Part shown: in pieces, positions 1 to 64,000 of the stretch
Layout: the number at the start of each line of letters is the position of its first letter
Position numbering within the stretch: the first letter of the stretch is position 1
From: Burkholderiales bacterium
GTDB taxonomy: Bacteria; Pseudomonadota; Gammaproteobacteria; Burkholderiales; SG8-39
Reading direction: 5' to 3'
DNA length: 64,000 nucleotides
Assembly (NCBI GenBank): GCA_035456405.1
Contig: DATIDG010000084.1
Coordinates: 34,321 to 98,320 of the forward strand
The notes under the pieces: model-generated
Database searches by the model: none
Told to the model about the DNA's origin: nothing
Seen by the model: only the letters and a program-made list of their open reading frames with translations
Position numbers and translations under genes: made by a program

Positions 1-1190
1 GGCCGGAGGTCGTCGCTCATGATCGCGACCTCGGTGGAAGGGATCGGCAGGCCGATCGTGCCGTTGAACTCGGAATTGAGCGGATTGATGCACGCCGCGG
101 GCGAGGTCTCGGTGAGCCCGTACGCCTCGACGAGGCGTGTGCCGGTGACCTTCTGCCAGCGCTCGGCCACCGCGCGCTGCACCGCGGTGCCGCCCCCGAG
201 CGAGAACTTGACGTGGCTGAAGTCGAGCTTGTCGAAACCCGGCGTGTTGAGCAGCCCGTTGAACAGCGTGTTCACGCCGGTCATCACGGAGAACGGCCGG
301 CGCGCGAGCTCCTTCACGAAGCCCGGCATGTCGCGCGGGTTGGTGATCAGGACGTTCTCGCCGCCCTGCTTCATGAACACGAGGCAGTTCGCGGTGAGGC
401 AGAAGATGTGATAAAGCGGCAGCGCGGTGATCACCACTTCCTCGCCGGCCTTCAGATCGTTGCCGATCCACGCGGCGCACTGCTGCAGGTTCGCGACGAT
501 GTTGCCGTGGGTGAGCATCGCGCCCTTCGCGACGCCCGTAGTGCCGCCGGTGTACTGCAGGAATGCGACATCCTCGTGCGTGAGCGGGACGTCCTTCAGC
601 AGTGCGCCTGTGCCGCGGCGCAGCGCGGCGCGGAACTCGATGGCACCGTCGATGCGCCACGCCGGGACCATCTTCTTCACGTTCTTGACGACGTAGTTGA
701 CGATCCAGCGCTTCGGGACCGGCACCATGTCGCCGATCTGCGTGGTGATGACGGTCTCGACGGCTGTCCTGTCGACGACCTGCTGCAGCGTGTGCGCGAA
801 GTTCTCGACGACGACGATGGCGCGCGCGCCCGAGTCCTTCAGCTGGTGCTCGAGCTCGCGCGCGGTGTAGAGCGGATTGACGTTCACCACCGTCATTCCC
901 GCGCGCAGGACGCCGAACAGCGCGATCGGATACTGGAGCAGGTTCGGCATCATGATCGCGACGCGCTCGCCCTTCGCGAGCTCCGGCATCGACTGCAAAA
1001 ACGCCGCGAAGTCGCGGCTCAGGCGGTCGAGGTCGCGGTAGGTCAGGGTGACGCCGAGATTGGAGTACGCGGCGCGGTCGGCGAAGCGCTGACAACTCTT
1101 CTCGAGGATGTCCCGGACGGAGGAGAACGCCTTGAGGTCGATCTCGGCCGGTATGCCGGGAGGGTAGCTCTTGAGCCAGGGCTTCGCCAT
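1..1190 (-). CDS. fadD: Long-chain-fatty-acid--CoA ligase (3' end runs off the window)
   Basis: The minus-strand frame from the ATG at 1190 reads MAKPWLKSYPPGIPAEID...RVAIMMPNLLQYPIALFG...NPLYTARELEHQL...LQYTGGTTGVAKG (AMP-binding P-loop). It is absent from the ORF track because no stop lies in the window. Confidence 0.93.
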   Translation of the reverse strand, partial: MAKPWLKSYPPGIPAEIDLKAFSSVRDILEKSCQRFADRAAYSNLGVTLTYRDLDRLSRDFAAFLQSMPELAKGERVAIMMPNLLQYPIALFGVLRAGMTVVNVNPLYTARELEHQLKDSGARAIVVVENFAHTLQQVVDRTAVETVITTQIGDMVPVPKRWIVNYVVKNVKKMVPAWRIDGAIEFRAALRRGTGALLKDVPLTHEDVAFLQYTGGTTGVAKGAMLTHGNIVANLQQCAAWIGNDLKAGEEVVITALPLYHIFCLTANCLVFMKQGGENVLITNPRDMPGFVKELARRPFSVMTGVNTLFNGLLNTPGFDKLDFSHVKFSLGGGTAVQRAVAERWQKVTGTRLVEAYGLTETSPAACINPLNSEFNGTIGLPIPSTEVAIMSDDLR

Positions 1191-1285
1191 TAATTGCTCC
1201 CGCTGTTCCGGCCGCAGGCCGGCATCCGCATGGAAGGGGCGAAGCGTAGCCAAGTGGACCGCCGGGTGCAACCGCTGCCCGAGGC

Positions 1286-2029
1286 TCAGGCACCCTCGAC
1301 ATCGAAGGGGCGCGGGTCTCCCGCGAAGAGCCGCGCGTTGATGAGCGATTCGCGCGCGGCAATGACTGCCAGAAACTCGTCGGCGCCGCGCATGCCGCGA
1401 AAGGCCGCAAAGCCGCGCGCGAGGAACTCATGCAGCGCGCCGAGGCCGGCGGCGCGCGCCGGCGCCTCCATGACCCGCAGGGCACCTGCGATCAGGGGCT
1501 TCCGAGCCAGCTTGTCCAGCGCCGCGCCGATGCGTCCGACCAGCCAGATCTGGCGCTCGCGCTCCGCACTTGAGCCGGCGGCCCGGTACGCCTCTGCGTA
1601 CGAACCTTCGCTGAGCTCGAGGGCCCGCGCGCCGGGCTGCCGCCGACGCAGCGCCGCGGCGACGCGCTGGTCGAGCGCCTCCGAGAGCGCGTCCAGCTCC
1701 ACCGCCAGCCCGATCGTCTCGATCGCCGCCGCAGGCAGCAGGCGCGTCAGTGTCGGGATGATTCGGGCGAGCGCTTCGTCGCGCGCGGAGAAGTCCTTGG
1801 GGCCGTACAAGTCGGAGAGGAAGAAGGCCGCCGCATCTCCGTAGCGCGGGCTCGCGAGGAGATCCGGATACGTGCGCGCGAGTCGGTCCGCCTGCCAGGC
1901 GCGCACCAGGAGGCGGTCCTGACCGAGCACAGGGTCGCTGCGTGCGGCATCCCGCAGCTCGCGTACGCGCGCGACTTCGTCGCGCAGCCGCGGCGCGGAG
2001 GGGGCGGACTCGGACGCGGCATCGGCCAT
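1286..2029 (-). CDS. Conserved hypothetical protein (FFLEELY-motif-like)
   Basis: Clean ORF with WQADRLARTYPDLL...AAAFFLSDLYGPKDFSARD...FLARGFAAF; function unknown. Confidence 0.7.
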   Translation of the reverse strand: MADAASESAPSAPRLRDEVARVRELRDAARSDPVLGQDRLLVRAWQADRLARTYPDLLASPRYGDAAAFFLSDLYGPKDFSARDEALARIIPTLTRLLPAAAIETIGLAVELDALSEALDQRVAAALRRRQPGARALELSEGSYAEAYRAAGSSAERERQIWLVGRIGAALDKLARKPLIAGALRVMEAPARAAGLGALHEFLARGFAAFRGMRGADEFLAVIAARESLINARLFAGDPRPFDVEGA

Positions 2030-2081
2030 GCGCACCGATTATAGGGAGGCGCCCTCGGCGCGCGTCCGGCCGCCGTCCGAT

Positions 2082-2115
2082 TAGAGCGAGGGCTCTACGT
2101 GCCGGAGCTAGAATC
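2082..2115 (+). promoter_or_regulatory. Inverted repeat TAGAGC-N4-GCTCTA plus a -10-like TAGAAT upstream of the aldehyde dehydrogenase operon
   Basis: The palindrome at 2082-2097 and TAGAAT at about 2109-2114 lie in the divergent intergenic region. Confidence 0.35.
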
Positions 2116-2142
2116 GATCGCAGTCTCAACGGAGCGTCGTGG

Positions 2143-3579
2143 ATGAACGCGCCCAACTCGCAGCTGCTCCCTCCCGGCATGGCCAGGCTGGACAAGCTAT
2201 TCGCGGCCCAGCGCGCCGCAGTCGCGCGGTCGCCGTACCCGGACGCCGAAACTCGCGAGCGGCGCCTCGCTGCGCTCGAGCGTCTGCTGCGCGAGAACGC
2301 CGAGCCGATCGCCGCGGCGATCGCCCTCGATTTCGGACACCGGTCGGCGCACGAAACGCGCCTCCTCGAGCTCTTCCCGAGCCTGGAAGCAGTGCGCCAC
2401 GCGCGCCGTCGCGTGCGGAAATGGATGAGCCCCAGGCGGCGTGCGACCTCGCTCTGGTTTCGCCCCGGCCGCTCGCAGCTCGTCGTGCAGCCGCTCGGCG
2501 TGGTCGGAATCATCGTCCCCTGGAACTACCCGGTCTACCTCGCGGTCGGTCCGCTCGTCGCGGCGCTGGCGGCGGGCAACCGCGCGCTGGTCAAGATGTC
2601 GGAGCTCGCGCCCGCCACCGCCGAGCTGCTCGACACGCTAGTGCGCAAGAACTTCGACCCGGACGAGGTGTCGATCGTGACGGGTGATGCCGATGTCGGA
2701 CGCGCGTTCGCGGCGTTGCCGTTCGACCATCTGCTCTTCACCGGCTCCACCGGCGTCGGGCGAGCGGTCATGCGGGCGGCCGCCGACAACCTGACTCCGG
2801 TCACGCTCGAGCTGGGCGGGAAGTCGCCGGCGATCGTCGCGCCCGACTATCCGATCGGCGCCGCGGCCGAGCGCATCATGATCGGCAAGCTCATGAACGC
2901 CGGGCAGACCTGCATCGCGCCCGATTACGCGCTCGTCCCGGCGGCGCGCGTGAGCGGGTTCGTGGAGGCCGCGCGGCAGGTCGTTGCGGTCTGCTACCCG
3001 GATCCCCTCCGTTCCCCCGACTACAGCTCGATCATCGATGCGCGCCACTTCGCGCGGCTCAACGGCTACATCGACGAGGCGCGGGCGCAGGGCGCAGAAG
3101 CGGTGACGCTCGGGCCGGCCGGCGCGGCGCCGGACGCCGCGACGCGCCGGATCCCCCCGACGCTGCTCGTCGGCGCGCCCGATTCGTCCCGGGTGATGCG
3201 CGAGGAGATCTTCGGGCCGATCCTGCCGGTCGTCGCGTACGACGACTTCGACGCGGCGCTCGCCTACGTCAATGCGCGCCCGCGGCCGCTTGCGCTCTAT
3301 GTCTTCGATCGCGACGAGGCGCGCATCCGACGGGTGCTGACCGAAACGGTCGCCGGCGGCGTGACGATCAACGACACGATCCTGCACATTGCGCAGGACG
3401 GCCTGCCGTTCGGTGGCGTCGGGCCGAGCGGCATGGGCCAGTACCACGGATACGACGGCTTCCTCGCCTTCTCGAAGCAGAAGGGCGTCTTCCGCCAGGC
3501 GCGCGTGAACGCGATGGCGCTCTTCAAGCCGCCGTACGGCAAGACGTTCGAGCGCCTCGTCGGCTTCCTCCTCCGTTGA
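2143..3579 (+). CDS. Fatty/coniferyl aldehyde dehydrogenase (CalB / P. aeruginosa LaoC-like)
   Basis: ALDH motifs PWNYP, FTGS, TLELGGKSP, NAGQTCIAPDY, EEIFGPILP and LPFGGVGPSGMG. Confidence 0.9.
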   Translation: MNAPNSQLLPPGMARLDKLFAAQRAAVARSPYPDAETRERRLAALERLLRENAEPIAAAIALDFGHRSAHETRLLELFPSLEAVRHARRRVRKWMSPRRRATSLWFRPGRSQLVVQPLGVVGIIVPWNYPVYLAVGPLVAALAAGNRALVKMSELAPATAELLDTLVRKNFDPDEVSIVTGDADVGRAFAALPFDHLLFTGSTGVGRAVMRAAADNLTPVTLELGGKSPAIVAPDYPIGAAAERIMIGKLMNAGQTCIAPDYALVPAARVSGFVEAARQVVAVCYPDPLRSPDYSSIIDARHFARLNGYIDEARAQGAEAVTLGPAGAAPDAATRRIPPTLLVGAPDSSRVMREEIFGPILPVVAYDDFDAALAYVNARPRPLALYVFDRDEARIRRVLTETVAGGVTINDTILHIAQDGLPFGGVGPSGMGQYHGYDGFLAFSKQKGVFRQARVNAMALFKPPYGKTFERLVGFLLR

Positions 3580-4091
3580 TGGTTTCCCGCCGGCAGTTCC
3601 TCAAATTCGGGCTCGCGGGGGGCCTGCTGCTGGCCGCGGCCGGCGCCGCACGCGCGCAGACGGGCTATCGCGCCGCAAGCGGTGCCGACCGATTCGAGGT
3701 GCTGAGCGACGACGATCGCGAGGTGATTGCCGCAGTCGCGCCGGCGATCCTCGCGGGCACCGGGGCGGCGGGGGCGCGACTCGAGGCGATCGTCGGCAGC
3801 GTCGACCGCGCCGTGGCGGGGCTGCCGCCGCACCTGCAGGCCGAGGTGAAGCAGCTCTTGGCGCTGCTCGCATCCTGGCCTGGGCGGCGCCTGCTCGCGG
3901 GCGTGAGCGCGCCGTGGCCGCAGGCCTCGCGCACGGAGGTTGCGGCGTTCCTGGAGCGATGGCGCTTCAGCGGCTGGGCACTGTTCCAGCAGGCGTATCA
4001 CGCGCTGCACGAGCTTGTGCTCGCGGCGTGGTACGCGCGGCCCGACAGCTGGCCGGAAATCGGCTATCCGGGCCCGCCGGTGCTCGGATGA
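3579..4091 (+). CDS. Twin-arginine signal small partner protein (LaoB-like / gluconate dehydrogenase subunit 3-like)
   Basis: N-terminal SRRQFLK Tat motif plus a hydrophobic stretch; C-terminal WPEIGYPGP; overlaps both neighbouring genes. Confidence 0.8.
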   Translation: MVSRRQFLKFGLAGGLLLAAAGAARAQTGYRAASGADRFEVLSDDDREVIAAVAPAILAGTGAAGARLEAIVGSVDRAVAGLPPHLQAEVKQLLALLASWPGRRLLAGVSAPWPQASRTEVAAFLERWRFSGWALFQQAYHALHELVLAAWYARPDSWPEIGYPGPPVLG

Positions 4092-5698
4092 TCCGCGACC
4101 CGATCCGCGCCGGGCTTGCGTCCGGCTGGAAGGTCACTGACGCTTCGGCGCTCGAGCGCGACCTCGTGCTCGATGCGGACGTCGCGATCGTCGGCACCGG
4201 CGCAGGCGGCGGCGTCACCGCGGAGATCCTCGCCGAGGCCGGGCTCGACGTCGTGCTGGTGGAGGAGGGCCCGCTCAAGAGCTCGGCCGACTTCCGCATG
4301 GCCGAGGCCGAGGCATACCCGCAGCTCTACCAGGAGTCGGCGGCGCGCAAGACGCTCGACAAGGCGATCACGATCCTCCAGGGCCGCAACGTGGGCGGCT
4401 CGACGACGGTGAACTGGACGTCGAGCTTCCGCACCCCCGAGGCGACGCTCGAGCACTGGCGGGAGCGCTTCGGCCTCGCCGAGCTCACGACGCCCGCGCT
4501 CGCGCCTTGGTTCGAGCGGATGGAGCGGCGCCTGGCGATTTCGCCATGGTCCGTGCCAGCTAACGAGAACAACGATCTCCTGCGCCGCGGCGGGGAGAAG
4601 CTTGGGATCGCGACCGCCGCGATCCGCCGCAACGTGAGCGGCTGCCTGAATCTCGGCTACTGCGGCATGGGCTGCCCGACCAATGCGAAGCAGTCGATGC
4701 TGGTGACGACGATCCCGGCGGCGCTCGATCGCGGGGCGCGGCTCGTGTGCCTCGCCCGCGCCGAGCGCCTGCGACTGAATCGGGGTCGCGCGGACGCACT
4801 GGAGTGCCGCGCGCTCGATGCGCGTGGCGTGCACGCGACCGAGCGGCGCATCACGGTGCGCGCACGGCACTACGTGGTTGCAGCAGGCGGCATCGGCTCG
4901 CCCGCGCTGCTGCTCCGCAGCGGGGCGCCGGACCCATTCCGCGTGCTCGGATTCCGCACGTTCCTGCATCCGACGGTGATCTCGGCGGCCGTGATGCCGA
5001 ACCCGGTGCACGGCTACGCCGGCGCGCCGCAGACGATCTACTCGGATCACTTCCTCGAGCGCGGTGCGGTCGACGGGCCGATCGGCTTCAAGCTCGAGGC
5101 GGCGCCCCTGCACCCGGTCCTCTTCGGGATGACGCTGCAAGGCTTCGGCGAGGGACACGCCGAGAAGATGAAGACTTTCCCCAACGCGCACGTCCTGATC
5201 GCGCTTCTGCGCGACGGCTTTCACCCCGGCAGCCCCGGCGGCAACGTGGGACTCCGCGGCGACGGCTCGCCGGTGCTCGCCTACGGGCTGACGCCATATG
5301 TCTGGGACGGCGTCCGGCGAGCACTCCTCGCAATGGCCGAGATCCAGTTCGCGGCGGGCGCGCGCGACGTGCTGCCGGTGCACGAGCGCGCCAGGCCGTA
5401 CGCGTCCTGGGCCGAAGCCAAGGCGGGGATCGCGGCGTTGCCGCTCGAGCCACTGCTCACGCGCGTGGTGTCGGCGCACGTGATGGGCGGCTGCGCGATG
5501 GCCGACGTGCCGCAGCGCGGCGTGGTCGACGCGGCTGGACGTCACTTCCAGATCGAAAATCTCTCGGTGCACGACGGCTCGGTCTTCCCGACCAGCCTCG
5601 GGGTCAATCCGCAGCTCACGATCTACGCGCTGACCGCGCGCAATGCCGTCGGGCTGGCTGCGACGCTGACCGGCCGGCTCGCGGGCGCAGGAGCCTGA
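4088..5698 (+). CDS. GMC-family oxidoreductase (long-chain alcohol oxidase/dehydrogenase, LaoA-like)
   Basis: GTGAGGG FAD motif, GGSTTVNW, CxxxGYCGMGCP, SAHVMGGC and DGSVFPTSLGVNPQLTI. Confidence 0.88.
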   Translation: MIRDPIRAGLASGWKVTDASALERDLVLDADVAIVGTGAGGGVTAEILAEAGLDVVLVEEGPLKSSADFRMAEAEAYPQLYQESAARKTLDKAITILQGRNVGGSTTVNWTSSFRTPEATLEHWRERFGLAELTTPALAPWFERMERRLAISPWSVPANENNDLLRRGGEKLGIATAAIRRNVSGCLNLGYCGMGCPTNAKQSMLVTTIPAALDRGARLVCLARAERLRLNRGRADALECRALDARGVHATERRITVRARHYVVAAGGIGSPALLLRSGAPDPFRVLGFRTFLHPTVISAAVMPNPVHGYAGAPQTIYSDHFLERGAVDGPIGFKLEAAPLHPVLFGMTLQGFGEGHAEKMKTFPNAHVLIALLRDGFHPGSPGGNVGLRGDGSPVLAYGLTPYVWDGVRRALLAMAEIQFAAGARDVLPVHERARPYASWAEAKAGIAALPLEPLLTRVVSAHVMGGCAMADVPQRGVVDAAGRHFQIENLSVHDGSVFPTSLGVNPQLTIYALTARNAVGLAATLTGRLAGAGA

Positions 5699-6651
5699 TG
5701 CTCGCGAGTCGGCTGCGCCTGCTGCTCGGTCTCGAGATTGCGGTCTACGCGACGATCGGCGCATGGTTCGTAAGCGCGCGCGGTTGGTCGGGCGGGGAGG
5801 CGATTGCCCTCGCAGTCGCCTGTGCCTTCGTGCTGCGCCTGGTGTTCGGGCTTACGACTTACGCCTTTGCGTGGCGCTGGCGCAGCGCGACGCCCGAGGC
5901 GTTCCGCCTCGGAGTGCCGGCGATGATCGGGCACGTGCTCCGCGAGGTCGGCACGTTGGCCGGACTTTACGCAGTGCTACAGCCGTTCGACCGCTTGTGG
6001 ATGGGCGCGCCCCGGCCGCCCGTCGGATCGGGCGCGCGCCTGCCGGTGCTTCTCGTCCACGGATACGTCTGCAATCGCGCGGTGTGGCGCTCACTCGTGG
6101 AGGCACTGCGCCGGCGTGGCGAATGCGTCGCGGCGCCGAACTTCGAGCCGGTCTACGGCTCCATCGACCTGTGGGTGCCGCAGCTCGCCGCGCGGATCGA
6201 CGAGCTGCTGGCCGCAACCGGGCGGGAGCAGGTGGTGCTCGTCGCGCACAGTCTGGGCGGCCTTGCGGTGCGAGCGTATCTGCGCGTGCACGGCGGCGGC
6301 AAGGTGGCGCGCGTGATCACGTTCGGGACGCCGCACCACGGCAGCATGCATGCGCATCTCGGTGCCGGTCAGAACGCACGCGAGATGGAGCCGGGCTCGC
6401 CCTGGCTCGCGGCGCTCGCGGCCGCGGAGACCGTGGGCGTCGCGGCTCCGCTCCTGGCGATCTATTCCCTCCACGACGACTTCGTCACGCCGCAGTCGAG
6501 CGCCGCGCATCCGCAGGCGCGCAACGTCCCGCTCGCCGGCATCGGACACCTTGCGATGCACTTCTCCCGGACCGTGCGGGACCTCGTTCTGCGCGAGATC
6601 GACGCGGCGAACGTCGTCAGCCAGAGGAGTTCGAGCGCCTGCGCAGCCTGA
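5698..6651 (+). CDS. Membrane-anchored alpha/beta-hydrolase (lipase/esterase)
   Basis: N-terminal hydrophobic helices, PVLLVHG, nucleophile elbow AHSLGG, GTPHHGS, catalytic D (DDFV) and H (GH). Confidence 0.8.
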   Translation: MLASRLRLLLGLEIAVYATIGAWFVSARGWSGGEAIALAVACAFVLRLVFGLTTYAFAWRWRSATPEAFRLGVPAMIGHVLREVGTLAGLYAVLQPFDRLWMGAPRPPVGSGARLPVLLVHGYVCNRAVWRSLVEALRRRGECVAAPNFEPVYGSIDLWVPQLAARIDELLAATGREQVVLVAHSLGGLAVRAYLRVHGGGKVARVITFGTPHHGSMHAHLGAGQNAREMEPGSPWLAALAAAETVGVAAPLLAIYSLHDDFVTPQSSAAHPQARNVPLAGIGHLAMHFSRTVRDLVLREIDAANVVSQRSSSACAA

Positions 6652-6741
6652 CCGGGCGCCTTGCCCCCGGTCAGCCTTGGCCTTTCATTTCGGATGGAGC
6701 CGGTCCTGCATCGCGGGACCGCCGTGAACCCATGCGGAGCA

Positions 6742-8730
6742 TTAGAAGTGTATGCCCCGCATGAGGTTCGACACGGCGATCATGTCCGGCGTCGCCGCCG
6801 GCGTGATCTCGTCCTTCTTGCCCGCAGCCGCCGCCGAGTCGGGGAACATGCGGAAGGTCGTGTTCATGATGACCTGCGCCACCCGCGGCAGCAGCGCGTG
6901 TAGCACCTCCCCGAAGACGCCGAGCCGGGTGGCGATCCGGACCGGCCTGTAGACGATCCCCTCGACCACCAAGTCGGCCGCCTCTTCCGGCGTGAGCGTC
7001 GGGACCTGGTTGTAGATCTTGGTCGGCGCGATCATCGGCGTCTTCACGAGCGGCATGTTGATGGTCGTGAACTGGATCCCCATGTCGGCGAACTCGGAGG
7101 CGGCGCAGCGCGTCCATGCGTCGAGGGCGGCTTTGGAGGCGACGTACGCCGAGAAGCGCGGCGCGTTCGTCAGCACCCCGATCGACGAGATGTTGATCAC
7201 GTGCCCGCGGCGCTTCTTGACCATCATCGGCAGCAGGCCGAGCGTGAGCCGCAGCGCGCCGTAGTAGTTGACCGACATGGTGCGCTCGAAGTCGTGGTAG
7301 CGGTCGAACGAGTTCTCGATCGCGCGCCGGATCGAGCGGCCGGCGTTGTTCACGAGGATGTCGACGCCGCCATGATTGTCCTCGAGTTTGCGCACCAGCT
7401 CCTCGCACTGGCCGGGGTCGGAGACGTCGACCGAGTAGGTAACGACCGAGTGGCCCCTGGCCGTGATGTCCTTCTTGGCCGCGGCGAGCTTCTCCGGGTC
7501 GCGCGCGATGATGAGCGTGGTGGCGCCGGCGGCGGCGACCTTGTGCGCGGTCGCGAGCCCGATCCCGGAGGATCCGCCGGTGATGAGCACCACCTTCCCC
7601 TTCACCGTGCCCTTGAGGGTGCGGTCGATCCTCAGATCCGGGTCGAGGTGGCGCTCCCAGTAGTCCCACAGGCGCCACGCATAGGTCTCCAGCGCGGGGA
7701 CCTCGATACCGGACCCCTTCAGCGCGGCGGTCGCCTCGCGGCAGTCGAACCGCGTCGGGTAGTTGACGAACGTCAGGATGTCCTCGGGCAGTCCGAGATC
7801 CTTCATGACCGCCTTCTGGATCCGCCTGACCGGCGTGAGCGCCATCAGTCCCTTCTTGATGCCCTTCGGGATGAAGCCGAAGAGCGCGGCGTTCACGTAG
7901 AGCGACATGGCCGGCGCGTGCCCGGCCTTCGCGAACGTGTTCAGGACCTCGCCGACGCGCCGCGGGGACGGGTCGACCAGGTGGAAGCACTTGCCGTCGA
8001 GGCCCTTCTTGTGCGCGATGTGATCCATCGCGGCGACCACGAAGTCGACCGGGACGATGTTGATCCGCCCGCCCTCCAGGCCGATGGTCGGCATCCACGG
8101 CGGCAGCAGCTGGCGCGTGCGCTGGATGAGCTTGAAGAAGTAGTACGGGCCGTCGATCTTGTCCATCTCGCCGGTGCGCGAATCTCCGACCACGATGCCG
8201 GGGCGATACACGCGCCAGGGCACCTGGCAATCCTGGCGCACCAGCTTCTCGGACTCGTGCTTGGTCGAGAAATAGGGATGGTCGAGCCCCTCCGCCTCCT
8301 CGAACATGTCCTCGCGGAACACGCCTTCGTACAGGCCGGCGGCGGCGATCGAGCTCACGTGGTGGAAGCAGCCGGCGCCGATCTCGTTCGCGAAGAGGAC
8401 GGTGTTCTTGGTGCCCTCGATGTTGGCGATGCGCTGCGACTCCTCGTCGGCGCTGAGGTCGTACACCGCAGCAAGGTGGAAGAAATGCTTGATCTTGCCC
8501 TCGAGCTTCTTCCTTTCGGCGGACGTGATCCCCAGCCCAGGCAGGGCGAGATCGCCCCGTACCGCGATCGCGCGGGTTTCGTCGACGCCCCAGTAGTCGA
8601 GGAGATCGGCGATGCGCTTGGCCGACCGGTCGCGCACCAGGAAGTGGACGGTCGTGCCCTTGCGCTCGAGGATCTTGCGGACGAGCCGCTTGCCGATGAA
8701 GCCGGTCGCACCGGTGACGAAGTAATGCAT
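6742..8730 (-). CDS. Two-domain fatty acyl-CoA reductase (extended SDR plus classical SDR; Maqu_2507-like)
   Basis: True start is MHYFVTGATGFIG (RBS-like GGAGG upstream). A second Rossmann TGGSSGIG is followed by NNAGRSIRR and YVASK; about 662 aa. Confidence 0.88.
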   Translation of the reverse strand: MHYFVTGATGFIGKRLVRKILERKGTTVHFLVRDRSAKRIADLLDYWGVDETRAIAVRGDLALPGLGITSAERKKLEGKIKHFFHLAAVYDLSADEESQRIANIEGTKNTVLFANEIGAGCFHHVSSIAAAGLYEGVFREDMFEEAEGLDHPYFSTKHESEKLVRQDCQVPWRVYRPGIVVGDSRTGEMDKIDGPYYFFKLIQRTRQLLPPWMPTIGLEGGRINIVPVDFVVAAMDHIAHKKGLDGKCFHLVDPSPRRVGEVLNTFAKAGHAPAMSLYVNAALFGFIPKGIKKGLMALTPVRRIQKAVMKDLGLPEDILTFVNYPTRFDCREATAALKGSGIEVPALETYAWRLWDYWERHLDPDLRIDRTLKGTVKGKVVLITGGSSGIGLATAHKVAAAGATTLIIARDPEKLAAAKKDITARGHSVVTYSVDVSDPGQCEELVRKLEDNHGGVDILVNNAGRSIRRAIENSFDRYHDFERTMSVNYYGALRLTLGLLPMMVKKRRGHVINISSIGVLTNAPRFSAYVASKAALDAWTRCAASEFADMGIQFTTINMPLVKTPMIAPTKIYNQVPTLTPEEAADLVVEGIVYRPVRIATRLGVFGEVLHALLPRVAQVIMNTTFRMFPDSAAAAGKKDEITPAATPDMIAVSNLMRGIHF

Positions 8731-8861
8731 GCTCGATCCTCCTTGTACGGCCAGGCCTCGCGGGTGCGCGGTGGGTGCGCGGGGGGTGGGGCGGCGGATT
8801 ATAGATCCTGCGAAATCGGCCGGCACCGCCGGCGGGCGCCGCCCGGATTTTAGGGTGTCGG

Positions 8862-8884
8862 TTCTAGTCCGAGGACCTAGAATG
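8862..8884. promoter_or_regulatory. Inverted repeat TTCTAG-N9-CTAGAA overlapping a TAGAAT -10; candidate TetR/PhaD operator in the FAR/phasin divergent promoter
   Basis: TTCTAGTCCGAGGACCTAGAAT is seen directly; the operator role is inferred. Confidence 0.4.
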
Positions 8885-8962
8885 CCCCTTGAGCGTCGGC
8901 AGCAAAGACCGGCGGAATGAGGCCCGCGTCGGCTCGCCGGCCTTCGAGAACTGGAGACAGAC

Positions 8963-9415
8963 ATGGTGAAGAAGCTCAAGAGACTCGCGGAAGGCGCGTC
9001 GGACAACCAGCTTGCGGCGACGGTGCGGGATTCAGCGCAGCAGATCTGGCTCGCCGGGCTGGGTGCGTTCGGGAAGGCGCAGGCGGAGGGCGCGAAGGTC
9101 TTCGATGCCCTGGTCAAGGAAGGCAAGAACCTCGAGGGTCGGACCCGCAAGTTCGCCCAGATGCGAATGGGGTCGGTTACCGGGACGGTCGAGAAGGCGG
9201 CCACGAAAGCGACGGCTCGCGCGACCGCGACGTGGGACAAGCTCGAGCAGGTGTTCGAAGACCGCGTCGCGCGGGCGCTGCACAAGCTTGGCGTCCCGAC
9301 GAACCGCGACATCCAGAACCTCTCGAAGCGCGTCGAGGAACTGACCGCGAGCGTTCGCAAGCTCGATTCGGGGCGCACCAAGGCCGCTCGCGCGAAGCGC
9401 GCGGTGAGAAAGTAA
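8963..9415 (+). CDS. Phasin / PHA granule-associated protein (PhaF/PhaI family)
   Basis: SAQQIWLAGLGAF...GAKVFDALVKEG...WDKLEQVFEDRVARALHKLGVP is the typical PhaF/PhaI core; short basic tail. Confidence 0.9.
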   Translation: MVKKLKRLAEGASDNQLAATVRDSAQQIWLAGLGAFGKAQAEGAKVFDALVKEGKNLEGRTRKFAQMRMGSVTGTVEKAATKATARATATWDKLEQVFEDRVARALHKLGVPTNRDIQNLSKRVEELTASVRKLDSGRTKAARAKRAVRK

Positions 9416-9444
9416 TCGCCGCCGCGATCCTTGCACTCGACGGG

Positions 9445-10677
9445 ATGACCCCGCCCGAGGTGAAAAAGCGCAGCGCCAAGACCGGTCTCGCCCTCGCCGG
9501 CGGCGGTCCGTTGGGCGGCATCTACGAGGTCGGTGCGCTCGCCGCGCTCGCCGACAGCCTCGACGGGCTCGACTTCAACGACCTCGACGTCTACGTCGGC
9601 GTCAGCTCCGGCAGCTTCATCGCCGCCGGCCTCGCGAACGGCATCGCGCCGGTCGAGATGTGCCGAATGTTCATCGAGAGCGAGTCGCATCGCGAGCCGT
9701 TCGCGCCGCACTTGCTGCTGCGACCGGCATTCCGGGAGTTCGCGCGGCGCGCGGCGTTGCTCCCGCCGCTCCTCGCCGGCTCCGTCTGGCGCTTCCTCAC
9801 CCAGCCCGGGGCGCATGCGTTCATGGAATCCTTCGCGCAGGTCGGGCGGGCGATACCGACCGGGCTGTTCGACAACGACGCGATCCACCGCTTCCTGCAG
9901 CGCCTGTTTGCGGTGCCCGGCCGGACGAACGATTTCCGCCAGCTGCCGCGCAAGCTCTTTCTCATCGCCACCGACCTCGATTCCGGCGTGCCGGTCGCGT
10001 TCGGTGCCGAGGGCCACGACCACGTGCCGATCTCGCGCGCGGTCGAGGCGAGCTCCGCGCTGCCGGGCCTGTTCCCGCCGGTCGAGATCGACGGGCGCTT
10101 CTACGTCGACGGCGCGCTCAAGCGCACGCTGCACGCGTCGGTTGCCCTGGAGCACGGCGCGAAGCTCCTGCTGTGCATCAACCCGCTGGTGCCCTACGAC
10201 AGCCGCATTCCGATTGCCGACGGGCGTGCCCCGCGGCGGCTCGTCGACGGCGGCCTGCCGGTGGTGCTCGCCCAGACGCTGCGCGCGATGGTGTATTCCC
10301 GGATGCAGGTCGGGATGCAACGCTACAAGCGCGAGTTCCGGGATGCAGACGTCGTCCTGTTCGAGCCGAACAAGCACGATGCCGAGATGTTTTTCACCAA
10401 CATGTTCAGCTACGCGAGCCGGCGGCGGCTGGCGGAGCATGCCTACCAGAAGACACGCAAGGAGCTGTTCGCTCGGCGCCACGTGCTCGCGCCCATCCTC
10501 GCGCGCCACGGCGTCGGCATCCGCGTCGACGTGCTGACCGATCCGGACCGGCATCTCGTGCGCGGCATGCGGCGGCGGCGCCTGCTGATCGCGGCCACTG
10601 AGGCGACCGCGCGCCTGGCCGAGTCGCTCGACGACCTCGAGCGCTGGCTGGCGAGCTACGCCCCGGCGCCCGGCTGA
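9445..10677 (+). CDS. Patatin-like phospholipase / acyl hydrolase
   Basis: Gly-rich LAGGGPLGG, nucleophile GVSSG, ASSALPGLFPP and DGA motifs. Confidence 0.88.
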   Translation: MTPPEVKKRSAKTGLALAGGGPLGGIYEVGALAALADSLDGLDFNDLDVYVGVSSGSFIAAGLANGIAPVEMCRMFIESESHREPFAPHLLLRPAFREFARRAALLPPLLAGSVWRFLTQPGAHAFMESFAQVGRAIPTGLFDNDAIHRFLQRLFAVPGRTNDFRQLPRKLFLIATDLDSGVPVAFGAEGHDHVPISRAVEASSALPGLFPPVEIDGRFYVDGALKRTLHASVALEHGAKLLLCINPLVPYDSRIPIADGRAPRRLVDGGLPVVLAQTLRAMVYSRMQVGMQRYKREFRDADVVLFEPNKHDAEMFFTNMFSYASRRRLAEHAYQKTRKELFARRHVLAPILARHGVGIRVDVLTDPDRHLVRGMRRRRLLIAATEATARLAESLDDLERWLASYAPAPG

Positions 10678-10726
10678 CCGGCCGGGGCGGCGTGCTATCC
10701 TTCGCGCCCCGCCCGAGCCCGCCCGA

Positions 10727-11374
10727 ATGGAGCGCAAGCCGAAGCGCCGCACGCGCGAGCGCATCCTCGAGACGAGCCTGAAGCTCTTCAACGACTTCGG
10801 CGAGCCGAACGTCACCACGACGGTCATCGCCGACGAGCTCGACATCAGCCCGGGCAACCTCTACTACCACTTCCGCAGCAAGGACGAGATCGTCAACACG
10901 ATCTTCGGAACGTTCGAGCGCGAGATCGACGGCGTGCTTGCCGCCCCTGCGGCGCGGCAGGCGAACGTGGAGGACATGTGGCTCTTCCTGCACGTGCTGT
11001 TCGAGGCGATATGGAAGTACCGCTTCCTGTATCGCGACCTGAACGACCTGCTGTCGCGCAACCGCCTGCTGGAGGTCCACTTCAAGCGCCTGCTCGAGCA
11101 GAAGGTCCGCACCGCCACCGCGCTGTGCGAGGGGCTCGCGGCGGGCGGCGAGCTGCGCGCCCGGCGGGGCGAGATCGCCGCCCTCGCGACCAACATGGTG
11201 GTCGTCTCGACCTACTGGCCGTCGTACGAGTACGTGCGCAATCCGCGCAACCTCCAGGAAGGCGAGATGATCGCGCGCGGCGCGTACCAGGTGATGTCGC
11301 TCGTGGCGCCGTTTCTCGCCGACCGCTCGAGGGCGCTGTTCGAGCGGCTGGCGGAGGCATACGTATCGACCTGA
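10727..11374 (+). CDS. TetR/AcrR-family regulator (PhaD-like)
   Basis: TRERILETSLKLFN...EPNVTT..IADELDISPGNLYYHFRSK, with a PhaD-like C-terminus (YRFLYRDLNDLL). Confidence 0.88.
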   Translation: MERKPKRRTRERILETSLKLFNDFGEPNVTTTVIADELDISPGNLYYHFRSKDEIVNTIFGTFEREIDGVLAAPAARQANVEDMWLFLHVLFEAIWKYRFLYRDLNDLLSRNRLLEVHFKRLLEQKVRTATALCEGLAAGGELRARRGEIAALATNMVVVSTYWPSYEYVRNPRNLQEGEMIARGAYQVMSLVAPFLADRSRALFERLAEAYVST

Positions 11375-11399
11375 ACGCCCGGACGGCGAGGAGAGGCAG

Positions 11400-12182
11400 A
11401 TGGCGAAGACGAGCTGGACGAAGTTCCCGCACCCCGAAAAGGCGTACGTGTACGAGGGCGCGAGCCTGAAGAAGCATTGGGACCGCCTGCACAAGGGCGA
11501 CTGCGAGCCGTTCCCGAAGGAGGAGGCGGTCCAGGAGGCGTGGCGCGCCTACCATCAGGGCGACTTCGGACGGGCGATCGAAGAGGGACTGGCCGCGGGC
11601 CCGGCGGGATCGAACGTCGCCAACAAGGCCCAGGCGATCTACGCCACGTACCTCGAGAAGGCGGGAGCGAGGAAGGCGAAGCTTTTCCACGAGGCGATGG
11701 AGCGGGGCGAAGAGGCGATGAGCGCGCATCCTCGCGATGCCAACGCGCATTACTTCTACGCGATGGCCGCCGGGCGCTACGGGCAGGAGATCTCGATCGC
11801 CAAGGCCCTCGCGCAGGGCCTCGGCGGGAAGATCAGGGAGGCCCTGGACAAGGCCGTGAAGCTGCAGCCCAAGCATGCCGACGCGCACATCGCCCTCGGG
11901 ACCTGGCACGCCGAGATCATCGGCAAGGTCGGCGGAATGGTCGGGAAGCTCACCTACGGGGCGAGCAAGGACGCCGCCGTCGAGCACTTCCAGAAGGCGC
12001 TCAAGCTAAATCCGGAGTCGGCGATCGCGCGGATCGAGTACGCGAACGGACTCGTCCTGCTCTTCGGCAAGGACAGGATGAAGGACGCCGAGAAGCTCTA
12101 CGCCGAGGCGGCGAAGCAGAAACCGATGGACGCGATGGAGCGCCTCGACGTCGAGGCGGCGAAAGCCGAGCTGGAGGACTGA
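11400..12182 (+). CDS. TPR-like helical repeat protein (RMDN-like), function unknown
   Basis: Helical repeats HPRDANAHYFYAMAAGRY...ALDKAVKLQPKHADAHIALGTW...FQKALKLNP. Confidence 0.7.
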   Translation: MAKTSWTKFPHPEKAYVYEGASLKKHWDRLHKGDCEPFPKEEAVQEAWRAYHQGDFGRAIEEGLAAGPAGSNVANKAQAIYATYLEKAGARKAKLFHEAMERGEEAMSAHPRDANAHYFYAMAAGRYGQEISIAKALAQGLGGKIREALDKAVKLQPKHADAHIALGTWHAEIIGKVGGMVGKLTYGASKDAAVEHFQKALKLNPESAIARIEYANGLVLLFGKDRMKDAEKLYAEAAKQKPMDAMERLDVEAAKAELED

Positions 12183-12189
12183 GGCGGCG

Positions 12190-13722
12190 TCAGGCGCCGG
12201 ACGCTGCGGCGACCGGCGCCGCCGGTCGTGCCTTACGCGGCTTGCGGGTCGCCAGCTTGCGGCGCTTGAGCACCGCCCGCAGCTCGCGCTCTACGAGCGC
12301 CGGGTCGCGCTTCACGTCCCACGGCTCCATCAGGATCGTCATCAGCAGTCGGTCGAACTCCGGCCGGAAATGCGCGATGATGTTCTCCGGGTCCGGCACA
12401 CGCGCCGCGTCGGTGATCAGTCCGAACTGCACGCCGCCGTTGTAGGAGAGGATCGAGACGCCCATGCCGATGTCGCCCGACTGCGGCACCCAGAACATGA
12501 TCTGCTTGAGGCGGGCGCCGGCCATGTAGAGCTGCTCCTGCGGCCCGGGCACGTTCGTCATCACTGCGGTCGCCTTGTTCGCGAGCAGGTCGAGCACCTG
12601 CTGCTGCACCACGTTCGGCGCGATCCCCGCGGCGCCGAGGAGCGCGAACGCAACCACCGCCTGGTACGACCCCTTCAGCGCCTCCATCCGGTGATGCACC
12701 TCGTAGAGACGCGCAAGCGGATTGGCGACGCCGACGGGGAGGAGGAGGGTGACCAGCCCAAACCTGTTGCCGAGGCTGATCTCCGACTCGTTCGCGCGCA
12801 GGTTCACCGGCACCAGCGCCCGCAGCTCGACGCCCTCGGTGGGGTCGCCCTTGTCCACGAGGTAGCGCCGCAGCGCGCCGGCGACGGTGGCGAGCAGGAC
12901 ATCGTTCACCGAGCAGTCGAGCACCTTGCCGACCGCCTTCACCTCGTCGAGCGGGACCGGCTCGGTCCATGCGACGCGTTTCTCCGGTCCCGCCTTGCCC
13001 TTGTATCGGGTGCGCGAGTCGTCCGGCATCGTGGCGAGCTGTGCGATTTCGCCGGCGACGCTCGCCGCGATCCGCGCGTACTGCACCACCTTCTCCGGGT
13101 TGAGCAGGGCCTCGAGGCCCTTTTCCGCAACCTCCCCGGAGACGCGCAGCGCCTGGGCGGCCATGCCGGTGAACGGCTCAAGGAACTGGCCGAGCAACCC
13201 GCCGTCTTCCTGGCGCGCGGCGCGTGCGCGGACCGCCGACCGCCCGCGCGCGACGGGGGCGTTGGGCGAGCCGTCGGTGAGGGAGAGCATCACCCGGATC
13301 AGGGCGATGCCGTCCGCATAGCTGTGGTGGATCCGCGAGACGATCGCCGACCCGCCGTCGTAGCCGTCGACGAGCGTGAAATCCCACCACGGGCGGCGCG
13401 GGTCGAAGGGCCGCGCAACGAGCTTCGCGACGAAGCGCTTCAGGGCCTCCGGGCCGCCCTTGCCCGGAACGCGCGCCCGACGCACGTGCTTCGCCAGATC
13501 GAAGCGCGGGGTCTCTTCCCACCACGCCCCGGTCACATCCTCGACCGGCCGGCAGCGGAACCGGTCGAAGCGCGCGAAGCGCGCCTCGAAGGTGGCCTTC
13601 AGCCGCTCGTAGTCGACAGGCTGGTCGAACAGGAGCACGCCGACGATCACCATTCGGTTCGTCGGCCGGTCCATGCGCAGCCAGGCGGTGTCCACGCTCG
13701 ACATTCGGCTGCGGTTCGGCAT
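12190..13722 (-). CDS. Wax ester synthase / diacylglycerol acyltransferase (WS/DGAT)
   Basis: MSSVDTAWLRMD start, catalytic HHSYADG, VNDVLLA, LVPVNLR, TNVPGP and SILSYNG. Confidence 0.93.
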   Translation of the reverse strand: MPNRSRMSSVDTAWLRMDRPTNRMVIVGVLLFDQPVDYERLKATFEARFARFDRFRCRPVEDVTGAWWEETPRFDLAKHVRRARVPGKGGPEALKRFVAKLVARPFDPRRPWWDFTLVDGYDGGSAIVSRIHHSYADGIALIRVMLSLTDGSPNAPVARGRSAVRARAARQEDGGLLGQFLEPFTGMAAQALRVSGEVAEKGLEALLNPEKVVQYARIAASVAGEIAQLATMPDDSRTRYKGKAGPEKRVAWTEPVPLDEVKAVGKVLDCSVNDVLLATVAGALRRYLVDKGDPTEGVELRALVPVNLRANESEISLGNRFGLVTLLLPVGVANPLARLYEVHHRMEALKGSYQAVVAFALLGAAGIAPNVVQQQVLDLLANKATAVMTNVPGPQEQLYMAGARLKQIMFWVPQSGDIGMGVSILSYNGGVQFGLITDAARVPDPENIIAHFRPEFDRLLMTILMEPWDVKRDPALVERELRAVLKRRKLATRKPRKARPAAPVAAASGA

Positions 13723-13814
13723 TGTTCGCGATGAGGCGGCGCGGGGCGGGCGGGTCCCTATAATAGCCGAGCGTGCGGGGCCGCCGCCTCGCAGGAATCG
13801 GCAAGGAGGCCATT

Positions 13815-14072
13815 GTGAGCGACCTGAAGAACAAGTTCGCGGACGCCGCGGCCGCGGTGAAGAAGCTCAAGGACGACCCGGGCAACGACGTGAAGCTGCA
13901 GCTCTACGCGCTCTACAAGCAGGGTGCCGAGGGCGACGTGCAGGGCAAGCGGCCCGGCTTCACTGACATGATCGGGCGCGCAAAGTACGACGCCTGGGCC
14001 AAGACGAAGGGGATGTCGCAGGACGAGGCAATGAAGAAGTACATCGACCTCGTCAAGTCGCTCGGAGGCTAG
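13815..14072 (+). CDS. Acyl-CoA-binding protein (ACBP)
   Basis: LQLYALYKQGAEGDV...RPGFTDMIGRAKYDAW...GMSQDEAMKKY; GTG start with an AGGAGG RBS; TATAAT near 13759. Confidence 0.93.
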   Translation: MSDLKNKFADAAAAVKKLKDDPGNDVKLQLYALYKQGAEGDVQGKRPGFTDMIGRAKYDAWAKTKGMSQDEAMKKYIDLVKSLGG

Positions 14073-14081
14073 CGCGGACCC

Positions 14082-14414
14082 TCAGGTCCGCCTCTTCGCG
14101 GGAGCGGCTTTCTTCGCTGCGGGCTTCTTCGCGGCTGGCGCCGCGAAGTACTTGTCGAACTGCTCGTCGATCTCCCGCTCGATGCGGGGCTTGAGGAACG
14201 CGAGCAGGAAGCTGAGCCGCGCCTCGAGGCGCACGTCGTGGTCGGTCACGTGCAGCTCGCCGTGCACGCCGGTGCGCTCGAAGTGCAGCACGTGACGCTT
14301 CCACGCGTACTCGAGGTCGAAGTCCTTCCTCAGCCGCGCGGCGACCTTCTCGGCGGCCGTCCGCGCCTCGTCGAGCGGCAGCGAGTGGATGCGGCGCACC
14401 TTGATGTCGCTCAT
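14082..14414 (-). CDS. Polyhydroxyalkanoic acid system family protein (PHA_gran_rgn) with an Ala/Lys/Pro tail
   Basis: MSDIKVRRIHSLPLDEAR...LEYAW...LHFERTGVHGEL...LSFLLAFLKPRIEREI; tail AAPAAKKPAAKKAAPAKRR. Confidence 0.85.
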   Translation of the reverse strand: MSDIKVRRIHSLPLDEARTAAEKVAARLRKDFDLEYAWKRHVLHFERTGVHGELHVTDHDVRLEARLSFLLAFLKPRIEREIDEQFDKYFAAPAAKKPAAKKAAPAKRRT

Positions 14415-14559
14415 TGCGGCGTCTCCCGGGACGGCAGCGCCGCGCAGGCGCCGAGGCGACGGATTCTAGATGGAGCGCCGCGCCTCCGCCACACGGCCGA
14501 CTGGCAGGGCGCGGCGGCCGGTGTAAGATTCTTGGGCGTGTCTGCCGTTGGGGGTGGCC

Positions 14560-15819
14560 ATGTTGCTTGAAAGCGCTCTCGGAAAACTGGTGGGGAGCGT
14601 CCGCGGGGGCCGGGTCGTGGAGAGCCGGCTCGGGAAGCTCGTCGAGCGGGTCCGTGCGACGGAGCCCGTGCCGCTGCGCATCCGCCTCTGGACGGGCCGC
14701 AGCTACGAGCTCGGTCCGGATCCCGCCACTACCCTCGTCGTCCCGTCGCCTCGCGCGCTGCGCTATCTCGGATCGCCGGACCTGATGAAGCTCGGCGAGG
14801 CCTACGTCGAGGGCCACATCGACCTCGAGGGGCGGGTCAGCGAGGCGTTCCATGCCGGAGAACGCTTCGTCCGCGCGGTCGGGGAGGCAAAGGTGCTCGC
14901 GCCGCTCAGGCGCTCGAGGCACACCCGTCGCGTCGACAAGAAGGCGATCGAGTACCACTACGACGTCTCGAACGACTTCTATCGGCTGATTCTCGACCGC
15001 AGCATGGTCTACTCGTGCGCGTACTACCGCACGGAGGCTGATACGCTCGACGTCGCGCAGGAGCAGAAACTCGATCACATCCTCACCAAGCTTCGGCTCC
15101 GGCCGGGCGAGCGGCTGCTGGACATCGGGTGCGGCTGGGGTGCGCTCATCATGCGCGCCGTCGAGAAGTTCGGCGCGCAGGCGGTCGGGGTCACGCTCTC
15201 GAAGAACCAGTTCGAGCACGCACGCGACGAGATCCGCGCACGCGGGATCGGCGACCGGTGCGAGGTGCGCCTGCAGGACTACCGCGACATCCCGGATGCG
15301 GGCGGATACGACAAGATCGCGAGCGTCGGCATGTTCGAGCACGTCGGCCTGAAGAACCTCGTGCCGTACTTCCGGCAGATCCACCGCCTCCTGAAGGACG
15401 GCGGCCTCGCGCTGAACCACGGGATCACCTCCGTCGATCACGAGAGCCGCGCAGTGGGCATGGGGGCGGGCGAGTTCATCGAACGCTATGTCTTTCCGTA
15501 CGGCGAGCTGCCGCACATCGGGCTGGTGCTGCGGGAGATGTCAGCGGCCGGGCTGGAGGTCACCGACGTCGAGTCGCTGCGCCGGCACTATGCGAAGACC
15601 TGCGCGGCATGGGCGGCCAACCTGGAAACGAACGCGGCGCGCGCTCGGGAGATCGCCGGCGAGCGCCGCTACCGGATCTGGTCGGTCTATCTCGCCGGCT
15701 GTGCGTACGGATTCGCCCACAACTGGATCAACATCTACCAGGCGCTCGCGTGCAAGCAGGGCGGGCCCGGGATGAACCCACTGCCGCTCACGCGCGAGTT
15801 CATGTACGGGGCGGGTTGA
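14560..15819 (+). CDS. cfa: Cyclopropane-fatty-acyl-phospholipid synthase family methyltransferase
   Basis: AIEYHYDVSNDFY, MVYSCAYY, LLDIGCGWG, SVGMFEHVG and FIERYVFP. Confidence 0.9.
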   Translation: MLLESALGKLVGSVRGGRVVESRLGKLVERVRATEPVPLRIRLWTGRSYELGPDPATTLVVPSPRALRYLGSPDLMKLGEAYVEGHIDLEGRVSEAFHAGERFVRAVGEAKVLAPLRRSRHTRRVDKKAIEYHYDVSNDFYRLILDRSMVYSCAYYRTEADTLDVAQEQKLDHILTKLRLRPGERLLDIGCGWGALIMRAVEKFGAQAVGVTLSKNQFEHARDEIRARGIGDRCEVRLQDYRDIPDAGGYDKIASVGMFEHVGLKNLVPYFRQIHRLLKDGGLALNHGITSVDHESRAVGMGAGEFIERYVFPYGELPHIGLVLREMSAAGLEVTDVESLRRHYAKTCAAWAANLETNAARAREIAGERRYRIWSVYLAGCAYGFAHNWINIYQALACKQGGPGMNPLPLTREFMYGAG

Positions 15820-15845
15820 CCGGGCGGCGCCTCGTTCGGCACACT
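15816..15845 (+). promoter_or_regulatory. Candidate sigma70 promoter (TTGACC-N18-CACACT) for the arg leader/argD
   Basis: Hexamers at 15816-15821 and 15840-15845; the predicted start site falls on the leader ATG at 15852. Confidence 0.4.
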
Positions 15846-15851
15846 AGCGGC

Positions 15852-15923
15852 ATGAACGCTCCCGCCAGATTCCGACGCCGCTCCGCGATGGACGAGACGC
15901 GTCCGTGCGCGCGACGACGGTAG
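15852..15923 (+). CDS. Putative arginine-rich leader peptide ([23 protein letters not shown])
   Basis: 23 codons with 8 Arg (AGA, CGA, CGC, CGC, CGT, CGA, CGA, CGG), directly upstream of a terminator and argD. Confidence 0.6.
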
Positions 15924-15943
15924 TCAGAGTCAGCCGACTTCCG

Positions 15944-15980
15944 CGAAGGCCACAGGCGCTCCCTGTGGCCTTCGTCTTTT
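15944..15980 (+). terminator. Intrinsic terminator/attenuator upstream of argD
   Basis: Perfect 13-bp stem CGAAGGCCACAGG / CCTGTGGCCTTCG, 5-nt loop, followed by TCTTTT. Confidence 0.8.
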
Positions 15981-16005
15981 CCGACCCGTGACCGAGGATT
16001 CGAAG

Positions 16006-17190
16006 ATGCATCTCGCCGACTTTCCGCTGCATGCGCTGATGGAGATCACCGCGCGGCCCCCGCTCGTCTTCGTGCGCGGCGACGGCTCGTGGATCTGGGA
16101 CCACGAGGGGCGCCGCTACCTCGACTTCGTGCAAGGCTGGGCGGTGAACGCGCTCGGCCATTGCCCGAAGGAAATTGCCGATGCGCTCGCGGCGCAGGCC
16201 GCGACGCTCATCAACCCGAGCCCGGCGTTCTGGAATGCGCCGAGCGCGCGGCTCGCGCAGCGGCTCGTCGAGCGTTCCTGCTTCGACCGCGTGTTCTTCG
16301 CGAACAGCGGTGCCGAGGCGAACGAGGGCGCGATCAAGCTCGCGCGCAAGTGGGGGGCGAAGCTCCGCGGCGGCGCGTTCGAGATCGTCACCTTCGACCA
16401 CGCCTTCCACGGGCGCACGCTCGCCACGATGTCGGCGTCGGGCAAAGCGGGGTGGGACACGCTGTTCGAACCGAAGGTGCCCGGGTTTCCGAAAGCGACG
16501 CTGAACGATCTCGCCTCGGTCGAGCGCCTGATCGGGGAGCGGACCGTGGCCGTGATGCTGGAGCCGATCCAGGGGGAGGCCGGCGTGCTGGGCGCGACCG
16601 ACGACTTCATGCGCGCGCTTCGCGCGCTGACGCGCGAGCGCGGCCTGTTGCTGATCGTCGACGAGGTGCAGACCGGAATGGGGCGGACCGGCAAGCTGTT
16701 CGGTTACGAGCATGCCGGCATCGAACCAGACATCATGACCCTGGGGAAGGGAATCGGCGGGGGCGTGCCGCTCGCCGCGCTGCTCGCGAAGGAGTCGGTG
16801 TGCTGCTTCGAGCACGGCGATCAGGGCGGGACCTACAACGGAAATCCGCTGATGACCGCGGTCGGAATGGCGGTCCTGGAGACGCTGCTCGTCCCCGGCT
16901 TCCTTGACGAGGTGACGACGAAAGGACGCCAGCTCGCCCAGGGGCTCGCTGCACTCTCGCGCATGCACGGCCTGGGCGAGGTGCGTGGCCGGGGTCTGCT
17001 GATGGCGCTCGACCTCGGTCGCGACGCGGGCGCGAAAGTCGCCGAGCACACGCGCACGAACGGGCTGCTGCTGAACTCGCCGCGGCCGGACACCCTGCGC
17101 TTCATGCCCGCCCTGACCGTCTCGGCGGACGAGATCGAACTGATGCTCGCCCGGCTGGACGGTGCGCTGAAGAGCGTCCTCGCTCAGTGA
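16006..17190 (+). CDS. argD: Acetylornithine aminotransferase
   Basis: [53 protein letters not shown] and TLGKGIGGG (class III PLP aminotransferase). Confidence 0.92.
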
Positions 17191-17723
17191 GGCCGGATGC
17201 CGGGCCGCGCGAGCAGCGCCTCGAAGCGCCGCCGGGCGTCCGCGAGGTGCGGGTTGATCCGCAGCGCCGCGTCGAAAGCGAACAGCGCGGCGTCCTCGCG
17301 CCCGTTCGCGAGGCACAGCTCCGCGAACGCGAGCATCGCCCCGTAGTGTCGCGGCTCGAGAACGAGCGTACGGTGGAAGTCGTGCACGCTCTCCTCGTCG
17401 CGTCCCTGCATGTAGAAGAGCGTGGCCCGCTTGTGCCAGGCTTCGGCGAACCCGGGATGGAGGGACACGAGCCGCCGCAGGATTGCCTCGGCCGTCGGGT
17501 AGTCCTCCGCGACGATGGCGCGCGTCGCCCGCTCGAGCTCCGCCGCCGCGCGGCGGTCCGGGTAGCGCATCCAGAACGCCCAGATCTCGTCCTCCGTGCG
17601 GCTCGCGAGCGGCGCGGCGAGGTCGGCGAGCCGGCGCAGCAGCGCGTCGAGGGCGCGATGCAGGCGCGGCGACGGGCGCCGCTTTGGGCCGATCCCGATC
17701 AGCTTGAGCGTCTCGGCGTACAT
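17184..17723 (-). CDS. Tetratricopeptide repeat protein (paralog 2)
   Basis: EDEIWAFW...[15 protein letters not shown]...LEPRHYGAM...AALRINPHL. Confidence 0.8.
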
Positions 17724-17751
17724 GCGCGGAAGTTTAGCGCCGGCCCCGGCG

Positions 17752-18294
17752 TCACTGCACCGGTCCGTCGCGCTCGCCCGAGAGTTCCTTCACGGCGGCG
17801 CGGATGCTGCCGAGGTGCGGGTTGACGCGTAGGGCGGCGTCGAACGCGAACAGGGCGGCGGCGCGGTCGTTGTGCCGCAGGCAGATCTGGCCGAAGCCGC
17901 AGATCGCCCCGAAGTGGCGCGGCTCGAGCTCGAGCGTGCGACGGATGTCGGCGACGCTCTCCCGGTCGCGCCGCAGCAGGAAATACAGCGTCGCGCGCTT
18001 GTTCCAGGCCTCGGCGTAGTCGGGATGGAGCTCGACGAGCGCGTCGAGAATCGCTTCGGCCTCATCGAGCTCGCGCGCGGCGATCGCCTGGGTGGCGCGG
18101 CTCAGCGCGTCCTCCGCATCGGGGTCGTCGTGCGCCATCCACACGTTCCAGATCAGATCCTCGACCTGGCTCGCCTCGACCGGGCCCGCGGCGGCGGCGA
18201 GGCGGTGGAAGAGCTCGGTCAGGCGTTGCGGGCCGCGAACGCGGGGCGGGCGCTCGCCGAGCGAAAGGATGAGCTTCAGCGTGTCGTCGAACAC
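17752..18294 (-). CDS. Tetratricopeptide repeat protein (paralog 1)
   Basis: EDLIWNVW...PDYAEAWNKRATLYF...LEPRHFGAI...AALRVNPHL. Confidence 0.82.
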   Translation of the reverse strand: MFDDTLKLILSLGERPPRVRGPQRLTELFHRLAAAAGPVEASQVEDLIWNVWMAHDDPDAEDALSRATQAIAARELDEAEAILDALVELHPDYAEAWNKRATLYFLLRRDRESVADIRRTLELEPRHFGAICGFGQICLRHNDRAAALFAFDAALRVNPHLGSIRAAVKELSGERDGPVQ

Positions 18295-18319
18295 GCCGCC
18301 AGTGTACGCCGGCGCAGGG

Positions 18320-21300
18320 CTAGTGGAAGTCGCGCGAGCGGGTGAGGAGCGCCCCGAGCAGCTCGCTTTGGTCGACCAGGCGCCGCGCGACGACGTGCAC
18401 GACGTCGCCCTCGCGCTCGATCACGCCGTGCACCGTCAGCAGGCGCGCGCCGAGCAGCTCGCGCCGCTGGCGATCGCCCAGCTCGCGCCACACGATCACG
18501 TTGACGCAGCCCGTCTCGTCCTCCAGCGTCACGAACACCACGCCCGACGCGGTGCCGGGACGCTGCCGGCCGGTGACGATGCCGCAGGCGTGCAGGATCT
18601 GGCCGTGCCGCGCCCCGCGCACCTCGGCAGCGGTCGCGAGCCCCATGCGCCGCAGGCGGTCGCGCAGCAGCGCGAGGGGGTGGCGCCCGAGCGTGAAGCC
18701 CAGGCTCGCGAAGTCGGCGACAAGGTCCTCGCCCTCGGTGGGCGCGGCGAGCGCGGGCGCGGTCTCGCACACGGGCGCCTCCCGCAGGAGGTGCGGCCGC
18801 GTTTCGATCCCGGCGACGTCCCAGTACGCACGGCGCCGGTGAGCGGCGAGTGCGTTGAGCGCGCCGGCGGCGGCGAGGCACTTGAGGTTGCGCTGATCGA
18901 GCCGGGCGCGGCGGGCGAGATCGGCGACGTCCGCGAACGGCGCCTCGGCGCGCGCAGCGACGATGGGGTGCGCGCCCGCCTCCGTGAGGCCCTTGACCAT
19001 CAGCAGCCCTAAGCGCACGGCGGGCGGGTCGCGGCTTTGCAGCGTGCATTCCCATTCGCTCGCGCACACATCGACCGGTCGCACCTCCACCCCGTGCCGC
19101 CGCGCATCCTGTACGAGCTGCGACGGCGCGTAGAAGCCCATCGGCTGGCTGTTGAGCAGCGCGGCGAGGAATGCGGCCGGCTCGTGGCATTTGATCCACG
19201 ACGACACGTAGACGAGCAGCGCGAAGCTCGCCGAGTGCGATTCGGGGAAGCCGTACTCGCCGAAGCCGAGGATCTGGCGATAGATCTGGTCGGCGAACTC
19301 GTCCGAATAGCCGCGTTCCCGCATGCCGTCCTTGAGCCGCTGCTCGAACGGCTCGAGCCCGCCCTTGCGGCGCCACGCCGCCATGGCGCGCCGCAGCCGG
19401 TCGGCCTCGCCGGGCGTGAAGCCGGCGGCGACGACCGCGAGGCTCATCACCTGCTCCTGGAAGATCGGCACCCCGAGCGTTCGCTCGAGCACGCTCCGCA
19501 CCGCCGCGCTCGGATAGGTGACCGGCTCCGCGCCGCTGCGGCGGCGGAGATAGGGATGGACCATGCCGCCCTGGATCGGCCCGGGACGCACGATCGCGAC
19601 CTCGATCACGAGATCGAAGAAGCACGCAGGCCGCAAGCGCGGCAGCATCGACATCTGCGCGCGCGACTCGATCTGGAACACGCCGATCGTGTCGGCGCGC
19701 CGGATCATCTCGTAGACTGCGGGGTCCTCCGGCGGCACGTCGGACATCGTGAACGGCCGGCCGCGCCGGGCGGCGATGAGGTCGAGCGCGCGCCGGATCG
19801 CCGAGAGCATGCCGAGCGCGAGCACGTCGACCTTCAGCAGGCCGAGCGCGTCGAGGTCGTCCTTGTCCCACTCGATCACCGAGCGCTCGGGCATCGCCGC
19901 GTTCTCGATCGGCACGAGGCGCGAGAGGTGGTCGCGCGCGATCACGAACCCGCCGGTGTGCTGCGAGAGGTGGCGCGGGAAGCCGATGAGCGTGCCCGCG
20001 ATCTCGACGAGCTGCGCGACCGGCCGGCTCGCGGGATCGAGCCCGGCCTCGGCGATGCGCTCGGGCAGCGCCCGGCGGCCGTCCCACCACGCGAGCGAGC
20101 CGGCGAGGCGGTCGACCTGCGCAGCATCGAAGCCGAGCGCCTTGCCCACGTCGCGCACCGCGCTCTTCGTGCGGTAGGTGACGACGGTGGCGGCGAGCGC
20201 GGCCCGCTCGCGGCCGTACTTCGCGTAGAGATACTGGATCACCTCCTCGCGCCGCTGGTGCTCGAAGTCGACGTCGATGTCGGGAGGCTCGTTTCGCTCC
20301 TTCGAGATGAAGCGCTCGAACAGCGTCGACATGCGCGCCGGGTCGACCTCGGTGATGCCGAGCGCGTAGCACACCGCCGAGTTCGCCGCGGACCCGCGAC
20401 CCTGGCACAGGATGCCGCGGCTGCGCGCGAAGCGGACGATGTCGTGCACGGTGAGGAAGTAGGGTTCGTACCCCAGGTCCGCGATGAGTCGCAGCTCGTG
20501 CTCGATGAGCTCGCGCACCTGCCGGGGCGTCGGATCCTGCTCCCCCCTTTCCGTTTCCCGGGCTCCAAACCGCCACCTCAGCCCGTCCTCCACCCGCTTG
20601 CGGAGCCACGAGGTGGGCGTCTCGCCGGGGGGCACGACCTCCTCCGGGTACTCATAGCGCAGCTCGTCGAGCGAGAAGGCGCAACGCTCGGCGACGCGCA
20701 GCGTCTCCGCGAGCAGCCCGCGCGGGTAGAGCTGCGCGAGCCGCATCCGCAGCCGCAGATGGCGCTCGCCGTTCGGGTGGAGCGCCCGGCCGCACGCGGC
20801 GACCGGCTTGCCGAGGCGCACCGCGGTGAGGACGTCCTGCAGCCGCCGCCGCGAGCGCACGTGCATGTGCACATCGCCCGCCGCGACGAGCGGCAGCCCC
20901 GATCTGCGCGCGAGTTCGCGCAAGGCATCGAGCTGCGCGCGGTCGTCGGGACCGCAGAGGAACTCGGCCGCGATCCACGCGCGGCCGAGGAAGCGCTCCG
21001 CCGTCCAGCAGGCATGGGCGGGATCGTCCGGCGCGCCGCGTGGCACGAGCAGGGCGAGGCAATCCGCCAGGCCGCCGTCGAGGTCGGCGCAGACAAGGCG
21101 GTAGCTGCCCTTCGTGGCGCTGCGCCGGCCCCGGGTGATCAGCTCGGAGAGGTTGCCGTACCCGGAGCGGTTGCAGGCGAGCAGCACGAGCTTCGGTCCG
21201 CCGGCGAGCTGCACCTCGGATCCGACCAGCAGCCTGAGGCCGGCTTCCTTCGCCGCAATGTGCGCGCGCACGACGCCGGCGAGCGAGCACTCGTCGGTGA

Positions 21301-21418
21301 TCGCAAGCGCCGCATAGCCGAGGGCGTGCGCCCGTTCGGCCAGCTCCTCGGGGTGCGAGGCGCCCCGCAGGAAGCTGAAGTTGGTGAGGCAGTGCAGCTC
21401 GGCGTAAGCAGGCAGCAT
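18320..21418 (-). CDS. dnaE2: Error-prone DNA polymerase DnaE2 (ImuC)
   Basis: [47 protein letters not shown] and the C-terminal SRDFH signature. Confidence 0.97.
20538..20560 (-). repeat. Short degenerate GGGAAAC-type heptamer tract, in frame inside dnaE2
   Basis: The minus strand reads GGGAAAC GGAAAGG GGGGAGC, encoding RETERGEQ. Confidence 0.4.
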
Positions 21419-21453
21419 TTAGGAAGGGCTGAAAGAGCTCGATCGGAGCTTCA

Positions 21454-22893
21454 CTACGCGAACAGTCCGTGGAGAAACCACCCCGTCGCCGCGCCGCGGG
21501 CGCGATACACCCAGACGAGCGCGTGATCGGCGGTCTGCGCGACGAAGTAGTCGCGTGCGACATCGTCACCGTCCCACCAGCCCGATTCGATGCGTTCCGG
21601 TCCGGCGAGCAGCTTCAGCGGGCCGCCGCAGTGCGGCTCCGCGCCGATCTCCTCGAGCGGCCGGGGCGCGGCGAGCAGCCAGAACGGGCGGAGCCCGACT
21701 CTTCCCGTTTCCCGTTTTCCCTTTTCCTGGGCGGGCATCGGCTCGCGCACCTGCGACGCATGCTCCGGACGGTGCGCCTCGGCGACGGCAACGCCGTGCA
21801 CGGCCACGCTGCCCAGCCGCGCGCGCAGGCGTTCGACGAGCTTCGGCCAGTCCTCGGGACTGCCGCTCTCGTCGGCGAAGAGCGCGATGTTCCCGCCCGC
21901 CAGCGGAACGACATCGGTGGCAGCGAGCGCGAGCGCGCGCACCGGCTCGGGCAGCACGACGGTCCCGAGCCGCTCTCGAGCGAGCAGGGTGAAGTGACTC
22001 GCTGCGCGGCTCGGCGCGACAAGGCCGATCGGCACGACGGTCGCAGCTGCCGCGCGATGGAAGAGGCGCAGCTCCAGCCGCCGCACGCCGCCGGCGCGCG
22101 CGGCGAGGAAACCCTCGAGCTGCACGAACAGGCGCCGCGCCGCGAAGAGGAGGCTCTCTGCCTGCGTGACCTCCGCTGGCAGCTCGAGGCGGGCATGGAA
22201 CTCCGCCGGCGGCACGTAGAACGCGCGCGGGTCGGCAAGCCGCCCGTACGCACGGTCCAGGTCGTCGAGGAGCTGCTGGCCGAGGCGGCGCGCGAGCCCG
22301 TCGCGCGGCAGCGCGGCGAGGTCGCCCACCGTCCGGGCGCCGATCGCGTGCAGCGCTTCGAGCGTGTCCGCCGCGCGCACGGCGATGCGGACGGGCAGGG
22401 CGGCGAGCGCGGCCGGGAGGGCATCGGCGCGCCCGATGTATCGCTCCACGCCGGCGCGCGCGAGCCACGCCGCCCCGCGCGCGGTGGGGGCGCACGCGAC
22501 GAGCACGGTGAAGCCCATTCGCGCGCAGCCCTCGCGCAGGGACGCGCGGATGAGGTCGACGCCGCCGAAGAGCTTCAGACTGCCCGAAACCTCGAGCACG
22601 AGCGCATCGGGGAGCTCGAGCGCGACAGCGGGGGTGAACTGCGCGGCCCAGCCGGCGAGACCGAGCAGCGCCTCGGTCTCCCTGGCCGGATCGCGCGGCC
22701 GGACGAGGAGGTCGTGCGCGAGCGCGCGCGCGGCGGAGACGGCGTTGCCCGGTCGCACGCCGCGCGCCAGCGCTTTGCCGTCACAGGCGATGACCCGATG
22801 ATGCTCCGCGACCGCCTGCGGCTCAGGCGTCGCAAGGCTGCGGGTGAGCGCTTCGAACGGGAGATTGGGAAGGTGGAGCGCGATCCACTGCAC
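21454..22893 (-). CDS. imuB: Y-family polymerase-like mutasome scaffold ImuB
   Basis: WIALHLP start, LAGWAAQFTP, LEVSGSLKLFGG, and C-terminal GPERIESGWWDG...RDYF...WFLHGLFA. Confidence 0.95.
   Translation of the reverse strand: MQWIALHLPNLPFEALTRSLATPEPQAVAEHHRVIACDGKALARGVRPGNAVSAARALAHDLLVRPRDPARETEALLGLAGWAAQFTPAVALELPDALVLEVSGSLKLFGGVDLIRASLREGCARMGFTVLVACAPTARGAAWLARAGVERYIGRADALPAALAALPVRIAVRAADTLEALHAIGARTVGDLAALPRDGLARRLGQQLLDDLDRAYGRLADPRAFYVPPAEFHARLELPAEVTQAESLLFAARRLFVQLEGFLAARAGGVRRLELRLFHRAAAATVVPIGLVAPSRAASHFTLLARERLGTVVLPEPVRALALAATDVVPLAGGNIALFADESGSPEDWPKLVERLRARLGSVAVHGVAVAEAHRPEHASQVREPMPAQEKGKRETGRVGLRPFWLLAAPRPLEEIGAEPHCGGPLKLLAGPERIESGWWDGDDVARDYFVAQTADHALVWVYRARGAATGWFLHGLFA
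21700..21727 (-). repeat. Four degenerate tandem heptamers (GGAAAAG GGAAAAC GGGAAAC GGGAAGA), in frame inside imuB
   Basis: Seen directly; encodes EKGKRETGR in a linker. Confidence 0.6.
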
Positions 22894-23557
22894 GGGGAAC
22901 TCGAGGGAGGAGGGCGTCGGTTCGGGAGTCGAGATCGACGATCACCGGGCGCTCGCAGACGGCGCCGCGCCGCTTGAGGATCTGAACTGCCAGAGCGCCG
23001 GCGGCGGTGGCGAGCGCGAGCCGCAGTGCAGCGGGCGACGCTTCGGCGGCGGCGCGCGACGGCCGGAACAGCATGGCGAGCGCTCGCGTCTTCTCGGCGG
23101 CGAGTTGCAGGCGGCGCAACTCGGCGTACTTCACGGCGCCGGGCCAGACGAGCACTGCGCCGCAGGCGGCGGAGGCGAGCGCCTGCTCGGCGGCCCACAG
23201 CGCATCGCGCGCGGCGGCGGTCCTGACGATCAGGAGCCGGGCGAGCGCGATGCCGGCGGCGTCGAGTGCCGGCGCGTAGGGAAGATGGGGCGGCGAGATC
23301 CAGGCGAGCCGCTTGCCTTTGCGCGAGAGGGTCGCAAGCGCCGGGCCGAGAATGCGCAGCTCGCCGATGCCCTCGTGGGCGGGCAGCAATTCGGTGAGGC
23401 AGCCGGTCGGCCAGCCGCCGCCGGGCAGCTCCGCGTCGAGGGCGGCGAAGCCGGTCGGCACGCTCGCGCTCGCCACCCGGGCGAGCGCGTCGCCGCGCCG
23501 GATGTCGGGGCGGGTGAGCAGCGCGGCCAGCGGGACGGTGGGGTCGGCGAGCCCCAT
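22823..23557 (-). CDS. imuA: RecA/SulA-like translesion synthesis-associated protein ImuA
   Basis: PTGFAALDAELPGGGWP, GIGELRIL, PPHLPYAPAL and LRRLQLAAE. Confidence 0.93.
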   Translation of the reverse strand: MGLADPTVPLAALLTRPDIRRGDALARVASASVPTGFAALDAELPGGGWPTGCLTELLPAHEGIGELRILGPALATLSRKGKRLAWISPPHLPYAPALDAAGIALARLLIVRTAAARDALWAAEQALASAACGAVLVWPGAVKYAELRRLQLAAEKTRALAMLFRPSRAAAEASPAALRLALATAAGALAVQILKRRGAVCERPVIVDLDSRTDALLPRVPRAVDRAPPSQSPVRSAHPQPCDA

Positions 23558-23588
23558 CGGGGAATCTGATGCGGATGCGGGTGCGATT

Positions 23589-24188
23589 TCAAAGCGCGCG
23601 GTTGCGAATGACTCCGACCGCGATGCCCTCGATCGCCAGCGGCGTCTCGCGCGTGTCGACCACGATCGGCTTGAACTCCGGGTTCTCGGGCAGGAGCTCG
23701 ACGGTGGCGCCGCGGCGGCGCAGGCGCTTCACCGTCACCTCGTCCTGCAGGCGCGCCACGACGATCTGCCCCGAGCGGGCGTCGACCGTCTTGTGCACGG
23801 CGAGGATGTCGCCATCGAGGATGCCGGCGTCGCGCATGCTCATGCCGCGCACCTTGAGGAGGTAGTCGGCGCGCGGCCGGAAGAGGTTCGGATCGACGGA
23901 GTAGCGGCCGACGACGTGCTCTTCGGCGAGGATCGGCGCGCCGGCGGCGACGCGGCCGACGAGCGGCAACCCGAGCGACTCCCTGAGCCGCAGGCCCCGC
24001 GCGGTGCCGTCGAGGATCTCGATCGCGCCCTTGCGCTCGAGCGCGCGCAGGTGCTCCTCGGCCGCGTTCGGCGAGGCGAAGCCGAGCATGTGCGCGATCT
24101 CCATGCGCGTCGGCGGGAAGCCCGTCTCCTCGATGGTGTCGCGGATGAGCTGGAGGATCTCGGTCTGGCGGGGAGTGAGTTCTTTCAT
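23589..24188 (-). CDS. lexA: SOS repressor LexA
   Basis: LTPRQTEIL...[10 protein letters not shown]...[12 protein letters not shown], cleavage site VAAG, catalytic GMSM and VTVKR. Confidence 0.97.
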
Positions 24189-24197
24189 GTCCGGCTC

Positions 24198-24617
24198 CTA
24201 GGCGCGGGGGGCGTACTGGGCGGGGATCGACTCCCGCGCCTGCACGCCGCCGGCGATCGCCCGGACGCCGGCCGGCATCGGCACCCGGCCGAACCGCGCG
24301 AGCCGTGCCTCGATGGCGAGCCGGCTGCGGCTGTGCGCCCTGGCGAGATCGTCGACCGACTGGCCCCGGTCGAAGGCGTCGAGCAGGCGCTCGTCCTCGT
24401 CCTTCGACCACGGCTTGCCCGAATTGCCACCGGCAGGGCGGGCGGCCTGCCGCTTCTGCGCGGCGACGGCGCTCTCCATCGCCCGCACCGCCTGGAAGAG
24501 CGCGCGCACGACATCCGGGTGCTGGTACGGGCTGTCGGCGGAGAACGATTTGCCGGTGAACGGATCGGTGCCGTTCGACAGGCTCTGCAGGATACCGAGT
24601 GCTTTCTCTTGATCCAT
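24198..24617 (-). CDS. Hypothetical protein with a C-terminal Myb/SANT-like helix-turn-helix; first gene of the lexA operon
   Basis: MDQEKALGILQSLSNGTDPFTG...GKPWSKDEDERLLDAFDRGQSVDDLARAHSRSRLAIEARL; GAGGAG RBS; ends 9 bp before the lexA start. Confidence 0.75.
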   Translation of the reverse strand: MDQEKALGILQSLSNGTDPFTGKSFSADSPYQHPDVVRALFQAVRAMESAVAAQKRQAARPAGGNSGKPWSKDEDERLLDAFDRGQSVDDLARAHSRSRLAIEARLARFGRVPMPAGVRAIAGGVQARESIPAQYAPRA

Positions 24618-24711
24618 GGTCGTCTCCTCGAAGGCAGCGCGGATTGAGCGGCGGCTTGCCGTCCGCTCCAATCCGCGGGATAAACAACGCCCACTCGTGC
24701 GGGGGCGTTTA

Positions 24712-24727
24712 CTGCATTTATATACAG
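24712..24727. promoter_or_regulatory. LexA (SOS) box
   Basis: CTGTATATAAATGCAG on the minus strand matches the CTG-N10-CAG consensus with an AT-rich core. Confidence 0.9.
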
Positions 24728-24745
24728 GCCTGAACAAAAATGCAA
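24717..24745 (-). promoter_or_regulatory. Sigma70 promoter of the orfX-lexA-imuABC operon
   Basis: Minus strand TTGCAT-17 bp-TATAAA; the SOS box overlaps the -10. Confidence 0.75.
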
Positions 24746-24866
24746 GGCCTAGGCCAGGTCAGGGCGGAAGCTTTTGTTTTTCAAGGAATCGGCTACGATA
24801 GTTGATTCCCAGGTGCGGGCCCCCGGGTATAATCCGCCCCGTCTTCGCATCCGCATTCACACGGGC

Positions 24867-25076
24867 ATGTTCGGCAAGAAGATCAAGGCGGGCTACGAGT
24901 CAGACGCGACGCGCCTCATCCGCGACCTGCTGCGGGAGAAGCCGCAGCTCCTCGACGAACAGGCGAGGGGCCGCTCCTTGTGGTGGGACCGGAAGCTGGA
25001 TCTCGACCAGCAGCGGCGGGTGCAAGAGTCGCGCGTGCCGCAGAAGGGCTACGTCTATCAAAGCGAAGGCGACTGA
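24867..25076 (+). CDS. DUF3460-family small protein
   Basis: YESDAT..I..L....P.L..EQ..GRSLWWDR...RVPQKGYVYQ pattern; TATAAT at about 24828. Confidence 0.78.
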   Translation: MFGKKIKAGYESDATRLIRDLLREKPQLLDEQARGRSLWWDRKLDLDQQRRVQESRVPQKGYVYQSEGD

Positions 25077-25818
25077 CTGGCGGCGCGGCGCCGCGGCGCT
25101 CGCCCTGGTGGCGGCGCTCGCAGGCTGCATGTCTCCCGCCGCCAGCCTGATTCTGAGCCTCATTCCCGAGGGGACGTTCACGACCCTGCTCAACAACATG
25201 AAGGGCGTGGACGAGCCGAATCGCAAGCGGCTCGCGGAGCTCGAGCAGAAGGGCGACTGGAACGGCATCGCGCAGTTCGCGCAGGAAAACATCGCCGTCG
25301 ACCCGACCAACCCCGACTGGCGCGTGGTCGCCGGCTACGCCTACTCGCAGCTCGGGCAGTACGAGCGCGCGGCCGACCAGTTCCAGCACGCTGTGCGCGC
25401 GAGCCCGGATGACATCACTGCCTGGAATCTGCTCGCGCAGTCCTATCGCTCGATGGGCCAGCCCGAGCGCGCGATCCGCACCCTGGACAACGCGCTGCGC
25501 ATCAACCAGGACTCGCCGGTGACCTACTATCTGCTCGGCGCGAGCTTCAACGACCTGAAGCGGCCCGACCGCGCGGTCGCCTTCTACGAGCAGGCGATCC
25601 AGCGCAACCCGCGGTTCGCCGAGGCGTTGTATGACGCGGGTCTCGCTTACGCCCAGCTCGGCCGGCGGAGCGAGCTCGAGTACACCGTGCAGCGGCTGCG
25701 CCCGGTCAACCCGGCCCTCGCCGACCGGCTGGCGAAAGTGCAGGTGGCGCCGCCGCCCGCGCCGGCAACGGCGGGCGGGGTGCCGGAACTGCCCACCGAG
25801 CGGCGCAGGCCCAAGTAA
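25051..25818 (+). CDS. TPR-repeat protein, probable lipoprotein (start uncertain)
   Basis: Multiple TPRs (AWNLLAQSY, YYLLGASF, ALYDAGLAY). A signal-like WRRGAAALALVAALAGC lipobox lies upstream of the first ATG (25129). Confidence 0.7.
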   Translation, partial: TSIKAKATDWRRGAAALALVAALAGCMSPAASLILSLIPEGTFTTLLNNMKGVDEPNRKRLAELEQKGDWNGIAQFAQENIAVDPTNPDWRVVAGYAYSQLGQYERAADQFQHAVRASPDDITAWNLLAQSYRSMGQPERAIRTLDNALRINQDSPVTYYLLGASFNDLKRPDRAVAFYEQAIQRNPRFAEALYDAGLAYAQLGRRSELEYTVQRLRPVNPALADRLAKVQVAPPPAPATAGGVPELPTERRRPK

Positions 25819-26571
25819 TCACACCGTCAAGCCGTCGTCTGCGGCGATCACCGCGCCGTTGACGAACCCGGAGTGCTCCGACGCGAGGAGCAACAACAAT
25901 CCGTCGAGATCCTCGGGCTTGCCGACGCGGCGCCGCGGCAGCATGCCGATCAGCTTCTTCCCGCCTTCGGTCTCCCAGTAGTCGCGGTTGATCTCGGTCT
26001 CGATGTAGCCGGGGCAGAGTGCGTTCACGTTGATCCCGTAGCGGCCCCACTCGAGGGCGAGCGCGCGCGTCATGTGGATCACCGCCGCCTTCGACATGCA
26101 GTACACCGATAGCTGGCCTAGCACGCGCAGGCCTGCCGCTGACGCGATGTTGATGATGCGCCCCGGCCGTCTGGCGGCGATCATCGCGCGCCCGGCGGCC
26201 TGCGCGACGAAAAACGCGCCCTTGGCGTTCGTGTCCATTACGAAGTCGTAGTCGGTCTCCTCTACGTCGCCGGCCGGCTTGGTGACGCTCACCCCCGCGT
26301 TGTTCACGAGGATGTCGAGCGGGCCGAGCGCCGCCTCGGCGGCCGCGACCCCGGCGCGCACCGAGGCGACGTCGGTGACGTCGATCGCGAGCGGGTGCGC
26401 CCGGCCGCCGGCGCGCTCGATTTCGCCGGCGAGGGCCTCGAGCCGGTCGGTGCGCCGTGCAGCGAGCGCGACGTGCGCGCCGGCCTCCGCAAGGGCGCTC
26501 GCGAAGCGCCAGCCGAGCCCGGACGATGCGCCGGTGACAAGCGCGTTCTTGCCGTCGAGTCGCAGCTCCAT
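25819..26571 (-). CDS. Short-chain dehydrogenase/reductase
   Basis: TGASSGLG, NNAG, YCMSK and VNALCPG. Confidence 0.9.
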   Translation of the reverse strand: MELRLDGKNALVTGASSGLGWRFASALAEAGAHVALAARRTDRLEALAGEIERAGGRAHPLAIDVTDVASVRAGVAAAEAALGPLDILVNNAGVSVTKPAGDVEETDYDFVMDTNAKGAFFVAQAAGRAMIAARRPGRIINIASAAGLRVLGQLSVYCMSKAAVIHMTRALALEWGRYGINVNALCPGYIETEINRDYWETEGGKKLIGMLPRRRVGKPEDLDGLLLLLASEHSGFVNGAVIAADDGLTV

Positions 26572-26624
26572 GGGTGCCTCCAGAGTGGCAGGTGTTGCGA
26601 TTATGGCGCGCGCAGGCTACACGC

Positions 26625-26813
26625 AACCGCTTTGCCGACGCGATCGCGGCGCGCCCGCCGCACCTGCTGCGAGGGTTCAAGTCGCTCGCCCTCGCCGGGC
26701 GGCCGGCTCCGATCGAGGCGATGCAGCGCGCCGTCGAGCAGCAGTTCGTGCGCACGTGGACGCACGCCGCGCACTGGGCGGCCGCCGAGGCCCCGGCGAC
26801 GCGGCAGGGGTGA
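26625..26813 (+). pseudogene. Possible C-terminal remnant of an enoyl-CoA hydratase/isomerase-family gene
   Basis: The frame reads FADAIAARPPHLLRGFKSLA...EQQFVRTWTHAAHWAAAE*, resembling crotonase C-terminal helices; no N-terminal part or good start. Confidence 0.3.
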
Positions 26814-26820
26814 GAGATTT

Positions 26821-27456
26821 CTAGACGGCGCGCCGCGTCTGCTTGTCGTTGCGGCAATCGACGAGGTGCCACATCCCGAGCGGCTTCACCCGCTTGTCGC
26901 GAATGACCGTCAGCGGCAGGTCGTCGAGCACCTGGTCGACCGAGAGATCGGTGCGGAAGCCGAGATGGACGCAGATCGGCGACACCGCCCGCTCGCACAC
27001 CGCGAGCGCCGGCGAGCCGTTCACGAAATGGTTGAGCAGGAGGATGCGCCCGCCGGGGCGCACGACCCGCACCATCTCGTTCATCACCGCGCGGTGGTCC
27101 GGCACCGCGGTCACCACGTATGCCGCGACCGCCGTGTCGAAGCTGTCGTCGGCGAAGTTCATCGCGCCAGCGTCCATGCGTTCGAGAGTCACGCCCGGCA
27201 GGTCGAGCTCCTCGACGCGCTCCCGCGCCTTGGCGAGCATGCCCTCGGAGAGATCGATGCCGCTGACGCTGCAGCGCCCGGCGTAGAGCGGCAGCAGCAG
27301 ACCGGTGCCGACACCCACCTCGAGGACTCTCTGGCCCGGCCGCGCGTCGATCGCCGCTGCGAGCACGACGCGCGAATCCTGGAAGACCTTCCCGAACACG
27401 CGGTCGTAGACCCGCGAGTAGGCGGAATACACGCGCTCAATTCGGACGGCGTCCAA
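26821..27456 (-). CDS. pmtA: Class I SAM-dependent methyltransferase, phosphatidylethanolamine N-methyltransferase-like
   Basis: TTG start with a GGGAGGA RBS; Y...SRVYDRVFG, VLEVGVGTG, YVVTAVPD and LLNHF. Confidence 0.75.
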   Translation of the reverse strand: MDAVRIERVYSAYSRVYDRVFGKVFQDSRVVLAAAIDARPGQRVLEVGVGTGLLLPLYAGRCSVSGIDLSEGMLAKARERVEELDLPGVTLERMDAGAMNFADDSFDTAVAAYVVTAVPDHRAVMNEMVRVVRPGGRILLLNHFVNGSPALAVCERAVSPICVHLGFRTDLSVDQVLDDLPLTVIRDKRVKPLGMWHLVDCRNDKQTRRAV

Positions 27457-27518
27457 CGTCTCCTCCCTTGTCTTGTTGCGAACGAGGCCGGTATTGTTGA
27501 AGGGTCGGCGGATTTTGT

Positions 27519-30500
27519 CTAGACGCGCGTGCGGTCGCCGGGTAGCGCCGGCATGCAGTGCCGCAGCCATTGCGCGCTGAGCTTCTCCTGCAGCGAATTC
27601 TGCCGCAAACGCTCCGAGAGCGCGTGGAAGTCCACGCAGTCGAGCGGCTGGTCCTGATTGAAGCACGAGAACACGTAGCTCGTCACGCCCGTCTGCGGAT
27701 CGCGGTGCGGCTGCAGACACTGGGCGCAGATCTCCTTCAGCATGCACTGCATCGGCGAGTTGATCGAGCCGATCGCGAAATGGTGCGGCTTCAGATGGGG
27801 CTGGAGCACCGCGTGCCGTGCGCGCGCCACCGCGGCCATCATGCGGTCGGACCCGATGGCGATGATCCGGTCGGCATCCTCCATCTTGAGCGTCGTCGCG
27901 CCCAGGCGCCCGGAGGCGTACGCCTCCATCGCCTGCACGATGTTCCCGACGAATGCGAGGTCCTGCGGGCGGCCCGGCTCGAAGCCGGGTGCCTCGTCGC
28001 AGCACCAGATCACGACGTCGGCCGCCGCCTCGATCTCCTCGACCTTGTAGCGGTCGATGATCCGCTTGTAGCCGGCGAAGTAGAGCACCTTCGAACCCTT
28101 GGCGCGGAACGCCTGGCCGATCGAGAACAGCACCGCGTTGCCGAGCCCGCCGCCGGCGAAAATGACCGTCTCGCCGGCCTCGATGTGCGTCGGGCTGCCG
28201 GTTGGGCCCATCAGCACGATCGGCTCGCCGGGGCGGAGGATCGCGCACAGATCGCTCGAGCCGCCCATCTCGAGCACGATGGTCGACACCAGGCCCCGCA
28301 CGCGGTCGACCCACGCGCCGGTCAGCGCGAGGCCTTCCATCTGCAGGCGCGTCCCCTCGGCTTCCGGCGACAGCGCCTCGAAGTTCTGCAGGCGGTAGAA
28401 CTGGCCCGGCTGGAAGCGGCGCGCGGCGGCGGGCGCCTTGACAATCACCTCGACGATGGTCGGGGTCAGCCGCTTCACTTGGTGCACGGTGGCGCGCAGA
28501 TCCCCCTCGAGCCGGCCGAGGAACGCGGTGTCGGTATCGGCGCTCGCCGGGGCGCGCCGCGCGAGGACGCGCGAGATGACCGGGTAGCCCTGCTTGGTCG
28601 AGCCGAGCGCCTTCACGACGTTACCGAAGAACGACGGGTGCAGGTCGCCGAAATAGGACACGAACCGTCCGTCGGCCAGGCGCGACATGAGCACATCGGG
28701 GCGCGCGGGCTTGGACAGCGAGAACTCCGGCTTCACCGGGTTGCCGTCCTCGTCGCAAGCGCGGAAGTATTTTCCGTCGAGCTGGAAGTGCGCCGCGTCC
28801 TCGCGCGCGAGGACCGTGTTCGGCTGGGTGCCCGCGGCGACGAACACGGTGCACGCCGGCAGGCGCAGCTCGCCCGCGCTCACCCACTTTCCGTCCGCAC
28901 CGCGCGTCTGGCGCTTGAAGCGGATGCCGCTCGCAGCGCCGTAGTCGTCGATCTCCACGGCTAGCGGCGTCAGTCCCTCGGCGAAGACGATTCCCTCCTC
29001 GAGGGCCTTCTCCACTTCCTCGTGATTGAGCGTGTACGACGGGCTGTCGACCAGGCGCCGCCGGTATCCGATCGTCACACCGCCCCAGTGGCGCAGCAGC
29101 TCGGCGATGCGCGGCGCGCGCCCCTCGTTCGCCGCCTTGCGGCGCTCGGAGCGGATCGCCCGTGCATGCGACAGGAATTCCTCGGCGATCTCGCGCTCCT
29201 CCGGGTTCCACTTGTCCCGGATCGCGTCGTGACCGAGCTCGGCGGCGAGCGCCTCGTGGCGCTCGAGGAACTTCTCGACCTGGACCACGTAGTACGCGAG
29301 CGACTCGGTGGCGGTGTCGATTGCCGTGAGCCCGCCGCCGATGACGACCACCGGCAGCCGCAGCTGCATGTTCGCGATCGAGTCGCGCTTCGCCGCGCCG
29401 GTCAGCTGCAGGGCCATGAGGAAATCGGAAGCGGTGCGCACGCCGCGCGCGAGCCCGTTCGGGATGTCGAGCGTGGTCGGCTTGCCGGCGCCCATGCAGA
29501 GCGCGACGTGATCGAAGCCCGCCGCGAAGGCGTCCTCGAGCGTGATCGTACCGCCGAAGCGCACCCCGCCGAACAGCGCGAACTCGCTCCTGCGCTGCAG
29601 GAGCAGGCGGATCAGCTTGAGGAAGTTCTTGTCCCAGCGGACGGTGATGCCGTACTCGGCGACGCCGCCGAAGCCGGCCATCGCGCGCTCGTCGAGCGGC
29701 TCGTACAGGCTCATCGCGTCGCGGATCGGCTCGAAGCGGACGCGCCCGCCGTCCGGACGCACCCCAGACAGCTCGCCCGCCAGCGGCTCGATCTTGAGAC
29801 CGTCGATGCCGACCACGGTGTGCCCGTCATTCATGAGGTGGTGCGCGAGGCTGAATCCGGCCGGACCCATGCCGACGACCAGCACGCGCCGGCCGGTGGC
29901 GGGGAGCGGCAGCGGGTGGCGGACGTTCAGCGGGTTCCACCGGGTGAGCAGGCTGTAGATCTCGAAGCCCCAGGGCAGCAGCAACACGTCCTTCAGCGTG
30001 CGCGTCTCGACCTGGGGGATGTCGACCGGCTCCTGCTTCTGGTAGATGCAGGCCTTCATGCAGTCGTTGCAGATCCGGTGGCCGGTCGCCGCGACCATCG
30101 GGTTGTCGACGGTGATGATGGCAAGCGCGGCGATCGCGAGACCTTGCGTCTTCGCAGTGTGGAACTCGGAGATTTTCTCGTCGAGGGGACAGCCGGCGAG
30201 GGTGACTCCGAACACGCTCTTCTTGTAGACGACTCGCTCGGGCGCCTGGGCCGGCGGCTTGTCGCGGAGGCCCTTCGAGCACGAATCCTTGCCCTGGGTA
30301 TGGCACCAGATGCAGTAGTTCGCCTGGTCGAGCGCGCCCACCAGGCCGGTGCCCGGATCGGTCAGTTTGAAGCCTTCGCGCCGCCGGAGATGGTCGGGCT
30401 TGATTCGGAAGGCGGGCGCGTCATGCAGGTCGAACTGCTCCGCATGCACCAGCAGGTGGTACGGATCGGTCTTTGCGGGGGCCTTGAACAGCACGCCCGT

Positions 30501-31037
30501 GCGCACGTGCTCGCGCCCCTCTTCGGTGTGCAGCGCCCAGGCCGCATAGCGTAGCGCCAGGTCGAGCTCGCGCTGACGGTCCGCCTCATGCGCCAGCCAA
30601 CGCGTCACGTACTGGGCGTAGGTCAGCTCGTCGAAGCGCCCGCCGAACATGCGGCGCAACTCGCGCTCGAGCGCCGGACCGTCGAGCGCCTGCGCTTCCT
30701 CGGGCTTGATCTTGGTCGCGGCCCGGCGCTGCACGAACTGGCGCTTGACCGAATAGAGCGGGGCGCTCTCGTCGTGGCGCCGCGCGAGCGCGAGGCACTC
30801 GTCCGCGATGCCGAAGAGCTGCGACACGAAGCGTTCTAGATGGGGCGCGAGCGCGAGGATCAGCGCCGACTCGTCCTTGGGCGCGACCGCGTCGGGGGCC
30901 GCGCGCGCCGCGACGAGGCGCGCGGCGAGCGGAGAGTCGGCGTTCGCGAGGAAGTCGAGGAAGTGCCTGTCCAGCCGGACAAGGCCTTCGCGCCGGTAGA
31001 GATCCTCGAAGGCGAGCCCGTGCGGGAGCTTCAGCAT
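27519..31037 (-). CDS. Large fused flavo-iron-sulfur oxidoreductase (GltD/NfnB-like plus PyrK/NfnA-like domains)
   Basis: Fe-S region CIWCH..CS...GCP...ICNDCMKAC, FAD GMGPAG, NAD(P) IGGGLTAIDT, then FNR-like FQPGQFYRLQ, MGPTG, AGGGLGNA and 2Fe-2S QCMLKEICAQC...SC. Confidence 0.85.
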   Translation of the reverse strand: MLKLPHGLAFEDLYRREGLVRLDRHFLDFLANADSPLAARLVAARAAPDAVAPKDESALILALAPHLERFVSQLFGIADECLALARRHDESAPLYSVKRQFVQRRAATKIKPEEAQALDGPALERELRRMFGGRFDELTYAQYVTRWLAHEADRQRELDLALRYAAWALHTEEGREHVRTGVLFKAPAKTDPYHLLVHAEQFDLHDAPAFRIKPDHLRRREGFKLTDPGTGLVGALDQANYCIWCHTQGKDSCSKGLRDKPPAQAPERVVYKKSVFGVTLAGCPLDEKISEFHTAKTQGLAIAALAIITVDNPMVAATGHRICNDCMKACIYQKQEPVDIPQVETRTLKDVLLLPWGFEIYSLLTRWNPLNVRHPLPLPATGRRVLVVGMGPAGFSLAHHLMNDGHTVVGIDGLKIEPLAGELSGVRPDGGRVRFEPIRDAMSLYEPLDERAMAGFGGVAEYGITVRWDKNFLKLIRLLLQRRSEFALFGGVRFGGTITLEDAFAAGFDHVALCMGAGKPTTLDIPNGLARGVRTASDFLMALQLTGAAKRDSIANMQLRLPVVVIGGGLTAIDTATESLAYYVVQVEKFLERHEALAAELGHDAIRDKWNPEEREIAEEFLSHARAIRSERRKAANEGRAPRIAELLRHWGGVTIGYRRRLVDSPSYTLNHEEVEKALEEGIVFAEGLTPLAVEIDDYGAASGIRFKRQTRGADGKWVSAGELRLPACTVFVAAGTQPNTVLAREDAAHFQLDGKYFRACDEDGNPVKPEFSLSKPARPDVLMSRLADGRFVSYFGDLHPSFFGNVVKALGSTKQGYPVISRVLARRAPASADTDTAFLGRLEGDLRATVHQVKRLTPTIVEVIVKAPAAARRFQPGQFYRLQNFEALSPEAEGTRLQMEGLALTGAWVDRVRGLVSTIVLEMGGSSDLCAILRPGEPIVLMGPTGSPTHIEAGETVIFAGGGLGNAVLFSIGQAFRAKGSKVLYFAGYKRIIDRYKVEEIEAAADVVIWCCDEAPGFEPGRPQDLAFVGNIVQAMEAYASGRLGATTLKMEDADRIIAIGSDRMMAAVARARHAVLQPHLKPHHFAIGSINSPMQCMLKEICAQCLQPHRDPQTGVTSYVFSCFNQDQPLDCVDFHALSERLRQNSLQEKLSAQWLRHCMPALPGDRTRV

Positions 31038-31079
31038 TGCGTGGCGGTCGCGGCGGTCAGCGGCGCCGGCGCGGAAGCG

Positions 31080-31403
31080 TCAACGCTCCAGGAGATCCTT
31101 CTTGCCCTGCACGTCCTTGAACTCCTCGGCCGTGGCAAGGGCGTCCTTCTTGTCAGTGATGACCGGCCATAGCTTGGTGAGCTCGGCGTTCAGCGCGAGC
31201 CACTCCTTCTGGTCCTCCGGCACGTCCTCCTCCGCGTAGATGGCATTGACCGGGCACTCCGGGATGCACACCGCGCAGTCGATGCACTCGTCCGGGTCGA
31301 TGACCAGCATGTTCGGACCCTCGTGAAAGCAGTCGACCGGGCACACATCGACGCAGTCGGTGTACTTGCACTTGATGCAGCTCTCGGTGACGATGTGCGT
31401 CAT
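31080..31403 (-). CDS. fdxA: 7Fe ferredoxin (FdxA / ferredoxin I type)
   Basis: [26 protein letters not shown]...[12 protein letters not shown]. Confidence 0.95.
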
Positions 31404-31511
31404 CGCGGTTCCTCGCGGGAGTGCCCGCAAAAGCAAATTATTATACCGGCGCGCGCCGCGCTGCCGGTGTGCACCAGATCAAGCCGTGCAGTCGCCCGGC
31501 GGGCGCCGCAC

Positions 31512-32261
31512 TCAATCGACTTTGGTCTCGTCGCGGTACATCACCTGGTGGCGCTTCTCCCGCACCCACGCGTCGATCTGGTCGGTCGTCATGTGGTTGG
31601 CCGAGTTGAAGCGGTCCCACGACATGATCTCGGGAAGGGTCTTTTTCCAGCGCTTGTAGGGGGCTTTCGCCGGCGGCCCAAAGCAGAAGATGTCGATGAT
31701 CGCGAGGTCATCAGGGATGCCAAGCAGGGGCTTCATGGCCTTCTGGGCGTTCTCCTGCCCGATCGCAGTGACCCACCAGACGTTGTATCCCAGCGCTGCC
31801 GCGGCGAGGTGGGCCGACATGGTCGACGCGGCGACCGACTGCAGCAGGATGCGCTCGGCGTTCTCCTGGTATTGGCGGTCGAGCGCCGAGCCGTCGTTGA
31901 GCACCGGGAAGGCGCGTGTCCAGCGGAAGTCGCTCGCGATCACGATGACCCCGGGCGCGGTCTCGAGCCCGCGATAGTTCGGCGTCGGGAACTTCATGTG
32001 CAGCTTCGCGCGATTGCGCGCCTCGTCGACGAAGTAGTCGGCGATCGCCTTCTTGGTGGCCGCCTCGGTCACCACGACGTAGTGCCAGGGCTGCGCATTG
32101 GCGCCGGAGGGCGCGTGCCGCGCGGCCTCGAGGATGAGTTCGTAGTGCTCGCGCGGGACGACGTAGGACGGGTCGAACTGGCGCGTCGTCATGCGAGTGC
32201 GGATCACGTCCATCAGCGCGTCGTAGCGGGCGCGCTGGTCGTAGCGTGCGGCGGTTTCCAT
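31512..32261 (-). CDS. Nitroreductase-family flavoprotein
   Basis: IRTRMTTRQF, AARHAPSGANAQPWHYVVV and HLAAAALG. Confidence 0.85.
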   Translation of the reverse strand: METAARYDQRARYDALMDVIRTRMTTRQFDPSYVVPREHYELILEAARHAPSGANAQPWHYVVVTEAATKKAIADYFVDEARNRAKLHMKFPTPNYRGLETAPGVIVIASDFRWTRAFPVLNDGSALDRQYQENAERILLQSVAASTMSAHLAAAALGYNVWWVTAIGQENAQKAMKPLLGIPDDLAIIDIFCFGPPAKAPYKRWKKTLPEIMSWDRFNSANHMTTDQIDAWVREKRHQVMYRDETKVD

Positions 32262-32393
32262 GCTGGCCTCCTCGTCGGTTTCCGTGTCGATGATCCGGCT
32301 CCGCGGCCCCCGGCGCAAGCGCCCGTTGAGCCGCCGCTGGTTGTACGTTCGCCGGCCTTCGGCTACAGTCGGCCGACCTCTCGCCGCGTAATC

Positions 32394-33242
32394 ATGAGGA
32401 GCTATCACCGCCCGACCGTGCTGGACGACGCGCTGCGTGCCCGCGCCGCCGGGCCGTGCGCGGTGCTCGCCGGCGGCACCGATTTCTATCCCGCGCGTGT
32501 CGGTCGGACGATCGAGGAGGACGTCCTCGACATCACCGCACTAACCGAGCTGCGCGGCGTGCGCGAGGAGGCAGGGCACTTCCGCATCGGGGCGCTCACG
32601 ACGTGGACCGACCTCCTGGAGGCGACGCTGCCTGCCTGGTTCACTGCAGTGAAGCTCGCGGCGCGGGAGGTCGGCGGTATCCAGATCCAGAACGCCGGCA
32701 CGGTCGCCGGCAACCTGTGCAACGCCTCACCGGCCGCCGACGGTGTCCCGCCGCTGCTCGCGTTCGATGCGAGAGTCGAGCTGCATTCGGTGCGGGGCAC
32801 GCGCACGCTGCCATTGCGCGAGTTCATCCAGGGCAACCGCAAGACTGCCTGCGCGGCCGACGAGTTGCTGACGGCTGTGCTCGTGCCGAAGTGGGGCGAC
32901 CGCGCGCGGTCCACGTTCCTCAAGCTCGGCGCGCGAAAGTACCTCGTCATCTCGATCGCGATGGTGGCCGCAGTCGTCGAGACGGACGCGCAGAGCGTAA
33001 TCGCGCGCTGCGGGATCGCCGTGGGCGCCTGCTCAGCCGCAGCCCAGCGTCTGCACGCGATCGAAGCCGCCCTTGTCGGTCGTACTTTCGCGCCCGGCAT
33101 CGGCGCGGCCGTTCGGCCGGAACACCTTGCCTCGTTGGCGCCGATCACCGACGTCCGCGCCACGGCGGCGTACCGCGCCGACGCCGTCGGGACGCTCGTC
33201 GCCCGCGCGCTGGAAGAGCTTGCGCGTGAACAAGCCGGCTGA
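32394..33242 (+). CDS. Xanthine dehydrogenase-family FAD-binding subunit (nicotinate dehydrogenase-type)
   Basis: LAGGTD, IQNAGTVAGNLCNASPAAD and ITDVRATAAYR. Confidence 0.88.
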   Translation: MRSYHRPTVLDDALRARAAGPCAVLAGGTDFYPARVGRTIEEDVLDITALTELRGVREEAGHFRIGALTTWTDLLEATLPAWFTAVKLAAREVGGIQIQNAGTVAGNLCNASPAADGVPPLLAFDARVELHSVRGTRTLPLREFIQGNRKTACAADELLTAVLVPKWGDRARSTFLKLGARKYLVISIAMVAAVVETDAQSVIARCGIAVGACSAAAQRLHAIEAALVGRTFAPGIGAAVRPEHLASLAPITDVRATAAYRADAVGTLVARALEELAREQAG

Positions 33243-36003
33243 GCTCGAAGGTCGCGCCGCGCAGATCTCGTTCATGCTCAACGGCGTGCCGCGGCGCGTC
33301 GCAGCGCGGCCGTCCGACCGACTGTCCGATGTCCTGCGCGAGTCGCTCGGGCTCACCGGCACGAAGGTCGGCTGCAATGCCGGCGATTGCGGGGCCTGCA
33401 CGGTGCTCGTCGACGGACGCCAGGTCTGCGCCTGCCTGACTGCGGTGGCCCAGGTGGAAGGGCGCACGGTGCAGACCGTCGAGGGGCTGGCGCGCGGCAC
33501 CCGACTCGACCGGCTGCAGCAGGCCTTTCTCGCGCACGGCGCCGCGCAGTGCGGGATCTGCACCCCGGGGATGCTGATGGCGGCGACGAGCCTCCTCGCG
33601 CGCAACGCACATCCGCGCGAGGAAGAGGTGCTCGATGCACTCGGCGGGGTCCTCTGCCGTTGCACCGGCTATCGCAAGATCGTGGAGGCGGTGCTCGCGG
33701 CAGCACGCGGTGATGTGGCGCTCGTGCAGCCGGACGCAGGTGCGGCGGTGGGCGCGCGTGCGCCCAAGACCGACGGCCCGACCAAGGTGACCGGCGCCGA
33801 GCGCTACGGCGCCGACCGCTGGCCCGAGGGGGCGCTCTGGCTGCGGCCGATCCGGTCGCCGCACGAAAAGGCGCGCTTCGAGATCGGCGATCTCGCTCCG
33901 CTGCGGGCGAGATACCCCGGGCTCGTAGACGTCGTGACCGCGCGAGACGTGCCGGTGAACGGCTTCGGAATCTTTCCCGACGTCAAGGACCAGCCGGTGC
34001 TCGCGGAGGGACGCGTGCGCTTCCGCGGCGAGGCGGTGCTCTGCCTCGTCGGCGAGATGAGCGAGGTCTTGCGAATTCCGGAGTCGGAGATTCCGGTCCG
34101 CTGGACGCCCGAGACGCCGCAGACCGAGATTGAAGACGCGCTCGAGCACACCGCCGACCCGCTGCACGCGCGCAATCCAGACAACGTGCTGATCCGCGGG
34201 CGTGTCGCGAAGGGCGACGTCGAGCGGGCCCTCGCGACCGCCGCGCAGGTCGCGGAGGGCGAGTTCACGACGAGCTTCGTCGAGCACGCGTACATCGAGC
34301 CGGAGGCGGGCTTCGCCGAACGCGTCGGCGACCGCATCCGGATCTTCGCCTGCACCCAGACGCCCTACATGGACCGTGAGGAGGTTGCGCGCATCCTCGG
34401 CATCAAGGACACTCAGGTGCATATCGTGCCGTCGGCGGTGGGGGGCGGATTCGGCGGCAAGCTCGACATCTCCATCCAGCCGCTGCTGGCGGTCGCCGCG
34501 TGGAAGCTCAACTGCGCGGTGCGCGGCGCGTACACGCGCCCGGAGTCGATGACGTCGACGACGAAGCGCCATCCTGCGCAGATGAAGGCGCGGTTCGGCT
34601 GCGATCGCGACGGGCGCCTCGTTGCGGCGGATTTCGCCGGTGATTTCAACACCGGTGCGTACGCGTCGTGGGGCAACACGGTCGCCAACCGGGTGCCAAT
34701 CCACGCGTCCGGGCCGTACTACGTCCCGAATGTCCGCGCGCTGACCCGGGCCGTGTACACAAACGGACCGGTCGCCGGCGCGTTCCGCGGCTTCGGCGTG
34801 CCGCAGTCGACCATCGTCCACGAGGCACTGCTCGACGAGCTTGCGGAGTGGGCCGGCATCGACAAGCTCGAGTTCCGCCACCGCAATGCGATTCGCGCGG
34901 GCCAAGCCACGGCGACGGGTCAGGTGCTGAAGGCGAGCGCGGGGCTGGCGCAGTGCCTCGATGCCCTGCGGCCCCGCTGGAAGAGGGCCGTGCTCGGCGC
35001 GGAGGCGTTCAACCACCGCGCCGAGGCGGCCGGCCGGCTGAAAGGCGTGCGGCGGGGCGCCGGGCTCGCGTGCATGTGGTACGGCATCGGCAACACGGTC
35101 ATCGCCAATCCCTCCACGATGCGCGCGGGCCTGCGGCCCGACGGCCGCATCCTGTTCTACAACGGGGCCGTAGACATCGGGCAGGGGTCGAACACGATCC
35201 TCGCCCAGGTCCTGGCGGACGCGCTCGGGCTGCCGATGGCCGCCATCGACTCCGTGATGGGCGACACCGACCTAACCGCCGACGCCGGCAAGACGTCCGC
35301 GTCGCGGCAGGCCTTCGTGTCGGGCAACGCGACGCGCCTCGCGGGTGCCGAGCTGCGGCGGAAGATGATCGCCCTCGCCGAGGCGCGCCCTGACGCCCGG
35401 CTGCGGCTCGAGAGCGGAACGCTCATCGCCACGGATGCCGACGGCGAGCATCGGGTGGACCTCGCCGAGCTGCCGCGCGATCCGCGCGGGGACGTGCTGT
35501 CGGCGGAGGGTCATTTCAATCCGCCCACGGTGCCGCTCGACCAGGACGGGCAGGGTGTGCCGTACGCGACCTACGGGTTCGCCGCGCAGATGGCCGAGGT
35601 GGAAGTCGACCTGGAACTCGGCACCGTAAAGCTGGCGCGCATCGTCGCCGCGCACGACGTCGGCCGCGCGATCAACCCGACCCAGGTCGAAGGGCAGATC
35701 CACGGCGGCATCGCGCAGGGCATCGGGCTCGCGCTCATGGAGGAGTTTCACGCCGGCAGGACCGAGAACCTGCACGACTATCTGATCCCGACGTTCGGCG
35801 ACGTGCCGCCGATCGAGGTGATCCTGGTCGAGGACCCCGAGCCGCTCGGGCCGCATGGTGCTAAGGGGGTGGGGGAGCCGGCGCTGATCCCCACGGCGCC
35901 CGCGATCTTCAATGCGATCCACCACGCGACGCGCGTGCGGCTGCGCCACGCGCCGGCCACGCCCGACCGAATCCGCGCGGCGCTCCTGATGACTCTCGGC
36001 TGA
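33226..36003 (+). CDS. Molybdenum hydroxylase, fused [2Fe-2S] plus molybdopterin subunit (putative nicotinate dehydrogenase)
   Basis: GCNAGDCGACTV, QCGICTPG, LCRCTGY, GGGFGGK, AFRGFG, DIGQGS and KGVGEP; clustered with hnr. Confidence 0.88.
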   Translation: MNKPAELEGRAAQISFMLNGVPRRVAARPSDRLSDVLRESLGLTGTKVGCNAGDCGACTVLVDGRQVCACLTAVAQVEGRTVQTVEGLARGTRLDRLQQAFLAHGAAQCGICTPGMLMAATSLLARNAHPREEEVLDALGGVLCRCTGYRKIVEAVLAAARGDVALVQPDAGAAVGARAPKTDGPTKVTGAERYGADRWPEGALWLRPIRSPHEKARFEIGDLAPLRARYPGLVDVVTARDVPVNGFGIFPDVKDQPVLAEGRVRFRGEAVLCLVGEMSEVLRIPESEIPVRWTPETPQTEIEDALEHTADPLHARNPDNVLIRGRVAKGDVERALATAAQVAEGEFTTSFVEHAYIEPEAGFAERVGDRIRIFACTQTPYMDREEVARILGIKDTQVHIVPSAVGGGFGGKLDISIQPLLAVAAWKLNCAVRGAYTRPESMTSTTKRHPAQMKARFGCDRDGRLVAADFAGDFNTGAYASWGNTVANRVPIHASGPYYVPNVRALTRAVYTNGPVAGAFRGFGVPQSTIVHEALLDELAEWAGIDKLEFRHRNAIRAGQATATGQVLKASAGLAQCLDALRPRWKRAVLGAEAFNHRAEAAGRLKGVRRGAGLACMWYGIGNTVIANPSTMRAGLRPDGRILFYNGAVDIGQGSNTILAQVLADALGLPMAAIDSVMGDTDLTADAGKTSASRQAFVSGNATRLAGAELRRKMIALAEARPDARLRLESGTLIATDADGEHRVDLAELPRDPRGDVLSAEGHFNPPTVPLDQDGQGVPYATYGFAAQMAEVEVDLELGTVKLARIVAAHDVGRAINPTQVEGQIHGGIAQGIGLALMEEFHAGRTENLHDYLIPTFGDVPPIEVILVEDPEPLGPHGAKGVGEPALIPTAPAIFNAIHHATRVRLRHAPATPDRIRAALLMTLG

Positions 36004-36004
36004 G

Positions 36005-36784
36005 ATGGCAGGACGCTCTCCGATCGCCCTCGTGACCGGCGCCCGGCGCGGCATCGGCCGCGGCATCGCGTATGCGCTGGCCGACGCCGGCTTCGATCTC
36101 GTCGTCAACGACGCAATCGACGACACTGCGGCGCGTGAGACGCTCGAGGCGGTCCGCAGCAGGGGGCGGCGCGCGACGTTCGTGCAGGGCTCGATCGCCG
36201 ATCTCGCCGGTCATGCGCGACTCGTGGAGCAGGCGTTTGGCGCCTACGGCGCGCTCGACTGCCTCGTGAACAATGCCGGCATCCAGGTCAAGGTGCGCGG
36301 CGACATCCTGGACGTGACGCAGGAGAGCTTCGACGAGCTGCTGGCGGTGAACCTGCGCGGCACTTTCTTCCTGACCCAGACGGTCGCGAAACGGATGTTG
36401 GCCGAATCGCGTTCGGTGGGCGACCCGTCGCGCTCGATCCTGACGGTCTCCTCCGTGAACGCGCGCATCGCCGGGCCGAACCGGGCGGAGTACTGCATCG
36501 CGAAGACCGGGCTCACGATGATGAACCAGCTCTTCGCCTTGCGGCTCGCGGATGCGGGCATCATGTGCTTCGAGATCCGGCCGGGCATCATTCGCACCGA
36601 CATGACCGCCCCTGCGAAGGAGCGCTACGATAAGCTGATCGCCGAGGGCTTCACGCCGGTCCGGCGCTGGGGCGAGCCCGCCGACGTCGGTCGCACCGTT
36701 GCGGCACTTGCGAGCGGCGCGCTCCCGTTCAACACCGGCGACGCGTTCCACGTCGACGGCGGGCTGCACATCCAGCATTTCTGA
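36005..36784 (+). CDS. SDR oxidoreductase (3-oxoacyl-ACP reductase-like)
   Basis: TGARRGIG, NNAG and YCIAK. Confidence 0.85.
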   Translation: MAGRSPIALVTGARRGIGRGIAYALADAGFDLVVNDAIDDTAARETLEAVRSRGRRATFVQGSIADLAGHARLVEQAFGAYGALDCLVNNAGIQVKVRGDILDVTQESFDELLAVNLRGTFFLTQTVAKRMLAESRSVGDPSRSILTVSSVNARIAGPNRAEYCIAKTGLTMMNQLFALRLADAGIMCFEIRPGIIRTDMTAPAKERYDKLIAEGFTPVRRWGEPADVGRTVAALASGALPFNTGDAFHVDGGLHIQHF

Positions 36785-36787
36785 GCC

Positions 36788-38299
36788 ATGTCGACGCACG
36801 CCGATCCGGTAAGCGAGTCCTCCGGCGAGGGCACCCTCCAGGCGCAGCCCGGGAAGATCGTCTGCAACGCCTGCCCGGTGCTGTGCCAGATCAGCGAAGG
36901 GCGCGCCGGCGCGTGCGACCGCTACGCGAACGTGCGGGGAACGTTGACGCGCGTCGATCCGTTGCTCCTCATGGCGCGGACGCTGGACGAGCACGGCGCG
37001 GTCGTGCCGTTCCACGACGGGGGCCTGTGGGACGGAAGCGTGACCGCGAAGGCGCCGGTGTTCGTGAGCGGCGTCGGGTCGGGCACGACCTACCCGGACT
37101 ACAAGCCGGCGCCGTTCATCGTGTCCTCGCAGCAGGCGGGCGTCGACATGGTGACCGTCGTCACCGAGGGCATATTCAGCTACTGCAGCTTCAAGGTGAA
37201 GATCGACACCGACCGCTACCTCGGCCCGGAATGCGCGCCAGTGCGCTGCCAGGGCGAAGTGGTCGGGCACGTCACCACCATGGAGTACGGCTCGCAGATG
37301 CTGTCGCTCGGCGGGGTGCACCACCTCACCGGCGGCAGCAAGAAGGAGGGCCGCGTCACATGCGACGTGATGATGGCGCTCGGCAACCGCCGGCCGGTCG
37401 ACATGCAGATCGAGGGCGGCGCGCAGCTCGTCGTGCAGGCGGGGAAGGCGCCGGTCATCAATGGCGCCGAGGAGAAGCGCATGCGCGTCGGCTGCGGCTC
37501 GGCGACGATCGGCATCTTCGCCCGGCAGTGGCTCGGCCACGTCGACGAGGTGATCGTCGTCGACGACCACATCACCGGCGTGCTGTCGGAGCATCAGGCC
37601 GGTCGCTTCCTCGATATGCGGCCCGGCGGGATCAAGGTGATCGGGCGCAAGTCGACGCCGGGGCGCTACTTCCAGGTCGCGAATCCGGGTCTCGGGTGGG
37701 GTGGAACGGACATCACCGATCCGCTGAGGATCATCAAGGCCATCGACCGTGGCGAGGCGTGGCCGGGGGAGCGCATCCTCATGGTCTCGACGACCGGCGA
37801 GGACCATGCGTACTTCGTGCTGGACGACGAGCTGCGCATGGTGCCGGCGGAGATCCCGGCGCCGGTGATGAAGGTCGTCGAGCGCATCGGCGAGAACTGC
37901 GAGCCGGCCCTGTGCACCGTCCTGTTCCTGGGCGGGGCGGGCGGGAGCCTGCGCGCCGGCGTGACCGAGAATCCGATCGCGCTGACCCGGTCGATCAAGG
38001 ATCTCGTCACGCGGGTGACCTGCGGGGGAGCGCCGGCCTACATCTGGCCCGGCGGCGGCATCATGGTGATGGCGGATGTCATGCGCATGCCGGAAAACTC
38101 GTTCGGCTGGGTGCCTACCCCCGCGATCGTCGCGCCGATCGAGTTCACGATGCGCCGCGCTGATTATGCGGCGCTCGGCGGGCACATGGACCGGCTGCAG
38201 CCCCTCGCCGAGATTCTCGCGCGCGAGCGGCACCACGTAGCAGCTTGGGACGCTGCCAACCCGTGGCCGCTGAATGGGCCCGACCCGCGCACGCCTTGA
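36788..38299 (+). CDS. hnr: 6-Hydroxynicotinate reductase-like Fe-S flavoprotein
   Basis: N-terminal CNACPVLC...CDRY, GSGTTYPDYKPAPFIV, VVTEGIFSYC, MRVGCGSATIG and VAPIEFTM, as recalled for this family. Confidence 0.8.
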   Translation: MSTHADPVSESSGEGTLQAQPGKIVCNACPVLCQISEGRAGACDRYANVRGTLTRVDPLLLMARTLDEHGAVVPFHDGGLWDGSVTAKAPVFVSGVGSGTTYPDYKPAPFIVSSQQAGVDMVTVVTEGIFSYCSFKVKIDTDRYLGPECAPVRCQGEVVGHVTTMEYGSQMLSLGGVHHLTGGSKKEGRVTCDVMMALGNRRPVDMQIEGGAQLVVQAGKAPVINGAEEKRMRVGCGSATIGIFARQWLGHVDEVIVVDDHITGVLSEHQAGRFLDMRPGGIKVIGRKSTPGRYFQVANPGLGWGGTDITDPLRIIKAIDRGEAWPGERILMVSTTGEDHAYFVLDDELRMVPAEIPAPVMKVVERIGENCEPALCTVLFLGGAGGSLRAGVTENPIALTRSIKDLVTRVTCGGAPAYIWPGGGIMVMADVMRMPENSFGWVPTPAIVAPIEFTMRRADYAALGGHMDRLQPLAEILARERHHVAAWDAANPWPLNGPDPRTP

Positions 38300-39143
38300 C
38301 GCGCGCCGCTGGCACTTCCAGCACGGGCCGATCGACCTGGTGCTCGAGGCGTTCGGCGACGAGAAGGCGGTTGCGGCAGCACACGAGCGTGCGTGGAGTC
38401 GATTTGGGACGGTACTGGACGAGTTGGTCGCCGAGCTTCCGGCATTGCGGGGCGAGGTCGCGCGCGCAGGTGACCTCAAGGGCATCGTGGCGCGGCGCAT
38501 GGTCGCAGCGTGCCTGCCGTTTGGCGACGTGTTCATCACGCCGATGGCCGCAGTGGCCGGAGCGGTGGCCGAGGAGATCCTGGGTGAGCTCGTCGCGGAG
38601 GGCGGCGTCAGCCGCGCTTATGTGAACAATGGGGGCGACATCGCGCTACACCTCGGGCCAGGCGAGTCGTTCCGGATCGGGCTGGTCGCGGACGTTGACC
38701 GGGCGACGCGCCACGGCCATCGCGTCGCGGTGGACGGCACCTTCGAATTGCGGCACACGATGCCGGTGCGCGGCGTGGCGACGAGCGGCTGGCGCGGGCG
38801 GAGCTGGAGTCGCGGGATCGCCGACAGCGTGACGGTTCTGGCTGCGACCGCCGCGGCGGCCGACGCCGCGGCGACGATGGTCGCGAATGACGTGAACGTC
38901 GACCACCCGGCGGTCCGGCGGCGGCCCGCATTCGAGGTGGACGACAACACGGACCTGGGGCGCCTGGCGGTGACCGTGGACGTCGGGACATTGCCGGACG
39001 ACGCGGTCGAGGCGGCGCTGGCGGGCGGCGCGCGGTGCGCCGAGGCGCTGCTCGCGCGCGGCCTCGTCTGGGGCGCTGTGATCGTGTTGCAATCGCGCGT
39101 GCGCGTCGTCGGCGGGGTCGCGGCGGCGGCGCGGCTGCACTAG
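38274..39143 (+). CDS. UPF0280-family protein (ApbE superfamily)
   Basis: HFQHGPIDL, ITPMAAVAGAVA, NNGGDIA and ATSGWRGRSWSRGIADSVTV. Confidence 0.82.
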   Translation: MGPTRARLDARRWHFQHGPIDLVLEAFGDEKAVAAAHERAWSRFGTVLDELVAELPALRGEVARAGDLKGIVARRMVAACLPFGDVFITPMAAVAGAVAEEILGELVAEGGVSRAYVNNGGDIALHLGPGESFRIGLVADVDRATRHGHRVAVDGTFELRHTMPVRGVATSGWRGRSWSRGIADSVTVLAATAAAADAAATMVANDVNVDHPAVRRRPAFEVDDNTDLGRLAVTVDVGTLPDDAVEAALAGGARCAEALLARGLVWGAVIVLQSRVRVVGGVAAAARLH

Positions 39144-39152
39144 GAGAACGCG

Positions 39153-39180
39153 GCAAGACCTCGGCTCGCCAAGGTCTTGC
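39153..39180. repeat. Hairpin/inverted repeat GCAAGACCT...AGGTCTTGC between the UPF0280 gene and the ABC operon
   Basis: Perfect 9-bp stem with further pairing; no U-tract. Confidence 0.5.
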
Positions 39181-39307
39181 ATCGGGACTGGGGATTCGCA
39201 AATCGGGGTGTGGCCCCTTCTTGCAGCGTTCTCCGGTGGGCGGACACGGGCCCGCGCAGTAGGTATAGTGCGGCCCTCGGGCGGCATCGACACGAAGAGG
39301 AGGGAAC

Positions 39308-40516
39308 ATGACGGTGCGTAGGCGACTGCTGATCGGCGCGGCGCTTCTGGCGCTCGGGGCGAGCGTGCCCGGCCCGGCGACGGCGCAAGGCGCGATCAAG
39401 CTCGGGGAAATGAACAGCTACAAGACCTTCCCGGCGTTCTTGGAGCCCTATCGCAAGGGCTGGGAGCTCGCGGTCGAGGAGGTCAACGCCGCGGGCGGCG
39501 TGTTCGGCCGCAAGCTCGAGATCGTCTCGCGCGACGACAACGGCAACCCGGGCGAGGCGGTGCGCATCGCCGAGGAGCTGCTCACGCGCGAGAACGTGCA
39601 CTTCATCATGGGCACGTTCGCGTCGAACGTCGGGCTGGCGGTGGCCGACTTCGCGAAGCAGAAGAAGGTGCTCTTCATAGCCGCCGAGCCGCTGACTGAC
39701 AAGATCGTCTGGGACAACGGCAACAAGTACACCTTCCGCCTGCGCCCCTCCACCTACATGCAGACCGCGATGCTCGTGCCCGACGCGGCGAAGCTCAAGA
39801 AGAGGCGCTGGGCGATCGTCTACCCGAACTACGAGTACGGCCAGTCCGCGACGCGCGCCTTCAAGGAGCTGCTGAAGAAGGCGCAACCCGACGTGGAGTT
39901 CGTGATCGAGCAGGCGGTGCCGCTCGGCAAGATCGACGCCGGGGCCGTGGTGCAGGCAATCGCCGACGCGAAACCCGATGCGATCTTCTCGTCGCTGTTC
40001 GGCGCGGACCTGACGCGCTTCGTGCGCGAGGGCAACACGCGAGGCCTGTTCAAGGGGCGCGAGGTGTTCAACCTGCTCGCGGGCGAGCCCGAGTACCTCG
40101 ATCCGCTCAAGGACGAGACCCCCAACGGCTGGTACGTGACCGGCTATCCCTGGAATGCGATCACCTCGCCCGAGCACAAGAAATTCCTCGCTGCCTACCA
40201 GAAGCGCTGGAACGACTATCCGCGCCTCGGCTCGATCGTGGGGTACTCGACCGTCATGACCGCGGTCGCCGCGATGAAGAAAGCGGGCAGCCTCGACAGC
40301 GAGAAGCTCGTCGCGGCGATGAAGGGGCTGCAGGTCGAAACCCCGTTCGGGCAGATCACCTACCGGCCGCTCGACCATCAGTCGACGATGGGCGCGTACG
40401 TCGGCAGGATCGGGCTGAAGGACGGCAGGGGCGTGATGACCTCCTGGTCGTATGCCGACGGCGCCAAGTTCCTGCCGCCGGACGCCGACGTGAAGAAGAT
40501 GCGTCCTTCCGAGTGA
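39308..40516 (+). CDS. ABC transporter substrate-binding protein (LivJ/UrtA-type)
   Basis: Signal peptide, LAVEEVNAAGGVFGRKLEIVSRDD, YTFRLRPS and YRPLDHQ. Confidence 0.9.
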   Translation: MTVRRRLLIGAALLALGASVPGPATAQGAIKLGEMNSYKTFPAFLEPYRKGWELAVEEVNAAGGVFGRKLEIVSRDDNGNPGEAVRIAEELLTRENVHFIMGTFASNVGLAVADFAKQKKVLFIAAEPLTDKIVWDNGNKYTFRLRPSTYMQTAMLVPDAAKLKKRRWAIVYPNYEYGQSATRAFKELLKKAQPDVEFVIEQAVPLGKIDAGAVVQAIADAKPDAIFSSLFGADLTRFVREGNTRGLFKGREVFNLLAGEPEYLDPLKDETPNGWYVTGYPWNAITSPEHKKFLAAYQKRWNDYPRLGSIVGYSTVMTAVAAMKKAGSLDSEKLVAAMKGLQVETPFGQITYRPLDHQSTMGAYVGRIGLKDGRGVMTSWSYADGAKFLPPDADVKKMRPSE

Positions 40517-40533
40517 TAACCGTGCGACGTAAC

Positions 40534-40801
40534 GTCGCGAGGCAGCGCAGCTGGACGAGCGCGGGCACCATGCGACAACGGCTGACCCCGTATGTCCTCG
40601 CGATGTCGCCTGCCGAAAGGCGCCGTTCCGTGCCGCACCCGTGATCCAAAGGCGTCGCCATTGAAGGGACAGGGCAGCCTGTCCCTTTTTCATTATCGAA
40701 GCTCCGATCAGGTCCTTCCGACGGATGCCGGACCAGGTGCGCGCCGACGTAAATCGCCACCTCATGTTGTCCACGCTCGTCCAGTTGCGCTGACTCGCGA
40801 C
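40534..40801. repeat. About 270-bp degenerate palindrome (39-bp imperfect terminal inverted repeats); MITE/REPIN-like
   Basis: 40534-40572 matches the reverse complement of 40763-40801 at 34/39 positions; perfect hairpin near the centre. Confidence 0.75.
40664..40690 (+). terminator. Terminator-like hairpin AAGGGACAGG-GCAG-CCTGTCCCTT-TTT
   Basis: Perfect 10-bp stem plus T-run, between the SBP and permease genes. Confidence 0.6.
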
Positions 40802-40831
40802 ACCCCGTGGCCATAAATCAGGCCTTTCCCA

Positions 40832-42715
40832 ATGTTCGCGTCCTTCTTCATCCAGTTCCTGAACGGGCTGGCAAGCGCGTCCACGCTGTTCCTGATCGCG
40901 GTCGGCTTGTCGCTGATCTTCGGCGTGACGCGGATCGTCAACTTCGCGCACGGGTCGCTCTACATGCTCGGGCTGTACGTCGCGTACAGCCTGATCGAGA
41001 AGCTCGGCGTTACGCCGCTCGGGTTCTGGGGCGGCGTGCTCGGTGCGGCTCTGGCGGTCGCATTCGCCGGCGCGCTGATCGAGATGCTGATCCTCCGGCG
41101 CATCTACCACGCGCCGGAGCTCTTCCAGCTGCTCGCCACGTTCGCGCTGACGCTCGTCATTAAGGACGCCGTGCTGCGGGCGTGGGGCGCCGAGGACCTG
41201 CTCGGGCCGCGCGCGCCGGGGCTGCGCGGATCGGTCGAGATCTTCGGCAAGCCGTTTCCCGAGTACGACCTCGCGCTGATCGCGATCGGGCCGCTGGTGC
41301 TGGGCGCGCTCTGGCTGCTGCTCAACCGCACGCGCTGGGGCACGCTGGTGCGCGCAGCGACGCAGGACCGCGAGATGGTCGGCGCGCTGGGCGTGAACCA
41401 GAAGTGGCTCTTCACCGGCGTCTTCGCGCTCGGCGCCTTTCTCGCCGGACTGGGCGGCGCGCTGCAGGTCCCGCGCGAGCCGGCGCAGCTCTTCCTCGAT
41501 CTGACGGCGATTTCCGATGCCTTCGTGGTGGTCGTGGTCGGCGGGCTCGGCAGCATTCCCGGCGCATTCCTCGCCGCGCTGCTTATCGGACTGATCAAGG
41601 CCTTCTGCATCGGGCTGGGCACCGTGGAGGCGTTCGGCACGACCTTCTCGTTCTCGAAGCTCACGCTCGTGGTCGAGTTCATCGTCATGGCGATCGTGCT
41701 GATCCTGCGGCCACAGGGGCTGCTCGGCCGGCCGCAGGGTGCGCAGCGCGCCGCCGCGGAGTTCGTCGAACAGCCGATCCGGCCGGCGGGTGCGGCGTAC
41801 AGGGCGGGCGCGATCGTCGCAATCGCCGCGCTCGCCGCGCTGCCGCTCGCCACCACGGGCTACACGCTCGTGCTGATGATCGACATCCTGGTGTTCGCCC
41901 TCTTTGCGGCGAGCCTGCACTTCCTCATGGGGCCGGCCGGGATGGTGTCGTTCGGACACGCCGCGTACCTCGGCCTCGGCGCCTATGGCGCAGGGCTGCT
42001 ACTGAAGGCGGCCGGCTGGCCGATGGAGGCGGCGCTCCTTGCCGCACCGGCAGTCGCCGCGATCGGCGCAGTTCTGTTCGGGTGGTTCTGCGTGCGCCTC
42101 TCCGGCGTATACCTCGCCATGCTGACGCTCGCCTTCGCGCAGATCGCGTGGTCGATCGTGTTCCAGTGGGACGGGTTCACGGGCGGCTCGAACGGAATCG
42201 TCGGCGTGTGGCCCGCGCCGTGGCTCGCGCCTAAGCCGGCGTACTACATCCTCACCTTCGTGCTCTGCGCGGGTGCGATTTTGTGCCTCCGGCGCATGCT
42301 GTTCGCGCCGTTCGGCTATGCGCTGCGCGCCGGCCGCGATTCGCCGCTCAGGGCGGACGCGATCGGCATCGACGTCCGGCGGTTGCAGTGGGCCGGGTTC
42401 GTCGTCGCGGGCGCGTTCGCGGGCCTCGCGGGCGGTCTGTTCGCCTTCTCAAAGGGGAGCATCTCGCCCGACTCGACGATGGCGGTGTCGCGCTCGATCG
42501 ACGCCCTCGTGATGGTGCTGCTCGGCGGCGTGCAGACGCTCAGCGGCCCGGTCGTGGGCGCGGCGCTCTTCACCTGGCTGCAGGACACGATCGCGCGCGG
42601 CACGGACTATTGGCGCGCGGTGCTCGGGTTCGCGATCCTCGTGCTCGTCCTGGCGTTTCCCCGTGGCATCGTGGGCGGGCTGCGCGCATTGCTCGCCGGA
42701 AGGGACCCGGAATGA
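40832..42715 (+). CDS. ABC transporter fused permease (LivH-LivM)
   Basis: GLSLIFGVTRIVNFAHG (LivH-like) and GMVSFGHAAY...YLAMLTLAFAQ (LivM-like). Confidence 0.9.
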   Translation: MFASFFIQFLNGLASASTLFLIAVGLSLIFGVTRIVNFAHGSLYMLGLYVAYSLIEKLGVTPLGFWGGVLGAALAVAFAGALIEMLILRRIYHAPELFQLLATFALTLVIKDAVLRAWGAEDLLGPRAPGLRGSVEIFGKPFPEYDLALIAIGPLVLGALWLLLNRTRWGTLVRAATQDREMVGALGVNQKWLFTGVFALGAFLAGLGGALQVPREPAQLFLDLTAISDAFVVVVVGGLGSIPGAFLAALLIGLIKAFCIGLGTVEAFGTTFSFSKLTLVVEFIVMAIVLILRPQGLLGRPQGAQRAAAEFVEQPIRPAGAAYRAGAIVAIAALAALPLATTGYTLVLMIDILVFALFAASLHFLMGPAGMVSFGHAAYLGLGAYGAGLLLKAAGWPMEAALLAAPAVAAIGAVLFGWFCVRLSGVYLAMLTLAFAQIAWSIVFQWDGFTGGSNGIVGVWPAPWLAPKPAYYILTFVLCAGAILCLRRMLFAPFGYALRAGRDSPLRADAIGIDVRRLQWAGFVVAGAFAGLAGGLFAFSKGSISPDSTMAVSRSIDALVMVLLGGVQTLSGPVVGAALFTWLQDTIARGTDYWRAVLGFAILVLVLAFPRGIVGGLRALLAGRDPE

Positions 42716-43464
42716 CCGCCGTCCTGGCCGTCGCGCATCTGGCGAAGTCGTTCGGCGGCGTGCACGCCGTGCGCGACGTCGGTTTCGAGGTCGCGGCGGG
42801 CGAGCTGCTCGCCCTGATCGGCCCCAACGGCGCCGGAAAGACGACGTGCTTCAACATGTTGAACGGCCAGCTGCCGGCCGACGCCGGGAGCGTCCGCTTC
42901 GAGGGGCGTGAGGTCCTCGGCCTGCGGCCGCGCGAGGTGTGGCGGCTCGGCGTCGGGCGGACGTTCCAGATCACCGCGACCTTCGCCTCGATGACGGTGC
43001 GCGAGAACGTGCAGATGGCGCTGCTCGCGCACCACCGCCGCCTGCGCGAGTGGTGGCGCCCCGCCGCGAGCCTTTACCGCGACGAGGCCGATCGCCTGCT
43101 CGCCCGCGTCGGGATGAACGAGCAGGCCGAGCGCGCGTGCTCGGTGCTCGCGTACGGCGATCTCAAACGCGTCGAGCTCGCGGTGGCCCTCGCGAACGAG
43201 CCGCGGCTGCTGCTGATGGACGAGCCGACCGCGGGCATGGCGCCGAAGGAGCGTATCGCGCTGATGGCGCTGACCGCCGAGATCGTGCGCGAGCGCCGCA
43301 TTGCGGTGCTTTTCACCGAGCACGACATGGACGTCGTGTTCGCTCACGCCGACCGCATCATCGTACTCAACCGCGGGCGGCTCATCGCCGCGGGCAAGCC
43401 GGCGGAGGTCCGGGCGAGCGCCGAGGTGCAGCAGGTGTACCTCGGTTCGCGCGGGGGGCACTGA
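42712..43464 (+). CDS. ABC transporter ATP-binding protein (LivG-like)
   Basis: GPNGAGKTT, LLLMDEP and TEHDM. Confidence 0.92.
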   Translation: MTAVLAVAHLAKSFGGVHAVRDVGFEVAAGELLALIGPNGAGKTTCFNMLNGQLPADAGSVRFEGREVLGLRPREVWRLGVGRTFQITATFASMTVRENVQMALLAHHRRLREWWRPAASLYRDEADRLLARVGMNEQAERACSVLAYGDLKRVELAVALANEPRLLLMDEPTAGMAPKERIALMALTAEIVRERRIAVLFTEHDMDVVFAHADRIIVLNRGRLIAAGKPAEVRASAEVQQVYLGSRGGH

Positions 43465-44165
43465 TGCTGGCGGTTCGCAATCTCGACACCTACTACGGCC
43501 GGGCGCACATCCTGGCCGATCTGTCGATCGAGGTCGCCAAGGGCGAGGTGGTCGTGCTGCTCGGCCGCAATGGCGCCGGCAAGTCGACGACGCTGAAGAG
43601 CATCATGGGCCTGGTGCGCCCCGCACGTGGGGAGGTCACCTTCGCAGGGAAGCGCATCGATCGCCTCGATCCCTACGAGATCGCGGAGCTCGGCCTCGGC
43701 TACGTCCCCGAGGACCGGCGCATCTTCACCGACCTGACGGTGATGGAGAACCTCGAGGTCGGTCGGCAGGCGCCGCGCGCCGGGGCGCCGACCTGGACGT
43801 CGGAGCGCCTCTTCAGGCTGTTTCCGAATCTCGCCGAAATGACCGACCGTCCCGGCGGCCGCACGTCCGGCGGCGAGCAGCAGATGTTGACGATCGCGCG
43901 CACGCTGATGGGCAATCCGTCGTGCATCCTGCTCGACGAGCCCTCCGAGGGCCTCGCGCCGGTGATCATCGACCAGATGGCTGCGGCGATCCGCGAGTTG
44001 AAGGCCGAAGGGCTGTCGGTGCTGCTGTCGGAGCAGAACCTGCACTTCGCGACCGAGGTGTCGGACCGCGCGTATATCATCGAGAAGGGCCATATCCGCT
44101 TCTCGGGCACGATGGCGGAGTTGGCCGCGAACGAGGACGTGCGGACGCAGTATCTGGCGGTATGA
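43464..44165 (+). CDS. ABC transporter ATP-binding protein (LivF-like)
   Basis: GRNGAGKST, SGGEQQML and LLDEPSEGLAP. Confidence 0.92.
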   Translation: MLAVRNLDTYYGRAHILADLSIEVAKGEVVVLLGRNGAGKSTTLKSIMGLVRPARGEVTFAGKRIDRLDPYEIAELGLGYVPEDRRIFTDLTVMENLEVGRQAPRAGAPTWTSERLFRLFPNLAEMTDRPGGRTSGGEQQMLTIARTLMGNPSCILLDEPSEGLAPVIIDQMAAAIRELKAEGLSVLLSEQNLHFATEVSDRAYIIEKGHIRFSGTMAELAANEDVRTQYLAV

Positions 44166-46192
44166 CCCGGATTGCAGGCATCGACGTCGGCGGCACCTTC
44201 ACCGATCTCGTCCTCGTCGACGAGGCGACCGGCGAGGTGCGCCTCGCGAAGGTCCCGACCACTGCCGACAATCAAGCCTTCGGCGTGCTCGTGGCGCTGG
44301 AAAGGACCGGCATCGGCCTCGCGCAGGTGAGCACGATCGTGCACGGCACGACGACGACGACGAACGCGATGCTCGAGCGCAAGATCGCCCGGGTCGGCCT
44401 GATCACGACGCGCGGTTTCCGCGACGTCCTCGAACTCGGGCGACGGACGCGTCCGCGGCCCTACGGCCTGACGGGGAGCTTCCGCCCCCTGGTCGAGCGC
44501 GAGCTGCGCCTCGAGGTCGACGAGCGCATGGACGCGGACGGCGCGGTGGTCCGCCCGCTCGACGAGGCTGCCGTGGAGCAGGCCGCACGGCGGCTCCTCG
44601 AGCTCGGGGCCGACTCGGTCGTCATCCACTTCCTGCACAGCTATATCAACCCGGCGCACGAGAGCCGCGCCGCCGAGATCGTGCGGCGGCTGTGGCCGAA
44701 CGGCCACGTCACGGTCGGCCATGCGATCCTGTCCGAGTACAGGGAGTACGAGCGCGGCGTCACCGCGACCGTGAACGCCGCGATCCAGCCGGTGCTGCAT
44801 CGCTATCTCGAGCGGCTCCAGAACGAGCTCTCGAAACGCGGCTTCGGCGCCGAGCTGCTGGTCATGCAGGGCAACGGCGGAACCGTCGCTGCCGGCATCG
44901 CTGCCGAAGCCGCGGTGAACACCGTGATGTCGGGTCCGGCCTCCGGCGTCATCGCGTCGGTGTATACCGCCACGCGGTCAGGGATGCCGAACGTTATCAC
45001 CTACGACATGGGCGGGACTTCGACCGACGTCGCTTTGATCCAGAACGGCCGGCCCGAAGTGTCGACCGAGCTCGAGCTCGAGTACGCGCTGCCGATCCAC
45101 GTGCCGATGGTGGACGTGCACACGATCGGGGCCGGCGGCGGCTCCATCGCGCGCATCAACGAGGCCGGGATGCTGCAGGTCGGCCCGGAGAGCGCTGGCG
45201 CCGCGCCCGGGCCGATCTGCTACGGCCGCGGCGGCGAGCGCGTGACGATCACCGACGCGAACCTCGCGCTCGGCCGCCTGAATCCGAAGGGACTGCTCGC
45301 GGTCGAGCGTCCGGTGCCGATGGACCGCCTGCGCGACATGATCGAGAGCCAGGTCGGCAAGCCGCTCGGGCTCGGCGCCGACGAGGCCGCCGCGGCGGTG
45401 ATCCGCATCGCGAACGACCGCATGGCAGGCGCGATCCGGATGGTGAGCCTCGCGCGCGGCCACGACCCGCGCGACTTCGCCCTGATCGCGTTCGGCGGCG
45501 CGGGCCCCCTCCACGCAGTCGCGCTCGCGCGCGAGCTCGCGATCCCGAAAGTGCTCATCCCCGCCCGGCCGGGCCTCACCAACGCGCTCGGTTGCGCAGT
45601 GGCCGACGTGCGCCACGACTTCGTGCGCACCGTGAACCGCCCGCTGCCGGAAGTCGCCGACGACCTGGTGCGCCGCGTCCTCGACGAGCAGATCGCCGAA
45701 GGGCGAGTGACCTTCGAGCGCGAGCGGGTCGGCGTCGAGCGCATCGACTTCGTGCATCGCGCCGACATGCAGTTCCAGGGGCAGAGCCACATCCTCACCG
45801 TCGCGCTGCCGGCGCGCGACGTTCCCCGCGATGGGCTCCATCGCCTTTTCGAGGCGGCCTACTGGCAGCGGTTCCAGGTGGAGCTGAAGGAGATCCGGCC
45901 GGTGCTCGTGAACCTGCACACGGCCGCGATCGGGCGGCGCCGCCCGGTGTCGCTCGAGGCGGTCGCGCATGGCGAGCCGCGCGCCGGGTTGCGCGACGCC
46001 GAGGTCGAACGCCGCAGGGTGTGGTTCGACGTGGGCTGGCTCGAGACGCCGGTGTATCGCCGCGAGTGGCTGCCGGAGGAGGCGACGTTCGAGGGGCCGG
46101 CGGTGATCGAGCAGCTCGACTGCACGACGCTCATCGAGCCGGGCTGCCGCGTCGCCCGGGACCGGCTCGGGAATCTCGTGGTGACCGTCTAG
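44162..46192 (+). CDS. Hydantoinase A / oxoprolinase family, ATP-binding subunit
   Basis: GIDVGGTFTD, HGTT, SGPASG, DMGGTSTD, IGAGGGSIA and FGGAGPLH. Confidence 0.92.
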   Translation: MTRIAGIDVGGTFTDLVLVDEATGEVRLAKVPTTADNQAFGVLVALERTGIGLAQVSTIVHGTTTTTNAMLERKIARVGLITTRGFRDVLELGRRTRPRPYGLTGSFRPLVERELRLEVDERMDADGAVVRPLDEAAVEQAARRLLELGADSVVIHFLHSYINPAHESRAAEIVRRLWPNGHVTVGHAILSEYREYERGVTATVNAAIQPVLHRYLERLQNELSKRGFGAELLVMQGNGGTVAAGIAAEAAVNTVMSGPASGVIASVYTATRSGMPNVITYDMGGTSTDVALIQNGRPEVSTELELEYALPIHVPMVDVHTIGAGGGSIARINEAGMLQVGPESAGAAPGPICYGRGGERVTITDANLALGRLNPKGLLAVERPVPMDRLRDMIESQVGKPLGLGADEAAAAVIRIANDRMAGAIRMVSLARGHDPRDFALIAFGGAGPLHAVALARELAIPKVLIPARPGLTNALGCAVADVRHDFVRTVNRPLPEVADDLVRRVLDEQIAEGRVTFERERVGVERIDFVHRADMQFQGQSHILTVALPARDVPRDGLHRLFEAAYWQRFQVELKEIRPVLVNLHTAAIGRRRPVSLEAVAHGEPRAGLRDAEVERRRVWFDVGWLETPVYRREWLPEEATFEGPAVIEQLDCTTLIEPGCRVARDRLGNLVVTV

Positions 46193-46201
46193 AATCCCGT
46201 C

Positions 46202-47944
46202 ATGAGCGCAATCGATCCGGTCACGCTGGCCGTCATCCAGAACGGCCTGCAGCAGGTCTGCAACGAGATGGACCTGGCGTTCTGCCGCGCGGCCTTCAGT
46301 CCAGTGATCTCGGAGACGATGGACCGCTCTGACGGGATCTACCACCGCGATTCGGGCGAGCTGATCGCCCAGGGCGAGCTCGGGCTGCCGGTGTTCGTCG
46401 GAACGATGCAGTTCTCCACGCAGGCGGTGATCGACCGGGTGCGGGCCGACGGGGTGGTGCTGGACGAGGGCGACGTGTTCATCGTCAACGACCCGTACCT
46501 CGGCGGCACTCACCTGATGGACGTGAAGTTCGTCAAGCCGTTCTTCTACCACGGCGCGCTGTGGTGCTGGCTCGCGAACACCGGCCACTGGCCCGACGTG
46601 GGCGGCATCGTGCCGGGCGGCTTCTCGGCGAATGCGACCGAGGTGGAGCAGGAGGGACTGCGCCTGCCGCCGGTCAAGCTCTACAAGCGCGGGGCGCTCG
46701 ACAAGGAGATCCTCTCGATCATCCTGTCCAACATCCGCATCGCGGACCAGCGCATCGGCGACATCAAGGCGCAGGCCGCCGCGCTGGCGATCGGCGAGCG
46801 CCGGCTGACGGCGCTCCTCGATCGCTACGGTGCGGACACGTTCGATCGGGCGATCGTGGAGCTGAAGGCGCGTGCCGCACAGCAGATGCGCGCGAAGATC
46901 GCGGCGATCCCCGACGGCGCATACGAAGGCGAGGCGTTCGTCGACTCCGACGGCGTCGTGGACGAGCCGCTGCGCGTCGCAATGAAGGTCACGAAGCGCG
47001 GGGAGACGCTCACATTCGACATGTCTGGCTCGTCGCCGCCGTGCCGCGGTCCGATGAACAGCGTGATCGCGACCACGAAGTCGTCGGTCTATCTCGCGAT
47101 CAAGCACGTCTTCCCGGACGTGCCCATCAACTCGGGGACGTTCGAGCCGCTCGAGATCCTGGATCCGGAAGGCACCTTTCTCTACGCGCGCTACCCTCGG
47201 CCGGTGTCCGGCTGCGCGGCGGAGGTGAGCCAGCGCATCGCCGAGGCGGTATTCGGCGCGCTGGTGAAGGCGATCCCCGATCAGCTGTTCGCGGCCCCGG
47301 CGGGCACGTCGGGGAACCTGTCGGTCGGCGGCCACGACCCGGCGCGCAAGCGCTCGTACGTGATGTACCTGATCTCGGGCGGCGGCTACGGCGGCTCCGC
47401 GCACGGCGACGGCATCTCGAACGGCTGCTCGACCATCGGCATCTCGAAGACCACTCCGATCGAGGTCATGGAGCAGTACTACCCGGTGCTCTTCGAGGAG
47501 TATTCGCTGCATGAAGGCTCCGGCGGGCCGGGCGAGCACCGCGGCGGGTTCGGCGTCAACTACAAGTTCCGGCTCCGGCGCGGCGAGGCGCGTGCCTCGA
47601 TGGTGATGGATCATGGCCGCTACGGACCGCAGGGCGCCCGCGGCGGGAGGGACGGCGGGGTCAACAAGGTTCGCGTGGTCCGCCAGTCGGGGGCTTACGA
47701 GCCGCTCCACCTGTCGAAGGACCAGGACATCCACCTCGACGCCGGCGACGTGATCGAGGTGTCCACGCCGGGCGGCGGGGGATTCGGGAATCCGTTCCGG
47801 CGCGCGCCGGACGAGGTTGCACGCGACGTCGCGAAGGGGTACTACACCCGCGAGCAGGCGCGGAACTGGTTCGGCGTCGCGTTGTCGCAGCACGGGAGCG
47901 TCGACGCCGCGGCGACCGCGCTCCTGCGCGCGGGCGGCGCTTGA
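46202..47944 (+). CDS. Hydantoinase B / oxoprolinase family, hydrolase subunit
   Basis: NDPYLGGTHLMD, HWPDVGG, EQEGLRLPP, GSGGPGEHRGG and TPGGGGFG. Confidence 0.92.
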   Translation: MSAIDPVTLAVIQNGLQQVCNEMDLAFCRAAFSPVISETMDRSDGIYHRDSGELIAQGELGLPVFVGTMQFSTQAVIDRVRADGVVLDEGDVFIVNDPYLGGTHLMDVKFVKPFFYHGALWCWLANTGHWPDVGGIVPGGFSANATEVEQEGLRLPPVKLYKRGALDKEILSIILSNIRIADQRIGDIKAQAAALAIGERRLTALLDRYGADTFDRAIVELKARAAQQMRAKIAAIPDGAYEGEAFVDSDGVVDEPLRVAMKVTKRGETLTFDMSGSSPPCRGPMNSVIATTKSSVYLAIKHVFPDVPINSGTFEPLEILDPEGTFLYARYPRPVSGCAAEVSQRIAEAVFGALVKAIPDQLFAAPAGTSGNLSVGGHDPARKRSYVMYLISGGGYGGSAHGDGISNGCSTIGISKTTPIEVMEQYYPVLFEEYSLHEGSGGPGEHRGGFGVNYKFRLRRGEARASMVMDHGRYGPQGARGGRDGGVNKVRVVRQSGAYEPLHLSKDQDIHLDAGDVIEVSTPGGGGFGNPFRRAPDEVARDVAKGYYTREQARNWFGVALSQHGSVDAAATALLRAGGA

Positions 47945-48106
47945 CCTTGCGAGGCGTCCGGCAGGCGGGGCTTGCCTTGCGCGGCGGTTTAGCCTAACGT
48001 CGCGCCCGCGCCGGGGCCGAAACGGCCCCCGTCACCGGGTGGCGACACCTGACCCCGGTCTCGAGACACTTCCAGACGTCCCAATGCGCCAGCACCGAGG
48101 AAACCG

Positions 48107-49096
48107 ATGATCAAGGTCGACAACCTGACCCGCACGTTCGGGCCGAAGACCGCGGTCGACAAGGTCTCGTTCCAGGTCGAGCGCGGCGAGGTGCTCGGCT
48201 TCCTCGGCCCGAACGGCGCCGGTAAGTCCACCACGATGCGGATGATCACCGGCTACATCCCGCCGACGTCCGGGCGCGTCGAGGTCTGCGGTTTCGACGT
48301 GGCGGAGAAGCCGATCGAGGCGCGCCGCCGCATCGGCTACCTGCCGGAGTCGGCGCCGTCGTACCATGACATGAGCGTCGCGTCGTTCCTCGGCTTCGCC
48401 GCCGAGATGCGCGGCTTCCGCGGCGACGAGAAGAAGCGCGCCGTCGGCAAGGCGGTCGAGACCTGCTTCCTCGAGTCGGTCCTCCACCAAAGCATCGACA
48501 CGCTGTCGAAGGGCTTCCGCCACCGCACCTGCCTCGCGCAGGCGTTGATCCACGACCCGGAGGTGCTCATCCTGGACGAGCCGACCGATGGCCTCGACCC
48601 GAACCAGAAGCACGAGGTCCGGTCGCTGATCAAGCGGATGGGGGCGAACAAGGCGATCATCTTCTCGACCCACATCCTCGAGGAGGTGGAGGCGGCGTGC
48701 AGCCGCGCCATCATCATCGATCGCGGTGCCATTGTCGCGAACGGCACGCCGGACGAGCTTAAGGCGCGTTCCGACCGCGCCGGCGCGGTGCTGATGACCC
48801 TGCGCGGTCCGCAGGCCGACGCCGTGCAGCAGGCGTTCTCTCGGCTGCCGGGCGTTGCCCGGGCGGAAATCGTGCTGGCCGACGGCGCCAAGGTCGCGGT
48901 CCGGGCGTATCCCGACGGGTCGCCGCTCGACTCGGCCTTCGCGGCGCATATTGCGCAGCAGGTCATGGGCCGGTGGAGCTGGACGATCGAGGAGCTGCAC
49001 ACCGAGGAAGGACGCCTCGACGACGTGTTCCGCGCGATCACGCGGTCGGACACGGCGCGCGACGCAGCCAGAACCGCGGAGGCGGCCGCCGCATGA
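48107..49096 (+). CDS. ABC-2 type ATP-binding protein (GldA-like)
   Basis: GPNGAGKSTT, LSKG, ILDEPTDGLDPNQ and STHIL. Confidence 0.88.
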   Translation: MIKVDNLTRTFGPKTAVDKVSFQVERGEVLGFLGPNGAGKSTTMRMITGYIPPTSGRVEVCGFDVAEKPIEARRRIGYLPESAPSYHDMSVASFLGFAAEMRGFRGDEKKRAVGKAVETCFLESVLHQSIDTLSKGFRHRTCLAQALIHDPEVLILDEPTDGLDPNQKHEVRSLIKRMGANKAIIFSTHILEEVEAACSRAIIIDRGAIVANGTPDELKARSDRAGAVLMTLRGPQADAVQQAFSRLPGVARAEIVLADGAKVAVRAYPDGSPLDSAFAAHIAQQVMGRWSWTIEELHTEEGRLDDVFRAITRSDTARDAARTAEAAAA

Positions 49097-49836
49097 GCGC
49101 CTGGACCAACATCCGTACGGTGGTGAAGCGCGAGCTCGCGGCGTACTTCGACTCGCCGGTGGCGTACGTGTTCATCGTCATCTACCTCCTGCTCGCGGGG
49201 TTCTTCACCTTCACGTTCGGCGCGTTCTTCGACCGCGGCGAGGCCTCGCTCGGCGCGTTCTTCATGTGGATGCCGTGGCTGTTCCTCTTTCTCGTCCCGG
49301 CGGTCGGCATGCGGCTGTGGTCCGAGGAGCGCCGCAGCGGCACGATGGAGCTGCTGCTCACGTTCCCGATCACGACCTGGCAGGCGATCGTCGGCAAGTT
49401 CCTGGCGTCGTGGCTGTTTCTCGGCATCGCGCTCGCACTCACCTTCCCGGTGTGGCTGACCGTCAACATCCTAGGCGACCCGGACAACGGCGTGATCGTC
49501 GCCGGTTACGTCGGCAGCCTGCTCCTGGCGGGCACGTACCTCGCCATCAGCTCGGCAACCTCCGCGATGACGCGCAACCAGGTCGTCAGCTTCATCCTGT
49601 CGGTGGTGATCTGTCTGCTGCTCGTGCTCGTCGGGTTCCCGCCAGTCACGGATCTCCTGGCGCGATGGGCGGCGCCGTGGTTCGTGGAAGGCGTGGCGGC
49701 ATTCAGTGTGCTCACCCACTTCGATGGGTTCCAGAAGGGCGTGCTCGACTCGCGGGACGTCGTGTTCTTCGCGTCGGTGATCGGGTTTGCGCTGTTCGTG
49801 ACGGGCGTCGTCCTGCGCGCCCAGCGCGCGGGCTAG
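49093..49836 (+). CDS. ABC-2 permease (GldF-like)
   Basis: KRELAAYFDSPVAY, MRLWSEERRSGTMELLLT and KGVLDSRD. Confidence 0.88.
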   Translation: MSAWTNIRTVVKRELAAYFDSPVAYVFIVIYLLLAGFFTFTFGAFFDRGEASLGAFFMWMPWLFLFLVPAVGMRLWSEERRSGTMELLLTFPITTWQAIVGKFLASWLFLGIALALTFPVWLTVNILGDPDNGVIVAGYVGSLLLAGTYLAISSATSAMTRNQVVSFILSVVICLLLVLVGFPPVTDLLARWAAPWFVEGVAAFSVLTHFDGFQKGVLDSRDVVFFASVIGFALFVTGVVLRAQRAG

Positions 49837-49844
49837 GCTGAACC

Positions 49845-51716
49845 ATGAAGAAAAACACTGAGCGCTGGGTGTACTCCATCGGGGGCGTGGTCGCGGTCTT
49901 TGCCGGCCTCGTCGCGTTGAACTTCATCCTCGGCGCGGCGCCCGCGCGCGTCGATCTCACCGCGGGCGGGCTGTACACGCTCTCCGAAGGGACGAAGAAG
50001 GTCCTGGGGAAGCTCGAAGGGCCGGTCCGGGTGCGCTTCTATTTCAGTTCGGGCGACGAGAACGTCCCGGTCGCGACGCGCGTCTTCGCCGCCCGCGTGG
50101 AAGACCTGCTGCGCGAGTTCCGCGCCGCGTCGAACGGCAAGGTCCTGATCGAGAAGCTCAACCCGCAGCCCGATTCCGACGCGGAGGACTCGGCCAACGT
50201 CGACGGGGTCGAAGCCCAGGTCGCGCCTTCGAACGAGAAGTTCTACCTCGGGCTCGCCGTCAGCCAGGCCGACCAGAAGATCGCCATTCCGGCGCTCGCG
50301 CCCGATCGCGAGCGGCTGCTCGAGTACGACCTGGTGCGCGCCATCGGGCGGGTCACCAAGACCGACAAGCCGGTCGTCGGCGTGATGAGCGGGTTGCCGG
50401 TGTTCGGAATGCCGATGAACCCGATGATGGGGATGCAGGGCTCCGAACCGCAGCTCTTCGTCCAGGAGCTGCAGCGCGATTTCGACGTGAAGCGCGTCGG
50501 CACGGACGTCGAGAAGATCGACGACGAGATCAGGACGCTGGTCGTCATCCACCCGAAGCACGTCACCGAGCAGCCGCAGTTTGCACTCGACCAGTTCGTG
50601 CTGCGCGGCGGGAAGCTGGTGGTGTTCCTGGACCCCTACGCGTACTTCGACCAGCAGCCCGGCCCGCTGGCGGCAATGGGCCCGAGCTCGTCGAACCTGG
50701 AGAAGCTGCTCAAGGGCTGGGGGCTCCAGTTCTCGGCCGACAAGGTCGTGCTCGACATGAAGTACCGGGCCGGGTCCGGGCCGCGCGCCGTGCCGGCGGT
50801 GATCCAGCTCGACGGCGACGCGCTGAACCCGGACGACGTCACGACGAGCTCGCTCGGGACGGTGCTGATGGCGTTCGCCGGCGCGTATACCGGTACGCCG
50901 GTCGAGGGGCTGACGCAGACGGTGCTGATGCGCACCTCGCCGCTCGCGAACCTCGTGGACAACGCGGACGCGATGAAGCGGGGCGAGGAGGCGGAGCGCG
51001 GGTTCAAGTCGGAGGGCAAGGAGTTTCCGCTCGCGGTGCGCCTGTCGGGCAAGTTCAAGACCGCGTTCCCCGACGGCCGCCCGGCGCGCAAGGACGACGG
51101 TAAGGGCAAGCCACCCGCGGAGGCGCCGGACGCCGGTCCGGTGTTGAAGGAGTCCAAGGAGGAGAATAGCGTCGTCCTGATCGGCGACACCGACCTAATG
51201 AACGACGGCGCCGCAGTGCAGATCCGCGAGATCTTCGGTCAGCGGGTGGCGATCCCGATCAACGGCAACCTGGCGCTGGTCCAGGCGCTGGTCGAGCAGC
51301 TCGCCGGCGAACCGGATCTGATCGGCCTGCGGGGTCGCGCCACGGCGGCACGTCCGTTCACCGTGGTGAAGCAGATGGAGGCCGAGGCCGCGCAGGCCTA
51401 CCTCGGCAAGATCAACAGCCTCGAGCAGAGCCTCGACGAGACGCGCAAGAAGCTCGAGTCGTTGCAGAAGACGAAAGGCCCGGCAGCTACCGGGGCGATC
51501 CTCACACCTGAGCAGCAGGCCGAAGTCGACAACTTCCGCAAGCGTGCCGCTGAGACGCGGCGCGAGCTGAAGGAGGTGCGGCGCGAGCTGCGCTCGGAGA
51601 CCGAGGCGCTGGAGTTCTGGACCAAGGTCGTCAACATCGGGGCGATGCCGCTCCTCGTCGCGATCGCAGGGCTCGCGATCGCGTTGGTGCGCCGGCGGCG
51701 CCGCGCCGCCCACTAG
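49845..51716 (+). CDS. GldG-family ABC auxiliary component
   Basis: N- and C-terminal TM helices, RVDLT...YTLSEGT, FALDQFVLRGGKLVVFLDP and a coiled coil. Confidence 0.85.
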   Translation: MKKNTERWVYSIGGVVAVFAGLVALNFILGAAPARVDLTAGGLYTLSEGTKKVLGKLEGPVRVRFYFSSGDENVPVATRVFAARVEDLLREFRAASNGKVLIEKLNPQPDSDAEDSANVDGVEAQVAPSNEKFYLGLAVSQADQKIAIPALAPDRERLLEYDLVRAIGRVTKTDKPVVGVMSGLPVFGMPMNPMMGMQGSEPQLFVQELQRDFDVKRVGTDVEKIDDEIRTLVVIHPKHVTEQPQFALDQFVLRGGKLVVFLDPYAYFDQQPGPLAAMGPSSSNLEKLLKGWGLQFSADKVVLDMKYRAGSGPRAVPAVIQLDGDALNPDDVTTSSLGTVLMAFAGAYTGTPVEGLTQTVLMRTSPLANLVDNADAMKRGEEAERGFKSEGKEFPLAVRLSGKFKTAFPDGRPARKDDGKGKPPAEAPDAGPVLKESKEENSVVLIGDTDLMNDGAAVQIREIFGQRVAIPINGNLALVQALVEQLAGEPDLIGLRGRATAARPFTVVKQMEAEAAQAYLGKINSLEQSLDETRKKLESLQKTKGPAATGAILTPEQQAEVDNFRKRAAETRRELKEVRRELRSETEALEFWTKVVNIGAMPLLVAIAGLAIALVRRRRRAAH

Positions 51717-51729
51717 AGGCGGCCGGACG

Positions 51730-52881
51730 ATGACTCGCAATCAATTCATCCTGGTGCTCGTCGCGCTTGCGGTGCTCGCCGCAGGCGTGTGGGGCGTGCT
51801 GAAGTGGCAGCCTACCGGGTACGAGGTCGCCGACAGCCGCGTCGGGCAGAAGCTGCTCGCGGGGTTCAGGGTCGACGACGTCGCGCAGATCGAGATCGTG
51901 GAGCCGGCCGCGACGGTCACGCTGGTCCGGACCGACCGCGGCTGGACGGTGAAGGAGCGCGGCGGCTATCCGGCCGACCTCGGCGCGATCCGCGATCTGC
52001 TCCTCAAGCTCGAGGCACTGAAGGTGATCCAGGCCGAGAGCATCACCGAAGCGCTCCGGCCTCGAATGCAGCTCGCCGCGCCCGGGGGCGGCGCGAAACC
52101 GGAGGAGGTCGGCACCGGGCTCGAGCTGAAGGGCCGCGACGGGAAATCGCTCGCGGCGCTCGTGCTCGGAAAGAAGGCGACGAAGCAGGCGAACATGCCC
52201 GGGCTCGGCGGGGAAAGCATTCCGTCCGGGCGCTATGTGCTCGTCGCCTCCGATCCGGAGCGGATGAACGTCGTTGCGGAGCCTTTCGCGGCCGTCGCGG
52301 CAAAGCCGCGGCAGTGGCTCGCGCGCGACTACCTGAAGGTCGAACGGTTGAGGTCGCTCACCGTGCTTGGGCCCGACGGCAAGGAGCGCTGGAGCGTCGA
52401 GCGTCCCGACGAGGCCTCCGGCTGGAAGTTGTCGGGACCCGGGAAGCTGGACGGCGGCAAGGCGCAGGACGGCGCGAGCGCGCTGTACTCGATGCAGATC
52501 GCCGACGCCGCGGGGGGCGTGAGCGACACGGATACGGGCCTCGACCGGCCGACCATCGTGCGCGCGCAGACCTTCGACGGCTGGGCGTACGAGCTGCGGA
52601 TCGGCAAGGCCGCGCCGGAGGACCGCTACTACGCGAAGGCGTCGGTCTCCGGAGCCGTGCCTGAGAAGCGCGAGGCGCGCGCAGGCGAGAAGCCCGAGGA
52701 CAAGGACAAGGAAGACAAGGCCTTCGCCGAGCGCCAGGCGGCGATGAAGGAGAAGCTCGAGCGCGAGCGGTCGCTCGGCGCCTTCACCGTGCTGCTCCCG
52801 AAGGCGACGGTCGAGCCTTTGCTGCGCGAGCGCAGCGCGCTCCTGGTCGTCGAGGAGAAGGACGAGAAGAAGAGGAAGTAG
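51730..52881 (+). CDS. DUF4340-like membrane-anchored protein
   Basis: N-terminal anchor with two repeated W...YPAD/LGK and W...IGK modules; usual fourth gene of gldAFG-type loci. Confidence 0.7.
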
Positions 52882-52931
52882 TTCGCGCGCGGGCGCCAGG
52901 CGGCATAATTCGAAATTCGGAGGAACCCGCC

Positions 52932-54098
52932 ATGGCCGAGCCCGTTGTCATCGACGCCGTCCGCACGCCTTTCGGCAAGCGCGGCGGCGCATTCCGCGAG
53001 AACCGACCCGACGCCCTGCTCGCACATGCCCTGCATGGGCTCGTCGCGCGCGCCGGCCTGCCTGCGGCCCGCATCGAGGACGTCATCTGCGGTACGGTCA
53101 CGCAGGCGGGCGAGCAGGGTGCGAACGTCGGGCGCCTCGGCGTTCTGCTCGCGGGCTTTCCGGTGTCGGTGCCGGCGGTCTCGCTCAACCGCATGTGCGG
53201 GTCCAGCCAGCAGGCCGTGCATTTCGCCGCGCAGGCGGTTGCCGCTGGCGACGCGCGTTACGCGATTGGCTGCGGCGTGGAGAACATGACGCGCGTGCGC
53301 ATGTTCTTCGACATCGATCCCGACGGCCGCCACGGTGGCTTCAACGGGCTCAACCCCGAGCTGTTCCGGCAGCACGAGATCATCCACCAAGGGGAGAGCG
53401 CGGAGCGCATCGCCGAGAAGTGGCATCTCACGCGCGCGACGCTGGACGAGTTCGCGACCGAGAGCCACCGCCGCGCCTGGCAGGCGCTCGCAGGCGGTCG
53501 GAACCGCGAGATCCTCCCGACCCCGGGCGTGGACGAGGCGGGCGCAAAGATCGACGTCACCCGCGACGAGGGGGTGCGCGAACGCATCGATCCGGCCAAG
53601 ATGGCGACGCTCAAGACCGTCTTCCGTGAGAACGGCGTGATCACCGCCGCGAACTCGAGCCAGATCTCCGACGGCGCTTCCGCCGTGCTCGTCGCCGACC
53701 GCGACGCCGCGAAGGCGGACGGCCTGAAACCTCGCGCGCGCTTCCTGGCGCGGGTCGTGGTGGGCTCGGACCCGACGATGCAGCTCGACGGCGTGATTCC
53801 CGCGACGCGGCTCGCGCTCGAGCGCGCGAAGCTCGCGGTGAAGGACGTCGACTGGTTCGAGGTGAACGAGGCCTTCGCATGCGTGCCGCTCGCGTGGGCG
53901 CACGAGTTTGGGGCGGCGCCGGAGAAGCTCAACCCGTGGGGCGGGGCGATCGCGCACGGTCACCCGCTCGGCGCGACTGGCGGCGGGCTGATGGCCAAGA
54001 TGCTGGCCGGGCTCGAAGCTACCGGCGGCACGGTCGGCCTGCAGACGATGTGCATCGGCCATGGCATGGCGACCGCGACGATCATCGAACGGATCTGA
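52932..54098 (+). CDS. Thiolase (acetyl-CoA C-acyltransferase)
   Basis: [19 protein letters not shown] and MCIGHG. Confidence 0.93.
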
Positions 54099-54123
54099 GT
54101 CAACGCAAACGAAGGGAATCGAA

Positions 54124-54891
54124 ATGGATCTTGCAAAGAGCACATTCATCGTTACCGGCGGGGCATCGGGCCTCGGCGCGGGAACGGTCCGTATCCTCGC
54201 TGCGGGCGGTGCGAACGTCGTGATTGCCGACCTGCAGGCGGACAAGGGCGAGGCGCTCGCGAAGGAGCTCGGCGCGAAGGCGCGGTTCGTGAAATGCGAC
54301 GTGACGAGCGAGATCGACGGCAAGGTGGCGGTCGAGGCGGCGGTCAAGACTTTTGGCGGCCTGCAGGGCCTGGTCAACTGCGCCGGGATCGCGATCGGGG
54401 AGAAGACCATCGGCAAGGAAGGCCCGCACTCGCTCGCCTCGTTCACGCGGGTGATCACGATCAACCTGATCGGCACCTTCAATATGATCCGGCTCGCGGC
54501 CGACGCGATGGCGAAGGGGCAGCCCAATGCGGACGGCGAGCGCGGTGTGATCGTCAACACCGCTTCGGTCGCCGCGTTCGACGGGCAGATCGGACAGGTG
54601 GCCTATTCGGCGTCGAAGGGCGGGGTCGTCGGCATGACGCTGCCGATCGCTCGGGACCTCGCGCGGAGCGGCATCCGCGTTTGCACGATCGCGCCGGGAA
54701 TCTTCCTCACGCCGATGCTCGAGGGCCTGCCGAAGGAGGTCCAGGACTCGCTCGGGCAGCAGGTGCCGTTCCCCTCGCGGCTCGGCAAGCCGTCCGAGTA
54801 CGCCGCGCTCGCCAAGCACATCATCGAGAACCCGATGCTGAACGCCGAGGTGATCCGGATCGACGGCGCGATCCGCATGGCCCCGAAGTGA
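54124..54891 (+). CDS. 3-Hydroxyacyl-CoA dehydrogenase type 2 (HSD17B10-like SDR)
   Basis: [38 protein letters not shown] and IRIDGAIRM. Confidence 0.92.
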
Positions 54892-55000
54892 CCTTGCGAA
54901 GCGGCGGGGTAGGCGCCGCCACGGGATAATCGTCGCGGCGGACGCCAAGGTCCAGGGAGGCGTACCTGGGTCCAGACCGGACTTTTCGAAAGGGCGTGAA

Positions 55001-56722
55001 ATGTCGCAACCCGCAGCGCGCTCGGTCGCCGAGCTCGTCGTCGATTTCCTCGTGGCCCGCAAGGTGGACCGTGTGTTCGGCCTGCAGGGCGGCCACATCC
55101 AGCCGATCTGGGACCAGCTCGGGCAGCGCGGAGTGCGCATCGTCGACGTCCGGGACGAGGGCGCTGCTGTGCACATGGCACATGCCCACGCGGTGCTCAC
55201 CGGGCAGCTCGGCGTCGCGCTCGTCACGGCGGGGCCGGGCGTCACCAACTGCGTGACCGCGATCGTGAATGCGCAGCTGGAGCGCGTTCCCGTCCTGCTC
55301 ATCGGCGGCTGCGCACCACGGCCGCAGGACGACCTGGGTCCGCTGCAGGGCGTCGCACACACCGAGATCATGCAGCCGGTCACGCGGCTCTCCCGTACGC
55401 TGCGGGTCCCGGACAACGTCGTGCGCGACCTCGATAAGGCGGCGAGCGCAGCGCTCGGCGACGGCGGTCCGCCGGGCCCGGCGTTTGTCGAGATCCCCAC
55501 CGATGTGCTGCGCGAGACCGTCCACCCGAGTCTCGTGCTCGACGAGCACCTGCGCCTCCGAGCGCAACGCCGGATTCCCCCCGACCCGTCCGACATTCGC
55601 CGCGCGGCTGAGCTCATCGGCGGCGCGAAGCGTCCGCTGGTCATGACCGGGCGAGGCGCGCTCGGCGCCGGCCGCGAGCTGACGCAGCTTCTCGACCGGA
55701 CCGCCGCCGTGTATCTCGACACGCAGGAGAGCAGGGGACTGGTGCCCGCGGAGCATCGCTCGGTCGTCGGCGCGGTGCGCGCTCGCGCCATGCAGGAGGC
55801 GGACCTCGTGGTCATAGTGGGGCGCAAGCTCGATTACCAGATGGGGTACGGCTCGCCCGCGGTCCTTCCGAACGCGCGGTTCGTGCGCATCGCGGACTGC
55901 TGGGAGGAGCTGCGCGAGAACCGCCGCGGCGAGGTCGAGATCTTCGCGACCCCGGCCGTCGCCATCGCGGAGCTCGTGAACGCGGTCCCGCCGGACCCGA
56001 AGGGGGTCGATGCCGGATGGGCCGAAGCGCTGCGCCGCGAGCACCTGCAGCGTTCGTCGCGCTATGCCGACTCGCTTGGGACCGCGCCGGCCGGAAAGGA
56101 CGGCCACATGCATCCCAACCGCATCTTCGCCGCGCTCCGGGAGGTGCTGGCGCCCGACGCCGTCACGATCGCGGACGGCGGCGACATCCTGAGCTTCGCG
56201 CGGATGGGGCTCAATGCCTCGACCTATCTCGACTCCGGGGCATTCGGCTGCCTGGGCGTCGGCGTGCCGTACGGCATCTCAGCTGCGCTCGCTTTCCCGG
56301 GCCGGCAGGTGGTCGTTATCACCGGCGACGGCGCGTTCGGTATCAACGCGATGGAGATCGACAGCGCGAAGCGTCACGGCGCGAAGGCCGTCTTCATCGT
56401 CGCCAATAACGCCGCATGGAACATCGAGCGCGTCGACCAGGAGATCAACTACGGCGGGCGCGTGGTCGGAACGACACTCCAGTACTCCGACTACGCGATG
56501 ATGGCGCGCGCGTTCGGGTTGCATGCGGAGCGGGTCACCGATCCGGCGCGGCTGGGACCGGCGCTGCGCGAGGCCTTCGCGAAGGCGCCGGCGCTGATCG
56601 ACGTCGTCATCACGCAGCATGCGCTGTCGTCCGACGCGGGCAAGGGGCTGGGGTGGGTGCCGGACTACCAGGCCCTCACCGCTTGGGACGACGCGGAGCA
56701 GCGACGTCGCGGCGAGAGGTAA
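55001..56722 (+). CDS. ThDP-dependent enzyme, probable actinobacterial-type 2-hydroxyacyl-CoA lyase
   Basis: VFGLQGGHIQPIWDQL, DVRDEG, ThDP motif GDGAFG...NNAAWNIER and C-terminal KGLGWVPDYQALTAW. Confidence 0.8.
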   Translation: MSQPAARSVAELVVDFLVARKVDRVFGLQGGHIQPIWDQLGQRGVRIVDVRDEGAAVHMAHAHAVLTGQLGVALVTAGPGVTNCVTAIVNAQLERVPVLLIGGCAPRPQDDLGPLQGVAHTEIMQPVTRLSRTLRVPDNVVRDLDKAASAALGDGGPPGPAFVEIPTDVLRETVHPSLVLDEHLRLRAQRRIPPDPSDIRRAAELIGGAKRPLVMTGRGALGAGRELTQLLDRTAAVYLDTQESRGLVPAEHRSVVGAVRARAMQEADLVVIVGRKLDYQMGYGSPAVLPNARFVRIADCWEELRENRRGEVEIFATPAVAIAELVNAVPPDPKGVDAGWAEALRREHLQRSSRYADSLGTAPAGKDGHMHPNRIFAALREVLAPDAVTIADGGDILSFARMGLNASTYLDSGAFGCLGVGVPYGISAALAFPGRQVVVITGDGAFGINAMEIDSAKRHGAKAVFIVANNAAWNIERVDQEINYGGRVVGTTLQYSDYAMMARAFGLHAERVTDPARLGPALREAFAKAPALIDVVITQHALSSDAGKGLGWVPDYQALTAWDDAEQRRRGER

Positions 56723-56741
56723 CACCGACGCGCCGTCGATC

Positions 56742-58295
56742 GTGAGTCTGCTCCTCAACCTGGGCGAGGTCGTCGCCGCGCACGCCGCGCTGACGCCCGA
56801 CAAGATCGGGGCACGGGACCTCGCGCGCGCGATGACCTTCCGGCAGTGGAACGAGCGGTCGTGCCGGCTGGCGAATGGGTTGCTGGGCCTGGAGCTGCGC
56901 AAGGGCGACCGCGTCGCCGTCCTCGCGTACAACTGCGTCGAGTGGCTGGAGATCTATGCGGCGGTGGCCAAGGCGGGGCTCGTGGTCGTGCCGGTCAACT
57001 TTCGCCTTTTGGGCCCGGAGGTGCGGTACATCGCACAGGACGCGGGCGCGAAAGCGTTCATCGTGCAGGACGAGTTGCTGGATCGCGTAGAGCCTGTCCG
57101 GGCGGACCTCTCCATTCCCGCAACTCATTACGTGCACTTCGGCGGTCGACCCTGCCCGGCCGGCTATCGGGCCTACGAGGACCTGCTGGGGCGAGGTGCC
57201 GCGACGGAGCCTGCAGTACCGGTCTCGCCTGCGGACGCGTGGGCATTCATGTACACCTCCGGCACGACCGGCAATCCGAAGGGGGCGATCCGAAGCCACG
57301 AAGCCGCGGCCCTCATCGCGCTCGTGACGGCGCTCGACTTCGGGTTCGCCCGCGATGATGCCGGGCTCCTCGTGATGCCGATGTGCCACGCGAACTCGCT
57401 TTACTTCTACTCCGCGTTCGCGTACTGCGGCGCGAGCTGCGTGGTCTACGATCGCAAGAGCTACGATGCGGAGCATCTGCTCAAGACGCTGGCCGACCAG
57501 CACGTCACCTTCACGTCGCTCGTCCCCACGCACTACATCATGGCGCTCGGACTGTCCGAGGCAGTGAAAAGGCGCTACGACGCCGCCGGCGTGACCAAGC
57601 TCCTGATCTCCTCGGCGCCGGCGCGCCGCGAGACCAAACTTGCAATCATGGAGCACTTCCGCAACTCCCAGCTGTACGAGCTGTACGGCTCGACCGAAGC
57701 AGGATGGGTGACGCTGCTCCGCCCGGACGAGCAGCTCAGCAAGCTCGGTTCGATCGGCCGGGAGTTCACCGGAACCGGAAAGGTGCGCCTGCTCGACGAA
57801 GACGGGAATGACGTTCCCGAGGGAGACGTCGGCGAGCTGTATTCGCGAACGCCGTATGCCTTCAGCGGCTACTGGAACCTGCCCGAGAAGACGGCCGAGG
57901 CCTTCCGCGGCGCCTATTGCACGGTCGGCGACATGGCGCGCCGCGACGCGGACGGCTATTACTATATCGTCGACCGCAAGAAGAACATGATCATCAGCGG
58001 GGGCGAGAACGTGTATCCCTCGGAGGTCGAGAGCCTCCTCGGCACGCACCCCAACGTGAAGGACGTCGCGGTCATCGGGGTACCCCACGAGAAATGGGGC
58101 GAATCGGTGCACGCGGTAATCGTCCTGCACGACGGCGCGACGGCCACCGAGGCCGGGATCCTCGACTGGTGCAAGGACAAGATCGCGGGGTACAAGCGCC
58201 CGCGCTCGGTGGCGTTCATCCGGGAGGAGGAAATGCCGAGGACCGCGACCGGCAAGATCCTGCACCGGGTGCTGCGGAACCGATATGGGGGTTGA
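56742..58295 (+). CDS. Acyl-CoA synthetase (AMP-forming)
   Basis: YTSGTTGNPKG, YGSTEAG, TVGD, DRKKNMIISGGENVYP and PRTATGKI. Confidence 0.92.
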   Translation: MSLLLNLGEVVAAHAALTPDKIGARDLARAMTFRQWNERSCRLANGLLGLELRKGDRVAVLAYNCVEWLEIYAAVAKAGLVVVPVNFRLLGPEVRYIAQDAGAKAFIVQDELLDRVEPVRADLSIPATHYVHFGGRPCPAGYRAYEDLLGRGAATEPAVPVSPADAWAFMYTSGTTGNPKGAIRSHEAAALIALVTALDFGFARDDAGLLVMPMCHANSLYFYSAFAYCGASCVVYDRKSYDAEHLLKTLADQHVTFTSLVPTHYIMALGLSEAVKRRYDAAGVTKLLISSAPARRETKLAIMEHFRNSQLYELYGSTEAGWVTLLRPDEQLSKLGSIGREFTGTGKVRLLDEDGNDVPEGDVGELYSRTPYAFSGYWNLPEKTAEAFRGAYCTVGDMARRDADGYYYIVDRKKNMIISGGENVYPSEVESLLGTHPNVKDVAVIGVPHEKWGESVHAVIVLHDGATATEAGILDWCKDKIAGYKRPRSVAFIREEEMPRTATGKILHRVLRNRYGG

Positions 58296-58826
58296 TCAGC
58301 GGGCTCGCGGCGCGAACTCGCTCCGGTACCGCCTGCCTTTCTTGACGTAGCTCTCCGCGGACTGACGGAGCATCTCGAGCTCCTCGGACCGCAGCTCGCG
58401 GACGACTTTCCCCGGCTGACCGAGGATGAGCACACCGTCCGGGAAGGTCTTGCGCTCGGGGATTAGCGTTTTCGCGCCGACCAGGCAGTTCTTGCCGATC
58501 ACGGCGTGGTTGAGAATCACCGCGCCGATCCCGATCAGGCTGCCGTCGCCGATCGTGCAGCCGTGCACCATCGCCATGTGCCCGACCGACACGTTCGAGC
58601 CGATCGTGACCGGAATTCCCGGATCGGGGTGCACCACGCAGCCGTCCTGCACGTTGGTGCGGTCACCGATGGTGACCAGGTCATTGTCGCCGCGCACGAC
58701 AGCGTTGAACCAGAAGGTGCATTCGTTGCCCACGATGACCGAGCCGATGAGGGAGGCGTTCGGTGCGATGTAGACATCCGGACCGCGAATCTCGACCTTG
58801 CACTCGCCGAGGGAGTAGATCGGCAT
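58296..58826 (-). CDS. Gamma carbonic anhydrase-family (YrdA/PaaY-like) protein
   Basis: WFNAVVRGDND, TNVQDGCVVH and GHMAMVHGC hexapeptide beta-helix. Confidence 0.9.
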   Translation of the reverse strand: MPIYSLGECKVEIRGPDVYIAPNASLIGSVIVGNECTFWFNAVVRGDNDLVTIGDRTNVQDGCVVHPDPGIPVTIGSNVSVGHMAMVHGCTIGDGSLIGIGAVILNHAVIGKNCLVGAKTLIPERKTFPDGVLILGQPGKVVRELRSEELEMLRQSAESYVKKGRRYRSEFAPRAR

Positions 58827-58886
58827 GCGTGTCTCCAGGAGTGATCGGCGCGATGTTAGCATCGTGCCCCGCACGCGAACGCAAGC

Positions 58887-59756
58887 ATGAAGCCGAGCGA
58901 ATCCGTCTTCGTCGACATCCGGGGCCTGCGCTACCACTGCCGGTCGTGGGGCGATGCTGCGCACCCCAAGCTCTTCCTGCTGCACGGCTGGATGGATGTG
59001 TCGGCGTCCTTCCAGTTCTTCGTCGACGCGCTCCAAGGCGACTGGCACTCGATCGCCCTCGACTGGCGCGGTTATGGCCTGACGCAATGGAGCGGGGCGG
59101 ACAGCTACTGGTTCCCGGACTACATTGCGGACCTCGATGCGGTGCTCGCGCGCTTTTCGCCGCAGCAGCCCGTGAACCTCCTCGGGCACAGCATGGGCGG
59201 CAACGTCGCGAGCCTGTACTCGGGGGTGCGGCCGGAGCGCGTAGCGAAGCTCGTGAACCTCGAAGGGTTCGGATTGCGCGGAAACGCGCCCGATCAGGCG
59301 CCGGAACGCTATGGCAAATGGCTCGCAGAGCTCGGCGAGCCCCAGCGCTTTCGCGACTACGCGAGCATGCAGCATCTCGCCAAGCGGCTGCGGCAATCGA
59401 ATCCGCGCCTCGCGCCGGACCGCGCCGCGTTTCTCGCGCACCACTGGGGCATTCCCACGCCGGAGGGGCGCGTCGGACTGCGCAGCGACCCGGCCCACAA
59501 GCGCGTGAATCCCGTGCTGTATCGAATCGAGGAGGCGGAGGCGTGCTGGCGCAAGGTGAAGGCGCCGGTGCTCTGGGTGGAGGGGGCCGAGTCGGAGACC
59601 CTGAAGCATCTGCGCATCGACCTGTCCGCGTACGAGGCGCGCAAGCGCTGCTTCGCGGCGCTCACCGCGCACACGCTCGCGGACGCAGGTCACATGGTGC
59701 ATCACGATCAGCCCGAGGCGCTCGCCCGAATCGTGGAGGACTTCCTGCTGCGCTGA
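58887..59756 (+). CDS. Alpha/beta-fold hydrolase
   Basis: LHGWMD, DWRGYG, GHSMGG and AGHMVHHDQP. Confidence 0.9.
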   Translation: MKPSESVFVDIRGLRYHCRSWGDAAHPKLFLLHGWMDVSASFQFFVDALQGDWHSIALDWRGYGLTQWSGADSYWFPDYIADLDAVLARFSPQQPVNLLGHSMGGNVASLYSGVRPERVAKLVNLEGFGLRGNAPDQAPERYGKWLAELGEPQRFRDYASMQHLAKRLRQSNPRLAPDRAAFLAHHWGIPTPEGRVGLRSDPAHKRVNPVLYRIEEAEACWRKVKAPVLWVEGAESETLKHLRIDLSAYEARKRCFAALTAHTLADAGHMVHHDQPEALARIVEDFLLR

Positions 59757-59799
59757 TCGGGAAGGAAGTGGCGCGAGAGGCGAGTGCTAGAATTGCCGC

Positions 59800-60648
59800 A
59801 TGCTCGCTCCGGTCGCGAACAATTTCGATCTGCACTGCCATTCCAGCGCATCGGACGGCGTCCTGACCCCTGCCGCGGTCGTGCGGCGCGCCGCGGCGAA
59901 CGGCGTTAGCGTCCTTGCGCTCACCGATCACGACGATCTGACCGGCCTTGCCGAAGCGGAGGCAACCGCACAGCAGTGCGGCATTCGCCTCGTTCCGGGT
60001 GTCGAGATCTCGATCACCTGGGGCGGCATCACCGTCCACATCGTCGGCCTCGGCATCGATCCCGCAAGCGACGCGCTTGCGCGCGGCCTTGAGCACGTGC
60101 GTGCGAGCCGCGCGCGGCGCGCCGAACGGATCGCGGCGGAGTTCGACGCGCTCGGCATCCCGGGCACCCTCGAGGGCGCGTACTCATATGCCGGTAACCC
60201 GAACCTGGTTGGCCGGGCCCACTTTGCGCGCTTCCTCGTGGGACAGGGCGTCGCGCGCGATGTGAAGTCGGTGTTCCACCGGTATCTCGTCGCCGGAAAG
60301 CCCGCCTACGTCCCGCACGAGTGGGCCGCGCTTGCCGATGCGGTGACTTGGATTCGGGCGAGCGGCGGTCGCGCGGTCGTGGCGCACCCGGGGCGCTACA
60401 GGCTTACCCGCGAGGAGTTGCGCAGGTTTCTCGCCGAATTCGTGGCCGCCGGCGGCGAGTCGATCGAGGTCGTGACCGGCAGCCACACCCGCGCGCAGTA
60501 TCACGAGTTCGCGCAACTCGCGCGCGAGTTCGGTTTCCTCGCCTCGCGCGGTTCGGACTTCCATGGGCCGGACGAGAGCGGGATCGACCTCGGGCAGCTG
60601 CCGCTTCTGCCGGCGGACCTGAAGCCGGTGTGGTACGACTGGGCGTAG
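59800..60648 (+). CDS. PHP-domain protein (TrpH/YciV, RNase AM / 3',5'-nucleoside bisphosphate phosphatase family)
   Basis: DLHCHSSASDG, LTDHD, GRAHFAR, AHPGRY and GSDFH. Confidence 0.9.
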   Translation: MLAPVANNFDLHCHSSASDGVLTPAAVVRRAAANGVSVLALTDHDDLTGLAEAEATAQQCGIRLVPGVEISITWGGITVHIVGLGIDPASDALARGLEHVRASRARRAERIAAEFDALGIPGTLEGAYSYAGNPNLVGRAHFARFLVGQGVARDVKSVFHRYLVAGKPAYVPHEWAALADAVTWIRASGGRAVVAHPGRYRLTREELRRFLAEFVAAGGESIEVVTGSHTRAQYHEFAQLAREFGFLASRGSDFHGPDESGIDLGQLPLLPADLKPVWYDWA

Positions 60649-60705
60649 CAGGACGATGAAGAACACGTGCAGAACACCTAGGGGAGGTGTCCTGCATGAG
60701 CCCGA

Positions 60706-61329
60706 TTGGCCCAGTACTTCCTAATCCATCCGACCCACCCGCAGCCCCGGTTGCTGACGCGCGCGGCGGAAATCGTGCGCGGCGGGGGTGTCATCGCGTA
60801 CCCGACCGATTCCTGCTACGCGCTTGGCTGCCACGTCGGCGACAAGGGGGCAATGGAGCGGCTGCGGCGGATCCGGCGCGTCGACGAGCGCCATCACTTC
60901 ACGCTGATGTGCCGCGATCTGTCGGAGCTCGGCACGTACGCGCGCGTCGACAACGCGCAGTACCGCCTGCTCAGGGCCCTGACGCCGGGCAGCTACACGT
61001 TCATCCTCGTGGCCACAAAGGACCTGCCGCGCCGGATTCTCCACCCGCGCCGCAAGACGATCGGGCTGCGCGTTCCGGACCACGCGGTCGCGCTGGCGCT
61101 CCTCGCGGAGCTCGGTGAGCCGCTGCTCTCGACCACGCTGATGCTCCCTGGCGACGACGCGCCGCTCGGGGACGCCGGCGAGATCCGCACGCGTCTCGAG
61201 CGGGAGGTGGATCTCGTGCTCGACGGCGGTCCGTGCGGAACCGAGCCAACCACCGTGGTGGACCTGACTGGCGCGGCGCCGGAGGTCGTGCGCGCAGGCA
61301 AGGGGCCGACCGCGCCTTTCGTGCGCTGA
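60706..61329 (+). CDS. yciO: Sua5/YciO/YrdC family protein (YciO-like)
   Basis: YPTDSCYALGC, HHFTLMCRDLSE, RKTIGLRVP and PTTVVDL; follows the PHP gene. Confidence 0.87.
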   Translation: MAQYFLIHPTHPQPRLLTRAAEIVRGGGVIAYPTDSCYALGCHVGDKGAMERLRRIRRVDERHHFTLMCRDLSELGTYARVDNAQYRLLRALTPGSYTFILVATKDLPRRILHPRRKTIGLRVPDHAVALALLAELGEPLLSTTLMLPGDDAPLGDAGEIRTRLEREVDLVLDGGPCGTEPTTVVDLTGAAPEVVRAGKGPTAPFVR

Positions 61330-61336
61330 ATGCGCG

Positions 61337-61361
61337 CGCTCTCCGCGAAGCGCGGAGAGCG
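61337..61361. repeat. GC-rich hairpin after yciO
   Basis: CGCTCTCCGCG-AAG-CGCGGAGAGCG forms a perfect 11-bp stem with no U-tract; a TAGAAT -10 follows at about 61369. Confidence 0.5.
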
Positions 61362-61400
61362 ACTCTGCTAGAATCTAAAGCTTCCCCGCCATCCCAGCCG

Positions 61401-62084
61401 ATGAATATCGAAAGCCTCGTCTCGACCATCGCGATCTACGCCCTGCCGGTCGTCTTCGCGATCACGTTGCACGAGGCGGCGCACGGCTACGTGGCGAAGC
61501 ACTTCGGCGACACGACAGCGTTCGTCCTGGGTCGCGTCAGCCTCAATCCGATGCGCCACATCGACCTCGTCGGGACCATCCTCGTCCCTCTCCTCATCCT
61601 CCTCGCGACGTCGTGGAGCGGCGGGCGCGGGATGCTGTTCGGATGGGCGAAGCCGGTGCCGGTCAACTACCACGCGCTGCGGCGCCCGCGCCAGCACATG
61701 ATGTGGGTCGCGGCCGCCGGCCCCGGAGCGAATCTCGCGATGGCGCTCGGGTGGGCGCTCGTCGGCAAGGTCGCGGTGATGATGCCCGAGAACTACTTCA
61801 CCGTGCCGCTGTTCCTGATCAGCCGCGCCGGCGTCGAGGTAAACGTCGTGCTGATGCTGCTCAATCTGCTGCCGATCCTGCCCCTCGACGGCGGGCGGAT
61901 CGTGGCGAGCCTGCTCCCGCCGCGCGTCTCCGACAGCTACGCGCGGCTCGAGCCGCTCGGCTTCCCGATTCTGCTCGCCCTGATGTTCACCAACCTGCTC
62001 GGCGTCGTGATGTATCCGATGGTCGCCGGCTCGATCCAGCTCATCGCGAACGCATTCCAGCTGCCGCTGCTGGGCACGCTCTGA
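61401..62084 (+). CDS. Site-2 protease (M50) family membrane metalloprotease
   Basis: HEAAH zinc motif, AAAGP and NLLPILPLDGG. Confidence 0.92.
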   Translation: MNIESLVSTIAIYALPVVFAITLHEAAHGYVAKHFGDTTAFVLGRVSLNPMRHIDLVGTILVPLLILLATSWSGGRGMLFGWAKPVPVNYHALRRPRQHMMWVAAAGPGANLAMALGWALVGKVAVMMPENYFTVPLFLISRAGVEVNVVLMLLNLLPILPLDGGRIVASLLPPRVSDSYARLEPLGFPILLALMFTNLLGVVMYPMVAGSIQLIANAFQLPLLGTL

Positions 62085-62086
62085 TC

Positions 62087-63289
62087 ATGGTCCCGGAGCG
62101 CGTCGTTTCGGGCATGCGCCCCACCGGCAACCTGCACCTCGGGCACTTCCACGGGGCGCTCAAGAATTGGGTGCGCCTTCAGAGCGAGTACCCGTGCTTC
62201 TTCTTCGTCGCCGACTGGCACGCGCTCACCACCCATTACGACACTCCGGAAGTGATCGAGGAGAACGTCTGGGAGATGGTGATCGACTGGCTCGCGGCCG
62301 GCATCGATCCGGCGCAGGCGACGCTCTTCATCCAGTCGCGCATCCCCGAGCACGCCGAGCTGCATGCGCTGCTCTCGATGATCACGCCGCTCGGCTGGCT
62401 CGAGCGCGTGCCGACGTACAAGGACCAGCAGGAGAAGCTCGTCGACAAGGACCTCTCCACCTACGGGTTCCTCGGCTACCCGCTGCTGCAGAGCGCCGAC
62501 GTGCTGATCTACCGCGCGAAGTACGTGCCGGTCGGCGAGGACCAGGTACCGCACGTCGAGTTCATGCGCGAGATCGCGCGGCGCTTCAACCACGTCTACG
62601 GCCGCGAGCCCGGGTTCGAGGAGAAGGCGCAGGCCGCGGTCAAGAAGCTCGGGAGTCGCAAGGCGCGGCTCTACCGCGAGTTGCGCACGAAGTTCCAGGA
62701 ACAGGGCGACCAGGCGGCCCTCGAGTCGGCGCGTGCGCTGCTCGAGGAAGCGCAGAACCTGTCCGTTGCTGATCGCGAGCGGCTGTTCGGCTATCTCGAA
62801 GGCGGCGGGCGCATGATCCTCGTCGAGCCCGATGTCCTGCTGACCGAGGCCTCGAAGCTTCCCGGCCTCGACGGTGCGAAGATGTCGAAGTCCTATGGCA
62901 ACACGATCGGGCTGCGGGAGGACGCCGAGAGCGTGACGCGCAAGATCCGCACGATGCCGACCGATCCGGCGCGCGTAAAGCGGACCGATCCCGGCGACCC
63001 GGAGAAATGCCCGGTCTGGCAGTTCCACCTCGTGTACTCGGACGAGAAGACCTGCGAGTGGGTCCAGAAGGGCTGCCGCAGCGCCGGCATCGGCTGCCTC
63101 GAGTGCAAGCAGCCGGTGATCGACAAGGTACTCGCCGAGCAGGGCCCGATGCGCGAGCGCGCGCAGAAGTACCTGGACGACCCGACTCTGGTGCGCAGCA
63201 TCGTCGCGGACGGCTGCGACAAGGCTCGCGAGCTGGCGCGCGAGACCATGCGCGAGGTGCGCGAGGCGATGGGACTAAACTACGCGTAG
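62087..63289 (+). CDS. trpS: Tryptophan--tRNA ligase
   Basis: SGMRPTGNLHLGH, YPLLQSAD, VPVGEDQ and KMSKS. Confidence 0.97.
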   Translation: MVPERVVSGMRPTGNLHLGHFHGALKNWVRLQSEYPCFFFVADWHALTTHYDTPEVIEENVWEMVIDWLAAGIDPAQATLFIQSRIPEHAELHALLSMITPLGWLERVPTYKDQQEKLVDKDLSTYGFLGYPLLQSADVLIYRAKYVPVGEDQVPHVEFMREIARRFNHVYGREPGFEEKAQAAVKKLGSRKARLYRELRTKFQEQGDQAALESARALLEEAQNLSVADRERLFGYLEGGGRMILVEPDVLLTEASKLPGLDGAKMSKSYGNTIGLREDAESVTRKIRTMPTDPARVKRTDPGDPEKCPVWQFHLVYSDEKTCEWVQKGCRSAGIGCLECKQPVIDKVLAEQGPMRERAQKYLDDPTLVRSIVADGCDKARELARETMREVREAMGLNYA

Positions 63290-63304
63290 GTCCGGGTCCT
63301 TCGA

Positions 63305-64000
63305 ATGCCTCTAGAGCTCATCCACTCCAGCGACGCACCGCAGCCGGTGGCCCGGGTGCGCGGGCAGCCGCTGACGGAGCTGCCGCCGGATCTCTACATC
63401 CCACCCGACGCGCTCGAGGTGTTCCTCGACACGTTCGAGGGGCCGCTCGACCTGCTGCTCTACCTGATCCGCAAGGCGAACGTCGACATCCTCGACATCC
63501 CGATGGCGCGGCTCACGTATCAGTACCTCGAGTACGTCGAGGCAATGCGGCGCAATAACCTCGAACTGGCGGCCGAGTACCTGGTGATGGCGGCGATGCT
63601 GATGGAGATCAAGTCGCGTCTGCTGCGGCCGCGGCCCCCGCACGCGGCCGAGGAGGGGCTCGACCCGCGCGCCGAGTTGGTGCGTCGGCTGCTCGAGTAC
63701 GAACGCATGAAGGCGGCCGGCCAGAAGCTCGACGCCCTGCCGCAGTGCGACCGCGACTTCACGGCCGTGGAGGTGTGGATCGAGCAGTCGATCGTGAAGC
63801 GCCTGCCGCAGGTGCACGTCCACGACCTCGAGAACGCGTGGCGAATGCTGCTCGCCCGGGCCAGGCTGAGCCGCCACCACAAGGTGACGCGCGACGAGCT
63901 GTCGGTGCGGGAGCATATGACGCTCATCCTGCGGAAGCTGACCGGGGCGGGCTTTTGCGAGTTCGCGAGTTTGTTCGAGCCGTGGCGCGGCGTCGCGGTG
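63305..64000 (+). CDS. scpA: Segregation and condensation protein A (3' end runs off the window)
   Basis: LYIPPDALEVFLDTFEGPLDLLLYLIRK...AAEYLVMAAMLMEIKSRLL...DPRAELVRRLLEYE. Confidence 0.95.
   Translation, partial: MPLELIHSSDAPQPVARVRGQPLTELPPDLYIPPDALEVFLDTFEGPLDLLLYLIRKANVDILDIPMARLTYQYLEYVEAMRRNNLELAAEYLVMAAMLMEIKSRLLRPRPPHAAEEGLDPRAELVRRLLEYERMKAAGQKLDALPQCDRDFTAVEVWIEQSIVKRLPQVHVHDLENAWRMLLARARLSRHHKVTRDELSVREHMTLILRKLTGAGFCEFASLFEPWRGVAV

Follow-up and report, generated by a model that had tools for sequence, protein, structure and literature searches.

We analyzed a 64,000-nucleotide stretch of DNA from a Burkholderiales bacterium, referred to here as the window. A sequence-only reading had placed a set of wax-ester, granule-protein and lipid-mobilization genes in one contiguous block at its left end. 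Profile searches and motif checks found each of the named genes within positions 1 to 14414, with active-site motifs intact. The features are the following.

1 to 1190, minus strand: FadD, long-chain acyl-CoA ligase, 5' part (PF00501; top NCBIfam matches are FadD models; adenylation motifs)
1286 to 2029, minus strand: FFLEELY-motif (DUF8198) protein (NF047641, 230 bits; Atlas PF26621)
2080 to 2114, plus strand: predicted PhaD-type operator at 2080-2099 (ATTAGA-8-TCTACG; 22.0 bits) with a -10-like hexamer at 2109-2114, preceding the ALDH-laoB-laoA-lipase operon
2143 to 3579, plus strand: aldehyde dehydrogenase (ALDH), LaoC-like (PF00171; ELGGK and GQTC motifs)
3579 to 4091, plus strand: LaoB-like partner subunit with a twin-arginine motif (34 to 39% identity to the lao-type middle gene; no Pfam match)
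4088 to 5698, plus strand: GMC flavoprotein, LaoA-like long-chain alcohol dehydrogenase (PF00732 and PF05199; 57 to 58% identity to the G683 and G608 homologs)
5698 to 6651, plus strand: alpha/beta hydrolase (AHSLG) with two N-terminal hydrophobic segments, candidate wax-ester lipase (PF00561; motifs, hydropathy)
6742 to 8730, minus strand: two-domain fatty acyl-CoA reductase of the AcrB/Maqu_2507 type, 662 aa (PRK07201; PF07993 and PF00106)
8849 to 8883, plus strand: predicted PhaD-type operator at 8849-8868 (TTTAGG-8-TCTAGT; 26.2 bits) with a -10-like hexamer at 8878-8883, in the reductase/phasin spacer
8963 to 9415, plus strand: phasin, 150 aa, amphipathic helices and short basic tail (PF05597, 157 bits; TIGR01837 above cutoff)
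9445 to 10677, plus strand: patatin-like acyl hydrolase (PF01734; GGGxxG, GVSSG and DGA motifs)
10727 to 11374, plus strand: PhaD-like TetR regulator (PF13972 and PF00440)
11400 to 12182, plus strand: TPR protein of the RMD1-3 family, predicted lipid-carrier-like fold (PF21033 above cutoff; Atlas)
12190 to 13722, minus strand: wax ester synthase/DGAT (WS/DGAT), HHSYADG motif, basic C-terminal tail (TIGR02946 above cutoff)
13815 to 14072, plus strand: acyl-CoA-binding protein, ACBP (PF00887)
14082 to 14414, minus strand: PHA_gran_rgn protein with a Lys/Ala/Pro-rich tail (PF09650 and TIGR02610 above cutoff)

The window edge splits fadD, the full gene lying at C84:33810-35510. The FFLEELY-motif and TPR proteins are two block genes that the first reading of the sequence did not include.

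In the established chemistry of these families, FadD supplies acyl-CoA, an AcrB-type reductase supplies fatty alcohol, and WS/DGAT condenses them into ester. Patatin and alpha/beta hydrolases cleave such esters, and the alcohol is oxidized back to acid by a LaoAB-type enzyme together with ALDH. The two-domain reductase matched PRK07201, the profile used for AcrB (PMC11948995), over positions 5 to 657 of 657 (1000 bits; cutoff, 549), and both NAD(P) Rossmann motifs and YxxxK were intact across its extended-SDR and classical-SDR domains. The WS/DGAT scored 409 bits against TIGR02946 (cutoff, 310), and its HHSYADG motif, at residue 132, aligned with the catalytic motif of Marinobacter 6chj. Both enzymes are intact and likely make wax esters, in keeping with the synthesis potential first proposed, and a preference for wax esters or TAG is not readable from such data. 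The enzyme families are those of the Marinobacter/Acinetobacter wax-ester pathway (AcrB, i.e., Maqu_2507, reductase plus WS/DGAT; PDB 6chj and 7nxg). Unlike in that pathway, they share a single block here with a phasin, a patatin, a PhaD-like regulator, a TPR protein, ACBP and the Lao genes.

The ALDH, laoB and GMC genes have overlapping stop and start codons. The order ALDH-partner-GMC was the same in three of the four comparison loci that reached the ALDH (51 to 59% GMC/ALDH identity), and the ALDH was 56 to 59% identical to those of lao-type clusters in two Pseudomonas-type genomes. This order matches that of LaoABCR, as judged from the Pseudomonas-type clusters. In contrast to LaoABCR, no LaoR gene stands at the head of the operon, the ALDH neighbor is the FFLEELY protein, the spacer carries a PhaD-type element, and a lipase gene is attached. 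An RRxFL-type twin-arginine motif occurred in 22 of 25 LaoB homologs and in none of 26 GMC proteins, which suggests that the alcohol-oxidizing step may take place outside the cytoplasm. The sequence-only reading had envisaged a closed cytoplasmic cycle of making, storing and burning. This was not borne out, given the LaoB motif and the patchy conservation of WS/DGAT (26 of 80 related loci) and of the Lao genes (19 to 22 of 80, the least conserved part). Because alcohol oxidation may lie outside the cytoplasm, the block is better described as a coregulated make/coat/mobilize module than as a closed cycle.

Three further genes have homologs in the Pseudomonas pha cluster (phaC1-phaZ-phaC2-phaD, phaI-phaF and a PHA_gran_rgn gene). 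The phasin is 32 to 36% identical to PhaF/PhaI of classic pha clusters, and the PHA_gran_rgn protein is 35 to 41% identical to the gene adjoining phaI in them. The TetR regulator is 40 to 42% identical over its full length to PhaD of two phaC1-Z-C2-D clusters, with an identical HTH stretch (ISPGNLYYHF). Unlike the Pseudomonas cluster, the block has no synthase or depolymerase (no phaC1-phaZ-phaC2). Instead of the tandem PhaI and PhaF, the latter with a long AKP-rich DNA-binding domain, it encodes a single PF05597 protein of 150 aa, whose basic tail is short (11 K/R within the last 30 residues). In a quick tree of 96 of 158 domains (148 columns), the block phasin fell in a clade separate from PhaF/PhaI (SH-aLRT, 97), with the deep nodes left open. 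Co-option from PHA, as originally suggested, is therefore only a possibility. An Acinetobacter phasin had no adjoining wax-ester genes and no operator-like site.

The published PhaD operator consists of two half sites of 6 bp in inverted orientation, separated by 8 bp (PMC7590123). A palindrome with this 6-8-6 geometry precedes the phasin-patatin-TetR-TPR operon (8849-8868), the ALDH-laoBA-lipase operon (2080-2099) and a second phasin. When the 4.85-Mb genome was scanned with a matrix trained on phasin spacers of other genomes, these three sites were the only matches to the full motif, and that in the reductase/phasin spacer was the best. The full motif was absent from phaC, phaP, phaR, phaB and WS/DGAT in this genome. 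Across genomes, the exact TAG-N10-CTA pattern was present in 67 of 69 reductase/phasin spacers versus 133 of 3450 shuffles. Operators above 9 bits were found upstream of ALDH in 10 of 17 loci and upstream of WS/DGAT, ACBP, PHA_gran_rgn, FadD and phaC3 in none (0/29, 0/21, 0/19, 0/16 and 0/4 loci, respectively). Since WS/DGAT, ACBP, PHA_gran_rgn and FadD lack the operator, synthesis is not visibly under the PhaD-like regulator. In two classic pha clusters, a 6-8-6 element lay upstream of phaI and phaC1 (4/4 promoters, one with a TGG half site); the Pseudomonas operator stands at phaC1, whereas here it stands at the phasin-patatin and ALDH-lao-lipase operons. The earlier idea that a phasin/PhaD apparatus coats and regulates lipid droplets is supported by the predicted operator at the coat and mobilization operons and not at phaC. 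A sigma-70 consensus scan returned no promoters, and a search of sequencing runs returned five, none with half of the query words.

Profile searches found neither phaC nor phaZ inside the window. The statement to that effect in the sequence-only reading was literally true but misleading: the genome carries three phaC genes, one adjoining the block and two elsewhere, and also phaP, phaR and phaZ elsewhere. The apparent absence is a window-edge effect, because the nearest phaC stops 2,398 bp short of the left window edge (one gene past fadD and 1.9 kb from it), and the argument built on a missing phaC fails. The encoded homolog (588 aa; GYCLGG lipase box) scored 333 against the class II cutoff of 855, and TIGR02240 had no match above cutoff in the genome. 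PHB metabolism in this genome has a circuit of its own (phaC-phaB-phaP-phaR, contig C107). A phaC adjoined the cluster in three of the four other genus genomes whose flank was read. We considered this neighboring gene (phaC3) as a part of the module, which is unlikely: it sits in an Hsp20-Lon-PolX block, did not occur at the loci examined in G003, G019 and G028, and had the operator in none of four loci.

With gene order kept in the readable genomes of the genus and the core retained at most of 80 further loci, chance falls far short of explaining the gene set. In 70 of the 80 related loci, the reductase and the phasin were transcribed divergently and lay no more than 3 kb apart, and in 1 a phaC was near the phasin; as proposed, phasin, patatin and TetR show conserved synteny with the reductase and not with phaC. 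The patatin was present in 66 loci, the TPR protein in 56 and the FFLEELY protein in 25. Reductase, phasin, patatin, TetR and TPR protein formed the best-kept core (56 to 70 of 80). Of 58 phasin genomes, 53 encoded a WS/DGAT somewhere. The genomes counted are related and so are not independent observations. The reductase search scored seven candidates per genome; therefore, all 34 phasin loci without a full reductase match were read directly, and a reductase stood beside the phasin in none. A class-wide sample (9 phasin genomes of 300) and another order (8 genomes) were too small to use.

In a 151-genome family sample, the phasin accompanied WS/DGAT in 83 of 85 genomes and the reductase in 73 of 74, and class I PhaC was retained in 41 of 44 phasin-less genomes. 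Under a strict cutoff, seven phasin genomes appeared to lack PhaC, but all seven had PhaC_N on recheck, so this family cannot separate the hypotheses by PhaC. In 24 of its 107 phasin genomes, neither wax enzyme was found and the phasin was kept (17 with the TetR), a further point against a closed cycle. A patatin stood at the phasin locus in none of these 24 versus six of nine genomes retaining WS/DGAT. Matrix scores were low throughout the family, even at reductase-linked loci; exact TAG-N10-CTA counts were therefore used, and in windows of unequal length the palindrome was rarer without wax enzymes (8/24 versus 7/9). Phasin scores were also lower (median, 147 versus 163 bits), which suggests that selection acts mostly through the wax link. 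The exact operator-plus-box pattern had no matches in five complete genomes without wax enzymes (control matches, 0 to 2), a result that says nothing about operators at their phaC genes.

In a second order, 24 of 39 phasin genomes had no recognized PhaC (an annotation as "phasin" or "PHA system protein" is thus no marker of PHA), and 20 of these 24 had WS/DGAT, compared to 40 of 122 phasin-less genomes. Phasins accompanied by WS/DGAT but by no recognized PhaC thus exist, which supports the original reading. In 17 of the 24 genomes counted as PhaC-less, class III-like homologs scored below cutoff and could be synthases that escaped recognition. PF05597 was not found at an E value of ≤1e-15 in 40 of the 67 WS/DGAT genomes of this order, and in two genomes with a full reductase, that gene did not adjoin the phasin. 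The module also persists in G659, G622 and G301, all without recognized PhaC.

The TPR protein model (pLDDT, 96.7) had as its top three Foldseek matches the TPR domain of PTPIP51 (7cc7), a bacterial sterol transporter (7t1s) and a TPAT transporter (8g52). These matched at whole-chain TM scores of 0.61 to 0.62 and E values of 1e-6 to 2e-4, with 17 to 20% identity and an rmsd of 5 to 7 Å; generic TPR proteins were only about tenfold weaker. The predicted likeness to these lipid-binding proteins, among them PTPIP51/RMDN3, thus lies in the overall TPR fold and the PF21033 family. Lipid transfer by PTPIP51 itself is debated (PMC10243591). The FFLEELY protein model was all helical (pLDDT, 90.7), and its best fold match reached only a Z score of 5.8, with no clear match.

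We think it reasonably probable that the block is a wax-ester make/coat/mobilize module in which the PhaD-like regulator switches on coat and breakdown genes through the palindrome. Acyl-CoA from FadD and fatty alcohol from the reductase would be joined into wax ester by WS/DGAT. The TetR regulator would bind the palindrome and, since the palindrome occupies the place expected for a -35 box, would activate as PhaD does, with acyl-CoA as the presumed signal. The phasin, which likely coats wax-ester droplets, would sit on the droplet with the PHA_gran_rgn protein; the patatin would serve as droplet lipase, and the TPR protein would carry lipid. Breakdown to fatty acid would proceed through the hydrolases, the LaoAB-type oxidase and ALDH. 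The coat proteins likely serve wax droplets because the palindrome precedes the coat and breakdown genes and none of the three phaC genes.

The phasin, regulator and PHA_gran_rgn protein could instead act on PHA granules made by the three PhaC enzymes and be clustered with wax genes only through a shared response to acyl-CoA. One phaC adjoins the block, phaC was present in all 107 phasin genomes of the family, of which 24 keep the phasin without wax enzymes, and the only characterized members, PhaF, PhaI and PhaD, all serve PHA (PMC5658603, PMC7590123). We nevertheless regard this as unlikely, as the genome owns a PhaP/PhaR circuit, no operator precedes any of its phaC, phaP, phaR or phaB genes, phaC is near the phasin in only 1 of 80 loci, the module is kept in three genomes without recognized PhaC, and patatin and operator decay when wax enzymes are lost. 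It is also conceivable, but quite unlikely, that the phasin coats hydrophobic inclusions of any kind, both PHA granules and wax-ester droplets or bodies that mix the two, and that the regulator simply provides more coat and lipase in times of plentiful fatty acids. PhaP1, which belongs to a different phasin family, binds TAG inclusions in heterologous hosts (PMC6273058), lipid inclusions have yielded a Rhodococcus phasin (PMC6273058, PMC5658603), and PF05597 phasins of the second order occurred with PhaC only in 8 of 39 genomes, with WS/DGAT only in 20, with both in 7 and with neither in 4. The separate clade of the block phasin and the lower phasin scores without wax enzymes speak against such a general role.

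Least probable, in our judgment, is that the operator-bearing genes use external wax esters and long-chain alcohols (through Tat-exported LaoAB and a membrane lipase), while the reductase and WS/DGAT merely buffer excess acyl-CoA and NADPH with no real storage organelle. The distribution of the twin-arginine motif fits export of the LaoAB pair, LaoABC has been described for long-chain alcohols from SDS and alkanes (PMC7318663), and the Lao arm is the least conserved. However, members checked of the best-kept core had no hydrophobic segment, and the tie of a granule coat protein to the reductase would be left unexplained.

A part of the gene arrangement is already in print: betaproteobacterial metagenome scaffolds carry ACBP adjoining ws/dgat, a MAQU_2507-like reductase, a PHA-system protein and a phasin (PLoS One 2023; PMC10351704). 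That paper reads the phasin as PHA metabolism, its passages on these scaffolds mention neither an operator nor a droplet-coat role, and its main text does not contain the words patatin and PhaD; the palindrome at the coat and breakdown operons is new. As the enzymes are well known and the synteny is partly in print, the surprise is limited. According to a 2016 review, TAG inclusions appear to have no abundant proteins specific to them (PMC6273058), and the known coat proteins of bacterial lipid inclusions are described as actinobacterial, with HBHA relatives only in actinobacteria (PMC6176652). TadA, MLDS and HBHA offer a comparison of function only, as small proteins on neutral-lipid inclusions, HBHA having a lysine-rich tail and MLDS binding DNA (PMC6176652).

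More tentatively, PhaD, phasin and PHA_gran_rgn might form a general neutral-lipid-droplet control module of Proteobacteria that is not specific to PHA. One activator and operator would drive coat, patatin lipase, a TPR lipid carrier akin to eukaryotic RMDN3 and alcohol-oxidizing enzymes, and Pseudomonas pha would be a special case with phaC1 wired to the operator. If true, this would parallel in bacteria the way in which animal fat droplets combine perilipin with a patatin lipase. The block names a candidate coat, lipase, lipid carrier and switch for the wax-ester droplets of Gram-negative bacteria, and the two predicted 20-bp sites are offered for direct testing.

Every gene named by the sequence-only reading was found between window positions 1 and 14414, each matching its family in profile searches of the source genome (4.85 Mb, 97.7% complete; the window is C84:34321-98320). 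Motif inspection found HHSYADG intact in the WS/DGAT, both nucleotide-binding motifs and YxxxK in the two-domain fatty acyl-CoA reductase, GVSSG and DGA in the patatin, AHSLG in the lipase, and GQTC in the aldehyde dehydrogenase (ALDH). The block also contains two further genes, one for an FFLEELY-motif protein and one for a TPR protein. Judged by gene spacing, the likely transcription units are as follows:

FFLEELY gene then fadD, minus strand
ALDH-laoB-laoA-lipase, stop and start codons overlapping
phasin-patatin-tetR-TPR, gaps of 25 to 49 bp, divergent from the reductase gene
WS/DGAT, divergent from ACBP
PHA_gran_rgn, a unit of its own

Beyond the block, a cyclopropane fatty acid synthase gene (CfaB-like; window 14548-15819) is divergent from PHA_gran_rgn; just 4 of the 80 loci, each from a close relative, retain it beside the cluster. 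At window 17184-18294 and 18320-21418, a gene for a DnaE2-like, error-prone polymerase is followed by two short, similar tandem genes that have no Pfam match at an E value of ≤1e-15.

The wax-ester enzymes are textbook material (available text of PMC11948995; PDB 6chj and 7nxg), and the cluster is real and widespread. A phasin alignment search of GTDB genomes gave 589 confirmed loci, of which we used the best 80, mostly from Burkholderiales with some from Alphaproteobacteria; being picked by phasin similarity alone, they are biased toward close relatives, and 40 are shortened by contig ends. Among these 80, tblastn with coverage thresholds placed patatin in 66 loci, the reductase in 65, TetR in 58, and TPR in 56, followed by lipase (35), WS/DGAT (26), FFLEELY (25), GMC (22), LaoB (19), ACBP (16), PHA_gran_rgn (15), ALDH (15), FadD (13), and PhaC (1). 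These counts define a core in which the reductase faces phasin-patatin-TetR-TPR, and the window, with its full gene set, is among the richer loci. With truncated copies included, 70 of the best 80 loci have the reductase facing the phasin from no more than 3 kb away. Of 58 phasin genomes searched for WS/DGAT, comprising 48 from the 80 loci and 10 more, 53 had it somewhere in the genome. Cultured, harmless carriers of the cluster include Caldimonas mangrovi (L105), Ramlibacter cellulosilyticus (L069), and Rugamonas brunnea (L084). The accessible part of PMC10351704 already reports betaproteobacterial scaffolds carrying ACBP, ws/dgat, a MAQU_2507-like reductase, a PHA-system protein, and phasin together, and its published synteny may include more of the block. 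In Acinetobacter baumannii, the PF05597 phasin has the isc operon region on one side and the HU gene on the other (L113:7065-8814); acyl-CoA dehydrogenases and an alkane-hydroxylase-like gene of the desaturase family are found 3 to 7 kb away.

The proposal that PHA-granule proteins had been co-opted for a closed wax-ester droplet cycle was built on a missing PHA synthase. The window holds no phaC or phaZ, but the genome as a whole has three PhaC_N matches and a depolymerase gene:

C107, phaC, class I synthase, in a phaC-phaB-phaB-phaP-phaR locus
C94, phaC, class I synthase
C84:30156-31922, phaC3, 588-aa PhaC homolog (530 bits versus the class I cut-off of 623; GYCLGG box)
C32, intracellular PHB depolymerase

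Since phaC3 ends just 2,398 bp left of the window, one gene from fadD, that premise falls, and with three phaC genes in the genome the wax-droplet idea must rest on other evidence. The phaC3 gene is part of an Hsp20-Lon-PolX block; it adjoins the cluster in genomes G001, G002, and G005 and is absent beside it in the loci read from G003, G019, and G028 (G004 was left out because its contig is too short). The whole neighborhood (C84:24587-33453; L004:8588-17454) reads Hsp20-Lon-PolX-orf-phaC3-MBL-fold gene. The phaC3 product scores below both the class I and class II cut-offs with its cysteine box intact; phaC3 and the MBL gene are present in some members of the genus and absent in others, and Hsp20-Lon is kept beside the cluster in G001 to G003, G005, and G019. 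The C107 locus (L005:7501-12395) is canonical, with two tandem phaB-like reductases; the interval from phaC to phaR showed no thiolase. The C94 PhaC reading frame is unusually long, at up to 820 to 848 aa.

Evidence for a link to wax esters came from a predicted operator. Reductase-phasin spacers of 80 to 500 bp occurred in 68 of 79 loci, making 69 with the window's own, and the dyad TCTA-N11 and CTAG-N9 were over-represented words in them. A 35-bp matrix scored above 10 bits in 50 of the 69 spacers versus 1 of 1,380 shuffles, and the exact pattern TAG-N10-CTA was found in 67 of 69 versus 133 of 3,450 shuffles. The element consists of a palindrome, then about 10 bp, and then a -10-like hexamer. 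When the source genome was scanned with a final matrix built without the window's own site (threshold, 9 bits), the full motif had three matches in total:

Window 8849 (site 8849-8868), upstream of the phasin operon
Window 2080 (site 2080-2099), upstream of the ALDH operon
C75:75863, upstream of the genome's second PF05597 phasin gene

The 18-bp palindrome alone matched 23 times, with four of the top five matches at these same promoters. The second phasin (C75:75846-76364; L007:5949-6365), a divergent one, is encoded by a solitary gene preceded by a tandem pair of PhaD-type palindromes (15.1 and 15.0 bits). Another palindrome-only match (C91:14457, minus strand, 15.1 bits), between an ABC-transporter-looking gene and a TetR-like gene, has no fitting -10-like box at the usual spacing.

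Across 92 related loci (genes with at least 60% coverage, 200 nt upstream, palindrome above 9 bits), the palindrome preceded the phasin gene in 74 of 82 cases, largely the training set, and ALDH in 10 of 17, outside it; the full motif was found in 5 of 8 cases with laoB heading the operon, also outside the training set. None was found there upstream of WS/DGAT (0/29), ACBP (0/21), PHA_gran_rgn (0/19), FadD (0/16), or phaC3 (0/4). In the source genome, the operator was absent upstream of the three phaC genes, two phaP genes, phaR, phaB, and both WS/DGAT genes, the second of which (C55:10193-11638; 31% identical) lies outside the cluster. Two classic pha clusters carry a 20-bp element like the window's upstream of phaI and phaC1, and their PhaD proteins are 40 to 42% identical to the window's TetR. 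According to the available passages of PMC7590123, with which those of PMC9049629 agree, PhaD operators at these promoters are inverted 6-bp half sites 8 bp apart, and PhaD is an activator whose proposed but uncertain effector is a beta-oxidation CoA intermediate. We infer that the window's TetR binds the operator sites. A literature search covering few subscription journals found no paper in which wax-ester or lao genes carry a PhaD operator or in which this phasin coats wax droplets; binding to TAG inclusions is known for a phasin of another family (review excerpted from PMC6273058).

We then weighed what the phasin set serves by gene co-occurrence in 151 family genomes (at least 95% complete, centered on G163; being related rather than independent, they carry no P value). 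Phasin was present in 107, the full reductase in 74, WS/DGAT in 85, and class I PhaC in 141. Phasin accompanied WS/DGAT in 83 of 85 genomes and the reductase in 73 of 74, and PhaC was present in 41 of 44 phasin-less genomes; in this sample, PHA producers thus manage without this phasin, and wax producers almost never do. That the set serves PHA granules is unlikely, and a phasin coating both cargoes is, by a little, less likely still. As a counterpoint, a phaC of some kind is present in every one of the 107 phasin genomes, 24 of which lack both wax enzymes. Those 24 loci keep TetR (17), TPR (8), and ACBP (7) but no patatin, versus patatin in 6 of 9 loci whose genome retains WS/DGAT. Phasin scores are lower without wax enzymes (median, 147 versus 163 bits), and the exact dyad occurs in 8 of the 24, whereas 7 of the 9 loci with WS/DGAT and all 10 reductase-linked loci used for comparison have it. 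The pattern looks like decay after wax-enzyme loss, although a retained PHA role fits too. In reductase-less family loci (L114, L117, L118, L120, L122, L123, L127, and L129), the gene opposite the phasin is often an rmlB-like nucleotide-sugar gene, as would fit clean loss of the reductase.

In a second order (161 genomes centered on G047, including some with a classic Pseudomonas-type pha cluster), phasin occurred in 39 genomes, 15 of them with a strong class I/II PhaC_N match (a partial match in G651, 365 aa and just above the cut-off, was left uncounted). No class III PhaC exceeded the cut-off in the remaining 24, with two control genomes positive. WS/DGAT was present in 20 of these 24 versus 40 of 122 phasin-less genomes, with the caveats that 17 of the 24 have class III-like proteins below the cut-off and that 40 of 67 WS/DGAT genomes lack a phasin match. 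Without a recognized PhaC, G659 and G622 retain patatin-phasin / TPR ... FFLEELY-PHA_gran_rgn with only a single-domain reductase homolog, and G301, from another order, retains TetR, two phasins, the reductase, PHA_gran_rgn, and FFLEELY; in its class III-like homolog, the lipase box contains a cysteine. Such class III PhaC-like proteins of about 380 aa below the cut-off (C13:47085-48008 and L150 to L153) are common in wax-ester genomes, and the four that were read have GW(S/C)(M/L)GG boxes. In two genomes that have a class III PhaC but lack WS/DGAT (L023 and L027, from G243 and G054), the phasin adjoins an Mrr-like restriction-domain gene; in G243, its neighbors also include PHA_gran_rgn and an FHA protein, and phaC is 25 kb away.

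The most likely reading, and on balance a probable one, is wax-ester making with a PhaD-switched coat and mobilization; in part, then, the original conclusion stands, on evidence other than that first given. By family chemistry, FadD and ACBP would supply acyl-CoA, the reductase fatty alcohol, and WS/DGAT the wax ester. Judging from operator position, a rise in acyl-CoA would let the PhaD-like protein activate the coat and mobilization operons. Phasin and the PHA_gran_rgn protein would coat the droplet, perhaps tethering it to DNA through their basic tails, as PhaF does (available text of PMC5658603). The actinobacterial lipid-inclusion proteins TadA/HBHA are described in the available text of PMC6176652. 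Patatin, perhaps with the membrane lipase, would release acid and alcohol for oxidation by LaoAB and ALDH. The reductase and FFLEELY genes lie across the operator-bearing spacers from these operons, read the opposite way, and may be counter-regulated. The LaoB N terminus has a twin-arginine motif, found in 22 of 25 LaoB homologs versus 0 of 26 GMC proteins. Given what is known of Tat export, the LaoAB pair may act outside the cytoplasm, making a closed cycle less convincing. Reliance on external waxes with no real storage is the least probable of the readings. The LaoABCR system itself is described in the accessible part of PMC7318663. In the phasin tree, a 59-row clade separate from PhaF/PhaI (SH-aLRT, 97) holds the window's protein; with its deep nodes open, the tree does not show co-option from PHA.

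The FFLEELY protein has an all-helical predicted fold, for which a fold search gave no clear match. The TPR protein is a PF21033 (RMD1-3) member, and its model (pLDDT, 96.7) best matched the TPR domain of PTPIP51/RMDN3 and a bacterial sterol transporter (TM score, 0.61), with a TPAT transporter at rank 13. Because ordinary TPR proteins rank close behind these lipid-carrier matches and it is disputed whether PTPIP51 transfers lipid (PMC10243591), the TPR protein as a candidate lipid carrier is a lead.

Follow-up and report, generated by a model that had tools for sequence, protein, structure and literature searches.

A conserved leaderless mini-gene with arginine codons upstream of argD in Burkholderiales, a predicted ribosome-coupled transcription attenuator

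The classical leader-peptide transcription attenuators are trpL, hisL, leuL, thrL, pheL and ilvL. The leader described here, which precedes an argD gene in a Burkholderiales genome, resembles them in having a short upstream open reading frame (uORF) in which cognate codons stand in tandem, predicted 2:3 and 3:4 pairings that compete, an intrinsic terminator and a biosynthetic gene as the target; a 1:2 pairing of the classical kind may be present as well. It differs from them in that arginine codons would be sensed, in that the uORF begins with a 5′-terminal AUG without a Shine-Dalgarno (SD) motif, and in that control would be exerted on just one argD paralogue (in Undibacterium, on argD-argF), in lineages where no ArgR was found. 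Based on sequence comparisons, we consider it very probable that this conserved leaderless mini-gene and the terminator that follows it constitute a ribosome-coupled transcription attenuator, by which the PRK03715-type argD would be transcribed when Arg-tRNA is scarce. The mechanism itself is textbook; what appears to be new is its association with arginine, the leaderless start, the occurrence in lineages without a detected ArgR, and the fact that a homologue has been filed as a small RNA (sRNA).

Several other described systems resemble the argD leader in single features; statements on cited work refer throughout to the accessible portions of the sources. As for the argD leader, consecutive Arg codons are present in the uORF of the Salmonella speF leader, orf34/SpeFL, where they tune an ornithine-related enzyme (PMC6386406). 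The target in that case is a decarboxylase, however, the peptide is conserved, and control is exerted through Rho-dependent termination, sequestration of the ribosome-binding site (RBS) and RNase G decay, with no intrinsic-terminator switch (PMC6386406). A conserved peptide of the SpeFL/orf34 type is not observed in the argD leader, where there is no conservation beyond Arg and an intrinsic terminator is present. In Staphylococcus aureus rbfL, Arg-tRNA is sensed through rare Arg codons of a leader peptide, but there the stalled ribosome blocks the RBS downstream and less of a biofilm regulator is made; the effect is translational, of opposite sign and not biosynthetic (PMC13009471). In the mycobacterial polycysteine attenuators, a transcript for amino-acid metabolism carries at its 5′ end a leaderless sORF that acts as the sensor, but these attenuators concern cysteine and act by RBS sequestration with no terminator (bioRxiv 10.1101/834739). 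Escherichia coli argL is a small ORF ahead of the arginine-biosynthesis gene argF; unlike the argD leader, it overlaps the argF start and dampens argF translation, and neither a terminator nor arginine sensing is mentioned in the accessible text (bioRxiv 10.1101/511675). A uORF candidate for ilvB has been described in Corynebacterium (PMC11109978); argD is absent from the main text of that paper, and its supplement may list the motif. The words “arginine” and “argD” do not occur in the main text of PMC2965389, and the argD motif is absent from the text and one supplement of PMC8632094. The literature searched, a body that included few subscription papers and to which the older comparative attenuation surveys did not belong, yielded no account of arginine biosynthesis under terminator-type attenuation.

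The leader is located in a 64,000-nucleotide stretch of DNA (the window), to which all coordinates refer. The features named below are all on the forward strand, and a direct check of the sequence found each of them in place. The upstream neighbour, outside the switch, is a gene of the cyclopropane fatty acid synthase family (cfa, 14560..15819; best model NF040703, below cut-off). The genes upstream of the leader differ in relatives, and are not always cfa. The predicted −35 hexamer TTGACC (15816..15821) overlaps the cfa stop codon, and a spacer of 18 nt separates it from a weak predicted −10 hexamer, CACACT (15840..15845). The predicted transcription start, at 15852, coincides with the leader ATG, and the transcript would hence be leaderless. 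The leader ORF itself (15852..15923, ATG to TAG) has 23 codons, eight of which specify Arg, in the order AGA, CGA, CGC, CGC, CGT, CGA, CGA and CGG. The first Arg cluster, consisting of AGA, Phe and CGA CGC CGC (15867..15881), is the predicted sensing site and contains segment 1 (15874-15878), which can pair with 15899-15903. Segment 2 (15899..15910) is the predicted antiterminator strand, able to pair with 15949-15959 in the 5′ arm and loop of the terminator. A second cluster, CGA CGA CGG (15912..15920), is placed just before the stop codon and is less conserved than the first.

The intrinsic terminator (segments 3:4, 15944..15980) starts 20 nt past the leader stop. Its stem is a perfect helix of 13 bp (15944-15956/15962-15974, with a predicted energy of −24.6 kcal/mol) closed by a 5-nt loop, and the stem is followed by the U-rich tail TCTTTT, an imperfect U-tract. 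As a side effect, the hairpin may stop readthrough from cfa. The SD sequence of argD, GAGGA (15994..15998), is outside the hairpin. The putative regulated gene, argD (16006..17190), encodes a PRK03715-type acetylornithine transaminase that scores 675.8 bits against NF002985/PRK03715 (cut-off 568). It is apparently monocistronic here, with TPR genes downstream on the opposite strand, and a second, canonical argD of the same genome is found in an argD-argF-argG cluster on another contig. The substrate specificity of the PRK03715 protein is known from annotation only, in a group of enzymes, the transaminases, for which assignment is difficult (bioRxiv 192971), and the literature searched yielded no fitness data on PRK03715 genes. 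The first-pass annotation, made from the sequence of the window, had reported the 23-codon ORF with its eight Arg codons, the perfect 13-bp terminator with a T-tract ahead of the argD RBS, and argD as the downstream gene, all of which are present as claimed. Independent DNA contigs (X2, X4 and X17) cover the leader with 0–1 differences, and the sequence is therefore not an assembly error. No further copy of the leader was found in its own genome, and a sequencing run that is possibly of RNA gave no contig spanning the leader and is uninformative on expression.

The uORF and the terminator are, when taken by themselves, near the level expected by chance. The codons that the first-pass annotation had singled out as rare are indeed so in this genome, where AGA and CGA make up 1.1% and 5.2%, respectively, of the Arg codons in 1839 long ORFs. 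Using a crude gene caller in this genome of 68.9% GC, a CGA-Arg uORF combined with a terminator is obtained in 12 of 1644 intergenic regions, which is about what the single occurrences (103 and 280) predict. If a correctly spaced TTGAC is added, one region of the 1644 is left, namely the argD leader locus. A simple consensus promoter/terminator scanner returns 0 sites at the leader, given its weak −10 and imperfect U-tract, and the whole-leader MFE z-score of −1.39 is uninformative. Since the uORF and terminator alone are near chance and the promoter and terminator signals weak, the case for the attenuator rests on conservation rather than on the single locus. A degenerate DNA pattern gave 26 matches in 301 genomes, divided equally between argD leaders (13) and chance-like sites (13); these matches are not used as evidence, because controls matched at a similar level.

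Orthologues of PRK03715 were collected from relatives, from GTDB contigs and from a 301-genome sample of the order, with a main set of 129 non-duplicate regions having at least 250 nt upstream. A family-type hairpin is present in 66 of the 129 regions, including five false calls made by a loose pattern (L053, L070, L072, L080 and L118). A uORF in which CGA is followed by an Arg codon occurs in 53 of the 66 regions with a terminator, as compared with 6 of the 63 without. These six include L048, a genuine leader whose hairpin is degenerate. The promoter element TTGAC is found upstream in 40 of the 66 hairpin-bearing regions, and a start codon follows it at a distance of 35–37 nt in 38 of the 40 leaders (30–39 nt being allowed). 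In all 38 promoter-defined leaders, an nAnnnT hexamer ends 6–8 nt before the start (background 12%), and an SD-like motif is seen in 2 of the 38, as compared with 50 of 55 argD starts. With the start set by promoter spacing only, 34 of 36 loci have their first CGACG in the leader frame, at distances from the start that range from 18 to 72 nt. The uORF criterion and the rules were fixed after the first loci had been inspected, and only a set of metagenome loci was held out. Of the 80 loci in that set, five were too short and 75 were examined; the CGA-Arg uORF is found in 14 of the 15 regions with a strict terminator, and CGACG is in frame in 10 of the 11 promoter-defined loci.

Arg accounts for 25.6% of the codons in the leader frame, as compared with 11.6% and 13.6% for the two alternative frames, a count in which the first CGA is fixed by definition. 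The CGACG sequence is invariant in alignments A1, A2 and A4, and codons 2 and 3 of the cluster vary among CGC, CGT, CGA and CGG. Of 39 representatives, 18 contain a second RR, and beyond Arg there is no conservation of the leader peptide. Five relatives (L004, L009, L031, L107 and L153) have kept the hairpin and lost the uORF, and about half of the orthologues (67/129) have neither. In a quick tree of the 129 orthologues, leaders are found in many families and reach the deepest branches, and absences cluster in Alcaligenaceae, Zoogloeaceae/Azonexaceae and a few others. This pattern fits an old element that has been repeatedly lost. Ahead of argD, the leader is also seen where the preceding gene is one of many others, and in genomes that are richer in AT; cultured species that carry it include Azospira oryzae (L073), and in two Undibacterium loci argF is the next gene after argD. 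An Arg-rich uORF with a terminator is consequently conserved, and in frame, before argD orthologues of many families, and the objection that the uORF might be unconserved, which the first-pass annotation had raised against its own reading, is contradicted by both the main and the held-out counts.

Inspection of the leaders had pointed to segment 2, between the two Arg clusters, as a partner of the terminator, and pairing between the two was evaluated in 39 representatives with less than 70% identity, drawn from 68 leaders, with two loci that lack the CGA cluster excluded. For the region +20..+46, counted from the first CGA, pairing with the terminator arm of the same leader has an energy of −13.2 kcal/mol, as compared with −10.8 kcal/mol for permuted terminator arms (0 of 20000 permutations as good) and −10.3 kcal/mol for shuffled regions (0 of 300 as good). 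The preference for the cognate arm is absent in two control regions, the cluster itself and the post-stop spacer, and the advantage of cognate pairing peaks at offsets +21 to +30 after the first CGA. With a ribosome masked at cluster 1, the terminator arm is more paired than without a ribosome in 35 of the 39 representatives. For the source genome, folding before the 3′ arm is made gives 15899-15910:15949-15959 a pairing probability of 0.58 with the ribosome masked at Arg8 and 0.98 at Arg10, and a probability of 0 without a ribosome or with the ribosome at Arg21 or at the stop codon. In these models, which apply the masked folding that the first-pass annotation had proposed, segment 2 pairs with the arm only with the ribosome at the first cluster. 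The pairing of 15899-15910 with 15949-15959 is thus a conserved candidate antiterminator, exclusive with the terminator and, as judged from the family-wide comparison and from masked folding, free to form only with the ribosome at the control codons.

A different helix, 15915-15925 with 15936-15945, had been put forward as the antiterminator in the first-pass annotation. This helix can form (−9.1 kcal/mol), and is nested in the antiterminator fold of this genome as an inner helix (15915..15945) with a probability of 0.35–0.40, but it is not conserved, with energies of −2.2 to −7.5 kcal/mol in nine close relatives. It takes just the base of the stem and was rejected as the conserved antiterminator. 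In the full transcript, the terminator has a probability of 0.96–1.0 in every ribosome state; since the terminator wins at equilibrium, antitermination must be a kinetic trap. The signal is one of the family more than of single leaders: the 2:3 pairing of the source genome alone does not exceed that of shuffles (z −0.2, p 0.4), p≤0.05 is reached singly in only 16 of 57 leaders, in a test with the terminator core misplaced in about five loci, and column-wise covariation in a blind alignment stands at 37/500, 36/500 and 129/500 shuffles. The exact form of the 1:2 protector helix differs between loci, and RNAalifold applied to nine close leaders recovers the terminator with no clean 1:2 consensus.

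The predicted pairings suggest the following sequence of events. A ribosome would initiate on the 5′-terminal AUG and, with ample Arg-tRNA, run through the uORF and cover segment 2 (15899-15910), which would allow the 3:4 terminator to form. Untranslated RNA should also terminate, because segment 2 would then be held by 5′ pairing. When Arg-tRNA is scarce, the ribosome would stall at CGA-CGC-CGC (15873-15881) and leave segment 2 free to capture the 5′ arm and loop of the terminator before the 3′ arm emerges; with the terminator arm captured, RNA polymerase would read into argD. It may be speculated that the second Arg cluster holds the ribosome on segment 2 and lowers basal readthrough. The likeness to his/trp-type attenuators noted in the first-pass annotation is well founded, in that codons for the end product of the pathway, their conservation in frame, and an intrinsic terminator are all found.

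A homologue of the leader in Burkholderia has already been catalogued. In an Rfam scan of 20 loci, L111 and L113 were identified as RF02884, BcKCsr7 or “Burkholderia sRNA 7” (161.9 and 92.6 bits, respectively). The two loci belong to one family, of which 61 genomes were scanned; every one of the 14 matches to RF02884 over the cut-off is directly upstream of a PRK03715-type argD and contains an RRR(R) uORF, as do three of the five matches below the cut-off. As for the argD leader, RF02884 of B. cenocepacia is positioned before the orthologous gene and has a CGA-CGY cluster and a GCCAC/GTGGC terminator; it differs in being filed as an sRNA or short 5′UTR with no function assigned. The window is below the cut-off of this model, with no match at the gathering threshold (59 bits) and none listed at E≤10. 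A leave-out model (R2), built without the Burkholderia-clade leaders L111–L114 and given 28 loci, finds all 17 argD-linked RF02884 matches as well as L114 at 41.5–64.6 bits (E≤3e-7 for the 17), and the best other match scores 31 bits, which indicates that leaders of the source type are homologous to the RF02884 members. At the Rfam gathering level, the window has no match to any riboswitch, T-box or other cis-regulatory model. A sub-threshold match of 15852-15980 to RF02883 (14.3 bits) was rejected as homology; the one true RF02883 locus found has a different, Arg-poor leader.

In B. cenocepacia J2315, Bc_KC_sr7 corresponds to nc5U30/RIT34 at 2,967,641 (PMC10987360). This position is also the primary transcription start site (TSS) of BCAL2701, i.e., −194 from the gene (PMC4603805 supplements), and the ATG of the homologous L111 leader is likewise at −194. 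The RNA is a short 5′UTR of 156 nt that starts with AUG, runs into the Arg cluster and ends in a terminator, with the entry “Terminator: yes” (PMC5688073 Table S3), and such short 5′UTR RNAs arise by processing or attenuation (PMC5688073). A leaderless transcript start and a terminator-ended short RNA are thereby documented for the B. cenocepacia homologue. The promoter with leaderless start that the first-pass annotation had assigned to the argD leader agrees with this transcript, which starts on the AUG, with the hexamers in the window and with the 38/40 spacing in orthologues. Neither a leader peptide nor a link to arginine is mentioned for the homologue in the accessible parts of PMC10987360, PMC5688073 and PMC4603805.

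With regard to the decoding of the leader, Arg tRNAs with anticodons ACG, CCG, CCT and TCT were found; a TCG anticodon is not among the 34 tRNAs detected, and further tRNAs may be missing from the assembly. Decoding of CGA without a TCG anticodon would need wobble, and since no tRNA with this anticodon was found, this would apply here. A GlxA/AraC regulator beside an argD-like gene in L014 might be an ArgR of the Pseudomonas type; NCBIfam gives it no such name, and when used as a query it yields only a 28% partial match in the source genome. A hexameric ArgR, the presence of which the first-pass annotation had proposed to check, has no match in this genome (97.7% complete), and none of the 301 genomes of the order has an ArgR (PF01316) match over the cut-off. 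This absence agrees with an earlier study, in which ArgR is conserved in Gammaproteobacteria and absent from the other proteobacterial classes studied (PMC5343134).

The attenuator must be weighed against other ways in which the same elements could be read. The uORF might be translated and operate the same RNA switch in response to another signal, such as elongation speed, ribosome-targeting stress, or a metabolite (e.g., ornithine) acting on the nascent peptide in a SpeFL-like arrest. CGA is rare and wobble-decoded, and the Burkholderia RNA increases under organic peroxide and decreases in nematode infection (PMC10987360), both of which would suit such a signal. Leaderless leaders with a uORF and a terminator also precede an EamA-type transporter, where there is no RRR cluster and Arg is scattered (57 of 390 codons). 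Because these sibling leaders share the promoter, the terminator and the leaderless uORF, the architecture by itself is not specific for Arg. We nevertheless regard a different signal as unlikely, given that the pathway to which the regulated gene belongs ends in the amino acid that the codons specify and that codons 2 and 3 of the cluster vary among the four CGN codons; moreover, since the peptide is unconserved apart from Arg, a nascent-chain arrest motif is disfavoured. That the element is mainly a trans-acting sRNA (RF02884, BcKCsr7/RIT34), with argD served by leaky readthrough, would accord with the abundance of the short RNA in the homologue and with its entry in catalogues as an sRNA. 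This appears very unlikely when all 14 matches over the cut-off and three below it adjoin PRK03715-type argD and encode the RRR(R) uORF, when conservation follows the reading frame and the cognate pairing and not a seed sequence, and when Sass 2017 (PMC5688073) places the homologue among short 5′UTRs and not among independent sRNAs. The leader RNA may have an additional role in trans besides the cis switch.

The conservation of the first cluster at the nucleotide level, and not only as Arg, would also be compatible with an RNA-binding protein or transcription factor that reads the invariant CGACGYC and controls the terminator, the ORF being incidental. A binding site need not keep frame, yet the motif is in frame in 34/36 and 10/11 loci across spacers of 18–72 nt, which makes this explanation highly improbable. 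Least compatible with the data is the view that the hairpin does no more than terminate cfa and that the Arg-rich ORF has arisen by chance from the high GC, which had been named in the first-pass annotation as a possible refutation. It draws on the chance-level frequency of a uORF plus terminator alone (12/1644), and on L004, L031 and L153, in which the hairpin is kept right after cfa without the uORF. It is largely refuted, and hardly credible, because the leader travels with argD and not with cfa, occurring behind many other genes and in AT-richer genomes, and because the published TSS of the homologue is upstream of the hairpin (PMC4603805).

Arginine synthesis is a textbook repressor-controlled pathway, and the lack of a detected ArgR poses the question of how Burkholderiales sense arginine for biosynthesis. 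The attenuator proposed here is a concrete and mutable candidate answer, for which the exact start, the sensing codons, the antiterminator and the terminator are all predicted. We find it likely that betaproteobacteria without ArgR control arginine synthesis by an ancient leaderless, ribosome-sensed attenuator on a dedicated argD paralogue, that this attenuator is one of a wider leaderless family in the order including the EamA-type transporter sibling, and that at least one Rfam “sRNA”, RF02884, is its terminated product. Re-annotation of RF02884 as a cis-acting leader is accordingly suggested. If the proposal is true, classical attenuation would come to cover arginine and, in a proteobacterium, leaderless initiation.

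Five relatives (L004, L009, L031, L107 and L153) retain the terminator immediately before argD, while the promoter and uORF are missing. The terminator lies directly 3' of the cyclopropane fatty acid synthase family gene cfa in L004, L031 and L153, and because it adjoins that gene there is scant space for a new argD promoter in these three loci. A different variation affects the uORF stop codon, which follows the RRRR run by just four codons in L325, L326, L328, L329, L332, L333 and L087. The candidate for segment 2, the predicted antiterminator strand, therefore falls 3' of the stop codon in these leaders, and the model requires that it would be covered by the footprint of a ribosome positioned at the stop.

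A sibling leader is found upstream of an EamA/DMT-type transporter gene (L271, L273, L275 and L284–L313; for example, G080:C1:1689117-1689241). It has the promoter spacing of the argD leader, a leaderless uORF of about 30 codons, and a GCCAC/GTGGC terminator. The terminator is present in 17 of 30 transporter loci and a promoter-defined uORF in 14; arginine makes up just 15% of these uORFs, without clustering. Ahead of the canonical argD-argF(-argG) clusters, a short CGGCGG hairpin followed by a T-run recurs close to the start codon, as in L259 (G000:C100, minus strand, about 40–60 nt upstream of 44657) and in L015, L016, L021 and L025–L028, and no uORF precedes the genes at these loci. The canonical argD-argF-argG cluster of L023 (G018:C48, minus strand) is preceded by a different Arg-rich uORF, upstream of 176673 and ending RRRRTRRR; the same genome (G018) holds no PRK03715-level match.

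On the downstream side, the argD stop codon in the window is overlapped by the first of two tandem, similar TPR-repeat genes (17184–18294, minus strand), which are convergent with argD. Beyond them, lexA, imuA-like, imuB-like and dnaE2-like genes, named from their translations, stand in a row on the minus strand (18320–24188), an arrangement that, judged from the translations, we take to resemble the known SOS mutagenesis cassette. In the L132 genome, a yybP-ykoY manganese riboswitch lies closely downstream of argD (L132:2795-2971).

The locus of a separate Rfam "sRNA" family, RF02883 (BcKCsr2; L318, G059:C28:81521-81652), opens on an ATG preceded by promoter-like hexamers, contains a short ORF rich in Ile, Leu, Val and Pro, and has a terminator at its end. 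This locus may be one more leader that has been catalogued as an sRNA.
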